The notes under the pieces are model-generated. The model saw nothing but the letters and a program-made list of their open reading frames with translations, was not told the DNA's origin and did not search any database. Made by a program: the position numbers and the translations under genes. Shown in pieces: positions 1 through 64,000 of a stretch of DNA of 64,000 nt (positions are counted from its first letter, which is position 1; the number at the start of each line of letters is the position of its first letter). This stretch comes from Bacteroidales bacterium (GTDB lineage: Bacteria; Bacteroidota; Bacteroidia; Bacteroidales; UBA6680): contig JAOARD010000032.1 of the NCBI GenBank assembly GCA_025210735.1, positions 5,345-69,344 of the forward strand. Direction: 5' to 3'.

Positions 1-623
1 ATAACTGTTTCGTCATTACTATCGGTCATGCTGTATTTTAGTCGGCATGGTTGTCCGCACTCTCCTCTGTTGGCGCTTCGTTTACCAATGTGGTGACTCA
101 TATAGCACTGTCCGGAGTACGATACACACAATGCACCGTGTATGAAGTATTCAAGCTCTATATCTGTATTTGCAGATATCTCTTTTATATTATCTATGCT
201 TAACTCTCTTGCCAGTACAGCTCTCTGCAAGCCTTTCTGATCAAAGAATTTTATCTTATTTATATCTGTATTGTGTGTTTGTGTGCTTGCGTGTATAGCA
301 ACAGGAGGTAGTTTCATCTCCATAATTGCCATATCCTGAATTATTATTGCATCAACACCAATGTTGTATAGTTCATGAATTAGTGCCTCGGCTCTCTCAA
401 TATCGCTATCGTAAAGTATTGTATTTATTGTAACAAATACCTTAGATCTGTATATATGTGCATATTCAGTAAGTTCTTTAATATCGTCTAAACTGTTGCC
501 TGCTGCACTGCGTGCACCAAATTCCTGCGATCCTATATATACAGCATCTGCACCACAATCAATTGCAGCTTTTCCGCATTCCAGATTTTTTGCCGGAGCT
601 AATAACTCTAATTCAACACTCAT
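1..623 (-). CDS. U32 family peptidase / RNA hydroxylation protein (5' part, runs off window)
   Basis: Manual translation from ATG at 623: MSVELELLAPAKNLECGKAAIDCGADAVYIG...ELEYFIHGALCVSYSGQC...RSANRGECGQPCR, the U32 Fe-S cysteine motifs. Absent from the ORF track because it is truncated. Confidence 0.9.
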   Translation of the reverse strand, partial: MSVELELLAPAKNLECGKAAIDCGADAVYIGSQEFGARSAAGNSLDDIKELTEYAHIYRSKVFVTINTILYDSDIERAEALIHELYNIGVDAIIIQDMAIMEMKLPPVAIHASTQTHNTDINKIKFFDQKGLQRAVLARELSIDNIKEISANTDIELEYFIHGALCVSYSGQCYMSHHIGKRSANRGECGQPCRLKYSMTDSNDETV

Positions 624-810
624 TTGTTTCCAAATTTTTTCAAATATAGTGAGAAAAGTATATTGTGTACAGGTTGAAGCACTATTTAAAGGTGTGATGA
701 GTGAAATGTTGACTAGTGAACTGTAATTTGTGATAAATTGAATAGTTGTGTATGTTGTTTCTGTCGTTTTGATATGTTAACTTTATTGTTGCATATATAA
801 TGTACGTGTT

Positions 811-1440
811 ATGGATATTATAGAGAAACTTAAATGGCGTTATGCCGTTAAGGAGTTTAATACAAACCGGCATATTACGGTAAACCACGAGCAGACACTT
901 CGCGAATCGATATTACTTACGCCTTCGTCGTACGGATTACAGCCATACAGAGTAGTATGGATTAAGGATGAGGAGTTACGTAAAACTCTTGTTCCGCATT
1001 CATTTAATCAGGATAAGGTTGCTAAGTCAAACATACTTGCAGTTATATGTTCAGAGACAAAGTTAGACGATGCCTATGTTGACAACTATATAGAGCGGAT
1101 AGGAGAGGTGCGCAATATTCCTGTTGAGGAACTTAAAAGTGTTGCAGATAATATGAAACGTACCCTTAACAATATGAGTGCTCAGGCAAGACGTAATTGG
1201 GCAGGCAGACAGGCGTATATTGCTTTGGGCAATTTACTTACTGTGGCAGCAGTTATAAATATAGACGCATGCCCAATGGAGGGATTTGTTAAAAAGGAGT
1301 ATGATAAGATATTAGAGCTTGATAAATATGGTTTGAGATCGGAAGTGATTGTTACGTTAGGATTCAGATCGGCAAATGACAGATATCAATTTAATGCGAA
1401 GGTTCGTAAAAAGGAGAGTGCCTTTTTTATAGATTTATAG
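811..1440 (+). CDS. NAD(P)H-dependent nitroreductase family protein
   Basis: WRYAVKEF, LTPSSYGLQP and DACPMEGF nitroreductase motifs. Confidence 0.9.
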   Translation: MDIIEKLKWRYAVKEFNTNRHITVNHEQTLRESILLTPSSYGLQPYRVVWIKDEELRKTLVPHSFNQDKVAKSNILAVICSETKLDDAYVDNYIERIGEVRNIPVEELKSVADNMKRTLNNMSAQARRNWAGRQAYIALGNLLTVAAVINIDACPMEGFVKKEYDKILELDKYGLRSEVIVTLGFRSANDRYQFNAKVRKKESAFFIDL

Positions 1441-1535
1441 TTACTTACGGTTCTTCGGAGAGCCGTGGTTTAAATAATCATACTATATTCCCGGAGATAT
1501 GATTAAAGAGTTGTACAGATTAAAAATATGCAGAT

Positions 1536-1877
1536 ATGAGCGTTTCATTAAGATTCAGAAGGTGCCCGAATTGTGGAGCAGGGTTGAGTATTAAGGATAT
1601 ATTGTCTGTGTATCTGTTATTCCCTGTTAAGTGCCGTAGCTGCGGTAGTACCGTTATTCCTCACAAACGTATTTATCCGTTTGCATCGTTACTGCTTTTG
1701 TTATTTCTATTTACACTGATGTTAAGGGTTGGTGTTCCTGCCATTTATGATATAGATAGTACCCTTGTAAGGGTAATCTTGTTTTTGGGGGAGTTATCTG
1801 TCCTCACATTATTTATATCTTATCTGTTTAACTGTTTTGTTCCGCTTGTAATAAAAACTGAAAACAAGAAGAATTAA
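1536..1877 (+). CDS. Zinc-ribbon (CxxC-x19-CxxC) membrane protein
   Basis: CPNC...CRSC followed by two hydrophobic helices. Confidence 0.55.
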   Translation: MSVSLRFRRCPNCGAGLSIKDILSVYLLFPVKCRSCGSTVIPHKRIYPFASLLLLLFLFTLMLRVGVPAIYDIDSTLVRVILFLGELSVLTLFISYLFNCFVPLVIKTENKKN

Positions 1878-1956
1878 TACAATATAGATTTATTAATACT
1901 GCTTCTATTTCTGTTCATCATATTTCAGATAAGTGAATTATAGTAACTATTGATAT

Positions 1957-1985
1957 AAAAAAAGAGGACAGAAACCTGTCCTCTT
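1957..1985 (-). terminator. Intrinsic terminator of the infC-rpmI-rplT unit
   Basis: AAGAGGACAG/CTGTCCTCTT stem with an A7 run (U7 on the minus strand) just downstream of rplT. Confidence 0.8.
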
Positions 1986-2024
1986 AGTGCACTTATTTAA
2001 TTTGTTTATTGTATTCTAAGCTAA

Positions 2025-2369
2025 TTACTTTACTTTATTTACAATCTCTTTGAAAGCAGCAGGATTGTTCATAGCTAGATCCGCAAGAGTTTTACGGTTA
2101 AGCTCAATACCAGCTTTTTTCATTTTACCCATAAATTCAGAGTAAGACATACCTTCAAGACGAGCTGCAGCATTAATACGCTGAATCCAAAGCTTACGGA
2201 ATTGAATTTTCTTCTTCTTTCTGTCGCGGTAAGCGTAAGTCAAACCTTTTTCAAGGCTGTTTTTTGCTACAGTTAGTACATTTTTTCTTGCACCAAACTG
2301 ACCTTTCGTCTGCTTAAGTACCTTTTTTCTTCTTGCACGAGATGCAACTGTGTTTACTGATCTTGGCAT
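2025..2369 (-). CDS. rplT: 50S ribosomal protein L20
   Basis: [19 protein letters not shown]...[14 protein letters not shown]. Confidence 0.98.
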
Positions 2370-2386
2370 TTCTTCTAAAAGTTTAT

Positions 2387-2436
2387 GAATGAATAGCGTT
2401 CCACTCCAGTTGGAATCTTGTACTGCTATTTCACTC
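2387..2436 (-). promoter_or_regulatory. Candidate L20 autoregulatory leader hairpin
   Basis: Minus strand GAGTGAAATAGC...TTCCA-ACTGGAG-TGGAA...GCTATTCATTC nested stem, 17 nt upstream of the rplT ATG. Confidence 0.45.
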
Positions 2437-2475
2437 GGTTAAAAAATTGTGTTATACTAAAATTGTATAACGATT

Positions 2476-2673
2476 TTACTTCATACAAAGTAACAACTTA
2501 GCGTTACTCTCATCAGCCTTATGTACTTCACCGAAGTATGTAAGGTTTCTTTTTCTCTTTGTAGATTTTTTTGTCAAGATATGGCTTTTATAAGCATGTT
2601 TTCTCTTGATTTTTCCGCTTCCAGTCAAAGTAAATCTCTTCTTTGCGCTGGAATTTGTTTTCATTTTTGGCAT
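2476..2673 (-). CDS. rpmI: 50S ribosomal protein L35
   Basis: [14 protein letters not shown]...HILTKK. Confidence 0.98.
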
Positions 2674-2715
2674 TCTTCTTCTTTTTTATAGGTTCTTATA
2701 AATAAAAATAAGTGC

Positions 2716-3288
2716 TTATTTCTTTTTAATAGCCTTAGGAGCAATGAACATAGTCATACGTTTTCCTTCAAGTTTAGGCATGCTCTCTACCTTACCTACC
2801 TCTTCAAGAAGCTGAGCAAAGCGTAATAAAAGTATCTCGCCTTTCTCTTTAAACAGAATTGTTCTTCCTTTAAAGAATACATAAGCTTTTACTTTAGCAC
2901 CTTCCTCAAGGAATTTCTCAGCATGCTTTAACTTAAAGTTAAAATCATGATCATCTGTATTTGGTCCAAATCTAATTTCTTTAATAACAACTTTAGAAGC
3001 TTTAGCCTTAAGCTCTTTCTGCTTCTTCTTTTGTTGATAAAGGAACTTTTGATAATCAACAACCCTACAAACAGGCGGGTTTGCCGATGGAGATATCTCC
3101 ACCAAATCCATCTCTAAATCTTCAGCAATTTTTCTTGCTTCATCAAGATTATAGATTCCGGGATTTTCAACGTTATCCCCTACGATACGAACTACCTGAG
3201 CTCTGATTTTATCGTTTATCTTATGTTGAGCTTGTGGCTCCGGCTGTGGGAAACGTCCTCTTGGGCGTCTTCTAATTGGTCCAGCTAT
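2716..3288 (-). CDS. infC: Translation initiation factor IF-3, extended to a non-canonical ATA start
   Basis: The frame stays open upstream of the tracked ATG ([16 protein letters not shown]) to ATA at 3288, 8 nt after AGGAGG (3297-3302); 190 aa. Confidence 0.9.
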
Positions 3289-3345
3289 GACTTTGTCCTC
3301 CTAATTAAATTAAACTTATCTTTTCTAAAATTTGCAGCAAATATA

Positions 3346-5295
3346 TTAATTTTCTTTTACTTCAATGAGTTTTTTCACCTCTTCTTGTATATAAGATGTA
3401 AAACTTTCAACAGTCATTGCGCCTAAATCGCCTTCTCCCTGTTTTCTAACAGAAACAGTACCTTCATTTTGCTCTTTTTCGCCAACAATTAGAAGATACG
3501 GAATTTTTTTCAATTCGTTGTCACGAATTTTCTTTCCAATCTTCTCGTTTCTGTCATCAACAATACATCTTACATCGTTTGAGCCGAATGTTTCAGCAAT
3601 CTTGTGTGCATACTCATTATACTTTTCGCTGATAGGTAGAATAACTGCCTGATCAGGAGTAAGCCATAATGGGAACTTACCAGAAGTATGCTCAATAAGT
3701 ACAGCCACAAAACGCTCCATCGATCCAAATGGTGCTCGGTGAATCATAATTGGTCTGTGCTTTTTATCGTCAGTTCCGGTATACTCAAGCTCAAATCTTT
3801 CCGGTAGGTTGTAATCTACCTGAATTGTACCAAGCTGCCATGATCTGCCAAGTGCATCTTTAACCATAAAGTCAAGCTTTGGTCCGTAGAATGCAGCTTC
3901 GCCATACTCAACAACTGTCTCAAGACCCTTCTCAGCAGTAGCTTCAATAATAGCTCTCTCTGCTTTGTCCCAGTTCTCTTCAGTACCAATATATTTATCT
4001 CTGTTAACCTTATCTCTTAACGATATCTGTGTAACAAAGTTCTCAAAGTTAAGCGTTCTGAATATGTAAAGTACAATATCAATAACCTTCTTAAACTCAT
4101 CTTTAAGCTGATCCGGACGGCAGAAGATGTGTGCATCGTCCTGAGTAAATCCTCTTACCCTTGTTAAACCATGTAGCTCACCACTCTGCTCGTATCTGTA
4201 TACAGTACCAAACTCAGCAAAACGTACAGGAAGATCTTTGTATGATCTTGGCTTAGCCTTAAATATCTCGCAGTGGTGCGGACAGTTCATTGGTTTAAGA
4301 AGGAACTCTTCGCCCTCAGCAGGTGTATTTATTGGCTGGAATGAGTCTTCGCCATACTTTGCATAGTGACCAGAAGTAACATAAAGCTCTTTCTGTCCGA
4401 TATGCGGAGTGATTACTGGCTCATAACCATATCTTTTCTGTACAGTCTTAAGGAAGTTCTCAAGACGCTCTCTAAGCATTGCTCCTTTTGGTAACCATAA
4501 CGGAAGCCCCTGACCAACACGTTGCGAGAATGTAAACAATTCAAGCTCTTTACCAATCTTACGGTGATCTCTCTTCTTAGCCTCTTCAAGCATAACAAGA
4601 TACTCTTCAAGAAACTTCTGTTTTGGGAATGAGATACCATAAACACGTGTAAGCTGCTTGTTTTTCTCATCGCCTCTCCAGTATGCACCGGCAATACTCA
4701 TAAGCTTAATAGCTTTAATGTATGAAGTATCTGGTAGGTGAGGTCCGCGACAAAGATCTGTAAAATTACCTTGTTTGTAAAGGGTAATAGTACCATCTTC
4801 AAGCTCACTGATAAGCTCAAGCTTATACTGATCATCCTTCTCAGTAAAGTAGTTCAGAGCCTCTTGTTTTGATATATCTTCTCTTGTGTATTTGTTTTTA
4901 AGTCTGGCAAGCTCAATCATCTTCTTTTCAATTGCCTGCAAGTCTTTTTCAACAATAACCTTTCCTTCCGGAAGGTCTACATCATAATAAAAACCATTCT
5001 CAATGCTTGGTCCAATACCAAGTTTTACGCCAGGGTAAATAGCCTCCAGTGCCTCGGCCATAAGGTGTGCCGAAGAGTGCCAGAATGCATGTTTTCCTTC
5101 TACATCGTTCCAGGTATTAAGCTTAATGGTGGCATCAGTAGTGATAGGACGCGTCAAATCATAAACTTCATCGTTTACCGTTATTGACAGTACATCTTTA
5201 GCAAGTCTGTTACTTATGCTTCGAGCAATCTCTAATCCGTTTACACCGGACTCATACTCTCTAACACTCTGATCCGGTAGTGTAATCTTAATCAT
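3346..5295 (-). CDS. thrS: Threonine--tRNA ligase
   Basis: TGS domain, [28 protein letters not shown]; canonical position upstream of infC. Confidence 0.98.
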
Positions 5296-5577
5296 ACTAT
5301 ATGCCAGTTAAAATTTTTTTCTTCGTAACCGCAAAGATAGTTATAATATTATAATAATATACCCTATTATGCTATTTGTGGGTATTTGCAGTAAATTTTA
5401 TTCTGTATCTCCGTTATCTGTTCATTTTAACTGTTTGGCATCATTGTTATTTACTACAGCAGTAAAAAAGCATGTAAGCTGTAATTTGTAAGGATATATT
5501 TCACACAATTGATTTAGAATTATAAATTTGTTTCTTTATTAATGAGCAAACAACTATTAACATTATAACTATTAATT

Positions 5578-7749
5578 ATGAGGAAGATTTTATCTCTACT
5601 GATGATTAGTGCTGTCTGCTTTACAGCAATAGCACAAGGGGGTAAGCGTATTACCCTTGAAGATATCTATAAGAAGGGAACGTTCAGAGCCAAATCTGTA
5701 TATGGTTTGAGATCGATGAATGATGGCGAACATTATACTGTTGTTGATCGTGGTACAACAATAAAGATGTTTGATTACGCTACCGGTAAAAAGGAGTTTA
5801 CAATTATGGGTGCTGAGATTCTTAAGAAGGCGAATCTTAAGAATTTTGCAGATTACTCATTCTCATCTGATGAGTCTAAGATTTTGATATCTACAGATGT
5901 TAAACCTATTTACCGACGCTCATATACAGCTGAGTATTATGTTTACTATAGAAATACCAGAGAGCTTAAAAAGCTTAGCGATAACGGAGCACAGATGGCT
6001 GCAACATTCTCGCCTGATGGAAAAAAGGTGGCGTTTGTACGAAAAAACAACATCTTTGTAAAGGATCTTGGATCAGGAAAAGAGATTCAGGTTACAGCAG
6101 ACGGTAAATTTAACCATATTATTAATGGTGCCTGCGATTGGGTATACGAAGAGGAGTTCGGTTTTGCAAAGGCATTCTTCTGGTCGCCTGAGGGTGATAA
6201 TATAGCGTTCTACAGATTTGATGAGAGCAGAGTTAAGGAGTTTGAAATGATGGAGTATAAAGGAGCATTGTACCCTAAAGCTTATCGTTTTAAATATCCA
6301 AAAGCAGGAGAGGATAATTCAATAGTATCAATACATGTATATAATCTTGCATCGGGTAAGACTACAGAGATGAATACAGGAGAGGAGACAAATCAGTATA
6401 TCTCTCGTATTAAGTGGTCGGCAGTACCGGGTGAACTTGCTATGATTCGTCAGAACAGATTGCAGAACAATGTAGAGATTATGCTTGCAAATGCTGCAAC
6501 AGGAGAGTCAAGAGTTTTATATAAGGAGACAAATAAGCGTTATATTACAGAGGTAACAGATAACTATGTTACATTTCTGCCGGAGAATAAGCAGTTTATT
6601 ATAACAAGTGAGCAGGACGGATGGAATCATGTGTATCTGTACGGCGCTGATGGTAAGAAGATACGTCAGCTTACAAAAGGTGAGTGGGATGTAACAGACT
6701 TTATTGGTTACGATCCGGCTAAGAAGCAGGTGTATTATGAGTGTGCACGTATATCGCCAATGACTCGTGATATATACAGAGTGCGTTTGAATGGTAAAAG
6801 AGATACAAGACTTACCAAGAAGCAGGGAAAGAACAGCGCTGTATTTAGTAAAGGGTTTAAGTATTACATAAATTATCACTCTACGCTAAACAGCCCTAAC
6901 TATATATCGTTGTTTAACAAAAAAGGTGCTGAGATAAGAGTGCTTGAAGATAATAGTGCACTTAAGGCTAAGCTGACAAAATATCCGAATCTGAAGAGAG
7001 AGTTTATTAATATTGTTACAGAGGATGGCATTGATCTTAACGCATGGATACTTAAGCCTCACGATTTTGATGCATCTAAGCAATATCCGGTTCTTATGAC
7101 ACAGTATAGCGGACCTAACTCACAGCAGGTGCTAGACAGATTTGAGTACGGATGGTATCACTACCTTGCACAAGAGGGGTATATTGTTGTTTGTGTTGAT
7201 CCGAGAGGTACCGGAGCACGTGGCGAGGAGTTCAGAAAGATGACCTACGGACAGCTTGGTAAATATGAAGTTCAGGATCAGATTGGCGCAGCACGTTATT
7301 TGAGTAATCTGTCGTATGTAGATGGTAGCAGAATTGGTATCTGGGGATGGAGTTATGGTGGATTTATGTCATCGGCTTGTCTGTTTAAGGGTAACGATAT
7401 TTTTAAGGCAGCTATTGCTGTTGCTCCTGTAATTAACTGGCGTTATTACGATAGTGTTTACACTGAGCGTTATATGGGACTACCACAAGATAATGCTTCG
7501 GGATATGATGATAACTCACCAATTAACCTTGTAGATGGCTTTAAAACAGGTAAGTATCTGCTTATTCACGGAACAGGTGACGACAATGTACATGTTCAGA
7601 ATGCATGGGCGCTTGTAGAGAAACTGGTTCAGAAGAACAAACAGTTTGAGATGCAGTTTTATCCTGATCGTAATCATGGTATTTACGGAGGAAATACCAG
7701 AATACATCTTTATAAGAGAATGTCGGATTTTGTTTTTAACAATCTATAA
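5578..7749 (+). CDS. Dipeptidyl peptidase IV (S9B)
   Basis: Signal peptide, DWVYEEE, GWSYGG, DDNVH, NHGI catalytic motifs. Confidence 0.95.
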   Translation: MRKILSLLMISAVCFTAIAQGGKRITLEDIYKKGTFRAKSVYGLRSMNDGEHYTVVDRGTTIKMFDYATGKKEFTIMGAEILKKANLKNFADYSFSSDESKILISTDVKPIYRRSYTAEYYVYYRNTRELKKLSDNGAQMAATFSPDGKKVAFVRKNNIFVKDLGSGKEIQVTADGKFNHIINGACDWVYEEEFGFAKAFFWSPEGDNIAFYRFDESRVKEFEMMEYKGALYPKAYRFKYPKAGEDNSIVSIHVYNLASGKTTEMNTGEETNQYISRIKWSAVPGELAMIRQNRLQNNVEIMLANAATGESRVLYKETNKRYITEVTDNYVTFLPENKQFIITSEQDGWNHVYLYGADGKKIRQLTKGEWDVTDFIGYDPAKKQVYYECARISPMTRDIYRVRLNGKRDTRLTKKQGKNSAVFSKGFKYYINYHSTLNSPNYISLFNKKGAEIRVLEDNSALKAKLTKYPNLKREFINIVTEDGIDLNAWILKPHDFDASKQYPVLMTQYSGPNSQQVLDRFEYGWYHYLAQEGYIVVCVDPRGTGARGEEFRKMTYGQLGKYEVQDQIGAARYLSNLSYVDGSRIGIWGWSYGGFMSSACLFKGNDIFKAAIAVAPVINWRYYDSVYTERYMGLPQDNASGYDDNSPINLVDGFKTGKYLLIHGTGDDNVHVQNAWALVEKLVQKNKQFEMQFYPDRNHGIYGGNTRIHLYKRMSDFVFNNL

Positions 7750-7753
7750 TAAT

Positions 7754-7781
7754 AAAAAAAGCGGCCTTGGCCGCTTTTTTT
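7754..7781. terminator. Bidirectional intrinsic terminator
   Basis: A7-GCGGCC-TT-GGCCGC-T7 between convergent genes. Confidence 0.85.
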
Positions 7782-7792
7782 GTCTTATGAAT

Positions 7793-9331
7793 TTAGGATA
7801 ATATTTTATCCAGCTCAGTTTTTATTAAATCACCTTCAGGACCCGGCGCTTTTTTATTGTATAACTTACCTGTTTTATCAAATATCAGATATCTTGGTAT
7901 GGTTTTTACATTCAGCTTTTTTAATAGTTTTGAGTTTTTACTGTTTGTAACAATATAGTTCTGGCAACCATCATTAAGATCCTCTTTGTTTATTGCATCT
8001 CTCCATGGTTTGTCTTTATCGCCAAGAGCCAGATAGATGAAAGCTATATCTCTGTTTTTGTATGTCTCTCTTAATTTCTTAGCGAATGGCATTGCATTTC
8101 GGCAAGGTTTGCACCAACTTGCCCAGAAGTCTATATATACAACTTTACCTCTGTTGTTGTTTAGTATATCTTTTAATGTTAGTTTTTCACCATTTAACGA
8201 TTCAAGATGCAGCCCTGAATAATCTGTATCAGACAGAGGAGTATCTTTTGACTGTAGTTTGGCTATGTAGGTTGTATCGTTTGTAACAGACAGGTATTTT
8301 CCGGTATAATCATTTGCATCTACATCTGAGAAACAGTCATAAATATCTTTTAAATATCTGGTAAGAAGAAACTGTTTTGTTTTAGGAGGTATACTCTCTT
8401 CTGATGATATATTATCGAATATTGTTCTGAAATCTCTGCAGATACCGCAACCTGCTTTTACTATTTTAACATTATCTCTGCCGGATTCTATAACTGAGTA
8501 GCTATTTACGAAATCTTTATATGAGATAAAAGATAATTGATTGTCGTTAAGTTCCTTTCTGTATGCTGTTAAAAAAGAATCTCTTTTAGTACTGTTCTTG
8601 CGATCTGTTTCTGCGAATACCTTATAATTCAGCTTTAACTCCTTATAGCGTAATTGCTTTTTCAGATAGTTGTAGTATTCTGAATCCATCTGTTCTGTAT
8701 TTTTTAAAGATATAATGGCTGTTGCGAATGAGTTAATGTATTTTCTGTAACTATCAATAGCGTCTGTAAACGATACGTAGTGAGATTCCTCTTCATCGGT
8801 AAGATTGCCATATTTTTCATTACGCCAACTAAGCATCATATAGTACACTGATGATATATAGTTGAGTGCATCGGTATTAAAACACGATGTGCGATCAGGA
8901 AATGTTTTATTAATATTATACAGATATGTTAGTTTGTTACTTGTTTTACTTGTTAAAGTAGGATATGACAAGGTATCGTAACTAACCACAACAGTATCAC
9001 CTCTTTTAATAAGATAGTATATATGGTCAATACATCGGTAATTATGTTTAATCTCAATATATTTGCGACTATCTCTGCCAATTATTAGTGTATCTGTATC
9101 TTTAACAGGAAAGTAATCAATGTTTATATTTGAGCTGTCTGTATAACTGATATACTCCTTTTTTTTAATCTCAGTAATTGTTTTACCGTTGTTATCTGTT
9201 AATTTATTCTGATCTACAGGGTTTTTAAATATTATTATAGTATCTCCTTGTTGTTTGGTGTTCTCTCTGTTACATGATGTAAATGCAAATAATGCTAACA
9301 GAGTAATAATAAAATAGAATTTTTGTTTCAT
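7793..9331 (-). CDS. TlpA-family thiol-disulfide oxidoreductase lipoprotein
   Basis: Lipobox FTSC; C-terminal DFWASWCKPC and TIPRY. Confidence 0.85.
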   Translation of the reverse strand: MKQKFYFIITLLALFAFTSCNRENTKQQGDTIIIFKNPVDQNKLTDNNGKTITEIKKKEYISYTDSSNINIDYFPVKDTDTLIIGRDSRKYIEIKHNYRCIDHIYYLIKRGDTVVVSYDTLSYPTLTSKTSNKLTYLYNINKTFPDRTSCFNTDALNYISSVYYMMLSWRNEKYGNLTDEEESHYVSFTDAIDSYRKYINSFATAIISLKNTEQMDSEYYNYLKKQLRYKELKLNYKVFAETDRKNSTKRDSFLTAYRKELNDNQLSFISYKDFVNSYSVIESGRDNVKIVKAGCGICRDFRTIFDNISSEESIPPKTKQFLLTRYLKDIYDCFSDVDANDYTGKYLSVTNDTTYIAKLQSKDTPLSDTDYSGLHLESLNGEKLTLKDILNNNRGKVVYIDFWASWCKPCRNAMPFAKKLRETYKNRDIAFIYLALGDKDKPWRDAINKEDLNDGCQNYIVTNSKNSKLLKKLNVKTIPRYLIFDKTGKLYNKKAPGPEGDLIKTELDKILS

Positions 9332-9430
9332 ATGTCTAAATTTGTTTTTTAAAGGTCATATGGAACTCGCATAATTTAGTCATTCCTGTGTGTGAGAAAA
9401 GCCCTTACTCATGCTTCGTTTCATCTGTTT
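9332..9430 (-). repeat. ~90-nt hairpin element, copy A
   Basis: Minus strand AAACAGATGAAACGAAGCATGAG...ATGCGAGTTCCATATG...AAACAAATTTAGACAT-ATG. Confidence 0.85.
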
Positions 9431-9583
9431 AATATAATTTTTAGTTGCTATACATAACATGCAGGTTTGATTTTATCAGTTGAGAAGGGGGATTCTGTTT
9501 ATATCAAACTGCATTACGTTTAGATGATGCTAAAAATATATAAATAATATTAGAAACTGATCTGTTAGCTCGTAAATATAAGT

Positions 9584-9955
9584 TTAGCGAGGCAGTTCAC
9601 CACTTCTGTATATGTCCCACATATTGTTCAAAAAACTGTTTCGCTGACCTGATATAAAGTTCTTCGCAATAAGTTTAAAGTCGTCTGATACATATGCTGC
9701 AAGATCGCAATTCAGGGTAATATCATATACCTCATTAAAAGCTATCTGTTCTATCTCGTTTATATCATCAATATCAAATTTGTACTTCTGTGTATATGTG
9801 GTAATATCGTTTTTTGCAATTAACCATCTGTCTTCAAAATCGGGATTGTCTCTATAGTCAAGATAATCGTCGTAATCGTGATTCTGCCATTTCAGGGTCT
9901 TTATAAGCAGGTTTATGTTGCAAATCTCCTCTTTTAATTTAGTAAGGTTTTCCAT
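9584..9955 (-). CDS. Hypothetical acidic protein
   Basis: 123-aa ORF with AAACAG-ATG start context. Confidence 0.6.
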   Translation of the reverse strand: MENLTKLKEEICNINLLIKTLKWQNHDYDDYLDYRDNPDFEDRWLIAKNDITTYTQKYKFDIDDINEIEQIAFNEVYDITLNCDLAAYVSDDFKLIAKNFISGQRNSFLNNMWDIYRSGELPR

Positions 9956-10373
9956 CTGTTTAGAATTTTTAATCTCTTAAGTTGTATATGCACAAAAAAC
10001 AGTTCTTCTTAAAGTAAGAGTGGTTTGGCATTTTGGCTTAAATGGCACTACAGAATTATCTGTAGTGTTTTAATTAGTATAGTGTAATATGAATTAAAAG
10101 TATCCATTTTGAGATTAAAAACAGAGGTCGTATTTATTACTATTTATCTATCGATAAAGGTAATATTAACTATATGGAGTAGAGTGTTGTTATTTATTGT
10201 GCTGAAATTTAAAATCTTGGTTGTAAGATGCCATTGTTGTTGGTTATGGGTTGTGTAGTGTTGTTGTAGGGCAGAGGTAAAGAAGATGTTTATTTTTAGC
10301 TGTGTTAATATAGTAGAGTATTTAACAGATATAAAAGAGGATTAAGATCCCCTTTTATATAAATCAGGTATAA

Positions 10374-10811
10374 TTATTTTTCAGATTTTATATCCAGAGG
10401 GGTTTCAATACTTGCTACTAATTCGCCATTCTTATCTACATATTTATGAACCATAGTAACACCTTTATCCGTAAATATTTCTAATCCGGGATTAGCTTTT
10501 ATTTTCTCTAAGAGTAAGGGTTTCATTGATGATTTAAAAAAGTCAACATCAATAGAGTCTCTATGCAAATTAATAAGACTATAGTTGTACTGAAATATCC
10601 TTCCCTCAAGTATTACTGTATTGTTTAATCTTGTTTCTTTATCCACCTCCATAGGACAGAGTTCATTAACCTCGTTTGAAGCTTGTTTTAGAATATCGTC
10701 AAATGATTGTGGTGCAAAAACAACCAATTTCATAAAAAGGGTTATACCTATAGTTGTTACTATACCGATTATGGCACCATAAATCTTTTTACTGTTCTTC
10801 TCTTTTTCCAT
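10374..10811 (-). CDS. Membrane-anchored hypothetical protein
   Basis: N-terminal TM helix, NELCPMEVDKETRL motif. Confidence 0.65.
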   Translation of the reverse strand: MEKEKNSKKIYGAIIGIVTTIGITLFMKLVVFAPQSFDDILKQASNEVNELCPMEVDKETRLNNTVILEGRIFQYNYSLINLHRDSIDVDFFKSSMKPLLLEKIKANPGLEIFTDKGVTMVHKYVDKNGELVASIETPLDIKSEK

Positions 10812-10871
10812 ACTATTTTATATAAATTGATTTTGTTCTGAGTTAAATCTTGTACCTATAGTTTAATATTA

Positions 10872-11057
10872 TTAACGCGTTTTATTGTCTTTCCACTCTT
10901 TCTCACAATCAAAGCAGTAGTAACTTTTTTTGAATAGAGGTAGTGGAAGTCCCAATAGGAATATAGATAGTAGTGTAGCATAGCCTGCCTGTTTTTTCTT
11001 AACTACATTATCTGAACCACAGTATTTGCAGGTTAGTTCGTTGTTATTTTTCGACAT
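10872..11057 (-). CDS. Small zinc-ribbon membrane protein
   Basis: CKYC...hydrophobic segment...CFDC; 1-nt overlap with the upstream ORF. Confidence 0.65.
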   Translation of the reverse strand: MSKNNNELTCKYCGSDNVVKKKQAGYATLLSIFLLGLPLPLFKKSYYCFDCEKEWKDNKTR

Positions 11058-11797
11058 CAGAAGCTAAAACCCTTTATATTCGCATAACCAACTATTGTTA
11101 TACTATCAGATACTAATTGTATGCTTCTGCTGTTCATATCAACCTTATAAGACCTGCTAAAGAGAGATTTTTCAGATCTGTTTTTATTATCAGTTACATG
11201 TATACTATCGTTGTTTAATATCCAGTTACATACATGTTTATTTGAATTTATACCAGGGAAAATAATAATACCATCTTTCTGCAATGTTATCATCTCAATG
11301 CAGTTGTCGTAACTACTTACAAAAGTAATACCTGTTGTGTGTGGTGCAATCTCTTTTCCATTATGAATAATTTTGTCGACACACCATGAATTTTTTGTTA
11401 ACATTTCTGTCTTTGATGGTATTAGCGAAATGGTAACTGGTATTGCAATTATAATAAGTATTATTGCAATAAGCATTATTACTCTGAATTCAAAAACAGT
11501 ATTACCTATTAATGGTAACTTAGACGTAAACCTGTCAAGAGAGCTAATGGGTTTATTATCAGTGTTAGCTTCTTTTTTAATATATCCTGATTTTATCAAT
11601 ATAGCTTCTGCTGTTTCAGCGTCTTGTACTTTTACCTGTATCTCTACACCGCCAATAGCATTAGAGTAAAAATTGTGAACCTGAGTTGTCAATTCATTAG
11701 TAATCTGTACATCTATACCTTCAGACTCAAGTTTTGCCATTGCCATATGAGCCTCATGAGGATAGGTGAATGAGATAACCGTAATCCAGTCTTGCAT
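11057..11797 (-). CDS. DUF2007-like domain protein with TM helix and C-terminal domain
   Basis: FTYPHEAHMAMAKLESEGI...SNAIGGVEIQV typical of DUF2007. Confidence 0.75.
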   Translation of the reverse strand: MQDWITVISFTYPHEAHMAMAKLESEGIDVQITNELTTQVHNFYSNAIGGVEIQVKVQDAETAEAILIKSGYIKKEANTDNKPISSLDRFTSKLPLIGNTVFEFRVIMLIAIILIIIAIPVTISLIPSKTEMLTKNSWCVDKIIHNGKEIAPHTTGITFVSSYDNCIEMITLQKDGIIIFPGINSNKHVCNWILNNDSIHVTDNKNRSEKSLFSRSYKVDMNSRSIQLVSDSITIVGYANIKGFSF

Positions 11798-11913
11798 ATG
11801 TATGTTTAGTTTATGAATTAAAAAATGTTTTATACGCTTTTAAAGCGTGCATAATTAAAGTGCAGCAAATTTAGTAATATATGTGATAATATAAATTATC
11901 TGCTTACAGATTG

Positions 11914-12615
11914 TTAATATACTTTGTACTCTATGTATAGTTGCTGTTGTACAACCATATTACCTGTATTAACATACATTTTGGTATTACCAATTTCACT
12001 ATCTGCGCTTAATCCTTTTGTTTCAAATTTTAGTGAATTGTTATCATTACTTGCGGATATCTCTATATTACTAACTTGTGTTATAGTCTTATTTTGTTCT
12101 GGTATAGTTGTTATGATTTTATCTGCCAGGCTATTGGCGTTTTCTATTGCTTTTATATAAGCAACCTGATTCAGACTGTCAATTTTACTATGATGATATG
12201 TTAACCCACCAATAGAAAGGTGTTTGTTGATTAGTAATTCAGGGTATAACTCCTCAAGATCTTTTAAATTGCGTATTGTTACATTTACAGATGTAGATGC
12301 ACTGTATCCTATAAAAACACTTGAGCCATTTCGCCAGTTATACTCTTTATTCAGATTAACATTTGTTGTGAGTATATCTTCTTCCAGAATTTTATACTCA
12401 GCAAACTTGTTATTCAGGCTGTTAACTTTCTCTATTAAACAGTTCTTTGCTGTTTTTATATTTTTATCTGTGCACCTTAGGGTTAGATATATACTTGCTT
12501 CGTCAGGTTTAACCTCTACATTACCTGTGCTTTTAAGTATTATTGTTTTATAACTATTATTATTTGTACAGCTAAAAAGGCTGATAACAATAAGAAGTAA
12601 GAATAGTCTGTTCAT
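11914..12615 (-). CDS. SIMPL (DUF541) domain lipoprotein
   Basis: Lipobox LFSC; GNVEVKPDEASI and AIENANSLA pattern. Confidence 0.8.
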   Translation of the reverse strand: MNRLFLLLIVISLFSCTNNNSYKTIILKSTGNVEVKPDEASIYLTLRCTDKNIKTAKNCLIEKVNSLNNKFAEYKILEEDILTTNVNLNKEYNWRNGSSVFIGYSASTSVNVTIRNLKDLEELYPELLINKHLSIGGLTYHHSKIDSLNQVAYIKAIENANSLADKIITTIPEQNKTITQVSNIEISASNDNNSLKFETKGLSADSEIGNTKMYVNTGNMVVQQQLYIEYKVY

Positions 12616-12745
12616 AGTTGTTATAATTTATTTGTTCTATAAGATTTATGAATATTTGTAAGGTTAACAAATATAGATATCAAAAATGGAAAACTGTTTA
12701 GTATTTTGTTACAAAATCTAAACAGTTTCTGAGGTTTTAAACCAA

Positions 12746-13897
12746 TTACTCAACAAAACCCCGTTTAATATTTTCCGGAAGTCTGGCAAGTATCTCATAG
12801 TTCATAGAGTTATTCATTTCGGCAAACGATGAGAACGATATCTCTGTATCGCCATCTTTACCAATCAGAACTGCCTGATCGCCAATTTTAACATTTGGAA
12901 TATCTGTTATATCGCACAGAATCATATTCATATTTACACTACCAATTACCGGAGCTTTTTGTCCGTTTATTAGTATGTGTCCGTTATTACTTAACGATCT
13001 GCTATAACCATTTGAGTAGCCTACAGGTACAATACCCACAACAGTCTCTTTTATTGCCTGAAAGCTCATGCCATAACCAACAAACTCACCCTCAGATACT
13101 CTCTTTACCGATATAAGTTGCGATTTCCAGCTAAGTACGCGCTCAAGAGGGTCTGTTCTGTCCTTTTTACGGTGTATGTATTGAATAAACGACTCTCTGG
13201 TTGGCCAGTAACCATATATAAGTATTCCGGTACGTACCAAATCCATTCTGGTGTCAGGATAGTTTATTGTTGCGGCAGAGCTGGCAACATGTTGTAGTTC
13301 TGAATATATATTGTATTTGTTAAGTAGCTTAACCCTGCTTTTGAATACCTTTAATTGTTTACGTATCCTTGTGTAATTGGCAATGCTTTCAGCACCAGCA
13401 AAGTGGGTTGTAATACCTCTTATAATCAGATGTTCTCTGTTTGCATTAATAATTGCTATAGCCTCTTTAAGTTTACTTAGTGGCAAACCTGTTCTGTTCA
13501 TACCCGTCTCAACATCAATATGAATTATGGCTTTGAGCTCAAGCTCCTTAGCAACTGCTATTGCTTTGTTAAGTTCTTCGAGACCTGAGATATAGAACTC
13601 TATATTGTTCTTTATTATCCACTTATAATCATTATCGTAGACGAATCCGAGAATCATTATGGTAGAATCCTTAGTTCTTGCATAAAAGGCATCCTTGGCT
13701 TCAGGTGATGAATATACAGAGAAGTGATTGATTCCCATGCGTTCCAGAATAGGTACAACAATGTGTGTACCGTGACCGTATGAATTTCCTTTTACAACAG
13801 CAGATATAATTGTCTTTTCGTCTAACAACGATCTGATAAAACCAATGTTCTTCTCAAATGATTTACAGTTTAGTATAATCTCGGAGGTGCTTGTCAT
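12746..13897 (-). CDS. alr: Alanine racemase family protein
   Basis: AVVKGNSYGHG PLP lysine motif, HIDVETGMNRTG, VGYG, GYSNG, NYEI. Confidence 0.9.
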   Translation of the reverse strand: MTSTSEIILNCKSFEKNIGFIRSLLDEKTIISAVVKGNSYGHGTHIVVPILERMGINHFSVYSSPEAKDAFYARTKDSTIMILGFVYDNDYKWIIKNNIEFYISGLEELNKAIAVAKELELKAIIHIDVETGMNRTGLPLSKLKEAIAIINANREHLIIRGITTHFAGAESIANYTRIRKQLKVFKSRVKLLNKYNIYSELQHVASSAATINYPDTRMDLVRTGILIYGYWPTRESFIQYIHRKKDRTDPLERVLSWKSQLISVKRVSEGEFVGYGMSFQAIKETVVGIVPVGYSNGYSRSLSNNGHILINGQKAPVIGSVNMNMILCDITDIPNVKIGDQAVLIGKDGDTEISFSSFAEMNNSMNYEILARLPENIKRGFVE

Positions 13898-13903
13898 TTA
13901 TAT

Positions 13904-14581
13904 CTAAAATTTAAGAATTAATAAAGGGTCAGGGCATATCTCTTTATATATTTTTATCTCTTTTTTACTACATACACCCGGGAAATCACCGTAGTTGTCA
14001 CCTATGTCAGATATAATCTGAAAATGAAGATGAGGTGGCCAGTTCCCATTCTCGGTATTGTTTCCAAGTTCGGCAAATACCTCACCCGAGCAGACGTATT
14101 GTCCTGTTTCGATATTATTTATTGATCCGGCAGATAGATGTCCGTAAAGTGTATAGAATACTTTATCGTCAAGCGAGTGCTCAAGGATTATTGTAGGACC
14201 ATAATCGCCAAAGGTGCTGTTGTTTCTGAAACTGTGAATTTTACCATTAAGAGGGGCTCTTACCGGAGTATACTCATCGCACCATATATCTGTTCCCAGA
14301 TGGATAGTTCTTGCATCGTCACCATCGCCAAAGTGCTCGCTTTTTCTGTATATCATTCTGTCTTCCATATAACCACCAACAGCTATCTTCTTGTTTTGTC
14401 TCTTTAACTCTTCGCTTATATGTTTAGCTAAAGTATCGGTATTGTTGTATACATCTACAGGAACAGATATGTTGTCAACTGACATGTCTAGCTTTAATAT
14501 ATCCTGTTCTGTAATATCAAACAGAAACATTTTGCTGAATCCTTCTCTATGGTTGGTAAGTATATCTTTTAATTGTGTCAT
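13904..14581 (-). CDS. M23 family metallopeptidase
   Basis: HLGTD, TLYGHL, PPHLHFQ. Confidence 0.88.
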   Translation of the reverse strand: MTQLKDILTNHREGFSKMFLFDITEQDILKLDMSVDNISVPVDVYNNTDTLAKHISEELKRQNKKIAVGGYMEDRMIYRKSEHFGDGDDARTIHLGTDIWCDEYTPVRAPLNGKIHSFRNNSTFGDYGPTIILEHSLDDKVFYTLYGHLSAGSINNIETGQYVCSGEVFAELGNNTENGNWPPHLHFQIISDIGDNYGDFPGVCSKKEIKIYKEICPDPLLILKF

Positions 14582-14645
14582 AATATCTTATGTGTTATAA
14601 ATACTATCTCTTTATAGTAAACTCTTGCTGAAAGAAGATAATATA

Positions 14646-15773
14646 CTAATAATTTATCTGATTAATGATCTCTCTGAACATATCTATCCCTGTTTTAATT
14701 ATATCGTCCGGAAAATCATAATCAGGATTGTGCAGAGCCGGTTGATTTATACCGGAGCCTAATCCAAAGAAACCTCCGCTATATTTTTCTGTATAGTAAC
14801 CAAAATCTTCTGACCATTTATATGGCAATTCCAGCTTTTGAGCATTACACCTGTTTATATCAATTGCATTTAGAATGTATTCTGTACACTCCCTGCTGTT
14901 GGTTGTTGCAGGGAATATTTCAGAGTATGTTACATCATATGTTAAACCCTCTCTGTTTGATATATATGCAATAACAGATTCTGCTTTCTCTGTAAGTCTG
15001 TCAAGATCACTATTACTAAAAGCTCTTAGTGTAGCTCTTATCTCTGCATATCCGGGAGATGTACCAAAAGCTATTTCGCCCAGTTTTATATGTATTATGG
15101 TTAACAATATTGTATCAGAGAACTGGTCAGAAGCATCGTCTTTTATCGCCTCAAAACCTTTAATAATATCAGCTATGGCATTTACCGGACTTAAGCCCAT
15201 CTCAGGTTCTGCTGCATGCGATGTTTTTCCGGTTAGTTTAATAGTCATACCTTTAGAAGCCGATGCAAAGGTGTTCTCTCTGTAAAGTATCTTATGTTTC
15301 TCTTCGCCCGGAATATTGTGCAGTGCAAATATATAATCCGGCTCAATATCCTTAAAGTTTATATCCTGAATTATCTCAAAGGCACCTTCGCCGGTCTCCT
15401 CAGCAGGTTGAAACAGAAGTATTACACGACCCTTTTCAGGTGGGTTTTTATGTAACTCATAAGCCAATCCTGATACTATTGCCATATGACCATCGTGTCC
15501 GCACAAATGTGCTGTACCTTCAACCTCTGATTTGTACTCTATATTGTTTATCTCCTGAATTGGCAGACCATCCAGTTCAGATCTTATCATGGTTGTTTTG
15601 CCTTTGTTACCACTGTCAAAAACAAATACACGTCCGGTTTTTCCTAACCTTATTATACTGGTAGGAGAGAGGGGAGATATAAATGACTCTATCTTTTGTG
15701 CAGTATTGTATTCCTGCCCTGATAACTCCGGATTACGATGCAGGTATTGTCGTAGTTGTTTAATCTCATCCAT
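14646..15773 (-). CDS. M20D family amidohydrolase
   Basis: LHRNPELSGQE, HLCGHDGH, FQPAEE, SEDF, LHNPDYDF; start placed at MDEIK, overlapping the upstream stop. Confidence 0.9.
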   Translation of the reverse strand: MDEIKQLRQYLHRNPELSGQEYNTAQKIESFISPLSPTSIIRLGKTGRVFVFDSGNKGKTTMIRSELDGLPIQEINNIEYKSEVEGTAHLCGHDGHMAIVSGLAYELHKNPPEKGRVILLFQPAEETGEGAFEIIQDINFKDIEPDYIFALHNIPGEEKHKILYRENTFASASKGMTIKLTGKTSHAAEPEMGLSPVNAIADIIKGFEAIKDDASDQFSDTILLTIIHIKLGEIAFGTSPGYAEIRATLRAFSNSDLDRLTEKAESVIAYISNREGLTYDVTYSEIFPATTNSRECTEYILNAIDINRCNAQKLELPYKWSEDFGYYTEKYSGGFFGLGSGINQPALHNPDYDFPDDIIKTGIDMFREIINQINY

Positions 15774-17211
15774 TGTAGCTTTGTTTAATGTTTGTAAATA
15801 GTGCAACAGTAATGTATATAAGAGCCGATGCAGTTATACCAAATATATTAGCATCAAGACCAAGTGGTAACTCATCATATGCAGTTGTTAGTATAACTGT
15901 TACTGAACCACCGGTTATCATAGATAATATTGCTCCTGTTGCATTTGGTCTTTTACCGTATAGTGCAAACAGAACCGGAATAAATAGCCCCGATACCATA
16001 AATGCATAAGAGTATAACATCAGATCAAGAACATTTGTCATGTTTGATGCTAATAACAGAGCAAGTGCACCAATTGTAATGGTAATTATCTGTGATATTC
16101 TAAGCTGCGATCCGGCATCCTTTCGGAATCGGAATATTTTACTTAGTATATCTGTCTGCATATTACCTGAGGCAGCCATAAGACAGCTATCGGCAGTTGA
16201 CAGTATTGCAGAGAAGTATGCCGATAACATCAGTCCCATTAACCCTACAGGTAATACAGTATTCAGCAGTACGGGCAACCCCATCTCAGCATCCATAACC
16301 GATTGTGCGGTATAACCCGATGCTGCAAACATACCCCGCTCCATAGCCACTCTGGCAAGTAACCCGAGAAACACACCCATAAATGCCATAAGAGGCCACT
16401 CAAACAGCCCGGCTATAAACCAGGCTCTCTTTGCCTGTTTAATACTCTTTGATGCATATATTCTCTGATACAGAGTCATACCCACAAACCATATAGGAAT
16501 TATTGTTACAGCCCAGTTTACTATCTTTTGCCACGATATATTTGTTATAGATAGAAACTCATCACCAAGAGTAGACCGTATAGCATCTAATCCGCCAACA
16601 GCATAATACGATATTGGAATACCGATAAGAATAAGTCCTGACATAAGTATAATCCACTGAATGGTATCGGTATATATTACAGCTTTAAGCCCGCCAATGC
16701 CTGTGTATATAACAGCTATAATGCCCATAAATATAAGAGCAGTCTGTATATCTATTTGCGGAAATGTTGCAGATGCAAGCTTGGCACCTGCCAGTAGCTG
16801 TGAGCTTGTGAAGCCAATATAGCCTATTGCAGATATAATACCTGCAATAAGTGCTACCTTGCTGTTATAGAAGTGTTCAAATATCTGCGGGAACGTAAAG
16901 AACTTGTGTTTAGATGATAACCTGCTGATTACCGGGATTAATATTACAGCACTTATCCATGCTCCAACCAAACCTGTAAACAGCATCCACGAACCTGCCA
17001 CTCCAATCAGGAAACCCAATCCGCCCAGACCAATTGAGAAGCCACCGCCAACATCTGTTGCCACAACAGATAATCCAATGTGCCAGCTACCCAACGATCT
17101 GCCACCAACATAATAGTCGTCTATATTCTTATTTTTTCTGAAAAAGTATACACCTACACCCAACATCAGGGCAAAATATATTATAAAGATTATTATATCG
17201 ATAATATTCAT
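15766..17211 (-). CDS. Sodium:solute symporter (PutP-like)
   Basis: DYYVGGRSLG, GGLKAVIYTDTIQ, SAILSTADS; many TM helices. Confidence 0.92.
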   Translation of the reverse strand: MNIIDIIIFIIYFALMLGVGVYFFRKNKNIDDYYVGGRSLGSWHIGLSVVATDVGGGFSIGLGGLGFLIGVAGSWMLFTGLVGAWISAVILIPVISRLSSKHKFFTFPQIFEHFYNSKVALIAGIISAIGYIGFTSSQLLAGAKLASATFPQIDIQTALIFMGIIAVIYTGIGGLKAVIYTDTIQWIILMSGLILIGIPISYYAVGGLDAIRSTLGDEFLSITNISWQKIVNWAVTIIPIWFVGMTLYQRIYASKSIKQAKRAWFIAGLFEWPLMAFMGVFLGLLARVAMERGMFAASGYTAQSVMDAEMGLPVLLNTVLPVGLMGLMLSAYFSAILSTADSCLMAASGNMQTDILSKIFRFRKDAGSQLRISQIITITIGALALLLASNMTNVLDLMLYSYAFMVSGLFIPVLFALYGKRPNATGAILSMITGGSVTVILTTAYDELPLGLDANIFGITASALIYITVALFTNIKQSYNG

Positions 17212-17285
17212 ACAAATAATATTAAATAGCAGATACTTAAATGTATAGAATATTTGAATGAAATCCTAACAGTTATGGGGTTTAG

Positions 17286-18218
17286 TTATTGTATAGTTAA
17301 TACTATTTTACCCCTTGCATTGCCGCTCTCGCTAAGGTTAAAAGCATCAGCGAGATCTTCAAAATTAAAGATTTGTCCAACAATAGGTTTTAGATTCCCA
17401 TTTTCTATTAAATCGGATATTAATTTTAGTAATTTTCCGTTTGGTTTTATTGATAGAAACTCTGCTCTGATACCGTATTCTATTGCGCTATTTTTATCTG
17501 GTAGTGTATTTACTGCTACTAATATACCGTTCTGTTTTAAAACTTTATACGATCTCTCCTGTACGTTATAGCCAATGCTGTCTAAAACCACATCTACACT
17601 TTTACCAAGAATATCTTCGAACTTATACCTCTTATAATCAATAATCTCGTCAGCTCCTAATGATTTTAGAAACTGCTCGTTTTCTGATGAAGCAGTTGTA
17701 ATTACATAAGCACCTATGTGTTTTGCAAGTTGTATAGCTATACTTCCTAAACTTCCTGATCCGGCATGTATTAAAACTCTCTGGTTTGGCTTTAGTTCTG
17801 CAATTTTAAACAGTGCTTCCCATGCAGTTATGCATGCAATTGGTAAGCTTGCTGCTTCTTCAAAAGTAATTGATTGAGGCATATGCGCAATCTCATACTC
17901 TTTTACAGCAATATATTCAGCATGAGAACCATTGTTAGTTACTTCCGGACGACCGTAAACTTTATCGCCTATTTTAAACTGTTTTACATCTTTTCCGGTT
18001 TTTATAACAACTCCGGCAAAATCCCATCCTAATGTAATTGGAAAATCTATGGGAATAAGATCTTGTAACTCTCCGTTTCTTATTTTCCAATCTAATGGAT
18101 TCACAGACGATGCGTGAACTTTAATCAGCATCATACTGTTGTCTGTTTCAGGTAAATCAATTTCTTCAATATTCATTACTGAACTTGTCCCGTAGTTATT
18201 AATTCTTAACGCTTTCAT
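17286..18218 (-). CDS. NADP-dependent oxidoreductase (MDR / quinone oxidoreductase-like)
   Basis: VHASSVNPLD, LGWDFAG, HAGSGSLG, GKIVL. Confidence 0.9.
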   Translation of the reverse strand: MKALRINNYGTSSVMNIEEIDLPETDNSMMLIKVHASSVNPLDWKIRNGELQDLIPIDFPITLGWDFAGVVIKTGKDVKQFKIGDKVYGRPEVTNNGSHAEYIAVKEYEIAHMPQSITFEEAASLPIACITAWEALFKIAELKPNQRVLIHAGSGSLGSIAIQLAKHIGAYVITTASSENEQFLKSLGADEIIDYKRYKFEDILGKSVDVVLDSIGYNVQERSYKVLKQNGILVAVNTLPDKNSAIEYGIRAEFLSIKPNGKLLKLISDLIENGNLKPIVGQIFNFEDLADAFNLSESGNARGKIVLTIQ

Positions 18219-18315
18219 CTGTTATAATTGTTTCTTCATTTGCCAGATGGAACTCGCATTTATAATCATTTCCGTGTGTGTGAATGGCCATTCTCATGCT
18301 TCGTTTCATCTGTTT
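18219..18315 (-). repeat. ~90-nt hairpin element, copy B
   Basis: Minus strand AAACAGATGAAACGAAGCAT...CACACACAC...ATGCGAGTTCCATCTG...CAATTATAACAG-ATG. Confidence 0.9.
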
Positions 18316-18350
18316 ATATTTTTCCTTATTTTATACATAATTTATTCATT

Positions 18351-19770
18351 GCTCAAACGCTAAGAGAGTCAAAATTTCATCTTCATGCTCTACGGCAATA
18401 GTCTTGTGTGCTTAGCGTTAAAGTCAGTTTCATCTACGGGGTTTCTCAATCTAATTGAGATATTTCAACCTCCAGAAATAATCGACCTTTATGCAACGTG
18501 TTGCGAGACATCTACTCCTAAATCTCTTAGCTGTCGCAGATATCTCTTAATTTGTTTGTTCTTATTCTTATTTTCCAAAAAATCGCATCCTAACTCCTTA
18601 TAGGATTCTTTGTTTTGTAGAATGAAGTAGGCTGCTATAATTATTTTATGTCCTACTGCAACTAAGGCTCGTTTTTTTCCTCTTCTTCCTACTAAACTAT
18701 CGTATTTACTCCGTAAATAGGTTCCTTTTGTTCGTGTTGCTGCCCATGCACATTGAATTATCATAGACTTCAACCATTTGTCTCCGTGCGTGGTTCTTGA
18801 ACTTTTTTTTTACCTGCACTCTCATTATTTCCCGGACATAACCCTGCCCAAGAAGCTAAATGCTGTTCAGTTGGAAACTGCTCCATATTGTTTCCTATTT
18901 CCGATAGTATATATGTTGCAGATTCTTTATCAACTCCTGGAATTGTAGATAACAACTCGGCATCAAGTACCATCTCGTTTTCTTTTAATTTGTTGTCTAT
19001 CTCATTATCCAATTCGCTGATTAAATCCTCTTTATCTTTTATTGAACGTTTTACTGTTTTCAGCATGAACTTGTGGTGCTCTGTCAGGTTACCTGTTAGA
19101 GCAGTTATTAGTTCTTGCTCTGAAGCTTTCATCTTTCCATGACGTAATTTAGCCAGTGATTCAGGATTGCCTTCTCCTTCTATCATCGCATCAATGATCT
19201 TTGTAGCTACTGCTCCTGATAAATTACTTACAACTGAAGATAGTTTGATATTAGCATCTTCCAAAAACTTATGTATTCTGTTTTTCTCAGATGATATTTG
19301 CTCTATGATACGACGTTTATAGCGAGTTAAATCTCGCATCTCTCGTACTGGTCTTTTCGGTATGAAACTACCTTTTAGAAGTCCTGCTAGTAAGAGTTTT
19401 GCTATACGTCTGCTATCTTTCTTGTCTGTTTTATTTCCCGGTATGTTTTTTAAATGACGTGCATTGACTAAAATAATTTCGAAATCTTCCTCTAAGATAT
19501 TGTACACTGGCTTCCAATAGACCCCTGTACTCTCCATTGCAATATGGGTTACGTTCAAGGATTTCAACCAATTCCGTAATTGTTGTATTGATTCTGTAAA
19601 TGCTCCACAACTACGCGTCTCTGTTTTTATTCCTTTTCCTTGCACTGTTGAAACCAAAACTGATTTATGGATATCTATTCCACAACCTCTTTCTATTACC
19701 TGATCGAATTCTATTTTATCCTGAGCCATAGTTGTACCGTTTTTCTGCCCGTAAGTTACATCGTAGCATT
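18351..19770 (-). mobile_element. IS110-family insertion sequence (~1420 bp)
   Basis: Transposase flanked by a short upstream end and a ~140-nt downstream non-coding end; AATG (CATT on +) at both junctions, 18347-18350 and 19767-19770; no terminal inverted repeats evident. Confidence 0.7.
18489..19729 (-). CDS. IS110 transposase split by a -1 frameshift at an A9 run
   Basis: DEDD domain CGIDIHK, AMESTGVYW, NKTDKKDS; second domain TIPGVD...WAGLCPGNNESAGKK continues in the -1 frame as KSSRTTHGDKWLKSMIIQCAWAA. Confidence 0.92.
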
Positions 19771-19835
19771 TATAATCATCCTCGTGTGTGTCTAAAATTT
19801 AATCGTCATGGATGTTTCATCTGTTTATAATTGTT
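19767..19835 (-). repeat. ~90-nt hairpin element, copy C (interrupted by IS110)
   Basis: Minus strand ACAATTATAAACAGATGAAACATCCATGA...CACACACGAGGATGATTATAAATG, then the IS begins. Confidence 0.8.
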
Positions 19836-19929
19836 TTTCGGGACAAAACTAGCTCATCTACTTCTATTGTTCTTTTCCTATATTGCTATTATGTAGTAAT
19901 GTGTATATATGATTCTTTAGAGAACAGGA

Positions 19930-20799
19930 TTAATCAGCTAAGTGTATAGGGATATATATTTCTGTTTTTATATGCCTGTTTGTTACATCAGGTATATTAT
20001 CAATAAACTTGTCGTATGTTAATGAATCCCTCACTTCGTAGGGTGAGTTTAATAACCATTTTCCGTAGATTGTGTTATATGTTTTTTCAATATCTGATAA
20101 TGAGCCACAATGTGTAAATACTGCAAATTTACCAGCCGGAATTATCATTTTTCCTATACTATTGTTTGGTGCGAAAGTTTTGTCTGTGCTCATACAGATA
20201 TCGTATCTGCACAATTGTTCCGCAGTTATATCAGGATCGTCATAACAGATACCAATTTGGTAGCAGTTATCGCACCAAAGGTTATTCTCAGTAAAAAACT
20301 CTTCTAGTTTATTGAAGCTATCAGCATAATCTATGTTTTGGTAACTCCCAATATATCTGCTATAAGCAACTATTTGTTCCTTTAAATCCAGAATAACAGG
20401 TTCGTGAATATCTAAATACTCCTTGTTTATAGGAGGGAGTGTTTCATAAATTGAGTTGCTGATTCTGAATTTTGTTGGAGATATATTATACCTTTTTTTG
20501 AATGCTTTGCTTAAACCTGCAGGTGTTTCGAATCCAACATCGTATGCAATCTGCGAGATATTGTTTTTGGTATGTTTTAGTAATTTACAAGCAGCTTCCA
20601 GTTTTAATCTGATTATATACTCTCCAATAGTTTCGCCTGATAGAGCTTTAAATATTCTGTGAAAGTGAAACGGAGATATATTAGCTATTTGCGATAACTG
20701 ATTTAAGCTGTACGATTGGAATCTATGTTGATGCAGAAAGTCATAAACCCTGTTTATTTTAGCCTGATATATCTCTGTTTTAGATCTTTTTTCTGTCAT
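19930..20799 (-). CDS. AraC family regulator with GyrI-like effector domain
   Basis: N-terminal double HTH (SPFHFHRIFK, IAYDVGFE) and C-terminal YDDPDIT...CRYDIC...GKFAVFTH. Confidence 0.92.
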   Translation of the reverse strand: MTEKRSKTEIYQAKINRVYDFLHQHRFQSYSLNQLSQIANISPFHFHRIFKALSGETIGEYIIRLKLEAACKLLKHTKNNISQIAYDVGFETPAGLSKAFKKRYNISPTKFRISNSIYETLPPINKEYLDIHEPVILDLKEQIVAYSRYIGSYQNIDYADSFNKLEEFFTENNLWCDNCYQIGICYDDPDITAEQLCRYDICMSTDKTFAPNNSIGKMIIPAGKFAVFTHCGSLSDIEKTYNTIYGKWLLNSPYEVRDSLTYDKFIDNIPDVTNRHIKTEIYIPIHLAD

Positions 20800-20838
20800 A
20801 TTCTAGCTGAAAGTAACAATTTTTATGTAGTAGTAAAA

Positions 20839-21243
20839 CTATTCTTCTTCAACAAATACTCTGTACTCTGAATTTACAATCTCACCACTCTTTGAACCTG
20901 GAATAAATGGTTCATACTTCTTCATTTTGCTTGCCAGTTTGTTGTAACTACTATCTCTGGTTTTATTATATACTATATACCCTCTTTTGTCAATCTTTAA
21001 GTTTATTTCAGTATACCCCTCTTTTTTATTGCTAATATTGTTTAAAATAAGATGCCAACCCCTCATAGATATAGATACAAGATCAGGATTATCAAGCTCA
21101 GACGATTTGTAAAACTTAGGATTGTTGGTTATGACCATTCTGAATTCAAATCACAAATGCAACTTGTTGGATAAGACTTAGAAACTTGATCTGTTAGAAT
21201 GTAATAAAACTACGACGATTAAAGAATACAGTGTATATTTCAC
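20839..21243 (-). pseudogene. Possible degraded secreted protein with a TonB-C-terminal-like end
   Basis: GTG at 21243 begins a hydrophobic leader in frame with the 99-aa ORF, but TAA and TGA intervene; the end FIPGSKSGEIVNSEY resembles TonB C-termini. Confidence 0.3.
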
Positions 21244-21263
21244 CTCTTTTAGAGGAGTGTTGA

Positions 21264-21677
21264 TTAATCTTTTTCATTTTCAATATAGTATTGACCTAAT
21301 AATCCGATTACAAAAAACGAAATGCAACTGAGAAAGAATAAAACTATTTGCCAAATGTATAGAACATACGTTTTTGCTTCATTTAATATTGCTAATGTTA
21401 AAACTAATATTGAAGGAACTAAGCCAAATATTATTAAAATACTAATCAGTAAGGCTACTATTTGCCATTTTAACTTGCCTTTTAATGATACTCCTGATGA
21501 AAATTTTACAATTGATTGACCAAATAAAACAATAGATGCAAAAGACCATTCTGTATTAAAAAACAAATATCTATATTCTTCTCTGTAACATCTGATTATT
21601 GATATAATAATAATCGGAAATATAGTAAATAGAAATTCTGTAGTAATTGAATAATATAGATTCTTATTGATTTTCAT
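21264..21677 (-). CDS. Hypothetical 4-TM membrane protein
   Basis: Four hydrophobic segments, EWSFASIVLFGQ; 14-nt overlap with the upstream gene. Confidence 0.75.
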   Translation of the reverse strand: MKINKNLYYSITTEFLFTIFPIIIISIIRCYREEYRYLFFNTEWSFASIVLFGQSIVKFSSGVSLKGKLKWQIVALLISILIIFGLVPSILVLTLAILNEAKTYVLYIWQIVLFFLSCISFFVIGLLGQYYIENEKD

Positions 21678-22551
21678 ATAATTCTAACTTAAGCATTTCT
21701 ACTTTCTGTTTTTTTATAATTTCAATGACCTCAACTATTTCATGTGTTTGAGATATCAAAGAGCCATGTTTATTATATTTGCAGCATATCTTGTCTTTGA
21801 CCTTTAAAGAATCACCTGGTGTTACGATTTGAATACCTTGTTGAAAATCTTCCAGCCATTTTTTGTCAGTAATCTTTGCATTTATATTTCTAGTACCATG
21901 TTTAAAACTCCATTGTGTTTCTCCAAGAAAATCTGGTTTGTTTACTTTGTAGATAACAACGCTTTCTGAACTCAAAGTTTCTTCTGTTACATGATCTTCT
22001 ATTTCGGAAATGTCAATTAGTTCTGAATTATTATGTAAAACTATTTCTTCATTATTTGTTTTATAGTTTAAAGTTTCGTCTTTTTCAAGTTCTTTAGTTG
22101 AAGATGATATATTATTAATGCATTTGGATACCTCAACAATATCAGGTGAATTATAATTAAGAGTCTCTTTCAAATTATGTTTGTCTGCAATTTTTTCTAT
22201 ATCTTCTTGTAGTTTCTTTACATCTGATAATTGATTCTTCCTATTTGAAATAAAATCAAGAGTTTTCTCTCTTGATTCTGAGATGTATTTTTTTACATCT
22301 TCTTCTTCAGGGATGTTATTTCTTTCTTCTATTTGGAGAATACTATGTAATCTACTTATCAAAGACCCCTTATCTATTTCTTTTAAGGAAATTTTAACTA
22401 TATAATTAGAACATATTGATTTAGCTAACAAACTATCATAGTTACCAACAGCATCAATTACTTCTGCAAATGAACGGAATAATCTACTTGGGTTTTTGGT
22501 GTTTTCTCTGAAATTTAGTTTAATTTCTAAATCAGTATATATTTCTTTCAT
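21664..22551 (-). CDS. Hypothetical soluble protein with beta-rich C-terminal domain
   Basis: 295-aa ORF; KPDFLGETQW...AKITDKKWLEDFQ...PGDSLKV. Confidence 0.8.
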   Translation of the reverse strand: MKEIYTDLEIKLNFRENTKNPSRLFRSFAEVIDAVGNYDSLLAKSICSNYIVKISLKEIDKGSLISRLHSILQIEERNNIPEEEDVKKYISESREKTLDFISNRKNQLSDVKKLQEDIEKIADKHNLKETLNYNSPDIVEVSKCINNISSSTKELEKDETLNYKTNNEEIVLHNNSELIDISEIEDHVTEETLSSESVVIYKVNKPDFLGETQWSFKHGTRNINAKITDKKWLEDFQQGIQIVTPGDSLKVKDKICCKYNKHGSLISQTHEIVEVIEIIKKQKVEMLKLELYENQ

Positions 22552-22861
22552 GATTTATTAATAGGGTTTTACTTAAGTCTGTTTACAGAATCGGATTATA
22601 ACACTTATCGCTTACATCTTTTGTTATTATATTAATTATTAAAGGCATTGTTGTTTAGTTAGAACGCAAATATATAAAAACGGTAGTATAATACATAATA
22701 CTGTCTAGTCTTATTTGTTATTATGATTGTTCGACTTGTTAAACGAGTTGATTAGTAGGTGTTTATGGTAGTGATTTTGTGTATGATTAACGCTCTTTTT
22801 ATTATGAAGGAAGATGGATGGAAATTCATTATAATTTAAAAAATTAGTTAGAGTAGCTTTT

Positions 22862-24118
22862 GTACCAATGGACTTTATTCATTGGTAATTATAGCCATCC
22901 CTTCAGGATTTTGGATAATTGACAATTAACTCGTTGGAACAAGTTCTTGAACTTGTTCAGAAAGATTGTATAACCATACCGCAGATTGATAGTACCGAAG
23001 GTACGTTAAATCAATATCGTTGAATGCAATTCATCGCTATTGTATATTAATAAAGTCTAACCCTGAAAGGGTTATGTGTTAAGCTGATGATTGTATTGTT
23101 ATTTACATTAATTCATTATCCGGGTTTTTGAACGTCTTCATGCAATAAGCAAAGAAACCACGGGCTGAAAGCCCAGATTATCATAACCCTATGCAACGCG
23201 TAGGGCAGTTTGATGTAACGAAAATCGTGCTGAAAGTACAGTTTAAAATTACCAGCTTTGTATACGAGTCTGGGCGTTTCGGTACCTCTATATCACCACG
23301 AAAGAAATTTTATAATGAAGAGAGAAAATGTGGTTATATATAGTTATTGTGTATCAAATCTAATCCCTCGTCCATTCAGGACTTCGTGGTAGTTGCTTCT
23401 TTACCGATGGGCTGCACCCATCGGTAATTATTAAATATCCTTCAGGATTTTGGATAATTGACGATTAACTCGTTGGAACAAGTTCTTGAACTTGTTCAGA
23501 AAGATTGTATAACCATACCGCAGATTGATAGTACCGAAGGTACGTTATATCAATATCGTTGAATACAATTCATCGCTATTGTATATTAATAAAGTCTAAC
23601 CCAGAAAGGATTATGTGTTAAGCTGATGATTGAACTATTATTTGGATTAATTTGTTATCCGGGTTTTTGAACGTTTTCAGGTAGTAAGCAAAGAAACCAC
23701 GGGCTGAAAGTCCAGATTACCATATCCCTGTGCAACGCGCAGGGCAGTTTGATGTAACGAAAATCGTGCTGAAAGTACAGTTTAAAATTACCAGCTTTGT
23801 ATACGAGTCTGGGTGTTTCGGTATCTCTATATCATCACGAAAGGAATTTTATAATGAAGAGAGAAAATGTGGTTATATATAGTTATTGTATATCAAATCT
23901 AATCCATTGTCCATTCAGGACTTCGTGGTAGTCGCTTCTTTACCGATGGGTTGCACCCATCGGTAATTATTAAATATCCTTCAGGATTTTGGATAATTGG
24001 CAATTAACTCGTTGGAACAAGTTCTAGAACTTGTTCCAACAGACTGTATAACCACACCACAGATTAATAGTACCGAAGGTACGTTAAATCAATATCATTG
24101 AATACAATTCATTGCTAT
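22862..24118. repeat. 539-bp non-coding tandem repeat (~2.3 copies) built of hairpins
   Basis: Equivalent TACC at 22863, 23402 and 23941; hairpins GTACCGAAGGTAC, AACCCTGAAAGGGTT, GGGCTGAAAGCCC, TACCGATGGG..CCCATCGGTA, GAACAAGTTCTAGAACTTGTTC. Confidence 0.95.
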
Positions 24119-24388
24119 TACTAAACAATAATCTTAATGTTACCGCTTATTCTGTATTAGCAGCACTTCATGCAGAAATATGCGCTATCCACAAAAAGTA
24201 ACAGTTGAAAAAGGATTTATTCATGATATTTAGCTAATCATAAATTGGCAGATAATATCTTAATTTAAGATAACAGAAAGCATATTATACAAATGTGTAT
24301 GATATTAACTATACAAATGCCGAGGTAAGTTAGAATAATTGGGTGTGAGTCTGGTTTACAACAATTTAGTTAATGATAGAAGTTTAAA

Positions 24389-25834
24389 ATGATAGATTTA
24401 AGAAAATTTGCTCGTGAAGCAAGGTCAAAAGTTAGAAGCCTGAGGAATATTGCTATCTATGAATCGTATATTAATTGTGGTATAACAAGTACTGAGGAAT
24501 TTATAGAGAAAAAGATTGAAGAGAGTAATATTAAGATTCCGGAAATTTTAAAAACAGTGTTTCTACAATATGGAAATCATAATTTTAAGTGGAAAGTTTT
24601 AGACGGGAAGAGGGTTAATAGGATTATTATAGCTTATAATAGTATATATTCAACAGAATATTTCAATTATGGCGGATTTCAGAATCGTAAATCAGTTAAG
24701 AACAATGATGACTATTTTCCTGTTTTTTATACTAATGCAGAAGGTGTAGAATTCTGGAAGCAGTTTTACATACTTGACGATCTCTATTTTGGGAAGCTAA
24801 TTCTTATTAAACCGGATGAATATGGCGATGATCATGAATTATTTCTCTTTGATCATCCAAATTCTATAAATAAACTAACAATTAACCTTGAGCAATATTT
24901 TGAATTATCAGCTAAAACTGCTGGTTTGTATTGTTGGCAGGAGTATGTAACAGAAGAATCGTATGAATTAAATGGTGAGATACCAGACAATTTTCATGAT
25001 AATATGAACGTGCTGTTCCCTGATGAAGATCTGAGTATGTTCCGAGCTTCCCCCAAATTAAAGGATAGTGTATATAACAGATATGTTGCCAGAGAAGATA
25101 AAACAGATTATCGCCGTTTGTTTATTAATAAAATTGAAGAGTTAAGGAGAAATCCGAATATTGAATTTATATTTTATGAAGATTCTATAGGGTTTAAAAG
25201 AGATAAAACACCATACACAGCCCATTATGGTGTATCAGAGGCTGTTCTTAGAAAGGTGAAATCAGATTATGGCAGAGAGATATCAGAACAGATGCTATCC
25301 TTCTATTATCAGATGAATGGTTGTCAGGTTTCATGGAGATATAATAGTTCAGGTGAGGAAGATTTTTTGCTTGAAGGTAGTATTAACCTGCTGGAGTTAG
25401 AAGAGGTTTTGGGAGGTAAATGGAAGGAGTCTTATCTGGAATGGAACTCACCTGATCTGTTTAAAGATGAAGGTTCTGTCTACTATTTTACAGACGATGA
25501 AGCTCAGGAAAATGCAGAAATAGCTGAGTTGATGACTCATGCCAGAATCTTTGAAGAACAAGGTGATATGCAGGACTACTTTATTGACTTTGTTGCGGGT
25601 AAGGAAGAACCTGATATTTATAAAGTAAGCGGCACAAGTTATTATAAAATGAATATTGATTTTATAACATTTATAGAATTACGCATAGAGTTTGCAGGAA
25701 TAAAAGGATGGGAATATCATTTTATTAGTAATGAAGATTTTTCGGTAGACTTTATTAATAATTCAATAGCAGAGTTTAAAAAGAAAGTACTAAAAGTACT
25801 GCCAGATTCAAGTTTTGAAAAGTTTGGTTTATGA
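24389..25834 (+). CDS. Protein with two SMI1/KNR4 (SUKH)-like domains
   Basis: IEESNIKIPEILKTVFLQYG...F.W and YGREISEQMLSFYYQMNGCQVSW; both halves end in similar L.I....YFE....G...W segments. Confidence 0.6.
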   Translation: MIDLRKFAREARSKVRSLRNIAIYESYINCGITSTEEFIEKKIEESNIKIPEILKTVFLQYGNHNFKWKVLDGKRVNRIIIAYNSIYSTEYFNYGGFQNRKSVKNNDDYFPVFYTNAEGVEFWKQFYILDDLYFGKLILIKPDEYGDDHELFLFDHPNSINKLTINLEQYFELSAKTAGLYCWQEYVTEESYELNGEIPDNFHDNMNVLFPDEDLSMFRASPKLKDSVYNRYVAREDKTDYRRLFINKIEELRRNPNIEFIFYEDSIGFKRDKTPYTAHYGVSEAVLRKVKSDYGREISEQMLSFYYQMNGCQVSWRYNSSGEEDFLLEGSINLLELEEVLGGKWKESYLEWNSPDLFKDEGSVYYFTDDEAQENAEIAELMTHARIFEEQGDMQDYFIDFVAGKEEPDIYKVSGTSYYKMNIDFITFIELRIEFAGIKGWEYHFISNEDFSVDFINNSIAEFKKKVLKVLPDSSFEKFGL

Positions 25835-25860
25835 ATTTTAAAATGAGATAATAGATATTT

Positions 25861-26478
25861 ATGTTTTATAGTTTAGAGTTTGCTGATACAAAAATAACAG
25901 GTGTATATCCTCAGTTAGAGCTTAAGCCTGATGTATATATGAAAAATAATAATCCGGATTTTAAAAAACTGAATAGTAGCAAACTGGTTATTGATGATTT
26001 GAACTTGAATGATTTTGTTATTTCTGATAAGGCGAATAGTACAGATATACTAAGTTGTCAACTGCCTGATAGCTCTATTGGTCTGTTTATTAACAAGAAT
26101 GCGTATGACGTATTTAAGACATATGTAAATAAACATATTAGTATAATTGAGTTGTTGATTAATGAGGAGAAGTATTTCTTTATGAATATAGTTGACTGTG
26201 TAGACTCTATTGATTTTTTGAACTCAAATTTTAGCGATATTCTAAACCCTGCATGTGGCAAATTTAAGGTAAAATCCTATACCGAATATCTGGAACATAA
26301 TCGTTCACGAAAGATCTTTTTAGAACCTGATTCACTAAAGATAGAGGATAATCTTGAAATTATGCGATTGCCATTTGATACTAGTATTATTGTTTCTGAG
26401 AGAGTGAAAAATGAGATTGAAAAGAGTAAGATTACTGGCTTAGAAATTAATGGTTATGATACTATTATACTTATATAA
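25861..26478 (+). CDS. Imm11/DUF1629-like immunity protein
   Basis: YFFMNIVDCVDSIDF...IIVSERVKNEIEKSKITG pattern. Confidence 0.6.
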   Translation: MFYSLEFADTKITGVYPQLELKPDVYMKNNNPDFKKLNSSKLVIDDLNLNDFVISDKANSTDILSCQLPDSSIGLFINKNAYDVFKTYVNKHISIIELLINEEKYFFMNIVDCVDSIDFLNSNFSDILNPACGKFKVKSYTEYLEHNRSRKIFLEPDSLKIEDNLEIMRLPFDTSIIVSERVKNEIEKSKITGLEINGYDTIILI

Positions 26479-26575
26479 GCGGATGAAACGTCCATGATGA
26501 TTAAATTTTAGATACATACGAGGGTGGTAATAATACGGAGTTACTTCTGACAAATAAAAAAACAATTATAAACAT
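26479..26575 (+). repeat. ~90-nt hairpin element, copy D (fills the whole intergenic gap)
   Basis: GATGAAACGTCCATGATGATTAAATTTTAGA...CTGACAAATAAAAAAACAATTATAAACAT-ATG; closest to copy C. Confidence 0.8.
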
Positions 26576-27124
26576 ATGAAGTTCTGGAAATTAGTTAAAA
26601 CATCATTGAAAGGAGATGTTATCATAGAAAATTTTAAATGTACTAGCGAATGGGAGGAGAAGGAATTTTCTGGAGATAGCTTATTGAGTGCAGATTCTCC
26701 TATTATTCAGATAAGAAATAAGAGTGGTAAACTAAGAGATTTTTTAATAGGGGGAACTTCTATTCCGGTTGTTTCACAGAAAGTTAAAGAGCTATTACAA
26801 AAACTAGATGATGTAAGTTATCTGGAATTCATACAATTAAAAACAGATGATATTAACATTTCTGAACCTTATTGGGCTATCAATATTAAGTCTATAATTA
26901 AGTGTTTAGATTATGATAAATCTGAGTATACAGTTCACGAAAAGTCAGGTAAAATTCGGAGAATAGAAAAGATGGTACTAAGAGATGAGGTAATTGGAGA
27001 TAGAAATATTTTCTATATAGAAGAGGACCCTGTTAATGTTTATATATCAGATAAATTAAGGATAATTTTTGCCGAAAAAGAGATTACCGGATATTCCACA
27101 GAAGAACTATATGGTATAGTATGA
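26576..27124 (+). CDS. Imm11/DUF1629-like immunity protein
   Basis: PVVSQKVKELL..EFIQL..YWAINI..CLDYDKSEY..VYISDKLR..ITG. Confidence 0.7.
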   Translation: MKFWKLVKTSLKGDVIIENFKCTSEWEEKEFSGDSLLSADSPIIQIRNKSGKLRDFLIGGTSIPVVSQKVKELLQKLDDVSYLEFIQLKTDDINISEPYWAINIKSIIKCLDYDKSEYTVHEKSGKIRRIEKMVLRDEVIGDRNIFYIEEDPVNVYISDKLRIIFAEKEITGYSTEELYGIV

Positions 27125-27220
27125 AACGAAGCATGAGAATAATCATTCACACACACGAAGATGATTATAAATATGAGTTCCATATGACAAATGAAAAAAC
27201 AATTATAAACAGGTGAAACA
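27118..27220 (+). repeat. ~90-nt hairpin element, copy E
   Basis: TATGAAACGAAGCATGAGAATAATCATTCACACACACGAAGATGATTAT...GAGTTCCATATG...CAATTATAAACAG; the upstream gene's TGA lies inside ATGAAAC. Confidence 0.9.
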
Positions 27221-28936
27221 ATGATAAAAGATGAAGATAACCAGGGTGTATTAGGTTTATTAACAGATATGTATAGTAATGATTATGCTGTTGATTTTAT
27301 ATTAAGTGAAAGAGTTAATGAGGATATAATATCATTTGAAGGCTTATCGGATACTGAAAGCAGATGTATTGTTGATTTCTTAGGCGAACTGGTTAAGACG
27401 TATTTAGATATGGATGCGTATATTGATACATCCTATAGCTTTACTGAAGAGTTTGAGTTAATTGATCATTTTAATGAGAGTAGTCAAAGGGTTAAAACTG
27501 GTTTGGAACAGGAGATATCAAATAATGATTCTGAACAATATATTAAGGCACTTACCAAACTAACCTCTATGTGCTTAAGTACAGTTGTTTTTAAAAACAC
27601 AACTTTTAAGAGTGCAAATAAATCACCGGTTTTAAGAGAGTTCTTATTTTTCATAAATATGTTTTCATCAGATTTTATGTTTTAATATGAGATATCTGAT
27701 TCTGACGTACCAAAGTTTGGAGAGGTGTTTTTATTACTTCGCGAGATTCCTGATACAACGTGGAGAGGAGTGAAACCATGTTTACCTGATAGTAAATTAA
27801 GTTTTTCTAGATCAGGTTTTTATACTGAAGAGGATGAATCATCAATAAGTATGTATTACGAAGAGATGAAGTCATTTGAAGCTTCCAGATACTACCATAA
27901 AGGATTTGAACTCTTCTATAATAATGATTATGAAAAAGCTATACCGCTACTTAAGATATCTATAGATATAGAAGAGTGCGTTAGATCTGTAAGAGATATT
28001 GCAGAATGTTACGCTAGATTAGCAGATGTGAAAAATGCAGAGTTTTACCTTGATAAACTGAATAAATTGGGTGAAAGTACTGAGGATGGATACAGGATTT
28101 TAGGCAGAAAATTTTACGATAGAGGGGAGTATGAGAAGGCTATAACATTTTTTGATAAGCAGTTAGGGTCTAAACCAACTGAGTGGAGTTATAATATTAG
28201 TGATGGACTTCATTTACGGGGAGTATGCAAGTATCATATGGGAGATAAAAGAGCGGCGCTTGAAGATTTAGAGCTTTTAACTTTACTAAGCGCATATGAA
28301 GATGAAGCACTAAGTACAAAAGCGGTTATACATCTGGAGTTAGGTGAACATGATAAAGCCATTGAGAATATGGTTAAATCAGTAGAGATAGATGTGAGTG
28401 CTGGCAAATATATTAAGCATGGTCACATTTATAGAGATATAGGAAAGTATGAGGAGGCTATTAGTAATTATGAAAAAGCCATAGAGTTAGAAGATGATGA
28501 TTATAAAAAGTCTATGACTTATATTTCTATTGCCTCAGTTTATAAATTGATGAATGATATAGATAAGGTTGCTTACAACTTGAATATGGCTTTAGAAGCA
28601 GAGCCAACTAATACATGTGTTTACCTGGATACACTTGAGTTATATATTACAGAAAATAGAATAGAAGATGCCATTACATATATTCAGACTCACGAATCCT
28701 GTATTCTGGCAGAGGAAGATAACAGGTTACTGTATTTGTTTTTATATCTAAAGATACTTGTGTATAGTGTGCTTGAAGAGAGTATAGATGCAATCATAGA
28801 TAATATGAAAATACTATCAGAAAAAGATTTTGAACTGAAGTGGAATTATGGTCATACAGATAGTTGGATTCAATCAACAAGTTTACCCGATAATCAAAAA
28901 GATATACTGATTAAATTAACAAGGTTGAAATCGTAG
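27221..28936 (+). pseudogene. TPR-repeat protein interrupted by one in-frame TAA (27683-27685)
   Basis: ORFs 27221-27685 and 27725-28936 share a frame, with 13 sense codons between the stop and the GTG; the C-terminal part has TPR repeats (YEEAISNYEKAIEL). Confidence 0.6.
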
Positions 28937-29049
28937 ATAAAAATATTGTAAAGAATGTGATGTAGTATGAAGGCGATATGATTATTGTTTTCACTACTTC
29001 GGTCTATTTGTACCTTAATACTTACCAATAAGCTTTCTTTAAACAAGTT

Positions 29050-29412
29050 AAAGCATGACACTCTTAAAGTTATGCCGGAGTATTTAAATATGGTACAGTG
29101 GTAGTTTTTATGGTGCTGGAGTGTTTCTATACGCGCTTGAGCTCAAAAAACTAACGCCAGAGTATTTTTTTGTTGTGCATGGAGTTATTTTTGCTGTGCA
29201 GGTACTGTTTTATGCCATGCATGAACTATAAAACTCTGTGCCGGAGCATTTTTTATACGTGCTGACGTACTTATTATATGTGCATGGCATACAAAACCCA
29301 ATGCAGGAGCATCTAAAGATTATGCATGGTGTGTTTTTTGTTATGCCGGAGCTCAAAATCCGGTGCAGGAGTTTTTAAAACCCACGCTTGAGTAGTTTTC
29401 GCTGTGCCTGAG
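29050..29412. repeat. Degenerate 20-21-bp periodic array (~18 units)
   Basis: Core RYGCHKGAG recurs at 29053, 29074, 29095 (degenerate), 29115, 29135, 29156 ... 29345, 29365, 29386, 29406, separated by A/T tracts. Confidence 0.8.
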
Positions 29413-29540
29413 TCCTTTGTGTATAAAATTATATCTGTAATAGTGTTAGCTGTTTAAATTATCATTAGATATTATTCCAGAGCCTTTTAAGCCATTAATA
29501 GTAATTTATGCTTCGTTTCATCTCAATATGCAGAGTACAA

Positions 29541-29948
29541 TTAATTTACATTCTGCCATCGTATAGGATTGTAATAGTATTGTATAGATTTTCTATCATT
29601 TACATGACTTTCCACCATCAATAGTTTGGATACAAGGTAGTATCTGGCAACAATATTTTTTCCTTTTATCGTATATTTATTACCATTATTAAGTTCAACA
29701 ACCAGACTCTCTCCATTTATAAGTTTTGTTTCGTAGTTGAATGTTACATCGTTGCTATTGGTACTTATGTTTATTGGAATTGTCTTTTCAGGATAGTCTC
29801 CGGATAACCTGACAATTCTCTCCTTTGGAGAATATATAGGAGCGTTGTTTTCTGTTTTATTATCAGATAATACTGAAGATGCTATTATAATACTTACAGA
29901 TAGTATAATGACTCCAATATTTGACTTGAGTTGATCTTTTAATGTCAT
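29541..29948 (-). CDS. Hypothetical membrane-anchored protein
   Basis: 135-aa ORF with N-terminal hydrophobic helix. Confidence 0.65.
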   Translation of the reverse strand: MTLKDQLKSNIGVIILSVSIIIASSVLSDNKTENNAPIYSPKERIVRLSGDYPEKTIPINISTNSNDVTFNYETKLINGESLVVELNNGNKYTIKGKNIVARYYLVSKLLMVESHVNDRKSIQYYYNPIRWQNVN

Positions 29949-30150
29949 ATGTTTATATTCCTAAAATTGTTTTTCGGTATATTCTTATGGATAAATGTAT
30001 CAAATAAACATATATAATTATATAGCAATTTAGTGAGTGGTAGGCATATTGATATGAACGGCTGTATTGATTTTGTAGATGGTGTGAAACAAAAACAGGC
30101 CGAACATTTGCGTCCGACCCGTAACTGATAGCTTAATAGATTTATTTATT

Positions 30151-32043
30151 TTACTTAACGTTCTTAAGGTGTTTGTCCAGAAATTGTAATACCTGTCCGT
30201 ATGCCTTAATCTCATTCTCTTTTTTGCGGAAACCGTGTCCTTCATCAGGGAATATAACGTACTCTACCGGAACACCATTCTTTTTAACTGCTTCAACAAT
30301 CTCATCAGATTCTACCTGTAGTACTCTAGGGTCGTTTGCTCCTTGCAATACCATAAGCGGTTTTGTTACATTCTGTGCATGGAATAGCGGCGATATCTTT
30401 CTCAGGCGAACAGAGTCTGCCGAGAATGGATCACCGATCTCCTGATACAGAGCTTTTCTGAATGACTCCCAATATGGAGGAATAGATTTAAGTGTGCGTA
30501 ACCAGTTTGTTACACCAAATACATTAACACCAACTTTAAACTCCTCAGGTGTATATGTAAGTGCTGCCATTGTCATGTATCCACCGTACGATCCTCCCAT
30601 AATACCAATTTTATCGGTATCAATATAATCAAGAGTAGCAAGGTAATCCTTAGCTTTTACACAATCCATAAGATCATCTTCGCCGTGGCGTCTATCGTCA
30701 AGACTGTAGAATTTTTTACCATATCCTGAGCTACCTCTGTTATTTACTGCAATAACTGCATAACCATGATTTACCAGATATTGAATTAATGGGGAGTATG
30801 ACAGGCGTGATTGACCACCAGGACCACCATGTATCCAAAGCATTGCAGGCACCTTATTATCTTTTGATGCATTAATTGGTTTGTAAAGTAGTGCCGGAAT
30901 TTTAATACCGTCAAAAGATCTGTATCTTACATTAATACCCTCTACAAGATCGTTAGGTTTTATCTCAGGGTTAAGAGTGTTTGTAAGTTGCTTTAGTTTA
31001 CCAGTGCTGAAGTTATACAGGTATAAATTACTTGGCGATGCGGAACTACCAACTGTAAGAATCATCTGATTCTCGCTTCTTGATATCGATACAGATTTAA
31101 TGCTCTTATTACCAAAATCAGGTAGTTTAATATCATCTCCACTTGCAATATCAACTACTCTAAGAACAGTTTTTGCATCCTGATTTATACCAATAACTCT
31201 GTATTTCTCGTTGTAAGAGTTATACATGTAACTGATATCCCAATTAGTTTCAAGAACCTTAACCTTTGTTTTTGTGTTAAGGTTATACTTCATTACATAT
31301 GTAAAATCGCTGTCTTTATTTGTTGTATAGAAGAAATCGGTATTATTAAGTGCAAAAAACAGGGGATCGAATGAAACGTTTTCGATTTCTTCTTCAAATA
31401 GTTCTGTCTCTTTTGTCTGTAAGTTATGCAGATACATTACAGATGTTGTTGTTGTAATAGGCTTAGTAAGAGCAATATATTTTTTATCTTTTGATATTGA
31501 ACCAATACCGTAACCATCGTTGTTCTCGTATATCAGTGTTGGTTCCATTGTTTCAATATTCATCTCATACAGATCAAAAAATCTTGCATCTCTTTTGTTT
31601 GATGTGTAAAAGAATGATTTCTTGTCTCTGGCCCATCCGTAGAATGATGATTTAGCTTTCTCGCCCGGTGTAAGATCTACAGATGTACCATCTTCATTCT
31701 GAAGGTATATGTGCGATATCTCATTTCCTCCTTTGTCGGCACTGTATAAAAAACGGTTATCGTTCGGAAAGAACGATTCAGCATAGTACGACTCTTTTAC
31801 AGAATTTGTTAACTGTGTGGTTTTATTGTTGGCAATATTAACCTGAAAAACGTTGTATATTCCGGTCTCGTTACTTCCAACAAGTACCTTGCTCTCATCA
31901 AATGAGAACCCTGCTTTATATACTGATTGGTTTTTGTAGAATTGATCGATGGTATATTTATTTACCTCAACCGGTGCTTTTTTTTGTGTGCAAGCCATTA
32001 GCAGAACGCTAAGGCACAGTGCAAGGGATAGTGTTTTTTTCAT
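30151..32043 (-). CDS. S9 family (acylaminoacyl-type) peptidase lipoprotein
   Basis: Lipobox LMAC; HGGPG, GGSYGG, NDPRV, DEGHG. Confidence 0.95.
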   Translation of the reverse strand: MKKTLSLALCLSVLLMACTQKKAPVEVNKYTIDQFYKNQSVYKAGFSFDESKVLVGSNETGIYNVFQVNIANNKTTQLTNSVKESYYAESFFPNDNRFLYSADKGGNEISHIYLQNEDGTSVDLTPGEKAKSSFYGWARDKKSFFYTSNKRDARFFDLYEMNIETMEPTLIYENNDGYGIGSISKDKKYIALTKPITTTTSVMYLHNLQTKETELFEEEIENVSFDPLFFALNNTDFFYTTNKDSDFTYVMKYNLNTKTKVKVLETNWDISYMYNSYNEKYRVIGINQDAKTVLRVVDIASGDDIKLPDFGNKSIKSVSISRSENQMILTVGSSASPSNLYLYNFSTGKLKQLTNTLNPEIKPNDLVEGINVRYRSFDGIKIPALLYKPINASKDNKVPAMLWIHGGPGGQSRLSYSPLIQYLVNHGYAVIAVNNRGSSGYGKKFYSLDDRRHGEDDLMDCVKAKDYLATLDYIDTDKIGIMGGSYGGYMTMAALTYTPEEFKVGVNVFGVTNWLRTLKSIPPYWESFRKALYQEIGDPFSADSVRLRKISPLFHAQNVTKPLMVLQGANDPRVLQVESDEIVEAVKKNGVPVEYVIFPDEGHGFRKKENEIKAYGQVLQFLDKHLKNVK

Positions 32044-32296
32044 AAAAAAGTATTTGTTTTATAGTTATATGAAACGTGTATAAGTAATTTCTTATTCATG
32101 CTCTGTTGCATAATGATTTTACCATTTGACGGGTATATTAAAGTATGGTTTAACCAGTAGTTGTATTTTATTGCGAATGTCTTGCAATATTAGGGGATGA
32201 GTATATCTAATATACGTGTTTATAGCTTTAAAAAAGTAATTCATGCTATTGTATGTAGTGTGTAATTTTATATTTTTGTATTCTATCAGTTTTTTA

Positions 32297-32380
32297 GCTC
32301 GGATGGCGGAATTGGTAGACGCGCATGGTTGAGGGCCATGTGACCGTAAGGTTGTGCGGGTTCAAGTCCCGCTTCGAGCA
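32297..32380 (+). tRNA. tRNA-Leu(GAG)
   Basis: GCTCGGA acceptor, D-arm GGCGGAATTGGTAGACGCG, anticodon arm CATGG-TTGAGGG-CCATG, long variable arm, T-arm GCGGGTTCAAGTCCCGC; CCA not encoded. Confidence 0.96.
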
Positions 32381-32384
32381 CAAG

Positions 32385-32417
32385 AAAGGGATACGTCTGA
32401 AACGTATCCCTTCTTTT
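32385..32417. terminator. Terminator between tRNA-Leu and the convergent sigma gene
   Basis: AAGGGATACGT/ACGTATCCCTT stem followed by a T run. Confidence 0.8.
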
Positions 32418-32997
32418 ATATAAGTATTATCTCATCAGTTACACTGCGCAATGCATTACAACAGCATTTTGGCGTTATGGCAAATAGTTGACCATTATCT
32501 TCTTTATCTATATGACAACACTCTACAACCAGATCTTTTAACTTTTGTCTTCCTCTCAGTATTCTGCTTTTAGTTGCTACCAGACTTATGTCAAGATGTT
32601 GTGCTATAGTGTTTTGTCTTTCATTCTGTAGGTCGGCCATAATAAGTGGTTCTGCATATTTATTGGGTATAAGTTTACACAGAGGCATAATTATTGGTTC
32701 TGCATTTTTATAAAGATTAAATAGTGTTGCAGATTGTACTTCTACCTCTTCAAAAGAGAAACGGTTAACATCTTTTATATGGTCAATAGCAACATTGTGA
32801 GCACAACGTTTAAACCATGCTCTTATATTGTTTATTTCTGTTCCGCTGCAGCACGTCTTAATTATCTTTAGCAGAGTTTCGTGAAGTATATCATCAATAA
32901 CAGATTTATCCTTTACAATATAGTTCAGATGTTTTCTGATATCGTTTTGATGATTTAACCAATGTTCAAAAATTTCGCTGTAACTATAGAATACCAT
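32416..32997 (-). CDS. ECF sigma factor, SigZ-like (copy 1)
   Basis: DDILHETLLK, NIRAWF, SLVATKSRILRGRQKLK, ECCH and C-terminal CCC. Confidence 0.85.
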   Translation of the reverse strand: MVFYSYSEIFEHWLNHQNDIRKHLNYIVKDKSVIDDILHETLLKIIKTCCSGTEINNIRAWFKRCAHNVAIDHIKDVNRFSFEEVEVQSATLFNLYKNAEPIIMPLCKLIPNKYAEPLIMADLQNERQNTIAQHLDISLVATKSRILRGRQKLKDLVVECCHIDKEDNGQLFAITPKCCCNALRSVTDEIILI

Positions 32998-33212
32998 ATG
33001 TTGTTGTTTTTCTGGTGGTTCAAATTTATAATATATCTATTAAACTAAGTGTTATAACTTGTTAAATTTTTCTTAAATGTTTGTATATGTGATTAAAACA
33101 GGTGTAGAGGCAACAGAATATATTGCCTCTAATAATTAATAAGATGTTTATGTTCTATACTTCAGTTTTCTATATAAAAATTATGTTATGAGTACAGATG
33201 CATACATATTAA

Positions 33213-33800
33213 TTAACAACATGTACTACCTGAGTTGCCGCAACACGATACCTCTTCTTCAGACTCAATTGAGGTACAGTTTATACCACAACGTTGTCCG
33301 CAACACCATTTAATGTTATTATCAGAATCGGATGTTGAACATCTACTTCCGCATGGTTTTCCACAGCACGATTTTTTCTTTATCTCTTTTTTTACTCTGG
33401 TTGCTTTGGTTGCTTTTGCTGAACTTCCACATGATGATCCGCACGAGCTTCCGCACCCTGTTTTGGGCTGTAGATCTTTTGGTAATAGTTTTACAGCATC
33501 AGGATTGGCTTTAATGTTGTCAGCGTCGAATCCTGTTTGCGCAATAGCTTTTCTGATCTTGTTTGGAGTTGTTTTTTTTGCAGTGTATTTTACAACCACA
33601 ATAGCAGATTTAAACTCAAAGCTCTTTACTCCGCGTTCAACAGCAAGTGCTCTCTCAACAATATCTTGTGCTTTTTTACTCTTTGCTGTCGTCTTTATAG
33701 CTATAGAGCTAACATTTTTCTTAGCAAAAGTGATTGTTGGTACAGCAATAAATAGTAGTACTGTTACTACTAATAACTTAATAAAATTTAATGATCTCAT
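33213..33800 (-). CDS. Exported HMA-like domain protein with Cys-rich tail
   Basis: Signal peptide; ERALAVERGVK...Y...KT...IRKAI...GFDAD HMA pattern; 15 Cys in the C-terminal tail. Confidence 0.75.
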   Translation of the reverse strand: MRSLNFIKLLVVTVLLFIAVPTITFAKKNVSSIAIKTTAKSKKAQDIVERALAVERGVKSFEFKSAIVVVKYTAKKTTPNKIRKAIAQTGFDADNIKANPDAVKLLPKDLQPKTGCGSSCGSSCGSSAKATKATRVKKEIKKKSCCGKPCGSRCSTSDSDNNIKWCCGQRCGINCTSIESEEEVSCCGNSGSTCC

Positions 33801-33818
33801 TGTAATGTGTTTAATTTG

Positions 33819-35616
33819 TTATTTGATTTTGAATCGTAATCCGAATGATATTTTTGTACCCATAATCGGTCCCCAGACTCTTGTTGCATCAAAGCTTTTA
33901 GAGAAAGGATCGTTTGATGATATTATTGGGTTCTTTTGGGTGTAATTTGTAAGGTTTTCTCCTGCAAGGTATACATCAAGATGTTTAAATCGTCTTGTTA
34001 CTTGTGCATGAATTTGATAAAAAGCAGGTGAGTAGTCGCTATATTCAGCATCTTCAAGATGACTTAATTTTGATTTCCCGATAAACTGGTTTGTAATATC
34101 AAATTGCCATCTGGAGTATTTTGTAGCATATGATAGTGTAAGCAAACCTTTAAACTTTGCATTGTATAGTTTATCTTGTAGCTTTCCGTTGTATGTCTCT
34201 TTAATGTTGTTGTATCGTCCTGCAATTTTTATCTGAAGTCTTTTAAAAGGATCAAATGATACTGATGCCTGATAGTTATCGGCAAATGATCGTTCGTCTA
34301 ATGCATAAAACAGTACATTATCTGGATCAGACAACAGATCGGTAATTATTTTTGAGTTAAATTCTGTACGGTGATAATCAAATTCTATGGCTAACTTCTT
34401 ACCAAATATTGTAAGACTGTGTGATATACTTCCTCCAAAACTCCATGCCTCTTCCAGTATAATCTTTAAGACCAAAGAATGAGCTGTTTTCTGCATATGC
34501 GTAGTTTGTTTTTACACCAAATGTTACATCTTTTATCCATTTAATACGAAACATTTGATTAGAGAATAATTCGTAACGTTTGTTTATAATTCCTACACCA
34601 TAAAAGTTTGTTGTACCACGATCTCTATTCTTATCAAATTCCGATTCTCCACCGTAGTCATCTTTATATGTTAATCTATAACCAAATTGATGACGATATT
34701 TACCTTTGTTATCGTACTTAAATGTTTGTGTAATGTTTCCTGCTTTACCAGTTGGCATATCCAGAAATCCATCATTGTTGTTATCTATCTCACCAGAATG
34801 TAGCGATCCGTGAACAAACAACATAGAGTTCCATTTATCTGATATCTCAAATCCTTTATAGAGATTTATATCTGTAGACAGAAATGAATTCATATATAGG
34901 TTTGCAAAGAAATTCTCAGAGTTGTCCGGTTGTTTAAGAAACATTTGTACCTGACCAGTAATTCCTTCGTAACCACTAATAACAGAACCAATACCTTTTG
35001 ATATACTAACAGATTTAAGGTACGGACCAGGTACATGTAATCCTAGTGATGCACTTAAACCTCTTGCTACAGGTACTTCTTCAGATAGTATCTGTGTATA
35101 TACTCCCGCAAGTCCTAACATCTTTATCTCCTCGGTACCGGTAACAGCATCGGTATATGTTTTATCTACCGATAGTGTATTCTCAAATGTTGCTGCCAGA
35201 TGGCAACATGGTAATCTTTCAAGCGATGCAGATGTTAGTTTTTCTGTTTTCCGAGGTGTTAGTTTTGATATCTCCTCTGCTTTTCGACGGCTTGTAACAA
35301 CCACCTCTTCAATAGACATCATATCGTCTTTTAACTTTACTGTTCCGATATTGTTTCTGTTGGCAAAAACATATTTTGTTTGATATCCGATAAAACTGAA
35401 TATCAGTGTATCTGATTTTTCTGTTTTGTTGATTGTGAAATGACCATTATAAAGTGAGGTTGTACCAATTGTTGTACCTTTCCAGTATACATTAACAAAT
35501 GGTAATGGTTTGTCTGTTTTATCTACAATTTTACCCTCTATTTTTATTTGTGCAAACATATTGCCAGCAAATAGATACATGAAAATAATCTGTAATAGAA
35601 ATCCTTTTCTAATCAT
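33819..35616 (-). pseudogene. TonB-dependent receptor, out-of-frame with probable internal deletion
   Basis: N-terminal CarboxypepD-like domain and plug (LPCCHL, MLGLAGVY) in one frame; barrel C-terminus (EEAWSFG...GENLTNY...VWGP...GLRFKIK) in another; junction near 34455. Confidence 0.75.
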
Positions 35617-35655
35617 GTTTAACCCTTGTTTAAATTTTAGTTATTCTGACAACAG

Positions 35656-35681
35656 GACTTACATGACTAAAAAAGGATGCA
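35656..35681 (-). promoter_or_regulatory. Candidate ECF promoter TGCATCCT-N14-AGTC
   Basis: ~40 nt upstream of the TBDR start; same geometry as the motifs at 41137 and 42005. Confidence 0.45.
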
Positions 35682-35739
35682 AAAAAATATCATCTTTTTT
35701 ACAGGGCAGTAGGTAAGGGAATTGATAAAGGTGTGTTTT

Positions 35740-36051
35740 TTATGTTTGTTCCTGATTTATAACCGAAGCAAATAGCATTTTAATCCTGTTCCAGTTATCT
35801 CTGTTTATACAGTATTTTACATTCGGAGGATTTGTCTCTCCCTGAATTACACCTGCTTGTTTTAACTCTTTAAGATGCTGTGAGAATGTTGATTTTGCAA
35901 TAGGAAGGTTGTAGCACAAATCTCCGGCTCTGCAGCACTCTGTTCTGTTTAACAGATTCTGAACTATATATAATCTTGTAGGGTGTGATATTGCTTTTGC
36001 ATATTTGGCAATATCAATATGCTCTTTGGTTATTACTGGTGGTGTCTGCAT
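35740..36051 (-). CDS. ArsR/SmtB family regulator (second copy)
   Basis: AKAISHPTRL, ECCRAGDLC, STFSQHLKELKQAG, KYCIN. Confidence 0.9.
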   Translation of the reverse strand: MQTPPVITKEHIDIAKYAKAISHPTRLYIVQNLLNRTECCRAGDLCYNLPIAKSTFSQHLKELKQAGVIQGETNPPNVKYCINRDNWNRIKMLFASVINQEQT

Positions 36052-36062
36052 CTGTATATTGA

Positions 36063-36779
36063 TTACTTTATGAGTAGTGCTATACTAGCTATAATTGTTA
36101 TAACTATTGTAATGGCTTTGAATACCTTGTTAGGTATAATATTGTTAAGTATTTTTCCGATTAGTGAACCAAAAATAAGGATAGGAGCAAAGGACATTGA
36201 TAGTTTGACTGAGCTGTATGATATGAGGTCTGCATACCAATAACCTGTTATTGCAATTGTAGCTGTAATTACCGAGAATAGTGCAAATATATACCTGAAT
36301 TGAGCATTACTAATCTTAATTCTGTTAAGTAACAGTGCAAGAGCTGGTCCGCTTGCAGATATTATACCTGTTAAAAGACCGATAAAAGCACCGGCTGCAA
36401 ATCCTGTGTATCTGCTTATGTTTGTTGTATTACTTCTTTTTATTAATGATATAACAGATAGTATAATGAATACTATACCCATGAAACGAGTTAGTACAGT
36501 ATTGTCAATATATTTTAATATTATAACGCCTGCTACTGTAAATATGGAGGCAAATATTATTAGTGATTTAATTTCAGCTGTAATAATCTCTTTTTTTCGT
36601 TTTTCTATAATAATTATTAATGAAGAGATAAGGTTACAAAAGGTTATTACAGGAATAATATCTTTAGGTTGATACCAATGTATTAGAAACGGCATTGCAA
36701 TAATCCCGAATCCGAATCCTGTAACTCCTTTTAATAACCCCGCAAAAACTATAACTAATATACTCCAGGTAAAAGTCAT
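36063..36779 (-). CDS. TauE/SafE family sulfite exporter
   Basis: AGLLKGVTGFGFGIIAMP and GLLTGIISASGP repeats; multi-TM. Confidence 0.88.
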   Translation of the reverse strand: MTFTWSILVIVFAGLLKGVTGFGFGIIAMPFLIHWYQPKDIIPVITFCNLISSLIIIIEKRKKEIITAEIKSLIIFASIFTVAGVIILKYIDNTVLTRFMGIVFIILSVISLIKRSNTTNISRYTGFAAGAFIGLLTGIISASGPALALLLNRIKISNAQFRYIFALFSVITATIAITGYWYADLISYSSVKLSMSFAPILIFGSLIGKILNNIIPNKVFKAITIVITIIASIALLIK

Positions 36780-36788
36780 ATATTCAAT

Positions 36789-37127
36789 TTATATGCTTCG
36801 TTTTACTATTGGTAATCTGTGTTGTTGCCATCCGAGTATGCCCTCATACATAAGATACAGGTTTTTAAATCCTATATCGGCCATGTGGTTTACCAGTATC
36901 TCACTTCGGATATTTGTTGTACAGTATATAAGGTATGGCTTGGTTTTGTTGAATTGTTCAAGTTGTTTCTTTACGTTGTTTGCAAAAGCATCTATTACAA
37001 TAGCATTTGCAATATGCCCCTCTCTAAACATATCAATGTTTCTACCATCTATTATAGTCAGATTTGGCTCGTTTTGTATAAGATCATAAGCGTCTTTAAC
37101 TGTAATATCTTTTATTGTTTTGTTCAT
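36789..37127 (-). CDS. Rhodanese-like sulfurtransferase
   Basis: IIDGR...GHIANA, active-site YCTTNIRS, EGILGW. Confidence 0.9.
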   Translation of the reverse strand: MNKTIKDITVKDAYDLIQNEPNLTIIDGRNIDMFREGHIANAIVIDAFANNVKKQLEQFNKTKPYLIYCTTNIRSEILVNHMADIGFKNLYLMYEGILGWQQHRLPIVKRSI

Positions 37128-37142
37128 ACTATAGAGTGTTTG

Positions 37143-38324
37143 TTAATATTGTAATCCTCTTTTCATAACCTGTTTCAGATCATTCATGCTACTCTCTAAA
37201 TAATCTAGTGGTGAGGCTATATTCATTCGCATAAAACCGGCACCGTTTTTACCAAACCAATGTCCGGGAGCCATTGCCAGTTGTGCCTGATTAAAAAGAA
37301 TGTTGTTGAGTTGATTTTTATTTAAATCAAGTTCTCGGAAGTCTAACCACAGTTGATATGTACCCTGTGGTTTTATAAGTTTAATCTGCGGAATCTCTCT
37401 CTTAATAAAGGTATTTATCCACTCAATGTTCTTTTCCAGATACATGGTTAATTCATCTAACCACTCTTTACCTTTTGTATAAGCTGCAATTGTAGCATAG
37501 TTTGATATAACATTTCCGTGGTGAAGGAATAACGATTCAACCTTTGATTGTATTCTGCTGAATATAGATTCGTTGTGCGTATAGATGTATCCATTAGATA
37601 TACTGTGCATACCGAATGTTTTAGCAGGTGAGCCAAGTAGTGCTATATGATTTCTATTCTCAAGACTTAGTATGCTGTTAAATTTGTTGTTTCTGTATAT
37701 TATGTCTGAGTGAATCTTATCGCTTACAATCATTACATTAAACTCCTCTGCAATTTCAGACAGTTTTGTAAGCTCCTCCTTAGTCCATACTCTGCCTACC
37801 GGATTGTGAGGATTACACAGAATAATCATCTTTACATTCTCATTTGATAGTTTATTCTTCAGATCTTCAGTATCAAACCTGTATTCATTATCATTTAATG
37901 TCAGAGGATTGTTTATCAGACGTCGGTCTGTTTTTTTAATTATTGATGCAAACTGATGGTAAACCGGTGTTTGTATAAGAATACCATCTCCCGGATTTGT
38001 AAACTCTTGTATAATAACTGACAGAGCAGTTAATACTCCTGATATTTGTATAAACATATCGCTGTTCAGGTGCAGATTATGTCTTTCTCTGTACCAATCT
38101 GCAAGAGCTTTAAAAACATCATTATTGTTAAACTCATACGCAAATATTGCTCTGTCAGCAAGCCTCTTTATCTCATCAGATACAGCTTCAGGAACTTTAA
38201 AGTCCATATCGGCTAACCATAACGATTTAAGTTTATTGTTACCGAAGAGCTGTTTAAGAATTGCAGGATTATTTTTATAGAAACTTATGTTATCTGTATG
38301 ATTAACTGTATCAAATGAATTCAT
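37143..38324 (-). CDS. PatB/MalY family PLP-dependent C-S lyase
   Basis: WLADMDF, LCNPHNPVGRVW, SDKIHSD, SPAKTF, GTYQLWLDF, FMRMNIA. Confidence 0.9.
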   Translation of the reverse strand: MNSFDTVNHTDNISFYKNNPAILKQLFGNNKLKSLWLADMDFKVPEAVSDEIKRLADRAIFAYEFNNNDVFKALADWYRERHNLHLNSDMFIQISGVLTALSVIIQEFTNPGDGILIQTPVYHQFASIIKKTDRRLINNPLTLNDNEYRFDTEDLKNKLSNENVKMIILCNPHNPVGRVWTKEELTKLSEIAEEFNVMIVSDKIHSDIIYRNNKFNSILSLENRNHIALLGSPAKTFGMHSISNGYIYTHNESIFSRIQSKVESLFLHHGNVISNYATIAAYTKGKEWLDELTMYLEKNIEWINTFIKREIPQIKLIKPQGTYQLWLDFRELDLNKNQLNNILFNQAQLAMAPGHWFGKNGAGFMRMNIASPLDYLESSMNDLKQVMKRGLQY

Positions 38325-38338
38325 AATAGTATATTTTA

Positions 38339-39073
38339 TTATTTACCACATCCGGCTCCACATCCTGAAGATATAGCCTTTGTTGCTGCTGATACTATAT
38401 CTGAAACAGAGTTGGTTTTATCAAATACACCTGTTATCTGTCCTTGTGTATTTATAACAATAATAGTTGCCTTCTTAATGTTTGATATCTGAAGTGTATT
38501 TACCAGATTTTTCTCTTTTTCGCTCTCAGTATTTACAGATATAACAGATGTGTTTTTCAGTTTTTCGTGTGCACTATTTGCAAGTTTTGTAACGCTGTCT
38601 TTTTGAGTTGTTTTACTATTGTATACAACTATTATAGATACCTTTTTGCGGTTAATATTTCTGATTATCTCAGAGTATGTAGGTGTGGGTATACTATTAT
38701 TTAGATTATCTGCTGTAATTTGATTGGCAAGAACACCTTTTATAAGGTTACTATATTTGTCAACAATAAGAATAGCCGGTTTATCTATATTTCTTAAACC
38801 AAACTTCTTTACAAATGATTTATTCTCTTCTGATGTTATATCAAGCTCTATTACAGATATATTTTTGTTGCTGCTCAGAACACTATTTGCTTTTTTAAGA
38901 GCATTCTGTTTATCATCATTGTTCTTTTTATATGCAACAATTATTACTGTATTTCCTTTAGCCTGAGCTTCTGATATCTTTGTTATATTATCTGTTTTGT
39001 ACATACCTGCACAGTTTAAGTTTATAAATATTGCTATAACAAGCATTATAGTTGCTGAACTGAATTTTTTCAT
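38339..39073 (-). CDS. Exported protein with two probable thioredoxin-like folds lacking CxxC and a C-terminal CGAGCG
   Basis: Signal peptide; two repeated alpha/beta units (E.K.FV..F, EK.LV..L); Cys-containing tail. Confidence 0.55.
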   Translation of the reverse strand: MKKFSSATIMLVIAIFINLNCAGMYKTDNITKISEAQAKGNTVIIVAYKKNNDDKQNALKKANSVLSSNKNISVIELDITSEENKSFVKKFGLRNIDKPAILIVDKYSNLIKGVLANQITADNLNNSIPTPTYSEIIRNINRKKVSIIVVYNSKTTQKDSVTKLANSAHEKLKNTSVISVNTESEKEKNLVNTLQISNIKKATIIVINTQGQITGVFDKTNSVSDIVSAATKAISSGCGAGCGK

Positions 39074-39189
39074 ACGTTTATTTATCTTTTAATGATCTGA
39101 TGAAACTAGCATTTACAATCATGTTTATGTGTAAGGAGTTCATTGCAAATGCTTTGTTTAATTATAATATTGTTTTGTATCTGTGTTTT

Positions 39190-39855
39190 TTATTTGTTAG
39201 CACATATGAATATCTGTCCCAGAAAGGTGTTTTCGTTAAGGTAGAAATCTACGAACACATCTTTAAAGTTGTCCGGAACGGAGTTAAATGTAATTTTCTC
39301 TTTGAGAATCTTGTTTTGCCACAGTTGTATATTCGGATATTTACTAATAAAGTTATATCCGGTAAGTTCTTTTATAAGGTGTATTCTGTGTAGTACCGGA
39401 AGCCATGCTATATCAATAAGAGACAAACATGTACATTCGTGATATTTGTTGGTGTTCAGGTTTGATTCAATTAATTTTAGTGTTTTATCCAGCTTATCCT
39501 GATTCTCTTTTAACAGTTTTTTATTTGCACTTCGTTGTGTTATACACTGATCAATATATAGCTTGTTAGCTATATTACTCCACTCTTTTACCTGTTTGCT
39601 ATACGTGTATTTTAATCTGGTAATTGCAGTAGGATATGCTTTTTGTATATATGTAACAATGTTATCTACACCTGCTATATACTTTTTATCTTCTGTCTCT
39701 ATTACAGGTTCAATGTCGGGTGAGATATCACTGAACCATTCAGGAATATCATCCAGATCAATAAACTTTGACTCAAAAGGTATATCTATTGCCAGTAATA
39801 GGGCAGCTATTCTCTGATAACAGGGACATATTTTAAAGCTGATTAATTTTATCAT
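39190..39855 (-). CDS. Glutathione S-transferase family protein with CPYC motif
   Basis: SFKICPYCQR, PEWFSDISP, LSLIDIAWLP, YPNIQLW. Confidence 0.85.
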   Translation of the reverse strand: MIKLISFKICPCYQRIAALLLAIDIPFESKFIDLDDIPEWFSDISPDIEPVIETEDKKYIAGVDNIVTYIQKAYPTAITRLKYTYSKQVKEWSNIANKLYIDQCITQRSANKKLLKENQDKLDKTLKLIESNLNTNKYHECTCLSLIDIAWLPVLHRIHLIKELTGYNFISKYPNIQLWQNKILKEKITFNSVPDNFKDVFVDFYLNENTFLGQIFICANK

Positions 39856-39939
39856 TATATGTTTTGTGATTTACATCTGTAGATTATCCGGGCAACTTAC
39901 CTGTATATTTAACAGGTAAGTCCGGAATGTGGTTAATTG

Positions 39940-40110
39940 TTAATTACAGCATGAATTCTGAGATTTTTTGCTCTTATCATCCTGATCAAATTCTTCGATT
40001 TTAAAATCGCAACATCCTGATGAGGCTTTGCTCTTTTTTTCATCTTTTACCTCTTCAAACTGCACATTGCAGCATCCTGAGGCTTTTTTTGATTTTTTGA
40101 AAATTTTCAT
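39940..40110 (-). CDS. Unannotated 56-aa Cys-Cys repeat peptide
   Basis: MKIFKKSKKASGCCNVQFEEVKDEKKSKASSGCCDFKIEEFDQDDKSKKSQNSCCN; below the ORF-track cutoff, co-oriented with the cluster, AAACAG-ATG start. Confidence 0.8.
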   Translation of the reverse strand: MKIFKKSKKASGCCNVQFEEVKDEKKSKASSGCCDFKIEEFDQDDKSKKSQNSCCN

Positions 40111-40536
40111 CTGTTTATTTTTTCTTTTTAATGGTCAGATGGAACTCGCATTTATAATCATCCTCGTGTGTGTGAATGACCATTCTCATGCTCGTTTCAT
40201 CTGTTTATAATTGTTTTTTATTTGTCAGATAGAATTCGCATTAAGATTGTATTTGTTTACTTGCAAAGTTTTTCTTATGCTCGTTTTATCTGGCTATAAT
40301 TTATTTTTTAAGTTTTAAGAAAGAACTTACATGAGTAGGCTGTTTGATGTTCGAAAAGACTTTTACTCATGCTCGTTCATTTCTATGTGATTATATATTA
40401 TTGTATTAATGTTTTTTTATTCAGTAGATTGTAGATTTGCTTATCTGTTATAATTATTCTCAATTGCTCGATTGAACTTATACCTACAACCACATAAGTG
40501 TGTAAAGAAATACTTTACTCATGCTTCGTTTCATCT
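40111..40536 (-). repeat. Tandem array of four ~90-nt hairpin elements (copies F, G, H, I)
   Basis: Left-arm AAC triplets (GTT on +) at 40194, 40283, 40375 and 40528. Confidence 0.85.
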
Positions 40537-41012
40537 TTATTAGTTGTACAGCATGAGCTCTCTTTTTGAATGGTTATAGGCTCTTTTTTTGTAACTGTAG
40601 TGCAGCACTTATCTGTTGTTTGTGGAGTTTCAGCAGGCTTGTTATCCATAAAGAATGTTGATATTACTGCTATAACGCCTATCCATAACATTGATTTTGC
40701 AAGCCAGCCTGATCTCTTTTTCTTCGGATCGCAACAACTACTCTGTTCTTTCTGAGATTCAGTATCGCAGCAAGAACCTTTGTCTTTTTTAAGATATATG
40801 ATATAGAACCCATATATAAGTGCAACAACAGCTAATACTGTGAATAGTGTATGATACTCAGCAAAAAAGCTTAGCTGAGAAGCTCCTATACCAAACCATG
40901 CAAGAAAAGCTGCAATTAAAGGAAACCCGCAACAACTTATAATTCCTAAAAAGGCTAAAACTGATGATAGTAGTCCTACAAGCGATGATGTGACAACATT
41001 TTTTTTGTTCAT
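40515..41012 (-). CDS. MerT/MerC-like metal(loid) transport membrane protein with CC-rich loops
   Basis: GIISCCGFPLI in the first TM region; GSCCD, SSCCD, KCC and SCC motifs. Confidence 0.7.
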   Translation of the reverse strand: MNKKNVVTSSLVGLLSSVLAFLGIISCCGFPLIAAFLAWFGIGASQLSFFAEYHTLFTVLAVVALIYGFYIIYLKKDKGSCCDTESQKEQSSCCDPKKKRSGWLAKSMLWIGVIAVISTFFMDNKPAETPQTTDKCCTTVTKKEPITIQKESSCCTTNKDETKHE

Positions 41013-41136
41013 TTTTTACGAGATTTTAATTAATTATATGTTTGTTATTTCTTTTAAATACTACCTGAAACACTGTATGTTTGAAGGTATTGGCATTGCC
41101 AGTGATTATTCTTACATGCTGGTTTCTTATTAAGAA

Positions 41137-41162
41137 GTCGCAGATAGTGGTAAGAAGACACA
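41137..41162 (-). promoter_or_regulatory. Candidate ECF promoter TGTGTCTT-N14-CGAC
   Basis: Same boxes and spacing as 42005-42030. Confidence 0.55.
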
Positions 41163-41236
41163 TATTTCTCTGATAAAAATTACTATTGGTTACTATACTC
41201 AGTTATTCAGCAACTTCTGATAGTTGCAAATAAGGA

Positions 41237-41965
41237 TTAATTTAATCTGAAACTTATGCCGAGTATCATGTTTGCTGTCTTTGCATCCGGATTTAATGCA
41301 ATAATTGCCCATACGGGTATCTCAGCTTTCTCCATAACAGATATGTTGTTCTGTATTTTAATACCTGTGTTTACAATATTTGTATGTTTTGCATACATGC
41401 TGTTTCTGAATACGTTTAGTCCGGCAAAACAGTTTATTTCAGTTTTTTTAAACTTATATCTGTATTCTAACTCAGCATATGAAGAGTAACGCTGATTGCC
41501 GTTTATATCCAGATCTCTACCCCATAGCATTGTGCTCCATTTTATTGTGAGAGGTAATTTGTTGCCAAAATTATAAGAGAGTGTTGCGTCAATAAGATGA
41601 TTTGTTGACTCTCTTTTAAGATCAAAGTAGTTATATTTGTCAATCGATTCTCTGTCTCTTGAAGCATATAAATCCCATACAGACAGGCTTATGTTTTTTG
41701 TTATCTTGTAGCTCAGGTGCAGATCAAATTCGGAGTATTTGTTGTTAAATGCATATCCTCCCCATACACCAATATTTAACCTTTTAGAACTATATGTAAT
41801 ATCCGTCTCTATATTTGCAGAGTTATTAACCATTATACCACGCCAATAGTGTTTGGATGTAATTGTAGGGTTTACCTCTAATTTCGAATTGGTTTGTGCA
41901 TTTGTAGTGGCATATGATATAAATGTTATAGCAACTACTGTTAAGATGTGTTTTAGATTTTGCAT
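41237..41965 (-). CDS. Outer-membrane beta-barrel protein (TorF/Gcw_chp-like)
   Basis: Signal peptide, SKHYWRG, IGVWG..SEFDL, amphipathic strands, C-terminal LGISF. Confidence 0.65.
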   Translation of the reverse strand: MQNLKHILTVVAITFISYATTNAQTNSKLEVNPTITSKHYWRGIMVNNSANIETDITYSSKRLNIGVWGGYAFNNKYSEFDLHLSYKITKNISLSVWDLYASRDRESIDKYNYFDLKRESTNHLIDATLSYNFGNKLPLTIKWSTMLWGRDLDINGNQRYSSYAELEYRYKFKKTEINCFAGLNVFRNSMYAKHTNIVNTGIKIQNNISVMEKAEIPVWAIIALNPDAKTANMILGISFRLN

Positions 41966-42004
41966 CTGTTTTAATTTGTTAATTCAACACTGTTTTGGTA
42001 TGGT

Positions 42005-42030
42005 GTCGGATTACATATCAAAAAGACACA
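42005..42030 (-). promoter_or_regulatory. Candidate ECF promoter TGTGTCTT-N14-CGAC
   Basis: 40 nt upstream of the porin-like gene, directly downstream of the sigma gene. Confidence 0.55.
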
Positions 42031-42063
42031 TGAACCCGGATTTAAGATCCGGGTAGGAGAGGT

Positions 42064-42663
42064 TTATCTGTTTTTGTTTATGTCTTTCTCTATCTTGTGT
42101 AGTTGATCACATGAGGCTTTTATGGTACAGTGAGCAAAGGCACCACTCTCAGTATATTCAATGTCGCAGCATTCAAGAAACAGTTCGTGAAGTTTCTTTC
42201 TGGCACGTTGACAACGCATTTTTGTTGCAGATAGCGACAGGTTCAGTTTCTCTGCAATCTCAGACTGTTTCATGTTGTCAATATCGCTCATATATAGAGG
42301 AACACTGTATTCGTCAGGCAGAAGCTTAATCATAGGAACAATAAAATCCTCGGCAGTAATAGCAGGAATCTCATCTTCGTCAGACGATTCTATCTCTGTA
42401 TCTACATAGTTCAGAAAATCTTTTCGACGATATCTGTCGGCAATAATGTTACGGGTTACCTGAAACAACCACGCTTTAATATTATTTACCTGAAGTTGTT
42501 TGTCGTAAGCATCAATCATTCTGCCCATAACCTCCTGAGTAATATCCTTTGCAATATCAATATCGTTTACCTTTTTTATTACATAACCAAGTATTTTGTC
42601 GTAGAAATCGGATACTATATTGTGTGGATTACAACACTCTGTTTTATTGTTATTTTTAGCCAT
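42064..42663 (-). CDS. ECF sigma factor, SigZ-like (copy 2)
   Basis: DITQEV, NIKAWLFQVTRN, LSLSATKMRCQRARKKL, ECCD; start placed at MAKNN. Confidence 0.88.
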   Translation of the reverse strand: MAKNNNKTECCNPHNIVSDFYDKILGYVIKKVNDIDIAKDITQEVMGRMIDAYDKQLQVNNIKAWLFQVTRNIIADRYRRKDFLNYVDTEIESSDEDEIPAITAEDFIVPMIKLLPDEYSVPLYMSDIDNMKQSEIAEKLNLSLSATKMRCQRARKKLHELFLECCDIEYTESGAFAHCTIKASCDQLHKIEKDINKNR

Positions 42664-42729
42664 AGTAATGTTTGTTGAAAGATCCGACACCAAAATATTA
42701 ATGCCGGATCTTGTAGTTATAGTATAGTT

Positions 42730-43806
42730 TTATTTGCTGAAATATCTCTTCTTAAATTTAAGAGCTACGTTTACCAGTGCAATCATAACAGGTACCTCTA
42801 CCAGCGGACCTATTACCGCTGTAAATGCTTCGCCTGAGTTCATGCCGAATATTGCAATTGCCACAGCTATGGCAAGCTCAAAGTTATTACTGGCAGCAGT
42901 AAACGATAGAGTTGTTGTCTGCTCATAGTTAGCACCAACTTTTTTGCTCATAAAGAATGATATAATGAACATTACAATAAAGTATATTAAAAGCGGGATT
43001 GCTATAATAATAACATCAAGAGGTATCTTTACAATGTATTCGCCCTTTAAAGAGAACATTACCACTATTGTAAATAGCAGTGCAATTAGTGTTACCGGGC
43101 TTATTTTAGGTATAAATTTTGTATGATACCACTGCTTGCTTTTTACTCTTATAAGAATGAATCTGGTCAAAAAACCAGCTACAAAAGGAATACCCAGATA
43201 TATTAAAACACTTTCAGCTATCTGCCATATTGTTATATTCTCAACAGCATTATTTGTTGGAATACCAAACCATTCCGGAAGCACAGCAATAAAGAAGTAT
43301 GCGTATACGGAGAAGAAGAGTACCTGAAATATAGAGTTAAAGGCAACAAGTCCGGCTGCATATTGAGTATCACCTTTTGCCAGATCATTCCATACAATTA
43401 CCATGGCAATACATCGTGCCAGACCAATCATAATTATTCCGTACATATATGGCAGGTTGGCGTTATTTTCGCCAGGGAATATTTTGAAGAATGCTATTGC
43501 TAATATGAACATTAATACCGGACCAATAATCCAGTTTTGAATTAACGAAAGAGACAGAACTTTGTAGTTCTTAAAAACATCTCCGAGCTCCTCATATTTT
43601 ACCTTTGCAAGCGGAGGGTACATCATTAATATAAGACCTATTGCAATAGGTATATTGGTGGTGCTGTCTTCTGATGGTTTTAATGACTCCCAGAAATCGG
43701 CAATTGCAGGAAACAGATATCCTGATAATACACCAATTGCCATTGCCAGAAATATCCATAGTGTAAGATATCTGTCAAGAAATTTAAGTCGTTGTTTTGA
43801 TGGCAT
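42730..43806 (-). CDS. acr3: ACR3 family arsenite efflux transporter
   Basis: [40 protein letters not shown]. Confidence 0.97.
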
Positions 43807-43926
43807 ATCTTTTGAATTTAAAGTTGTTAGCTTGTTTTGTGATGAAGTGTTGTTTTTTGAAACAGGAGCCTACAGAGTGCAGACTTCCTGATTCCAAAAA
43901 ATTAATGACTAACAGACAGTTAGTTT

Positions 43927-44349
43927 CTATTTGTTCTGTGATATTTCGTTGTAAAGTTTCTTGAACTCAACACCAATCTCGTCACGTACTCTTATGAATT
44001 CACTCCAGATAAACTCATCGGTACCAGTTGCGTGCGAAGGATCATCGAATCCAATATGCAGACGATGTTTTACTTTACCCATGAATGCAGGACAAGCCTC
44101 ATTTGCTCCTCCGCATACAGTAATAACATAGTCCCACTCTTCGCCCAGATATTTCTCCACAGAGTCTGATGTGTGATTGCTTATATCAAGATCAATTTCA
44201 GCCATTGCTTTTACAGCATTTGCATTTAGTTTACCAGAAGCTTCTGTTCCTGCAGATCGTACTGTGATATTGTTGTCAAATGATTGCATAAAACCATGTG
44301 CCATTTGGCTGCGGCAACTATTGCCTGTACATAAAATTAAGATTTTCAT
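43927..44349 (-). CDS. arsC: Arsenate reductase (LMW-PTP fold)
   Basis: CTGNSCRSQMA, ITVCG..EACP, FDDP; adjacent to acr3. Confidence 0.93.
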   Translation of the reverse strand: MKILILCTGNSCRSQMAHGFMQSFDNNITVRSAGTEASGKLNANAVKAMAEIDLDISNHTSDSVEKYLGEEWDYVITVCGGANEACPAFMGKVKHRLHIGFDDPSHATGTDEFIWSEFIRVRDEIGVEFKKLYNEISQNK

Positions 44350-44350
44350 T

Positions 44351-44683
44351 TTATTCGCATTTATAATTGTTAATATTCAGATTTTTAATAAACATATTAA
44401 GTATATCAGACAGCTCTTCAACTTTCTCGGGATTCAGACAGTATTTGGTTTTTACACCATCTATATGTCCCTGAATCAGACCTGCCTCTTTCAGCTCTTT
44501 AATGTGCTGATTAACTGTTGTACGTCCCAGAGGTAATTCATCTGAAATATCTCCGGTAATACATGTTTCTGATGCAGCCAGAAACTGTAAAATTTGTAAA
44601 CGTGCAGGGTGCGATAAAGCCTTAAATAGCTTAGCGCTCTCTGTTAGTTCTTTATTGAATAGTTCTGTTTTTGATTGTACCAT
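44351..44683 (-). CDS. arsR: ArsR family repressor
   Basis: FKALSHPARL, TCITGD, TVNQHIKEL, KYCL; first gene of the ars operon. Confidence 0.92.
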   Translation of the reverse strand: MVQSKTELFNKELTESAKLFKALSHPARLQILQFLAASETCITGDISDELPLGRTTVNQHIKELKEAGLIQGHIDGVKTKYCLNPEKVEELSDILNMFIKNLNINNYKCE

Positions 44684-44696
44684 GTTTTTTAATTTT

Positions 44697-44742
44697 GACG
44701 TAAATATACGTCGTTTATTTTTAATTGACGTAAAAATACGTC
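44697..44742. promoter_or_regulatory. Tandem palindromic operator upstream of arsR
   Basis: GACGTA-N4-TACGTC at 44697-44712 and 44727-44742. Confidence 0.75.
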
Positions 44743-44831
44743 ATAAAATATTTAAGAAATTATCAACGTTTCTGTATAGGTGATTAATATCTCGTTGTAT
44801 ATGATTAATTTGACCGGAGTTTTGTATATAA

Positions 44832-44862
44832 AATAAGGGTGCTCATAAAAGGCACCCTTATT
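44832..44862 (-). terminator. Terminator downstream of the T9SS gene
   Basis: AATAAGGGTGC/GCACCCTTATT stem. Confidence 0.7.
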
Positions 44863-44884
44863 GATATTTGTTGAAGAGACTGTG

Positions 44885-47800
44885 CTATTTTTTAATGAAT
44901 ATTGCAGTGTTTATGTTATCTCTGCCTATTACTTGTAGAGTATAAACTCCAACAGGAAGGTTAGAGATATCAATTAAATCATTATTATATCTGCCCAAGA
45001 AAACAGTATTACCTGTTGTGTTAATGATTTTTACGATACTATTATTCTCAGTATTATCCAAAGTTATCTGTATAAAGTCTGACGCAGGGTTAGGCCATAG
45101 TTTGATATTTCCGGTATTGTATCCGTTTATATCAGAGGTCTGTTTTTTATCAAACTGTACCTTAAGAGTATAATCTCTGTCTATATCATTCAGATTGTAT
45201 GTGTAGATATCGTTATTCAGAGTCAGGTTTTCTGTAATTTTAACTTCGTTGAGCATAGCAGAGGTTAATTTATAACCTTCGTTTACTCTTAATGTGAACT
45301 GAACCACATCCTCTATTGTTGCAGTTGTGCTACCTGATGGTGTAACAGTACCTCCCTCGTTAAACTCAACAACTATATTATACGGTATAGCCGCAAACTC
45401 AATATCAACTGTCATATCAGATGATATATTCTGGATTGTATACTTATATGTATCATATTCCTGAACAAGTTGCTCTATAATATTTGTATTATTAAGCATG
45501 GCTTTAGATACTTTGTAACCCTTATTTGGGGTAATAGTGATTGTAAGATCATCGCCAATGGTAATGGTTTTGTTATTTGGTTTTGATGCAGAACCATTAT
45601 TGCCAGCGTTAACAGTAACAATATACTCTCTTGTTGTGAATAGTATACCAATGTTTATATCTTCAGAGATCCCTGAAAGGTTATAAGTAAAGTTGTCGCC
45701 ATCTTTTTCCGCTTCAACAGGGCTGTTATTTATAAGAAGACGATTAAGTGTGTACCCGTTATCAGGTGTAATTGTAAGTGTTTTGTTATCCTCTACTGTA
45801 ATTGTATTACCGCCGTTAACAGATGCAGAACCATTATTGCCTGATACAATTGTTATATTATATATTATTGGTGTATATGTAACAACAACAGATATATCTT
45901 CGGTTACATTGCTCAGGTTATATGTATAACTGTTTCCGCTTTGAACAGGAGATACAGCATTTCCGTTAATAGTCATACTGCTGAATGTATATCCTCTGTC
46001 AGGGGTTATAGTTAAGGTTTTTGTTTCTGCATTTGTAATGGTATTTTCTGAAGGTATTGCAACATCACCTTTGCCTGTTTGCTCTATATTTATACTATAT
46101 TTTATAAGAGAGAACTCAGCATTTAATATTCCATCTTCAGTAACACTGTTTACAGTGTATAAGTAGCTTGTATCGGTTTCTGTAAGAAGGTTAATTGGGA
46201 TCTCCGTTTGGTTATATTGTATTTTACTTATTGTATAGTGTGATTCCGGAACTATATTATAAATAAAGTTACTGTTTATTAAAGTTAATGGTTTATTTAC
46301 TACGCTACCTCCGGTGTTTGCTGAGCTCTTCATCTCATATGCTTCGATAAATTCTCCTGATATATTTATTGAAGCCGGAGTATTCTCAATAGTGTACAGA
46401 TATTTATACTCTGATTCTGATGTTCTTGTATCTCCCGGAATCTCTACCAGCTCAAGATCGTTGGTAATATCATCACCATTATATGTTGCTGAACTAACAC
46501 CATATCCATTATCTGGTTTAAATGTTACTAATGTATTTTCTCCTTCAACTATATCTGTAGGTAATATTATAGAACCATTTGCTCCGGCACTAATAGATGT
46601 ATCAATACCTTTCTCTATTGTAACAATGGCTCCTGCCATAACTCCTGATTCGTTTGTCCTTTCAGCACCAGAGATATATCCGTTTGGTGTTTTTGCTAAT
46701 GAAATACCAAGGTAAATGATATATTTTTCTGGCTCAATTATTTCAGGTGTATTACTGTTAACCCAACCGGATTCAGGTTTAGTATATTTGTGTATATAGC
46801 CATTATTATATACAGGCTCACCAATAAGTATACAGTTATTATCAAATAGTACAGATTTACCAAAATAATACCTTTTTGTATTATCTGCAGGTTTTTCAAG
46901 TTTGGCTATTTGACTGTTAGTAGTCCAGCTATCACCGGATTTCTCAAATATATAGGCAGCTCCAATACCACTGTTTTCGCGTTCAGATATTACAACCATC
47001 CTATTGTTATTAACATCCAGATTCATACCAAAATAATCATTAGCAGTTCCATCGTCAGGAGTAATAATAGTTGTCTCTGTCATATCTGTCCAACCAGATT
47101 CCGGTTTTTCAAATATATAAACAGCACCTGTTTTTGTACCATTAATTGTTGCATAAGGAGCACCTGTTACTATTGTGTTATTATCTAAATATACATCGTA
47201 ACCAATTCTTTTACCTGTGGCAGATGCTGTAAGTGTAGCTGTAGGTGTTGTAATATTTGCCCATCCCGATACCGGCTTCTCGTAAACAATTACAGATCCG
47301 CTATTAGAGTCTGTACCTGTTGCTCCAATAGCAAGTATATTACCGTTTATAGATAATGACCAACCAAAATAGTTATTTGACTTATTGTTCAAATCCAGAC
47401 GTTTTGTCTCTGTCATATTAGTCCATTCGTTACCTGTTTTCTCGAACAAGTATACATATCCATTTGATCCTGTTGCTCTGGTACCAATGGCTATAACTGA
47501 TTCATTTATATCTATTGAGTAGATATCATTTGTAAAGTCAGTAATACTTAACTCTGCTATTTTGTTCCAACTGTTATTATCCAGTTTATAGATATCAGCA
47601 CATTCATCTGTACCACTCTGTTTAGAGACTACTATATAGTTACCATATGAGGCTAAACATTTCCCAAATTTGTAATTTTTGTTTGACAGGTAGTTTTCCG
47701 GGGCACTTATTTTTGGAGTATCTTCCGGTACCCATGTTGTCCCATCATTCTTATAAACAAAAACGGCTCCGGATTCGGTATCTAAATCATCTTTATAAAA

Positions 47801-48964
47801 GGCAGATATAAATAAATTGTTGTTATTAACCATCATTCTTTGTCCGAATCTTTCCCTGTTTTTACCATTATTATCTTCTAATGTAACATCTATTTGTGTA
47901 TCAGTCCATCCTGTAACTGGCTTTTTGTGTATATATACATAACCTTTTTCGTTAGATGAACTGCCAGATAGAAACGAACTTACGAACAATATATTGTTGT
48001 TTATAAGTATCGAAAGACCAAATTGCCCTCCCTGTAATGGAACGGATGATACTATTTTTGCTTTTTTTGTAATGTTGGTCCATGTGTCATCATTATTCTC
48101 ATAAATGTAAACGGCTCCGGCATTTGTAGTTGCTCCCACAGTATTTCTGGATGCTGCTATAACAATAATGTTGTCTTTAATATCTATTGCATTTCCAAAA
48201 TTCTTTCCGTCAGCAGGAGCATCAATTTTTAATGTTTCTGTTGCATCCTGCCATCCAGATTCAGGTTTCTTAAATATAAATACAGATCCATTTGAAGAGT
48301 TGTAGTCTGGTTGACCACACAGAATAATATCGTTGTTCATTTTTATTAATCTACCAAAATAGTCGTTCTCAGAAGATGTTGATGGTATTAGTTTGGATGT
48401 TGGGCTTGAAAAGTCCCATGTATCACCACTTTTCTCATATACATAAATACACCCTTTTTTATCTTCTTCACCTGTAAGTGCAATTGTATTATTGTCCATT
48501 GCAATTCCTGATCCGAAATATTTATAGTTTCCTTCATCATATTTAGGCGCTTTTATAACTCTTGTTTCTGTCATATCTGTCCAACCGGATTCCGGTTTGT
48601 CATATACATATACAACTCCTTCGTAATCCGGTTTTTGTACATGTATAAGAATAATGTCTTCATGCATAATTACATTTGATCCATAATGCATTTCTGATAG
48701 ATCTGTTTCTGATCTTGTTAGCTTTGCAACCTTTGTTAAAGAGCCATTATTATTTTTATAGATATATACAGCAGCATTAACTGTGAGCATAGGGGTTGAT
48801 ATAGCAACATAATCGCCATATGATGCCATAGCTTGACCAAACCTAAGTTGTTCATAGGTGAGTTTTTCAGGTTCCGGGAAGATAACCTTTTTTGTAACTA
48901 GTTTTTGTCCTGCCAATGTAATTGATAAAAGCAGGATAGATGAAAGTAGAAGTATTTTTCTCAT
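44885..48964 (-). CDS. T9SS-secreted protein with FG-GAP repeats and InlB-B-like beta-sandwich repeats
   Basis: Repeated FG..V/I....GAVYIFEKP..GW; ITPD.GY repeats; C-terminal LWPNPASD...IDISNLPVGVY...FIKK sorting domain. Confidence 0.9.
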   Translation of the reverse strand: MRKILLLSSILLLSITLAGQKLVTKKVIFPEPEKLTYEQLRFGQAMASYGDYVAISTPMLTVNAAVYIYKNNNGSLTKVAKLTRSETDLSEMHYGSNVIMHEDIILIHVQKPDYEGVVYVYDKPESGWTDMTETRVIKAPKYDEGNYKYFGSGIAMDNNTIALTGEEDKKGCIYVYEKSGDTWDFSSPTSKLIPSTSSENDYFGRLIKMNNDIILCGQPDYNSSNGSVFIFKKPESGWQDATETLKIDAPADGKNFGNAIDIKDNIIVIAASRNTVGATTNAGAVYIYENNDDTWTNITKKAKIVSSVPLQGGQFGLSILINNNILFVSSFLSGSSSNEKGYVYIHKKPVTGWTDTQIDVTLEDNNGKNRERFGQRMMVNNNNLFISAFYKDDLDTESGAVFVYKNDGTTWVPEDTPKISAPENYLSNKNYKFGKCLASYGNYIVVSKQSGTDECADIYKLDNNSWNKIAELSITDFTNDIYSIDINESVIAIGTRATGSNGYVYLFEKTGNEWTNMTETKRLDLNNKSNNYFGWSLSINGNILAIGATGTDSNSGSVIVYEKPVSGWANITTPTATLTASATGKRIGYDVYLDNNTIVTGAPYATINGTKTGAVYIFEKPESGWTDMTETTIITPDDGTANDYFGMNLDVNNNRMVVISERENSGIGAAYIFEKSGDSWTTNSQIAKLEKPADNTKRYYFGKSVLFDNNCILIGEPVYNNGYIHKYTKPESGWVNSNTPEIIEPEKYIIYLGISLAKTPNGYISGAERTNESGVMAGAIVTIEKGIDTSISAGANGSIILPTDIVEGENTLVTFKPDNGYGVSSATYNGDDITNDLELVEIPGDTRTSESEYKYLYTIENTPASINISGEFIEAYEMKSSANTGGSVVNKPLTLINSNFIYNIVPESHYTISKIQYNQTEIPINLLTETDTSYLYTVNSVTEDGILNAEFSLIKYSINIEQTGKGDVAIPSENTITNAETKTLTITPDRGYTFSSMTINGNAVSPVQSGNSYTYNLSNVTEDISVVVTYTPIIYNITIVSGNNGSASVNGGNTITVEDNKTLTITPDNGYTLNRLLINNSPVEAEKDGDNFTYNLSGISEDINIGILFTTREYIVTVNAGNNGSASKPNNKTITIGDDLTITITPNKGYKVSKAMLNNTNIIEQLVQEYDTYKYTIQNISSDMTVDIEFAAIPYNIVVEFNEGGTVTPSGSTTATIEDVVQFTLRVNEGYKLTSAMLNEVKITENLTLNNDIYTYNLNDIDRDYTLKVQFDKKQTSDINGYNTGNIKLWPNPASDFIQITLDNTENNSIVKIINTTGNTVFLGRYNNDLIDISNLPVGVYTLQVIGRDNINTAIFIKK

Positions 48965-49129
48965 ACTTTTAAAATTTAATTAATAAATAGTATGAAACAT
49001 CAACTCTTTTCCCCAACTATCACAATGCAAATAAACAGACCGATGTTTCATAAATGTTCTGTTGGGATAATTAATTTAATAAAAAAAATGGATGAATAAA
49101 AGTCTATGTGTCTGAAACAAAGTGTACTG

Positions 49130-50560
49130 TCAATTAATTTTGTGATTTTTTGATAATCTGTTAATCATACCTCTGAATACTATTCCGTGCATAGGAAGTA
49201 CAGAGAACCAGTATAAACGCCCTAAAAGACCTTTTGGTCTGAATGTGGCAGTTTGTATAAGGTTATTACCATCCGTTCTGAACTCTAACCATGCCTCGCC
49301 GGGTAGTTTCATCTCTGCAAACAGGAGCAAGCGTCCCTCTTGTTTATTAGCATACAGAACACGCCAGAAATCAAGAGTATCGCCCGCATGTATTTTGTTT
49401 TGGTTTGTACGGCCTCTTCTTAATCCTACACCACCAATCATTTTATCTAACAGCCCTCTTAAACGCCACATACTGTTTGCATAGTACCATCCTGTTTTAC
49501 CTCCAATACTCCATATTTTATCAATAGAGCTTTTATAGTCAGACATCTCTCTTTTGCGAACATCCTTATAACATCCGAACTCCGGAACCTTTATATAGTC
49601 TGATATTTTGTAGTTTAACCTTCCGCTTATTGTTGAATCTTTCCAGCTTGATACAATCTCATTCTGCTCAATCTTCTTAAAAGCTCCCTTTACAGCTTCT
49701 TTGTATGTTAAAGGGGTGATGTTTAATATATCATTTATCTCTCTGCTTTTTGCAATAACCTCTATCTTCATACTGTCTACCAGTGAGGTTGCAAGTTTGT
49801 ATGAGGTTGATGTTACAAAGTATAACCAATATGACGATAGTTTTGGTGTCATTACAGGTACAGTGTATATTAGTCGTTTAAGACCTCTTACCTCTGCAAA
49901 TGATAGGAGCATCTCTTTGTATGTCAGGATTTCATCTCCGGCTATATCGTAACTGGAGTTGTACGTCTCCTGATTTCCGGCTAATCTTGTAAGTATTTTT
50001 ATTACATCGCGTATTGCAATTGGCTGGCATTTTGTTTTTAACCATTTAGGAGTAACCATTATCGGAAGTTTCTCAACCAGATCGCGAATAATCTCAAACG
50101 ATGCACTACCAGCTCCAATTATTATACCTGCACGTACTGTGGTTAGCGAGTATTCTCCCTTCTCTAACTCAACCTCTACACTTTTTCTTGATTTAAGATG
50201 TTTTGATAGTGTTTTTGAGTTTACAATACCACTAAGATATATCACCTGTTTTGCATCTGTTGTGTTTATGGCCTCTCTGAAGTTTATAGCAGATATCTTC
50301 TCCAGTTTGTCGTAGTTTCTTGATACAGACATTGAGTGTACAAGATAGTATGCAACATCTATATCTTTCGGGATGTTGTTAAGGGTCTCTCTCTTTGTAA
50401 GGTCGTTCTCTATTATCTCTATTCTGTTTTTTACAGATTCTTCCAGATTGAATTTTCCTCTATCTCTTACACAGCATATAACCTGATATCCGTTCTCTAT
50501 CAGAACAGGTAGTAATCTTTTTCCTATATATCCTGTAGCTCCTGTCAGAAGTATTTTCAT
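49130..50560 (-). CDS. NAD(P)-binding SDR-like protein with DUF2867 (YbjT-like)
   Basis: TGATGYIG, YYLVHSM, IGGKTGWYY, AEMKLPGEAWLEF. Confidence 0.9.
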   Translation of the reverse strand: MKILLTGATGYIGKRLLPVLIENGYQVICCVRDRGKFNLEESVKNRIEIIENDLTKRETLNNIPKDIDVAYYLVHSMSVSRNYDKLEKISAINFREAINTTDAKQVIYLSGIVNSKTLSKHLKSRKSVEVELEKGEYSLTTVRAGIIIGAGSASFEIIRDLVEKLPIMVTPKWLKTKCQPIAIRDVIKILTRLAGNQETYNSSYDIAGDEILTYKEMLLSFAEVRGLKRLIYTVPVMTPKLSSYWLYFVTSTSYKLATSLVDSMKIEVIAKSREINDILNITPLTYKEAVKGAFKKIEQNEIVSSWKDSTISGRLNYKISDYIKVPEFGCYKDVRKREMSDYKSSIDKIWSIGGKTGWYYANSMWRLRGLLDKMIGGVGLRRGRTNQNKIHAGDTLDFWRVLYANKQEGRLLLFAEMKLPGEAWLEFRTDGNNLIQTATFRPKGLLGRLYWFSVLPMHGIVFRGMINRLSKNHKIN

Positions 50561-50648
50561 CTATCTGTTTTTTTCTATTAATGTTCAGATGGAACTCGCA
50601 TTTTAATCATACCAGCCTGTGAGAGTTACTCAAATATTCGTTTATCAG
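50561..50648 (-). repeat. ~90-nt hairpin element, copy J
   Basis: Minus strand ...ATGATTAAAATGCGAGTTCCATCTG...AAAACAGATAG-ATG; left arm degenerate. Confidence 0.75.
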
Positions 50649-50696
50649 GTATAAATGTTGTATTAAAAGGGTTGTTTTTATATCTACTATAATATA

Positions 50697-51701
50697 TTAA
50701 TATCCATCAAGAACGTTTTTTCCTATAACTGTTCCTGACTCTTGTATTATGTGTGCTCTTATAAGTGTCTCTGCGTTTATTTTACCAAGATTTTTTGTTA
50801 CTGTAGATTTTAGTACACCACTATCTATCATAGCAGATACTCTGTTTAATAGCTCTTGTTGTCTGTTTATGTCGTGTGTATTAAACATAGATCTGGTAAA
50901 CATAAACTCCCAGCTAAAGCTAAGGGCTTTGGGTTTTATAGAGTTTATATCCAGGTTCTGTGGGTCATCAATAAGTGCAATATGTCCGCGTGGTTTTATA
51001 AGTTCTACAATAGATGTAAAGTGTTGTTCTGTTTTGTTTAGTGATACTACATATCGTGGTTCTATATTCAATGTTTTAATTTGATCTGACAGAGATTTGT
51101 GGTGATCTATTATATAATCAGCTCCCATTTTTTTAACCCATTCAGTAGTTTCAGGACGCGATGCTGTTGCAATAACTGTAAGATTAGTCAGTTTTTTTGC
51201 CAGTTGTATTAGTATTGAACCAACACCTCCGGCACCACCAATTATAAGTATATGTTCGCCTTTACCATCACCTTCGTTAATAGCAAGAGAGTCAAACAGA
51301 ATTTCCCATGCTGTAATAGATGTTAGTGGCAATCCGGCAGCCTCGGCAAAGCTTAATGATTTAGGTTTTTTCCCGACTATACGTTCATCAACAGTGTGCA
51401 GTTCTGCATTAGTTCCGGGTCTGGTTATATCGCCTGCATAGAATACCTCATCACTAATGTTGTAATCTTTTACGTTTTTGCCTATCTGTTTAACAATACC
51501 GGCAGCATCGTAACCAAGTATACCTGGTTTTTTATCTGGTGTCATTCTACTACGTACTTTTGTATCAACAGGGTTTACAGATATACCTTTAACCTGAACC
51601 AGAAGATCATTTGGCCCTACTGTAGGTTCTTCTGCTTCAAAATCTATTAATGTCTCTTGGTCGGTTATCTTACAAACGGAATTGTATCCTACTGCTTTCA
51701 T
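50697..51701 (-). CDS. Zinc-type alcohol dehydrogenase-like protein (MDR)
   Basis: [31 protein letters not shown]. Confidence 0.92.
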
Positions 51702-51766
51702 CTTTATTTGTATATTATTGTTTTAACTAATCAGTTAACAATTAATGAGGTGAAAGGTTTTGGGAG

Positions 51767-51922
51767 GACAGGATTACAGGATTGACAGGATTAACAGAAG
51801 GACAGGATGAACAGAATTTACATGATGGACAGGATTAACAGGATTTACATGATGGACAGGATGACAGGATTTACAAGATTATAGGATAGGAGGAGAGGGT
51901 GTTGTGGTGGTTACACCCTCTC
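51767..51922. repeat. 8-9-bp ACAGGAT(T/G)N tandem repeat (~14 units) plus GAGAGGG hairpin
   Basis: ACAGGATT/ACAGGATG units, then GAGAGGGTGT...ACACCCTCTC. Confidence 0.9.
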
Positions 51923-51937
51923 TGTTTGGATTGTAGG

Positions 51938-52939
51938 TTATTTAATAAGATTGTTTACTGTGTAGTTAAGTGCCTCTTTTGAATCTACAGTTATGTCAGG
52001 CTCTACACCAACTTTATCTATACGTGCACCATCTGGTGTCTGGTAGTCGGCTATTGGAATAAAGACATTGTAATCGTTATTTACTGTAAATGTATTGGCA
52101 CTAAGCATTGCTCCTGCAGAACAGCCTCCAACTAATGTTGCTACGTTCTCTTTTTTAAGCAGATGTATTAACGGCTCACATGCACTACCTGTATTTCTGT
52201 TGATTAGAATAAATACCTTGCCTTTAAAAACCGGACGGTTATGTCCAGGGACTACCATTCTGAATGCTGCCTCTTCTGCAAACATTTTCATAATTCCCTG
52301 ATATGTAAAATCTTTTAGGTACGGAAAGTTGGCAATATCATTAATACTTGCCGGTCTGGACTCTTTATTAAACCATTTACGTGTAAGGTATACCCCGGCA
52401 TCAATAGGTTTGGTTGTTAAGAACTGACCAAGAATAACAGGAGCATCAAGTGTTCCTCCTCCATTGTTTCTTAGGTCAATAATCAGGTTTTCGTATTTAT
52501 CGGTTCCAATCTCTTTTAATACTGTAATCATCTTCTGTACACCACCTGAAAACGATCTTATATCCAGATAGGCTGTTTTATTGTTTATAGCCTTCCATGA
52601 TATAGTGTGTCTTTTTTTATTTGAGACAGTTTTGGTTGTAGTTGTTGTTGACTTTTGGGTTCTTTTTGGTATAAGATAAAAGTGTGTAAAAGGGAGTTTG
52701 TGACTCTCTTTTCTGAAAGCCTTATTGAAGGCTTTATCGTCAAGTGAGAGCATTTTGTCTGAGTATACTTTAGCTTTAAAGTTTATAAAAGATTCCTCTT
52801 TTAGCCATTCCGGATTGGCAATATTATTCTCTAATAATTCAAAAACATTATCAAGAAATAGCTTACGTTCTTTTGCTGTCTCTTTTGCAATTACTGTTAA
52901 TGTAGCCAGTGATAAAATAAGTGTAATAAAAAATCGCAT
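51938..52939 (-). CDS. S41 family peptidase
   Basis: IIDLRNNGGG, TGSACE, GVEPD; start placed at MRFF signal peptide. Confidence 0.88.
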   Translation of the reverse strand: MRFFITLILSLATLTVIAKETAKERKLFLDNVFELLENNIANPEWLKEESFINFKAKVYSDKMLSLDDKAFNKAFRKESHKLPFTHFYLIPKRTQKSTTTTTKTVSNKKRHTISWKAINNKTAYLDIRSFSGGVQKMITVLKEIGTDKYENLIIDLRNNGGGTLDAPVILGQFLTTKPIDAGVYLTRKWFNKESRPASINDIANFPYLKDFTYQGIMKMFAEEAAFRMVVPGHNRPVFKGKVFILINRNTGSACEPLIHLLKKENVATLVGGCSAGAMLSANTFTVNNDYNVFIPIADYQTPDGARIDKVGVEPDITVDSKEALNYTVNNLIK

Positions 52940-53066
52940 ATCTAATAATTCTATTTGGTTAAACATTTTGTGCAAACCTAATTGATAGAATTATTACAAA
53001 AAAACGGAAGTGATGTGTATGAACAAAAGGTGTTGAAAATGAATGTTTAGGGATGAAATTGAAGTA

Positions 53067-53882
53067 TCAGGGACGTGACTGAAGGTGATTTTTTAATGCA
53101 GTAAAGTGTTTTGGCGATACCGGAATCTCTGTAGAGATACTACTTAATACAGCAGATCCTTTTCTTGTATTACCATGTAGCGTGGTAATGTAATCTGTAT
53201 TTACCAGAAACGATCTGTGTACCTGTGTAGCCATTGGTAATTGATCTACAAGTCCGCTAAGTGTACTTCTTAAAACGTGTTTTTGTATTGTACCCTGTTT
53301 GGTGAAAAGAAATATATCAATGTAGTTAGATTGCGATTTAGCCATTACAAATTCAGACCATACAAATTGTACTTGCTCATCGTTGTTATTACCTTTTATT
53401 GTAATTAATGTTTCTGTGTCGTTACTCTCTGGTGTAATGGTTACTTTGCTGAATCTAAAACGCAGGTATATCCACATAGGAATAAACAGAGGTGCAAAAG
53501 GTAGTCCGAATGATAAACTCCAGTTAATAGCTCCTTGCCAGCTTATAGGTGTATTATTTATTACATAGCTGTTATACATATATGCAAATACACTTATGGT
53601 TATAAAAACTGTTGATATGGTAATTATCTCTTTAGATAATCTCCATCTTTTATTGTCTTTCAGGAACCAGTAGTTTTCAAGTGTATGAAAGAGCAGGATA
53701 GGAGTAGCTATAACTAAACAGTATCCAAATAACTTTACTGTTTTATAATAATCGTTATACTGATAGGTATCAAAAGGTTGCAGAAGTATAAGGATTGCTA
53801 TTATAAAAGCAGAAAGTATAACGGAGATTAATGCTGTGTATCTCCACGAATATGTATATGATATGTTTCTGTTAAGCTGCAT
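53067..53882 (-). CDS. Membrane-bound LytTR family regulator
   Basis: Four TM helices, then SQSNYI...LRSTL...QVHRSFLVN...IPVS. Confidence 0.88.
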   Translation of the reverse strand: MQLNRNISYTYSWRYTALISVILSAFIIAILILLQPFDTYQYNDYYKTVKLFGYCLVIATPILLFHTLENYWFLKDNKRWRLSKEIITISTVFITISVFAYMYNSYVINNTPISWQGAINWSLSFGLPFAPLFIPMWIYLRFRFSKVTITPESNDTETLITIKGNNNDEQVQFVWSEFVMAKSQSNYIDIFLFTKQGTIQKHVLRSTLSGLVDQLPMATQVHRSFLVNTDYITTLHGNTRKGSAVLSSISTEIPVSPKHFTALKNHLQSRP

Positions 53883-53984
53883 GTTTCTTTAATGTTTAAT
53901 TCTACACCCTATAGTGTGTGTTTATCTGCCAAATATAGTATAAGACCCGAATATTCAAAAAGGATAATCGGATCTGTATATATC

Positions 53985-54785
53985 TTAGTTCATATTTCGT
54001 TCGTGAATCAGTTTTTCGTACGATATAATTTTACCTTCTGACGATAACTCATAGAACTCCTCAGTTAATAATTCATTGTTGTCATCGTATTCACACTTGT
54101 TTTCGAATATTAGTATTCCTCCATTGATTACTGAACTGTGTATCTGGTTATTATTGTTATCGTATTTATATGATTCAACTATCTGGGAATCATAAGAGTA
54201 TTCTTTTTCAGCTCTTTTTATAATGTTACCATTAATATCGTACTCAAATAACTCTTTTTTGTATAGCTCATTATCTATATATTGTTCCTCAGATATTTGA
54301 TCTCCTTTATCGTTATATCTGTATATATGTTTTGCAGTTTCGTTATTGTCAGCATCAAGCTCAATCATCTCTTTTACCTTTCTGTGTTCATTAAGAATAT
54401 ATAACTCGCTTCCTAAAATATCGCCGTTTTCGTCGCTAATAATAACCTTTTCAGTATCTCCAAGATCGGTAAATGTGATATCCTGAATCTGCTTGCTACC
54501 ATCGCCATACTCATATACAATCTTGTTTATATATCCGTAATCATCTTTTGTGTATGTATGTTTTTCTATAAGTTCGTCATGATGATCTATCTCTGTGTAA
54601 CTACAGATTCCTCCGGTATCAAAATACCTGTATATTTTTTTATACAATATGTTTGAATCCATATCATACTCAATCTCTTCTAACAGATTCCCGTTTGAAT
54701 CAACTGTTATATTCTTGTGAATGTGCCTGTCTTCTTCTTCGCTTCTTCTGTTTAATGTAACGCTTACTATATTCCAGTTTTCCAT
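53985..54785 (-). CDS. Acidic YD/RHS-like repeat protein
   Basis: Repeated Y.YD..GN motifs. Confidence 0.65.
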   Translation of the reverse strand: MENWNIVSVTLNRRSEEEDRHIHKNITVDSNGNLLEEIEYDMDSNILYKKIYRYFDTGGICSYTEIDHHDELIEKHTYTKDDYGYINKIVYEYGDGSKQIQDITFTDLGDTEKVIISDENGDILGSELYILNEHRKVKEMIELDADNNETAKHIYRYNDKGDQISEEQYIDNELYKKELFEYDINGNIIKRAEKEYSYDSQIVESYKYDNNNNQIHSSVINGGILIFENKCEYDDNNELLTEEFYELSSEGKIISYEKLIHERNMN

Positions 54786-54904
54786 ATATGTTTTATTATA
54801 AGTTTCTCTCTTTAGCGTAGAGAAAAGATATATTATTTGAGGTTACTCAATGCTCAGTAAAGTGTAACTATATAAGTTGTCTGCGAATGTACAAATAAAA
54901 TTTT

Positions 54905-55022
54905 ACAGGATTAACAGGATTAGCAGGATTGACAGGATTAACAGGATTGTAGGATGATGTGGGTGATTTGAAGGGTGAGAATGGGAGAGGGGAAGGTGTT
55001 GTTATGTGGTATCTTCCCCTCT
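54905..55022. repeat. 9-bp ACAGGATTA tandem repeat (~6 units) plus AGAGGGG hairpin
   Basis: Same unit and architecture as 51767-51922. Confidence 0.85.
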
Positions 55023-55043
55023 GGTAATTTGGGATGTTGTTTT

Positions 55044-55937
55044 TTAAAACCGGACACCTGTTATCTGTTCAGATAGTGCCCAAAGTTTTTTTGCCAGATC
55101 TTTGTTAAATACAATAGGTTTCTTCTTCTCAAGTTTTGGGTAACCGCGTATAAACCATCTTGGACCGTAATATTCTCCTCCTTTTGCATCGGGATGTGTT
55201 GCTGCCATAAGTGCCGGCAGAGCACCAATTGTTACGGGTTGTGCCAGAAACTTTGTGAGTCTTCCGCCAATACCTATTGTTTGTTGACGCTCAGTAGCAG
55301 ACAAACCAGGATGTGCTGATAGTGATATTGCCTCTATACTATTTTTTATGAAGAATCTCTCCAGCTCCATCATAAACAGCATATTTGCCAGTTTACTATC
55401 GCCATATGATTTACTTCTGCTATATGTTCTGTTGTTCCAGTTAATATCGTTAAAATCTATATCGCCAGATCTGTATGCTCCGCTTGACATTGTAACTACT
55501 CTTGCACTTTTTGCTTTACTTATATATGGTATTAAAAGTGCTGTGAGAGCAAAGTGTCCGTAATGATTTGTAGCCATATGCATCTCTAAACCACCGTTTG
55601 TCTCTTCTCTGCTAATAAGATTTATTACCCCGGCGTTGTTTATAAGCAGATCAAGCTTTCTGTATTTTTTGCCAAATTCTATAGCAAAGTTGCTTATGGA
55701 TTTTTTGCTTGTAAGATCAAGAGTAATAACCTCTGCGCTAATTTTTCGGTTAAGACCTTTCTCTATATTCTCTATAGCTTTTTGTCCTTTAGATTTTGTT
55801 CTGCATGCAATTACAATATGTGCACCCTTATTTGCCAGATCATGAGATATCTGATAACCGAGCCCAATATTACCACCTGTAATTACTGCTATCTTACCCT
55901 TCTGATTGGGTATGCTGTCTGAATTCCATCTTGCCAT
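55044..55937 (-). CDS. SDR family oxidoreductase (retinol dehydrogenase-like)
   Basis: TGGNIGLG, NNAG, NHYGHF, YGDSK, HPG. Confidence 0.92.
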   Translation of the reverse strand: MARWNSDSIPNQKGKIAVITGGNIGLGYQISHDLANKGAHIVIACRTKSKGQKAIENIEKGLNRKISAEVITLDLTSKKSISNFAIEFGKKYRKLDLLINNAGVINLISREETNGGLEMHMATNHYGHFALTALLIPYISKAKSARVVTMSSGAYRSGDIDFNDINWNNRTYSRSKSYGDSKLANMLFMMELERFFIKNSIEAISLSAHPGLSATERQQTIGIGGRLTKFLAQPVTIGALPALMAATHPDAKGGEYYGPRWFIRGYPKLEKKKPIVFNKDLAKKLWALSEQITGVRF

Positions 55938-56022
55938 ATTAAATAGGTTTTGTTGTGTCTAAACATCTGTATGTTACAATACAAAGATAGACACATGAAA
56001 GCCTGCAAATATGAAACTAGTT

Positions 56023-56571
56023 TCAGAGCTTATGTTTTAGTTTGCTTAACCATTGTGGCGATATTCCGAGAAAGTTGGCAATGTATTTAGATGGTACCTT
56101 CTGTAAAATCTGAGGATATTTGTTATGCAGATACTTAAGCATCTCTAAACTATCAAGGCTTATTAGCTTAGCGCGCATAGAGTTCTTCTCAAGCAGGTTT
56201 CTTATTCCGTGATCGTGAAGATATTCTGCATGCTCAGAGCTATTCAGAAATGTCATTAATCTGTCTTTTCTTATCTTTATAAGTGTTGAGTTGGTGAATG
56301 TTTTAAGGTGATACTCAGATGGTTTATCAAGATAGAACGATTCAGCAACTGTTGCCATAGGGTGGAAATCAGGGATAAAGAAGTTTATGGCTCTCTCTTC
56401 GCCAGTATCAGGATGTACATGTAACATTACAATGCCTCCGTTTAGCACAACATAAACATCAGAGACTTTCTGATCAACATTTATAAGTGTTTCGTGGCTT
56501 TTTACGTTTATAACCTCGCCAATATCTCTGAAATTATTTAATAGTATCTCTGGTATGTTTGCGTTTGACAT
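56023..56571 (-). CDS. Crp/Fnr family regulator
   Basis: cNMP-binding fold plus IANFLGISPQWLS HTH. Confidence 0.88.
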   Translation of the reverse strand: MSNANIPEILLNNFRDIGEVINVKSHETLINVDQKVSDVYVVLNGGIVMLHVHPDTGEERAINFFIPDFHPMATVAESFYLDKPSEYHLKTFTNSTLIKIRKDRLMTFLNSSEHAEYLHDHGIRNLLEKNSMRAKLISLDSLEMLKYLHNKYPQILQKVPSKYIANFLGISPQWLSKLKHKL

Positions 56572-56594
56572 TGTTACTTAATTTAATGTAGATA

Positions 56595-57134
56595 TTATAC
56601 TTTACGTCTGTAGTGATTTTGTACTATCTGATTAAGAAATAGTTCAGATTTTATTAGTTCAAACTCAATAGTTTTTGGTAGTTCAGCAAACAGAGGATAA
56701 CCTCCGCCAAGAATAACCGGAATAGTTGTAATTATTAAATCGTCAACCAAATCCTCTTTAAGGAAGTTCTGTACTGTTTTACCACCATCAATATATATCT
56801 GATTAAGCCCTCTGTTATTCAGCTTTTTCAGAATATCTTTAAGAGATCCGTTAACCAGTTCAGCTTTATATTTATGGCTGTCAGCTATACTTTTAAGAGA
56901 GTTACTTAACACAAAAACAGGCAGTGTATATGGCCATTCGCAATCGAAACTACATACAGTTTCAAATGTATTTCTACCCATTATTATTGCATCAATCTGT
57001 TTAATAAAACTATTGTAACCCATATCTGAATTATCAGGGTTTGGTACTGTTTGTAACCAATCAAGACCACCGTTTTTATCAGCAATATATCCGTCTATAC
57101 TTTGTGCAATATACACTATGTTTCTTTTATCCAT
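56595..57134 (-). CDS. Dihydrofolate reductase family (RibD C-terminal) protein
   Basis: YIAQSIDGYIA, MGRNTF, IDGG, IPVILGGG. Confidence 0.9.
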   Translation of the reverse strand: MDKRNIVYIAQSIDGYIADKNGGLDWLQTVPNPDNSDMGYNSFIKQIDAIIMGRNTFETVCSFDCEWPYTLPVFVLSNSLKSIADSHKYKAELVNGSLKDILKKLNNRGLNQIYIDGGKTVQNFLKEDLVDDLIITTIPVILGGGYPLFAELPKTIEFELIKSELFLNQIVQNHYRRKV

Positions 57135-57159
57135 AACTACAAGTGTTTTATAGATTCTG

Positions 57160-57822
57160 TTATCTTAACATCCGTTTAAGTGTTTTGTTATTAAGTTTTA
57201 GCCTAAAACCAATTTTATATGTTATTAAGCTAAATTTATAGTCCTGTTTCATAAAATTAAATGTGTTTTCTGCTCCAACCAATATTCCGGGTCTAAATAA
57301 GTTGTATTTGGTTTTTCTCTTATTTATTGGATATATAATGAAATCTATACTTATTCCCCAGCAATAATCTTTGTATAAATTTGTAAGGGAGATTGTTTTG
57401 TCATATCCCTTGTTTCTTATTTTTTTACTGAAAATATAATCAAAGAATATACCTCCTTCTACATTTAGAAAATCAGCTGATGCGGGAATACTATTAAATG
57501 ATATTTTTGTGCGAAAGCAATTTAATCTGGTTAATAATTTTATATTGTTATACTCTTCGTCTTCTTTTCCTGATTGTTCAAATCTTCTTGATATGAGGGA
57601 GAAGTTAAGACCAAAATTAAGAGACTCTTTTTTCTCGTAAAATATTCCATAATCTATTGACCCTCCTCCATAACTAAGACTAATTGACTCCCATTTATTA
57701 TCTGGTTGTGGATATGTTCCTCTGATTGCAAATGATAGTTTATGACCTAATTTTTGTGCTTTTGTAAAATGAAGGCTTGTAATAAGTAGTAGGGTTGTAA
57801 TTATAAATGTTCTTACTCGCAT
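57160..57822 (-). CDS. Putative outer-membrane beta-barrel protein
   Basis: Signal peptide and amphipathic strands. Confidence 0.55.
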   Translation of the reverse strand: MRVRTFIITTLLLITSLHFTKAQKLGHKLSFAIRGTYPQPDNKWESISLSYGGGSIDYGIFYEKKESLNFGLNFSLISRRFEQSGKEDEEYNNIKLLTRLNCFRTKISFNSIPASADFLNVEGGIFFDYIFSKKIRNKGYDKTISLTNLYKDYCWGISIDFIIYPINKRKTKYNLFRPGILVGAENTFNFMKQDYKFSLITYKIGFRLKLNNKTLKRMLR

Positions 57823-58212
57823 ATCTGTTATTATGTTGTATGTTAATTATATCAAATACATATAGTTAGCTTTTGTTGTAAATAAGACTTATTCTTATTG
57901 TTTATATAATATGTAAGCTGTTATGTATTGAATAACCGGGGTTTAAACTTGTCTTATATAATGAGTGTATAGTTATATACACAAATTTTAATATTGCGAA
58001 TGTACTATTTTAAAGGTGAAGCAGGAACATGTTATACACCATTGTCTACTATTATAGCTCTTCTGGTTTTAGTAAAAGGTTGATTTTTTTTGAAAAAGAT
58101 GGATTGGAATTTTTTCCGGATGCACCGGGTATAATTAAAGATGGACTGGTATGTTCTCAGGATGCATTTTTTTTCTGAAAGAAGCATTTTCAGGAGGCAA
58201 TAGTTTTTATAA

Positions 58213-58255
58213 AAACCTCTGTATGTGCAGTATTTATGCACATAATCAGAGGTTT
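58213..58255 (-). terminator. Hairpin downstream of the metallophosphoesterase gene
   Basis: AAACCTCTG-TATGTGCA / TGCACATA-AT-CAGAGGTTT. Confidence 0.55.
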
Positions 58256-58273
58256 GATGTATAATTGGTGGTA

Positions 58274-59383
58274 TCAATTTAAATGTGGTGTAAGTTTTAT
58301 GCTTATTATCTCGCTTCGTGTACCAATTCTGAACGGAGGACCAAATGTTCCGACTCCTTCTGATACAAATATTTTTGTTTTGTTGTATGTGTGCAGACCG
58401 CTGTTGTAATCAAATATCATTTTTGCAATAAGGTTGAATGGGAATATCTGCCCTGCATGTGTATGTCCGGCAAGATACAGATCTATACCAGCTTCGCTCG
58501 CATATTTTATACCATTAGGGGCATGATGCAGTAGTATAGATGGTCTGTTTTTATCAATATTAAGTGTTGGCAGAGTCTCCTGAATTGTTGGGTTATTGCC
58601 CGATGCATGCATATCGTACGTTGTTCTGTCGGCAATCATATGCGTAAGACCAACAATCTGAAGTTGTTTGTAGTTTGCCACCTGATTATCAAGAACGTTA
58701 ACACCTGCTTTTTTCATCAGAGCAACAATACTATCGTTATGTGTTGAGTGGTCGTGGTTACCATCAACAAAGTATACTGGTGCTTTTAATCTCTTTAGAG
58801 GATTAAAATATTCCGGTTTAAGAGCATATTTACTATCAAGATAGTCCCCTGTAAGTAGTATAATATCAGGATTCTGTGCATTTGTTTTGTCAACCAGTTT
58901 ATCGAGAAATCCGTTTGTCCTGAAATGCCCAATATGTATATCGGTAAGATGAACAGCATTAATCTCTTCCGTCAATCCTTCAACAGTAATGTTAAGTTTT
59001 GTATCTCTTAAATACATACTATTAAAATAGCCTCCAACAGATATCAGTGTGGTTAACACAATTACCGTTAATCCAAATATCTGTGGTTTTAGTTTTATGA
59101 ATATATTGGCTAAATCTACAGTAATTACAGACATTAGCATAAACAGATATACACCCATTGTAACAAATGATACTTTGTATAGTATATGCTCTAGTGTTCC
59201 GGTTGAGTTCATGAATACTACACCTCCTGTAAAGAATAGTACAGGGAGCACTGAGAAGAGTATATATAATGGTCGTGCACTCTCCAGCCCAAAAGACCAT
59301 GAGAATTTTCTTGACATATATATGATTGATGTAATGAGTATAGCCAGAAAGGCTGTTAGTATTATGTACGGCATAATCTTCAT
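58274..59383 (-). CDS. Membrane-bound metallophosphoesterase (YkuE-like)
   Basis: DIH, TGD, GNHD, GHTH. Confidence 0.92.
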   Translation of the reverse strand: MKIMPYIILTAFLAILITSIIYMSRKFSWSFGLESARPLYILFSVLPVLFFTGGVVFMNSTGTLEHILYKVSFVTMGVYLFMLMSVITVDLANIFIKLKPQIFGLTVIVLTTLISVGGYFNSMYLRDTKLNITVEGLTEEINAVHLTDIHIGHFRTNGFLDKLVDKTNAQNPDIILLTGDYLDSKYALKPEYFNPLKRLKAPVYFVDGNHDHSTHNDSIVALMKKAGVNVLDNQVANYKQLQIVGLTHMIADRTTYDMHASGNNPTIQETLPTLNIDKNRPSILLHHAPNGIKYASEAGIDLYLAGHTHAGQIFPFNLIAKMIFDYNSGLHTYNKTKIFVSEGVGTFGPPFRIGTRSEIISIKLTPHLN

Positions 59384-59428
59384 AATGAGTTGTTTTGTTT
59401 AATGATTACTATAAATATATTGTTCTGG

Positions 59429-60091
59429 TTAAAGTCTTGCTATTTTTTTTATATCTCTGTTCTCAAGATGTTTAAGTTCCTGAGGATGCACTGCTATGTT
59501 TATCATGGCTTTGCCAAGCTGACTACTTGTAATTACTGAATCGGATTTTTTAAGTAGCGGAAATATAGGTTTTGTTAATGTATAAAACAGATTGTACCAT
59601 CCGGTTCTTGATTTAATACCTTTTTCAGGAAGTATAATTCCCGGACGGAATGCGTATGCATCTTTAAACCCTATTGATAGAATTCTGTTTTCTGTTTTTC
59701 CTTTTACTCTTGCCCACATAATTTTACCTTTTTCGGAACTATCAGTACCTGCACCGGATACATAGTTAAATACCGTGTTTGGGTTTAGTTCTAGTAGTGT
59801 TTCAGCAAGAGCATTGGTCATTGTATAGGTAATATGGCTGTATTTGTCTTCGTTTAATCCAAGTGCAGATATACCCATGCAGTGAAAACATATATTATAA
59901 CCACTCAAATGATTTTTTATAGAACTGAAATCGCTAAAGTCGTTATGTACTATCTCATTTAGCTTTGGGTGTGATATGTTTATAGACTTTCGGTTTATTA
60001 CCAATACCCTTTCAACTTCTGGACTGCTAATACACTCTAATAGAGCAGCCTTACCTACCATACCACTTGATCCTGTAATAATAACCTTCAT
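59429..60091 (-). CDS. NAD-dependent epimerase/dehydratase family protein
   Basis: TGSSGMVG, YVSGAG, WARVKGKTEN. Confidence 0.88.
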   Translation of the reverse strand: MKVIITGSSGMVGKAALLECISSPEVERVLVINRKSINISHPKLNEIVHNDFSDFSSIKNHLSGYNICFHCMGISALGLNEDKYSHITYTMTNALAETLLELNPNTVFNYVSGAGTDSSEKGKIMWARVKGKTENRILSIGFKDAYAFRPGIILPEKGIKSRTGWYNLFYTLTKPIFPLLKKSDSVITSSQLGKAMINIAVHPQELKHLENRDIKKIARL

Positions 60092-60276
60092 CTGTTTACA
60101 ATTTGGTTTATAGCTTCAATTGTTTACTGTTATTAAACAAATTGATTGATACAAAGTTAAGGTGAATCGATGGGAGAGATGTATATATATTACAGAATAA
60201 AGAATACTTTTTACAGGAGGGGGGAGTATTTGCTGGCACGTATGTGTACATGCCAGCATATTAAATAGAGAATTAA

Positions 60277-61335
60277 CTATTTACCAAATATGATGGCAAG
60301 GTTAAAAAAGAATCCACGATTATTAATAGTAACATCTGAATAGTTACTAACATTATTCAAGCCAAAGTCGTATCCAACAGAAGCTTCAAAGCTGCCTAGT
60401 TGTTGAGTTGCACCAACCTTTAAACCATAATCATATCTATTAAACGTATTACCATCAGATCCGAATTTTATATCAGACTTTTCATAATCGTCTTTATATT
60501 TGCCATTAATGGCATATGCTGCATATGGTTCTATATTTAATCTGAATGGTTGTCTGCCTCCTGCAATCTTAAACCTGAATGTATTGATACTTAAACGTAA
60601 CGGAACTTCAACATAGTTGAGTCTTATAGATTCGTCAGAATCTTTTGATCTTGCTCCTTTTGAAGAGAATGCAACACCCGGTTGAAATGTAAAGTGTTTT
60701 GCTGTGTAGTCTAAAAATAGCGATACATTTAAACCGACTTTGGTATCGTTGTAATCATTAATATTATCTGTATTAAAGTTGTTGAAGTTCATGCCTAATC
60801 GTATCCCAGGTTTCCATCGACTATTAGATATGTTGTACATAAACTTGTTGAACAGAGTAGGTTTAACACGGTTTTTATTTACTCTTTCCTGAACAACAGA
60901 ATTTGCTACAGCTTTATCAATGGGTTTAGTCCACTCGGGGATGTTTATAAATTTCTTGAACTGGTTTAATTTCATTGAACCATCGTGGCGTTTAATAACT
61001 TCCTCTTTATGGTTTATAAAGATAAATTTGGGTATGCTAACACCCTTTTCTGAGTTATACTTAAAATATATCTCTTTATTGTTTCCTTTATCAACATCTA
61101 GTTTAAGGGCTATAAAATCTCTGTTTACGCTGTTATGTATCTCTTCATCTGTAAATATGTATTTGTTCATATACTGGCAGGGACTACACCATTTGGCTGT
61201 AAAGTATAACAGCAATAATTTGTTTTCACTTTTAGCTTTTTGTAAAGCCTGATTGTAATCTCCGGTATAGAAACTAATAGCTTTAATTTGTAAAGTCATT
61301 AATACCAGAATTGTTAGTAAAATTATTTTTTTCAT
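60277..61335 (-). CDS. Thioredoxin domain fused to an outer-membrane beta-barrel domain
   Basis: FTAKWCSPC, SIP; then GIRLGMN, FQPGVAFSSKG, LNYVEVP, DYGL, YDFGL. Confidence 0.8.
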   Translation of the reverse strand: MKKIILLTILVLMTLQIKAISFYTGDYNQALQKAKSENKLLLLYFTAKWCSPCQYMNKYIFTDEEIHNSVNRDFIALKLDVDKGNNKEIYFKYNSEKGVSIPKFIFINHKEEVIKRHDGSMKLNQFKKFINIPEWTKPIDKAVANSVVQERVNKNRVKPTLFNKFMYNISNSRWKPGIRLGMNFNNFNTDNINDYNDTKVGLNVSLFLDYTAKHFTFQPGVAFSSKGARSKDSDESIRLNYVEVPLRLSINTFRFKIAGGRQPFRLNIEPYAAYAINGKYKDDYEKSDIKFGSDGNTFNRYDYGLKVGATQQLGSFEASVGYDFGLNNVSNYSDVTINNRGFFFNLAIIFGK

Positions 61336-61396
61336 ATGTCTAAATTTGTTTTTTAATGGTCATATGGAACCCGCATTTTAGTAATGTTGGTTTCAT
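61336..61396 (-). repeat. Short variant of the hairpin element, copy K
   Basis: ATGAAACCAACAT-TACTAAA-ATGCGGGTTCCATATG; 42 of 44 nt identical to the gene-proximal end of copy A. Confidence 0.85.
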
Positions 61397-61549
61397 GAAT
61401 TAAACCTTTATTCAGAATATTAAATAAGTAACTATAGTATATATATAACTATTGTGTGTTTAATCAAACTTTATGCCAATGTTATGATTAATTGGTAGTA
61501 TTAGTGCGATATAGGAGCCTATATATGTTATTGAAAAGAGAATAAAGTT

Positions 61550-62422
61550 TTAATTTACAATTAAGTATCTACTACTCATCCACCCGGATAGTTTGTAATT
61601 ATTGCTGTAGTCAAAGCCGGATTCAAAGATAGATTTTATTGGATTGATATTATTATTCATAATTACATACCACCATTTTCTTCCGGTATTATCATACTTT
61701 TCAGCTATGGCATAACCTGTAGAGTTTTTAGGATATATTGCAAGTGTATTACCTTTAATCTTTTGCATAAATCTATAAGATGTATTGTCTATAAACGGAT
61801 CAGCTCTGAGAGAGTAACCATTGGTTGTTACTATAAATTCTATATTTGTGGTTAGATAATTATCAGGAGCTGTGCATTGGTTATACAAAGCTATATCGTC
61901 TGATTTTATATATCTGAAAATTTTGCTGTTACTATCGGGAATGTATTTGTATATGTGATCGAATTCTCCGAGACAACAGGCATAGTTATGAATTGTGATC
62001 TCAAGACCTCTCTTTGTGGTATATTCAGATAGTTCGATAATATTACCCTGCGCAGTTAATTTCTCCTGATATCCGGTTCCTGTATTCATACAACATATAA
62101 CAAAATTTGTTTCTGCACCTCCCGGATTACCATAAAATATAATATCAGTTAATCCATCAGAGTTAAAGTCAACAGGATTTAAGGAGTTCTTATACAGGTT
62201 AAAATTATCAGCTACATGATCCAGATAGTTTATGTTTTTAAGTTTTTTTACCTCTTGTCGCAATTTATCATCAGATATATCTGTTTTCCACCCACACCAA
62301 TCTATATCAGTACTCATATTTAACTCTTTACCAAGAACCTTTTTAATAACCTGCGCATTACAAGATATGGTTGTTATAAATAGAGTGGTATATAGTATTA
62401 GTTTAAATCTATGTTTTAGCAT
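61550..62422 (-). CDS. Hypothetical exported protein / lipoprotein
   Basis: Signal with ISC; DFNSDGLTD; SH3-like C-terminus WWYV...GWMS. Confidence 0.7.
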   Translation of the reverse strand: MLKHRFKLILYTTLFITTISCNAQVIKKVLGKELNMSTDIDWCGWKTDISDDKLRQEVKKLKNINYLDHVADNFNLYKNSLNPVDFNSDGLTDIIFYGNPGGAETNFVICCMNTGTGYQEKLTAQGNIIELSEYTTKRGLEITIHNYACCLGEFDHIYKYIPDSNSKIFRYIKSDDIALYNQCTAPDNYLTTNIEFIVTTNGYSLRADPFIDNTSYRFMQKIKGNTLAIYPKNSTGYAIAEKYDNTGRKWWYVIMNNNINPIKSIFESGFDYSNNYKLSGWMSSRYLIVN

Positions 62423-62460
62423 ATGTTATCTAATAAAATTGGAATATAAATTTTTAGTTA

Positions 62461-63552
62461 TTAATAATTTTTCAGATTGGAGTATGCATCATCGTAAACT
62501 TCCCGAATAATCTTACCAGACTTATATTCCTTGTAATATCTTATCCAATATGATTCATAGTATAATGAAGGATCATAATATCTGGAATCAGTGTTAGCTT
62601 CTAGTTTAGCGTCTACCGTAATATCTCCATTTTGATCAAACTTTTTTAGCTTGGCTATATGAGTATAGGATTCCAGAATTCTATTTTTCTTTTGGAAAAA
62701 GAAAAACATGTTTTGGATATTCTCTACATCAAGAAATTTCATATGCCATCTTAGTATACTTTTTACTTGTCCGTTTTTATAATACTTGATTCTGCTGTTA
62801 CCATTTATGGTATATATCTTATTGCCATCTGAATCATATAAGGTTTCGGTTCTGATTCTTTGCTTTTTATATGTTGTTTCTTTTATCAGTGATCCGGATA
62901 TGTTGTAATATTTTTTCTCTTTACGAATCCAATACGGGGATTTATTTATGTGTACTTCTTTTGTAAAATATCTTATATTCCCATTAGGAGAGTAATCTCT
63001 GAAAATACGATAATTTTTTTTGTAGGTGTTTCTTTCTCTAAGAGTGCCATTATAATAGTATTTTGTAAGGTCATTAACAGGTTGTCCGTTTATAAAAGAA
63101 CCTTGCATTTTTAGATTATTATTTTCATAATAAACGGAGTTGTCTCCATTGCATCTTATATTACAACACATATACTCAGCCCATGGAGGATTACTTCTTA
63201 AATGATTTACTTCAATTAGATTGTCTCTTATTACTGTATCTATTGTTAAACCATAATTAGTTATTCTTACTTTATGAAAAGGATTTCTATTCGGAATACC
63301 ATAATAATACCCTTCAGATATATAGTAGAGACCTGTATCTTTCAAAGAAAATGAGCTGTTTTCAAAGTTATACTGTAAGTTGAATCTTTGGTTTTGTAGC
63401 TCTATTGTATCCTTATAAATCCAGATATCGAAATTAGTATGTTCATATTTGTTATTACAGGTATCTTTTTCAATTAATATATAACTAACCTCTTGTGAAT
63501 ATGTTAAAATTGAAGTGGTTATTAGTATTGTTAACAAAAGTAGTCTTTTCAT
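62461..63552 (-). CDS. MORN-like (YwqK-type) repeat exported protein
   Basis: Signal peptide; repeated YY.NG motifs. Confidence 0.7.
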   Translation of the reverse strand: MKRLLLLTILITTSILTYSQEVSYILIEKDTCNNKYEHTNFDIWIYKDTIELQNQRFNLQYNFENSSFSLKDTGLYYISEGYYYGIPNRNPFHKVRITNYGLTIDTVIRDNLIEVNHLRSNPPWAEYMCCNIRCNGDNSVYYENNNLKMQGSFINGQPVNDLTKYYYNGTLRERNTYKKNYRIFRDYSPNGNIRYFTKEVHINKSPYWIRKEKKYYNISGSLIKETTYKKQRIRTETLYDSDGNKIYTINGNSRIKYYKNGQVKSILRWHMKFLDVENIQNMFFFFQKKNRILESYTHIAKLKKFDQNGDITVDAKLEANTDSRYYDPSLYYESYWIRYYKEYKSGKIIREVYDDAYSNLKNY

Positions 63553-63646
63553 TATTAGTTACTTTTAATAGAATATCTATCTGTTTTCTTGCAAACTCTT
63601 TTAGTGCATCAAATTCTTAGATATCTGGCAAAACTACATATTTTAT

Positions 63647-63699
63647 AAAACCATACAAATAAAGCCACACATACTGTGTAGCTTTATTTGTATGGTTTT
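63647..63699. terminator. Long terminator hairpin
   Basis: AAAACCATACAAATAAAGC...GCTTTATTTGTATGGTTTT. Confidence 0.75.
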
Positions 63700-63708
63700 T
63701 TGTTAATA

Positions 63709-64000
63709 TTACTGATGAGCATTCATTGCGAGACTTCTAAGAAAACCAAAGTATTCGCCAAGTACTCCGTAATCGCTTGAATAACCAAGACGCACAACAA
63801 TAACGTTATTGTCTTTATCTACATGCATCATCTGTTTCATTATACCAACTGCCTGAAAGTTGTTCTCCGGAATACTGATACCCCATTTTTCCTCTTTCCA
63901 TCTTTTATATACGCTAAAAGTCTTAAAGCCTTTCTGTTTTGCATAGTTTACAGCACTTATCGAGTCCGGTTTGTAAATATATCCTGTACTATCAGAATAT
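63709..64000 (-). CDS. Serine hydrolase (beta-lactamase family), 3' part
   Basis: Manual translation ...FQAVGIMKQMMHVDKDNNVIVVRLG...AHQ-stop; runs off the window. Confidence 0.6.
   Translation of the reverse strand, partial: YSDSTGYIYKPDSISAVNYAKQKGFKTFSVYKRWKEEKWGISIPENNFQAVGIMKQMMHVDKDNNVIVVRLGYSSDYGVLGEYFGFLRSLAMNAHQ

Follow-up and report, generated by a model that had tools for sequence, protein, structure and literature searches.

A dispersed hairpin repeat of the Bacteroidales, probably a small mobile DNA element that inserts at start codons and restores leader and start

In a 64-kb stretch of a Bacteroidales genome (the window; the 5.63-Mb genome is called G000 here) an imperfect hairpin recurs between the stop and start codons of genes that are unrelated to one another, as judged from Pfam in the window and from loci in other taxa. 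The question is what such a repeat does at so many gene starts. The initial annotation had listed about 11 copies in the window, and considered both a recombination site that captures and shuffles genes and a structured mRNA leader. The copies in the window, and the one insertion sequence that interrupts them, are the following.

9327..9424, minus strand: full unit (sequence; nhmmer 91.4 bits); left ATGAAAC 9424->9418, right arm GTTCCATATG 9366->9357, tail GACATATGAA 9336->9327; its ATG (9331) is the start of a gene for a 512-aa thioredoxin-like lipoprotein, 7793-9331 (Pfam).
18214..18309, minus strand: full unit (sequence, Pfam; nhmmer 91.6 bits); left ATGAAAC 18309->18303, right arm GTTCCATCTG 18253->18244; its ATG at 18218 is the start of a gene for a 310-aa zinc-type dehydrogenase.
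18770..19729, minus strand: IS110-family (DEDD) transposase gene (PF01548, 2e-26; PF02371, 3.5e-14).
19766..19820, minus strand: left half-unit (sequence), cut after ...ATAAATGC, with the IS110-family element directly next to it.
26483..26580, plus strand: diverged unit (sequence, Pfam; nhmmer 49.4 bits); its ATG (26576) starts an Imm11 immunity-protein gene, with the stop of the upstream ORF 4 nt ahead of GATGAAAC.
27121..27217, plus strand: unit (sequence; nhmmer 82.9 bits) whose left ATGA gives the Imm11 gene its TGA stop; the tail has changed to CAGGTGAA by mutation, and ATG 27221 serves as the start of the following gene.
39065..39162, minus strand: weak copy (nhmmer 31.6 bits), absent from the initial annotation, ending at the start of the gene 38339-39073 (gene start -8 from the match end).
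40106..40534, minus strand: head-to-tail array of four units of different subfamilies (sequence; three nhmmer matches; Pfam), 40534->40440, 40380->40287, 40289->40196 and 40200->40106; the first begins within the 3' end of a MerT-like gene and gives it its last codons and stop, the last gives the ATG (40110) to a small Cys-rich ORF.
50556..50647, minus strand: degenerate unit with left TGATAAAC (sequence, Pfam; nhmmer 34.2 bits); its ATG at 50560 is the start of an NmrA/DUF2867 gene.
61331..61396, minus strand: internally deleted unit (sequence, Pfam; nhmmer 33.6 bits); left ATGAAAC 61396->61390, right arm 61370->61361; its ATG at 61335 is the start of a thioredoxin/OMP beta-barrel gene.

An HMM trained on 131 strict genome copies gave 10 matches in the window, all co-oriented with the gene on their 3' side. 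It recovered nine of the 11 places listed before (9332, 18219, 26479, 27118, three of the four in 40111-40536, 50561 and 61336); the truncated copy at 19767 and the unit 40380->40287 score below the threshold and are visible by eye. The left arm (at most 2 mismatches) occurs 21 times in the window against 4.33 expected and the right arm (at most 1 mismatch) 12 times against 2.79, counts that were reached in none of 100 shuffles. The IS110-family element has inserted into the copy at 19766..19820 and is not a member of the repeat family; its transposase gene is single-copy in G000, and a repeat/IS110 junction is found at four places in the congeneric genome G002.

The family proved far larger than the window suggested. 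In G000, 346 copies were identified with nhmmer (E<=1e-3), distributed over 286 loci as 240 single units, 33 doubles, 12 triples and one quadruple. The orientation is not random genome-wide either, since 323 of the 343 copies with a 3' neighbour (94%; neighbours taken from a crude ORF map) run in the direction of that gene. The median start of the downstream gene lies 7 nt inside the nhmmer match, i.e. the ATG is usually located within the 3' end of the element. The family is also present in several Bacteroidales lineages and in Niastella: for 50 of the 73 matches in the loci fetched from other taxa, among them two Niastella loci and one Paludibacter locus, an ORF of at least 60 codons starts at the ATG of the element.

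The element is 88-93 nt long, mostly 91 nt. It consists of AC-GA(A)-GCATGA, a variable stem-loop and TCATGC-GA-GTTCCAT(C/A)TG, followed by an A-rich spacer of ~25 nt and a terminal CA(G/T)ATGAA. Inspection of the sequences bears out the consensus, the ~30-nt A-rich spacer and the ATGAAA start described before, as well as the compensatory changes CAGATA/TATCTG (unit 40289->40196) and TATG/CATA (27121-27186). The outer triplet of the left arm, on the other hand, had been counted as part of the element and has to be assigned to the flank, as conservation begins at (A)TGAAAC; it stops after ATGAAA. The element is inserted in one orientation directly 3' of (A)TGAA, which most often represents the start codon of a gene plus the first bases of codon 2 (in first units A in 174/198, T in 190/198 and G in 191/198). 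The ends are placed within 2 nt by paralogous sites of a single repeat block (G000:C16), of which three are filled and three empty: the empty sites read ...GGGCTGAA|GGCCC and the filled ones ...GGGCTGAA-AC...CAGGTTAA-(A/G)GC. The tail of the C16 element (GTTAA) is unlike the target (CTGAA), from which we conclude that the target is not duplicated. A classical MITE, as a DDE derivative, would show terminal inverted repeats and a target-site duplication; here the inverted repeat is not located at both termini. Copies are also found nested in the loops of other copies.

As many as 156 of the 197 terminal units adjoin an ORF of at least 60 codons, whereas only 1200 of the 3714 non-genic ATGAA sites are located at predicted starts. 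The placement is therefore not explained by sequence targeting alone, and selection or a wider target has to contribute as well. At the element copies, old ATGs and short upstream ORFs sit just upstream of the real gene start. Upstream stops in or beside the left arm, which the initial annotation had reported, are indeed found at 26479, 27118 and 40534; they do not constitute a genome-wide rule, as the stop of a long co-oriented upstream ORF lies inside the element in only 7 of 95 first units and between 6 and 148 nt upstream of the left ATG in the other 88.

The comparison of G000 with G002 is informative with respect to mobility. Four orthologous sites differ by the element alone: window 9332, window 50561 and C20:12050 are filled in G000 and empty in G002, and C171:88971 is filled in G002 and empty in G000. 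At the site orthologous to window 9332 (G002:C105) the same upstream flank abuts ATGAAG, and in G002:C81, which lacks the 50556..50647 unit, ...ACTAAATGAGA starts the gene. Sites occupied in both genomes carry different subfamilies or unit numbers. In 5 of 7 comparisons the base following ATGAA is G when the site is empty and A when it is filled, a change that plain cut-and-paste does not predict. These observations support a DNA-level mobile or recombining element, which provides a start codon and an A-rich leader.

The non-canonical recombination site proposed earlier is thus retained as far as mobile DNA and the provision of a start are concerned, but not as regards gene capture, an integron system or a crossover of the attC type. 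Gene capture and cassette shuffling found no support: the strain comparison suggested for gene gain or loss returned identical flanking genes in 4/4 presence/absence cases, the polymorphism being that of the element and not of gene plus element. The resemblance to an integron attC site is considerable, with an imperfect hairpin, AAC...GTT boxes, an unpaired GA(A)/GA spacer, a second paired box, a variable terminal loop and a position between a stop and the next start. Moreover, one synteny break, with ~8 kb of G000-only genes, occurs at the four-unit array, where synteny with G002:C81 resumes at window 40514. Nevertheless, the arms read ATGAAAC/GTTCCAT, and only AAC/GTT fits the RYYYAAC/GTTRRRY consensus, as had been recognized before. 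An integron integrase (TIGR02249) scores above the cut-off in none of five element-rich genomes (G000, G002, G003, G030 and G038; best 124.6 versus 265 bits), the C16 sites locate one end at TGAA|AC within the left arm and the other behind the tail ...TTAA(A), not at G|TT of the right arm, and the 286 loci are scattered among housekeeping genes. An attC-like site that bounds gene cassettes is already contradicted by these data, and we give it hardly any credence.

On comparison of the copies the hairpin is real, because the inner stems vary between lineages yet stay complementary (GCATGACTGAA, GCATGATTTTT, GGCATGATAAAA, ACCCATGAT and ATCCAT). From the Bacteroidales to Niastella the arms are conserved. 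For the outer half of the right arm, the pairing partner is the 3' tail of the element and not the left flank. Within the genome, three outer right-arm positions are Watson-Crick matched to the tail in 237/266, 241/265 and 212/265 copies, versus 129/266, 184/265 and 141/265 for the left flank. Across taxa the arm-tail pairing holds in 98.3% of the cells, and 0/500 shuffles reach the observed score, although the copies are related to one another and such p-values therefore overstate the support; one pair occurs as AU 40, CG 24 and GC 2 times. The pairing is kept in subfamilies that lack the tail ATG, including copies in gene-free DNA, with a fully compensating arm (TAT/ATA, AAT/ATT or AAC/GTT) in 15 of 33 such copies.

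The pairing could also be read at the level of the mRNA, in which case the repeat would mainly act in cis as an RNA switch, located in 5' leaders and between cistrons, and would have spread because the control is useful. The right arm would then pair either with the left arm, a mimic of the start that leaves the real one free, or with the real CA(G/T)AUG start, which would be closed. In line with this, the RNAalifold consensus of 27 copies is the right-arm/start helix (one pair: CG 17, AU 7), and single-sequence folds give either a long hairpin with a free start or a short hairpin with a start-sequestering helix. Folding is slightly more favourable for the sense than for the antisense strand (mean -1.6 kcal/mol; 134 versus 59 of 195), and the fixed orientation and the excess at true starts over ATGAA sites would suit a switch as well. 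Contigs from RNA libraries hold element copies, for which DNA carry-over is a possible source. The hairpin folded as RNA reaches z -6.0 in the best copy, and the 18214..18309 unit -17.8 kcal/mol (z -2.58), but several window copies fold no better than shuffles (z -0.37 to +0.69). When four copies were folded as single-stranded DNA, the hairpin proved weak, at -3 to -7 kcal/mol and z +0.7 to -1.05. G-U pairs on the sense strand had been put forward in favour of RNA; they are predicted equally often on both strands (antisense 434/3533, sense 399/3596). Covariation, advanced for the same purpose, lends little weight, as its strongest component also holds without a start codon. In addition, the downstream genes lack a common function, and leaders are not conserved at orthologous genes, where copies are gained, lost and replaced. 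The recommended Rfam check was carried out: at the gathering threshold the whole window gives only a tRNA, and a covariance-model search with five copies (E<=10) gave 0 matches, so that no Rfam family corresponds to the repeat. Both the switch as the primary role and its two-state mechanism are in our view unlikely.

If the repeat moves as DNA, a dedicated enzyme might still be dispensable. A portable 5' region could spread by recombination or annealing at the start sequence TAAACAGATGAAA together with gene conversion between copies. Such a process would account for different subfamilies at the same orthologous site, for a unit number of 1 versus 3-4 at one site, for the G to A conversion in the filled alleles, and for the left flanks of the 198 first units, in which CA(G/T) is over-represented (G at -1 in 44%, versus 12% at ordinary starts). 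However, the C16 paralogs represent a clean insertion at CTGAA|GG with homology of TGAA only and an unlike tail, and conserved arms with varying stems would be expected more from recognition by a conserved protein than from spread driven by homology. We consider spread without an enzyme to be quite improbable.

The repeat is most probably a small, non-autonomous, hairpin-bearing mobile DNA element that inserts at start codons and restores leader and start. Upon insertion, the old ATGAA turns into the outer left arm and forms the hairpin with GTTCCAT, while the terminal ATGAA of the element replaces it, in frame, as the gene start behind a fresh A-rich leader. As the element carries a replacement leader and start codon, the gene remains intact, and serial insertion at the regenerated start produces head-to-tail arrays of unlike units. 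The outer right-arm CAT(C/A)TG may pair with the element's own tail CA(G/T)ATG either because of a transposition intermediate in which the head is linked to the tail (a circle or tandem junction) or because the arm guides the choice of cleavage and target sites. One of these roles, as in single-strand transposition of the IS200/IS605 type, seems the most likely explanation of the pairing; we infer a single-strand intermediate or pairing-guided cleavage solely from the arm-tail covariation.

IS200/IS605 elements and the non-autonomous PATEs insert with a single orientation on the 3' side of a specific target of a few nucleotides, which is not duplicated. They are cleaved on the left in the flank and on the right at the end of the element itself; the hairpins are imperfect, and end recognition relies on base pairing with nucleotides next to the foot of the hairpin. 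The repeat resembles them in its fixed orientation behind a 4-5-nt target that is not duplicated, in left cleavage in the flank and right cleavage at its end, in its imperfect hairpin and, presumably, in pairing-based end recognition. It differs in having a single long hairpin where those elements have two short subterminal ones, in a target that lies inside the stem and is a start codon regenerated by the element, and in the lack of a Y1 transposase with matching ends. No transposase could be linked to the element at the Y1_Tnp and RAYT loci examined. Y1_Tnp is found in 33 of 41 relatives, with or without the element, and the hairpins next to the Y1 genes at G000:C31 are unrelated and rich in G+C. 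Among 13 genomes with the element, five have a RAYT above the cut-off, as do four of the 28 without it (Fisher p 0.11); G038 has 36 element matches, no RAYT match and only a sub-threshold Y1 match. G000 does contain RAYT genes (NF047646, 102 bits), the flanks of which carry a different unit of ~150 nt with <20 motif matches genome-wide, and among the eight RAYT loci examined the shared 7-mer ATGAAAC is confined to G000. Like REP/REPIN sequences, the repeats are high-copy, palindromic, non-coding and intergenic, single or in small clusters; unlike them, they have a fixed orientation with the gene and a position at the start codon, and RAYT is flanked by other repeats.

The Correia elements of Neisseria (terminal inverted repeats, TA duplication) and the Rickettsia palindromic elements (inserted in frame inside genes) are likewise small non-autonomous repeats with RNA hairpins that are co-transcribed or leave the gene working after insertion. 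Neither is known to us to target and rebuild a start codon, and the literature searched held no description of the present repeat.

As a side effect the element may well influence translation, by occlusion of the old start, sequestration of the new one or the short upstream ORF. A more far-reaching version would be a self-propagating start module, in which the anti-start arm GTTCCAT(C/A)TG pairs with (CA(G/T))ATGAA in single-stranded DNA, via a circular single-strand intermediate and possibly a host-encoded enzyme, and in which the three-way complementarity of old start, anti-start and new start would also reset translation as an mRNA switch on ~5% of the genes. We regard this combination as rather doubtful.

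If the proposed insertion at start codons is correct, about 230 of the ~4,300 genes of G000 owe both leader and start codon to a mobile element. The same leader would then precede hundreds of unrelated genes, in a phylum in which, to our knowledge, Shine-Dalgarno pairing is not used. Gene-start annotation would be affected, since old ATGs and short upstream ORFs precede the real start. Dispersed 90-nt repeats can furthermore serve as recombination substrates and thereby contribute to genome plasticity, and the rule of inserting 3' of ATGAA and restoring the start would be of interest for genetic tools in Bacteroidota. The rebuilding of the targeted start codon would represent an unusual form of harm avoidance for selfish DNA.

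The dispersed hairpin element described in the initial annotation was confirmed: on inspection of the sequence the copies in the window match that description, and the arm motifs are over-represented there (left arm, 21 against 4.33 expected; right arm, 12 against 2.79 expected). An HMM trained on 131 strict matches from the source genome (G000, a draft of 5.63 Mb in 76 contigs with 34.5% G+C, in which the window is C62:5345-69344) yielded, at a cut-off of E<=1e-3, 346 copies genome-wide, 10 of which lie within the window. They occupy 286 loci (240 single, 33 double, 12 triple and 1 quadruple); the array at 40106-40534 of the window was tallied below quadruple because one of its four units fell under the nhmmer threshold. 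Conservation sets in abruptly at (A)TGAAAC and ends just past ATGAAA, and the consensus reads ATGAAAC-GA(A)-GCATGAG-[variable stem-loop]-ATGC-G(G)A-GTTCCAT(C/A)TG-[~25 nt A-rich]-TA(A/G)ACA(G/T)ATGAAA. Among 198 units that stand first or alone, the bases 5' of (A)TGAAAC show no more than a weak bias to CA(G/T). The left and right ATG are 91 nt apart in 63 of 158 copies, and 88-93 nt apart in almost all the rest. Composite copies, in which a unit is nested inside the loop of another, recur in the source genome and in one Marinifilaceae record.

Judged from its sequence variation the hairpin is real, since the stem beside the internal loop differs across other genomes yet stays complementary (the inner stems GCATGACTGAA, GCATGATTTTT, GGCATGATAAAA, ACCCATGAT and ATCCAT were found at loci of other genomes). 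The AAC/GTT pair is replaced by AAT/ATT in two sequences, and in some lineages Watson-Crick pairs take the place of the purine-rich GA(A)/GA internal loop.

The placement of the copies was analysed on a rough ORF map (4,286 non-overlapping ORFs). The orientation is shared with the 3' neighbour in 323 of the 343 copies that have one, with gene starts at a median of 7 nt inside the HMM match. Behind 156 of the 197 terminal units with an intact tail (79%) an ORF of >=60 codons begins at the ATG of the element, whereas predicted starts make up only 32% of the non-genic ATGAA sites in the genome; targeting by sequence alone thus predicts less than is seen. Either the target is wider, or other insertions are selected against, or insertions at starts are favoured. 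The genes behind the copies in the window are mutually unrelated (thioredoxin-like, zinc-type dehydrogenase, Imm11, NmrA/DUF2867 and OMP beta-barrel). The stretch at 25861-27685 (+) holds small genes, including that for the Imm11 immunity protein, with two element copies between them, and the left ATGA of one element gives the upstream gene its TGA stop.

The genome of a congener (G002) shares synteny with parts of the window (77-93% identity). The copy at 9327-9424 of the window is absent there, and the same upstream flank directly joins ATGAAG, the start of the gene. Also absent are the copies at 50556-50647 of the window and at G000:C20:12050, where both alleles go on with ATGAAGATATTACATAC. 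The reverse case is a copy at G002:C171:88971, with none at the matching site on contig C20 of the source genome. At one common site the two genomes carry unlike subfamilies (G002:C182:11739 and G000:C38:67279), and at another they differ in the number of units (one at G002:C171:76320, three to four at G000:C20:16892-17172). In four of four orthologous polymorphisms both flanking genes are unchanged, which speaks against the proposal that the element is a junction between exchangeable gene cassettes.

The cleanest evidence of mobility comes from filled and empty paralogous sites within the source genome, in a gene-free block of complex repeats at C16:19900-21700. Three empty sites read TTACGGGCTGAA/GG(C/T)CCAG (the slash marking the junction) and three filled sites read TTA(C/T)GG(G/A)CTGAA-AC-GAAGCAT...AAACAGGTTAA-(A/G)GC(C/T)CA, which fixes the ends of the element to within a common AA. 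Since the tail GTTAA is unlike the target CTGAA, the tail is the element's own and the target site is not duplicated. Where the element sits at a gene start, the old start is the left ATGAA, and the right ATGAA is supplied by the element. The base just past the junction ATGAA/CTGAA changes from G in the empty to A in the filled site in 5 of 7 comparisons, which simple cut-and-paste does not predict. The block itself consists of complex repeats of ~560 nt, 23-nt direct repeats (TTTTGTCACATTGAGCG..GTCG) and small G+C-rich hairpins, hosts an element subfamily without ATG, and resembles a block at G000:C5:19800-25400. Rfam gave no match for the C16 block; Acido-Lenti-1 was seen, sub-threshold only, in the C5 block, outside the element.

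An insertion near a gene end was found at the MerT/MerC-like gene of the window (40515-41012, -), whose final four codons and stop are element-derived (40515-40540). The congener reads ...GATGAGAAGATTAAGTAA at this gene end, so the insertion hit an ATGA inside the gene, close to its 3' end. Synteny with contig C81 of the congener restarts at 40514 of the window, where the four-unit array has its left arm. In the congener the gene immediately after the MerT-like one encodes a tRNA; in the source genome ~8 kb with 10 ORFs lie between the tRNA (32297-32380) and the array, and this difference in gene content (32297-40540) is bounded by the tRNA and by the repeat array. The last array unit gives its ATG to a small ORF (39900-40110, -) rich in Lys and Cys-Cys pairs (MKIFKKSKKASGCC...), whose position beside MerT-like and GST-like genes suggests a possible metal-handling context. 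Elsewhere in the window an IS110-family element (18320-19838, -; transposase gene 18770-19729) directly follows a half copy of the repeat that is cut after ...ATAAATGC. The 87 nt of this junction (19752-19838) are 100% identical at four places in the congener, three of which are contig starts; the IS110 element is therefore multi-copy there, always beside the same half element, and it is single-copy in the source genome.

In the right arm, the three outermost bases complement the hexamer that contains the downstream start, and not the left flank. In the source genome these positions form Watson-Crick pairs with the tail in 237 of 266, 241 of 265 and 212 of 265 copies, and with the left flank in 129 of 266, 184 of 265 and 141 of 265; left flanks do match the arm, but more weakly than the tail does (odds ratios 2.5 and 27.6). 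The variable arm-tail position is C-G 141 times and A-T 67 times, the discordant combinations occurring 19 and 18 times, and unguided RNAalifold picked the same helix. In a covariance-model alignment of 73 matches (71 distinct) from other genomes the arm-tail cells are paired in 98.3%, one pair being AU in 40, CG in 24 and GC in 2 sequences, and the observed covariation score was reached by none of 500 shuffles. In the same alignment, of the 67-68 sequences with letters in both columns, 37, 19 and 25 leave the respective outer left/right pair open. The compensating arm is complete in 15 of 33 copies with a non-ATG tail triplet (TATCTG/CAGATA, AATCTG/CAGATT, AACCTG/CAGGTT), and the pairing is thus a property of the element rather than of start codons in general.

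The comparisons demonstrate that the element, which carries an ATGAA of its own at its end after an A-rich spacer, inserts in one orientation 3' of (A)TGAA and leaves no duplication. We propose that a functional intermediate would have head joined to tail, as a circle or as a tandem junction. In this joined form CA(G/T)ATGAA-AC would complete a 10-bp stem with GTTCCAT(C/A)TG, which would account for the covariation of the arm with the tail rather than the flank. Elements of the IS200/IS605 type recognise their cleavage sites via a base-pairing guide; by analogy, and with equal standing, the arm may base-pair and so guide how both cleavage sites are recognised. Unlike units would come to stand head to tail in arrays because insertion is serial, at the regenerated start.

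The element had also been read as a structured RNA. Well-kept copies fold as RNA into a long hairpin that leaves the start free (z -6.0, -2.6 and -3.1); other copies fold no better than shuffles, or into a short hairpin with a helix that closes the start codon. The sense strand folds better than the antisense strand by a mean of 1.6 kcal/mol, and the hairpins are weak as ssDNA, which counts against a simple DNA-hairpin picture. A role in RNA is possible but secondary, and the G-U pairs once cited for it are equally common on both strands. A leader peptide as the main function was rejected: no peptide is conserved and the unit lengths vary from 88 to 93 nt. Read from the left ATG, the ORF stops 4 nt short of the new ATG in 44 of 158 copies, at an overlapping ATGA in 17, and inside the hairpin in most of the remainder. 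In the 61 copies with a close or overlapping ORF, termination-reinitiation is conceivable from the ORF layout, the frame not being conserved. Public RNA data, four metatranscriptome runs (shares 0.09, 0.06, 0.01 and 0.01) taken as contigs, were too thin; contigs aligned to 7001-20000 of the window cover element copies and continue into unlike sequence, show neither transcript ends nor expression, and prove nothing by the parts they leave uncovered.

Pairing of orphan arms at 130-6000 nt gave no convincing autonomous copy, and the ORFs beside three truncated copies, considered as transposases, are a Fic protein and three ORFs without a Pfam family. Y1_Tnp was found in 33 of 41 relatives; the Y1 transposases of the source genome were discarded as mobilising enzyme, their own ends being unrelated to the element. 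Y2_Tnp (IS91-type) had no match in the source genome, the congener or the relative G001. An integron integrase scored above the cut-off in none of five carrier genomes, contrary to an integron reading. RAYT scored over the cut-off in 5 of the 13 genomes with the element and in 4 of the 28 without it; the RAYT genes are flanked by a different repeat. The motif TTCCATACATGAAAC, present beside the RAYT genes of the source genome, is not found at the RAYT loci of the congener or of the relatives G003 and G030, and its 18 matches in the source genome are no more than the control counts (8+9). None of the four enzymes has a link to the element. A long inverted-repeat unit of ~150 nt with TT(C/T)CATACATGAAAC flanks each of the two RAYT genes of the source genome (NF047646, 102 bits; C1:28300-29700 and 69950-71255), and at C31:38450-43390 G+C-rich hairpins flank two near-identical 151-aa Y1 transposase genes; these RAYT-linked and Y1-linked repeats are separate repeat systems.

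A covariance model (R1) gave matches at E<=0.001 in 13 of 41 genomes sampled from the order, with at least 94 in the congener and 52, 36, 11 and 10 in the relatives G030, G038, G001 and G003. Of 140 other genomes sampled evenly across the phylum, 3 had a match at E<=1e-5 under stricter filters. A scan of species-representative genomes for the exact pattern found at least 57 stretches, in records named Bacteroidales, Dysgonomonas, Prevotella (MAGs), Marinifilaceae, Paludibacter, Bacteroidia and Niastella; one Vallitalea MAG contig is among the matches listed. At the listed loci 50 of 73 matches precede an ORF of >=60 codons starting at the element ATG, and the proteins encoded there are unrelated (lipoproteins, dehydrogenase-like and kinase-like N-termini). 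The element was not found in plasmid and phage collections; IMG/VR contained one contig with an exact pattern match.

Rfam gave no element match in the window at the gathering threshold, nor for five element copies at E<=10. No description of the element was found in titles and abstract openings of the literature, also by its sequence strings. We compared it with IS200/IS605, REP/RAYT, attC, Correia and Rickettsia elements. AttC sites are alike in hairpin layout, but neither the core sequences nor the integrase search, the crossover point or the behaviour as a cassette agree with an attC site; the element-only polymorphisms, the ends and the integrase results leave the cassette reading of the initial annotation without support. 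REP/REPIN sequences are alike in copy number and form, but here the RAYT genes are not flanked by the element and the orientation is fixed. Closest in working are the non-autonomous elements of the IS200/IS605 type, although the two subterminal hairpins and a matching transposase are lacking here. We place the element among the small non-autonomous hairpin elements, and its unusual property is that start codons are both targeted and rebuilt.
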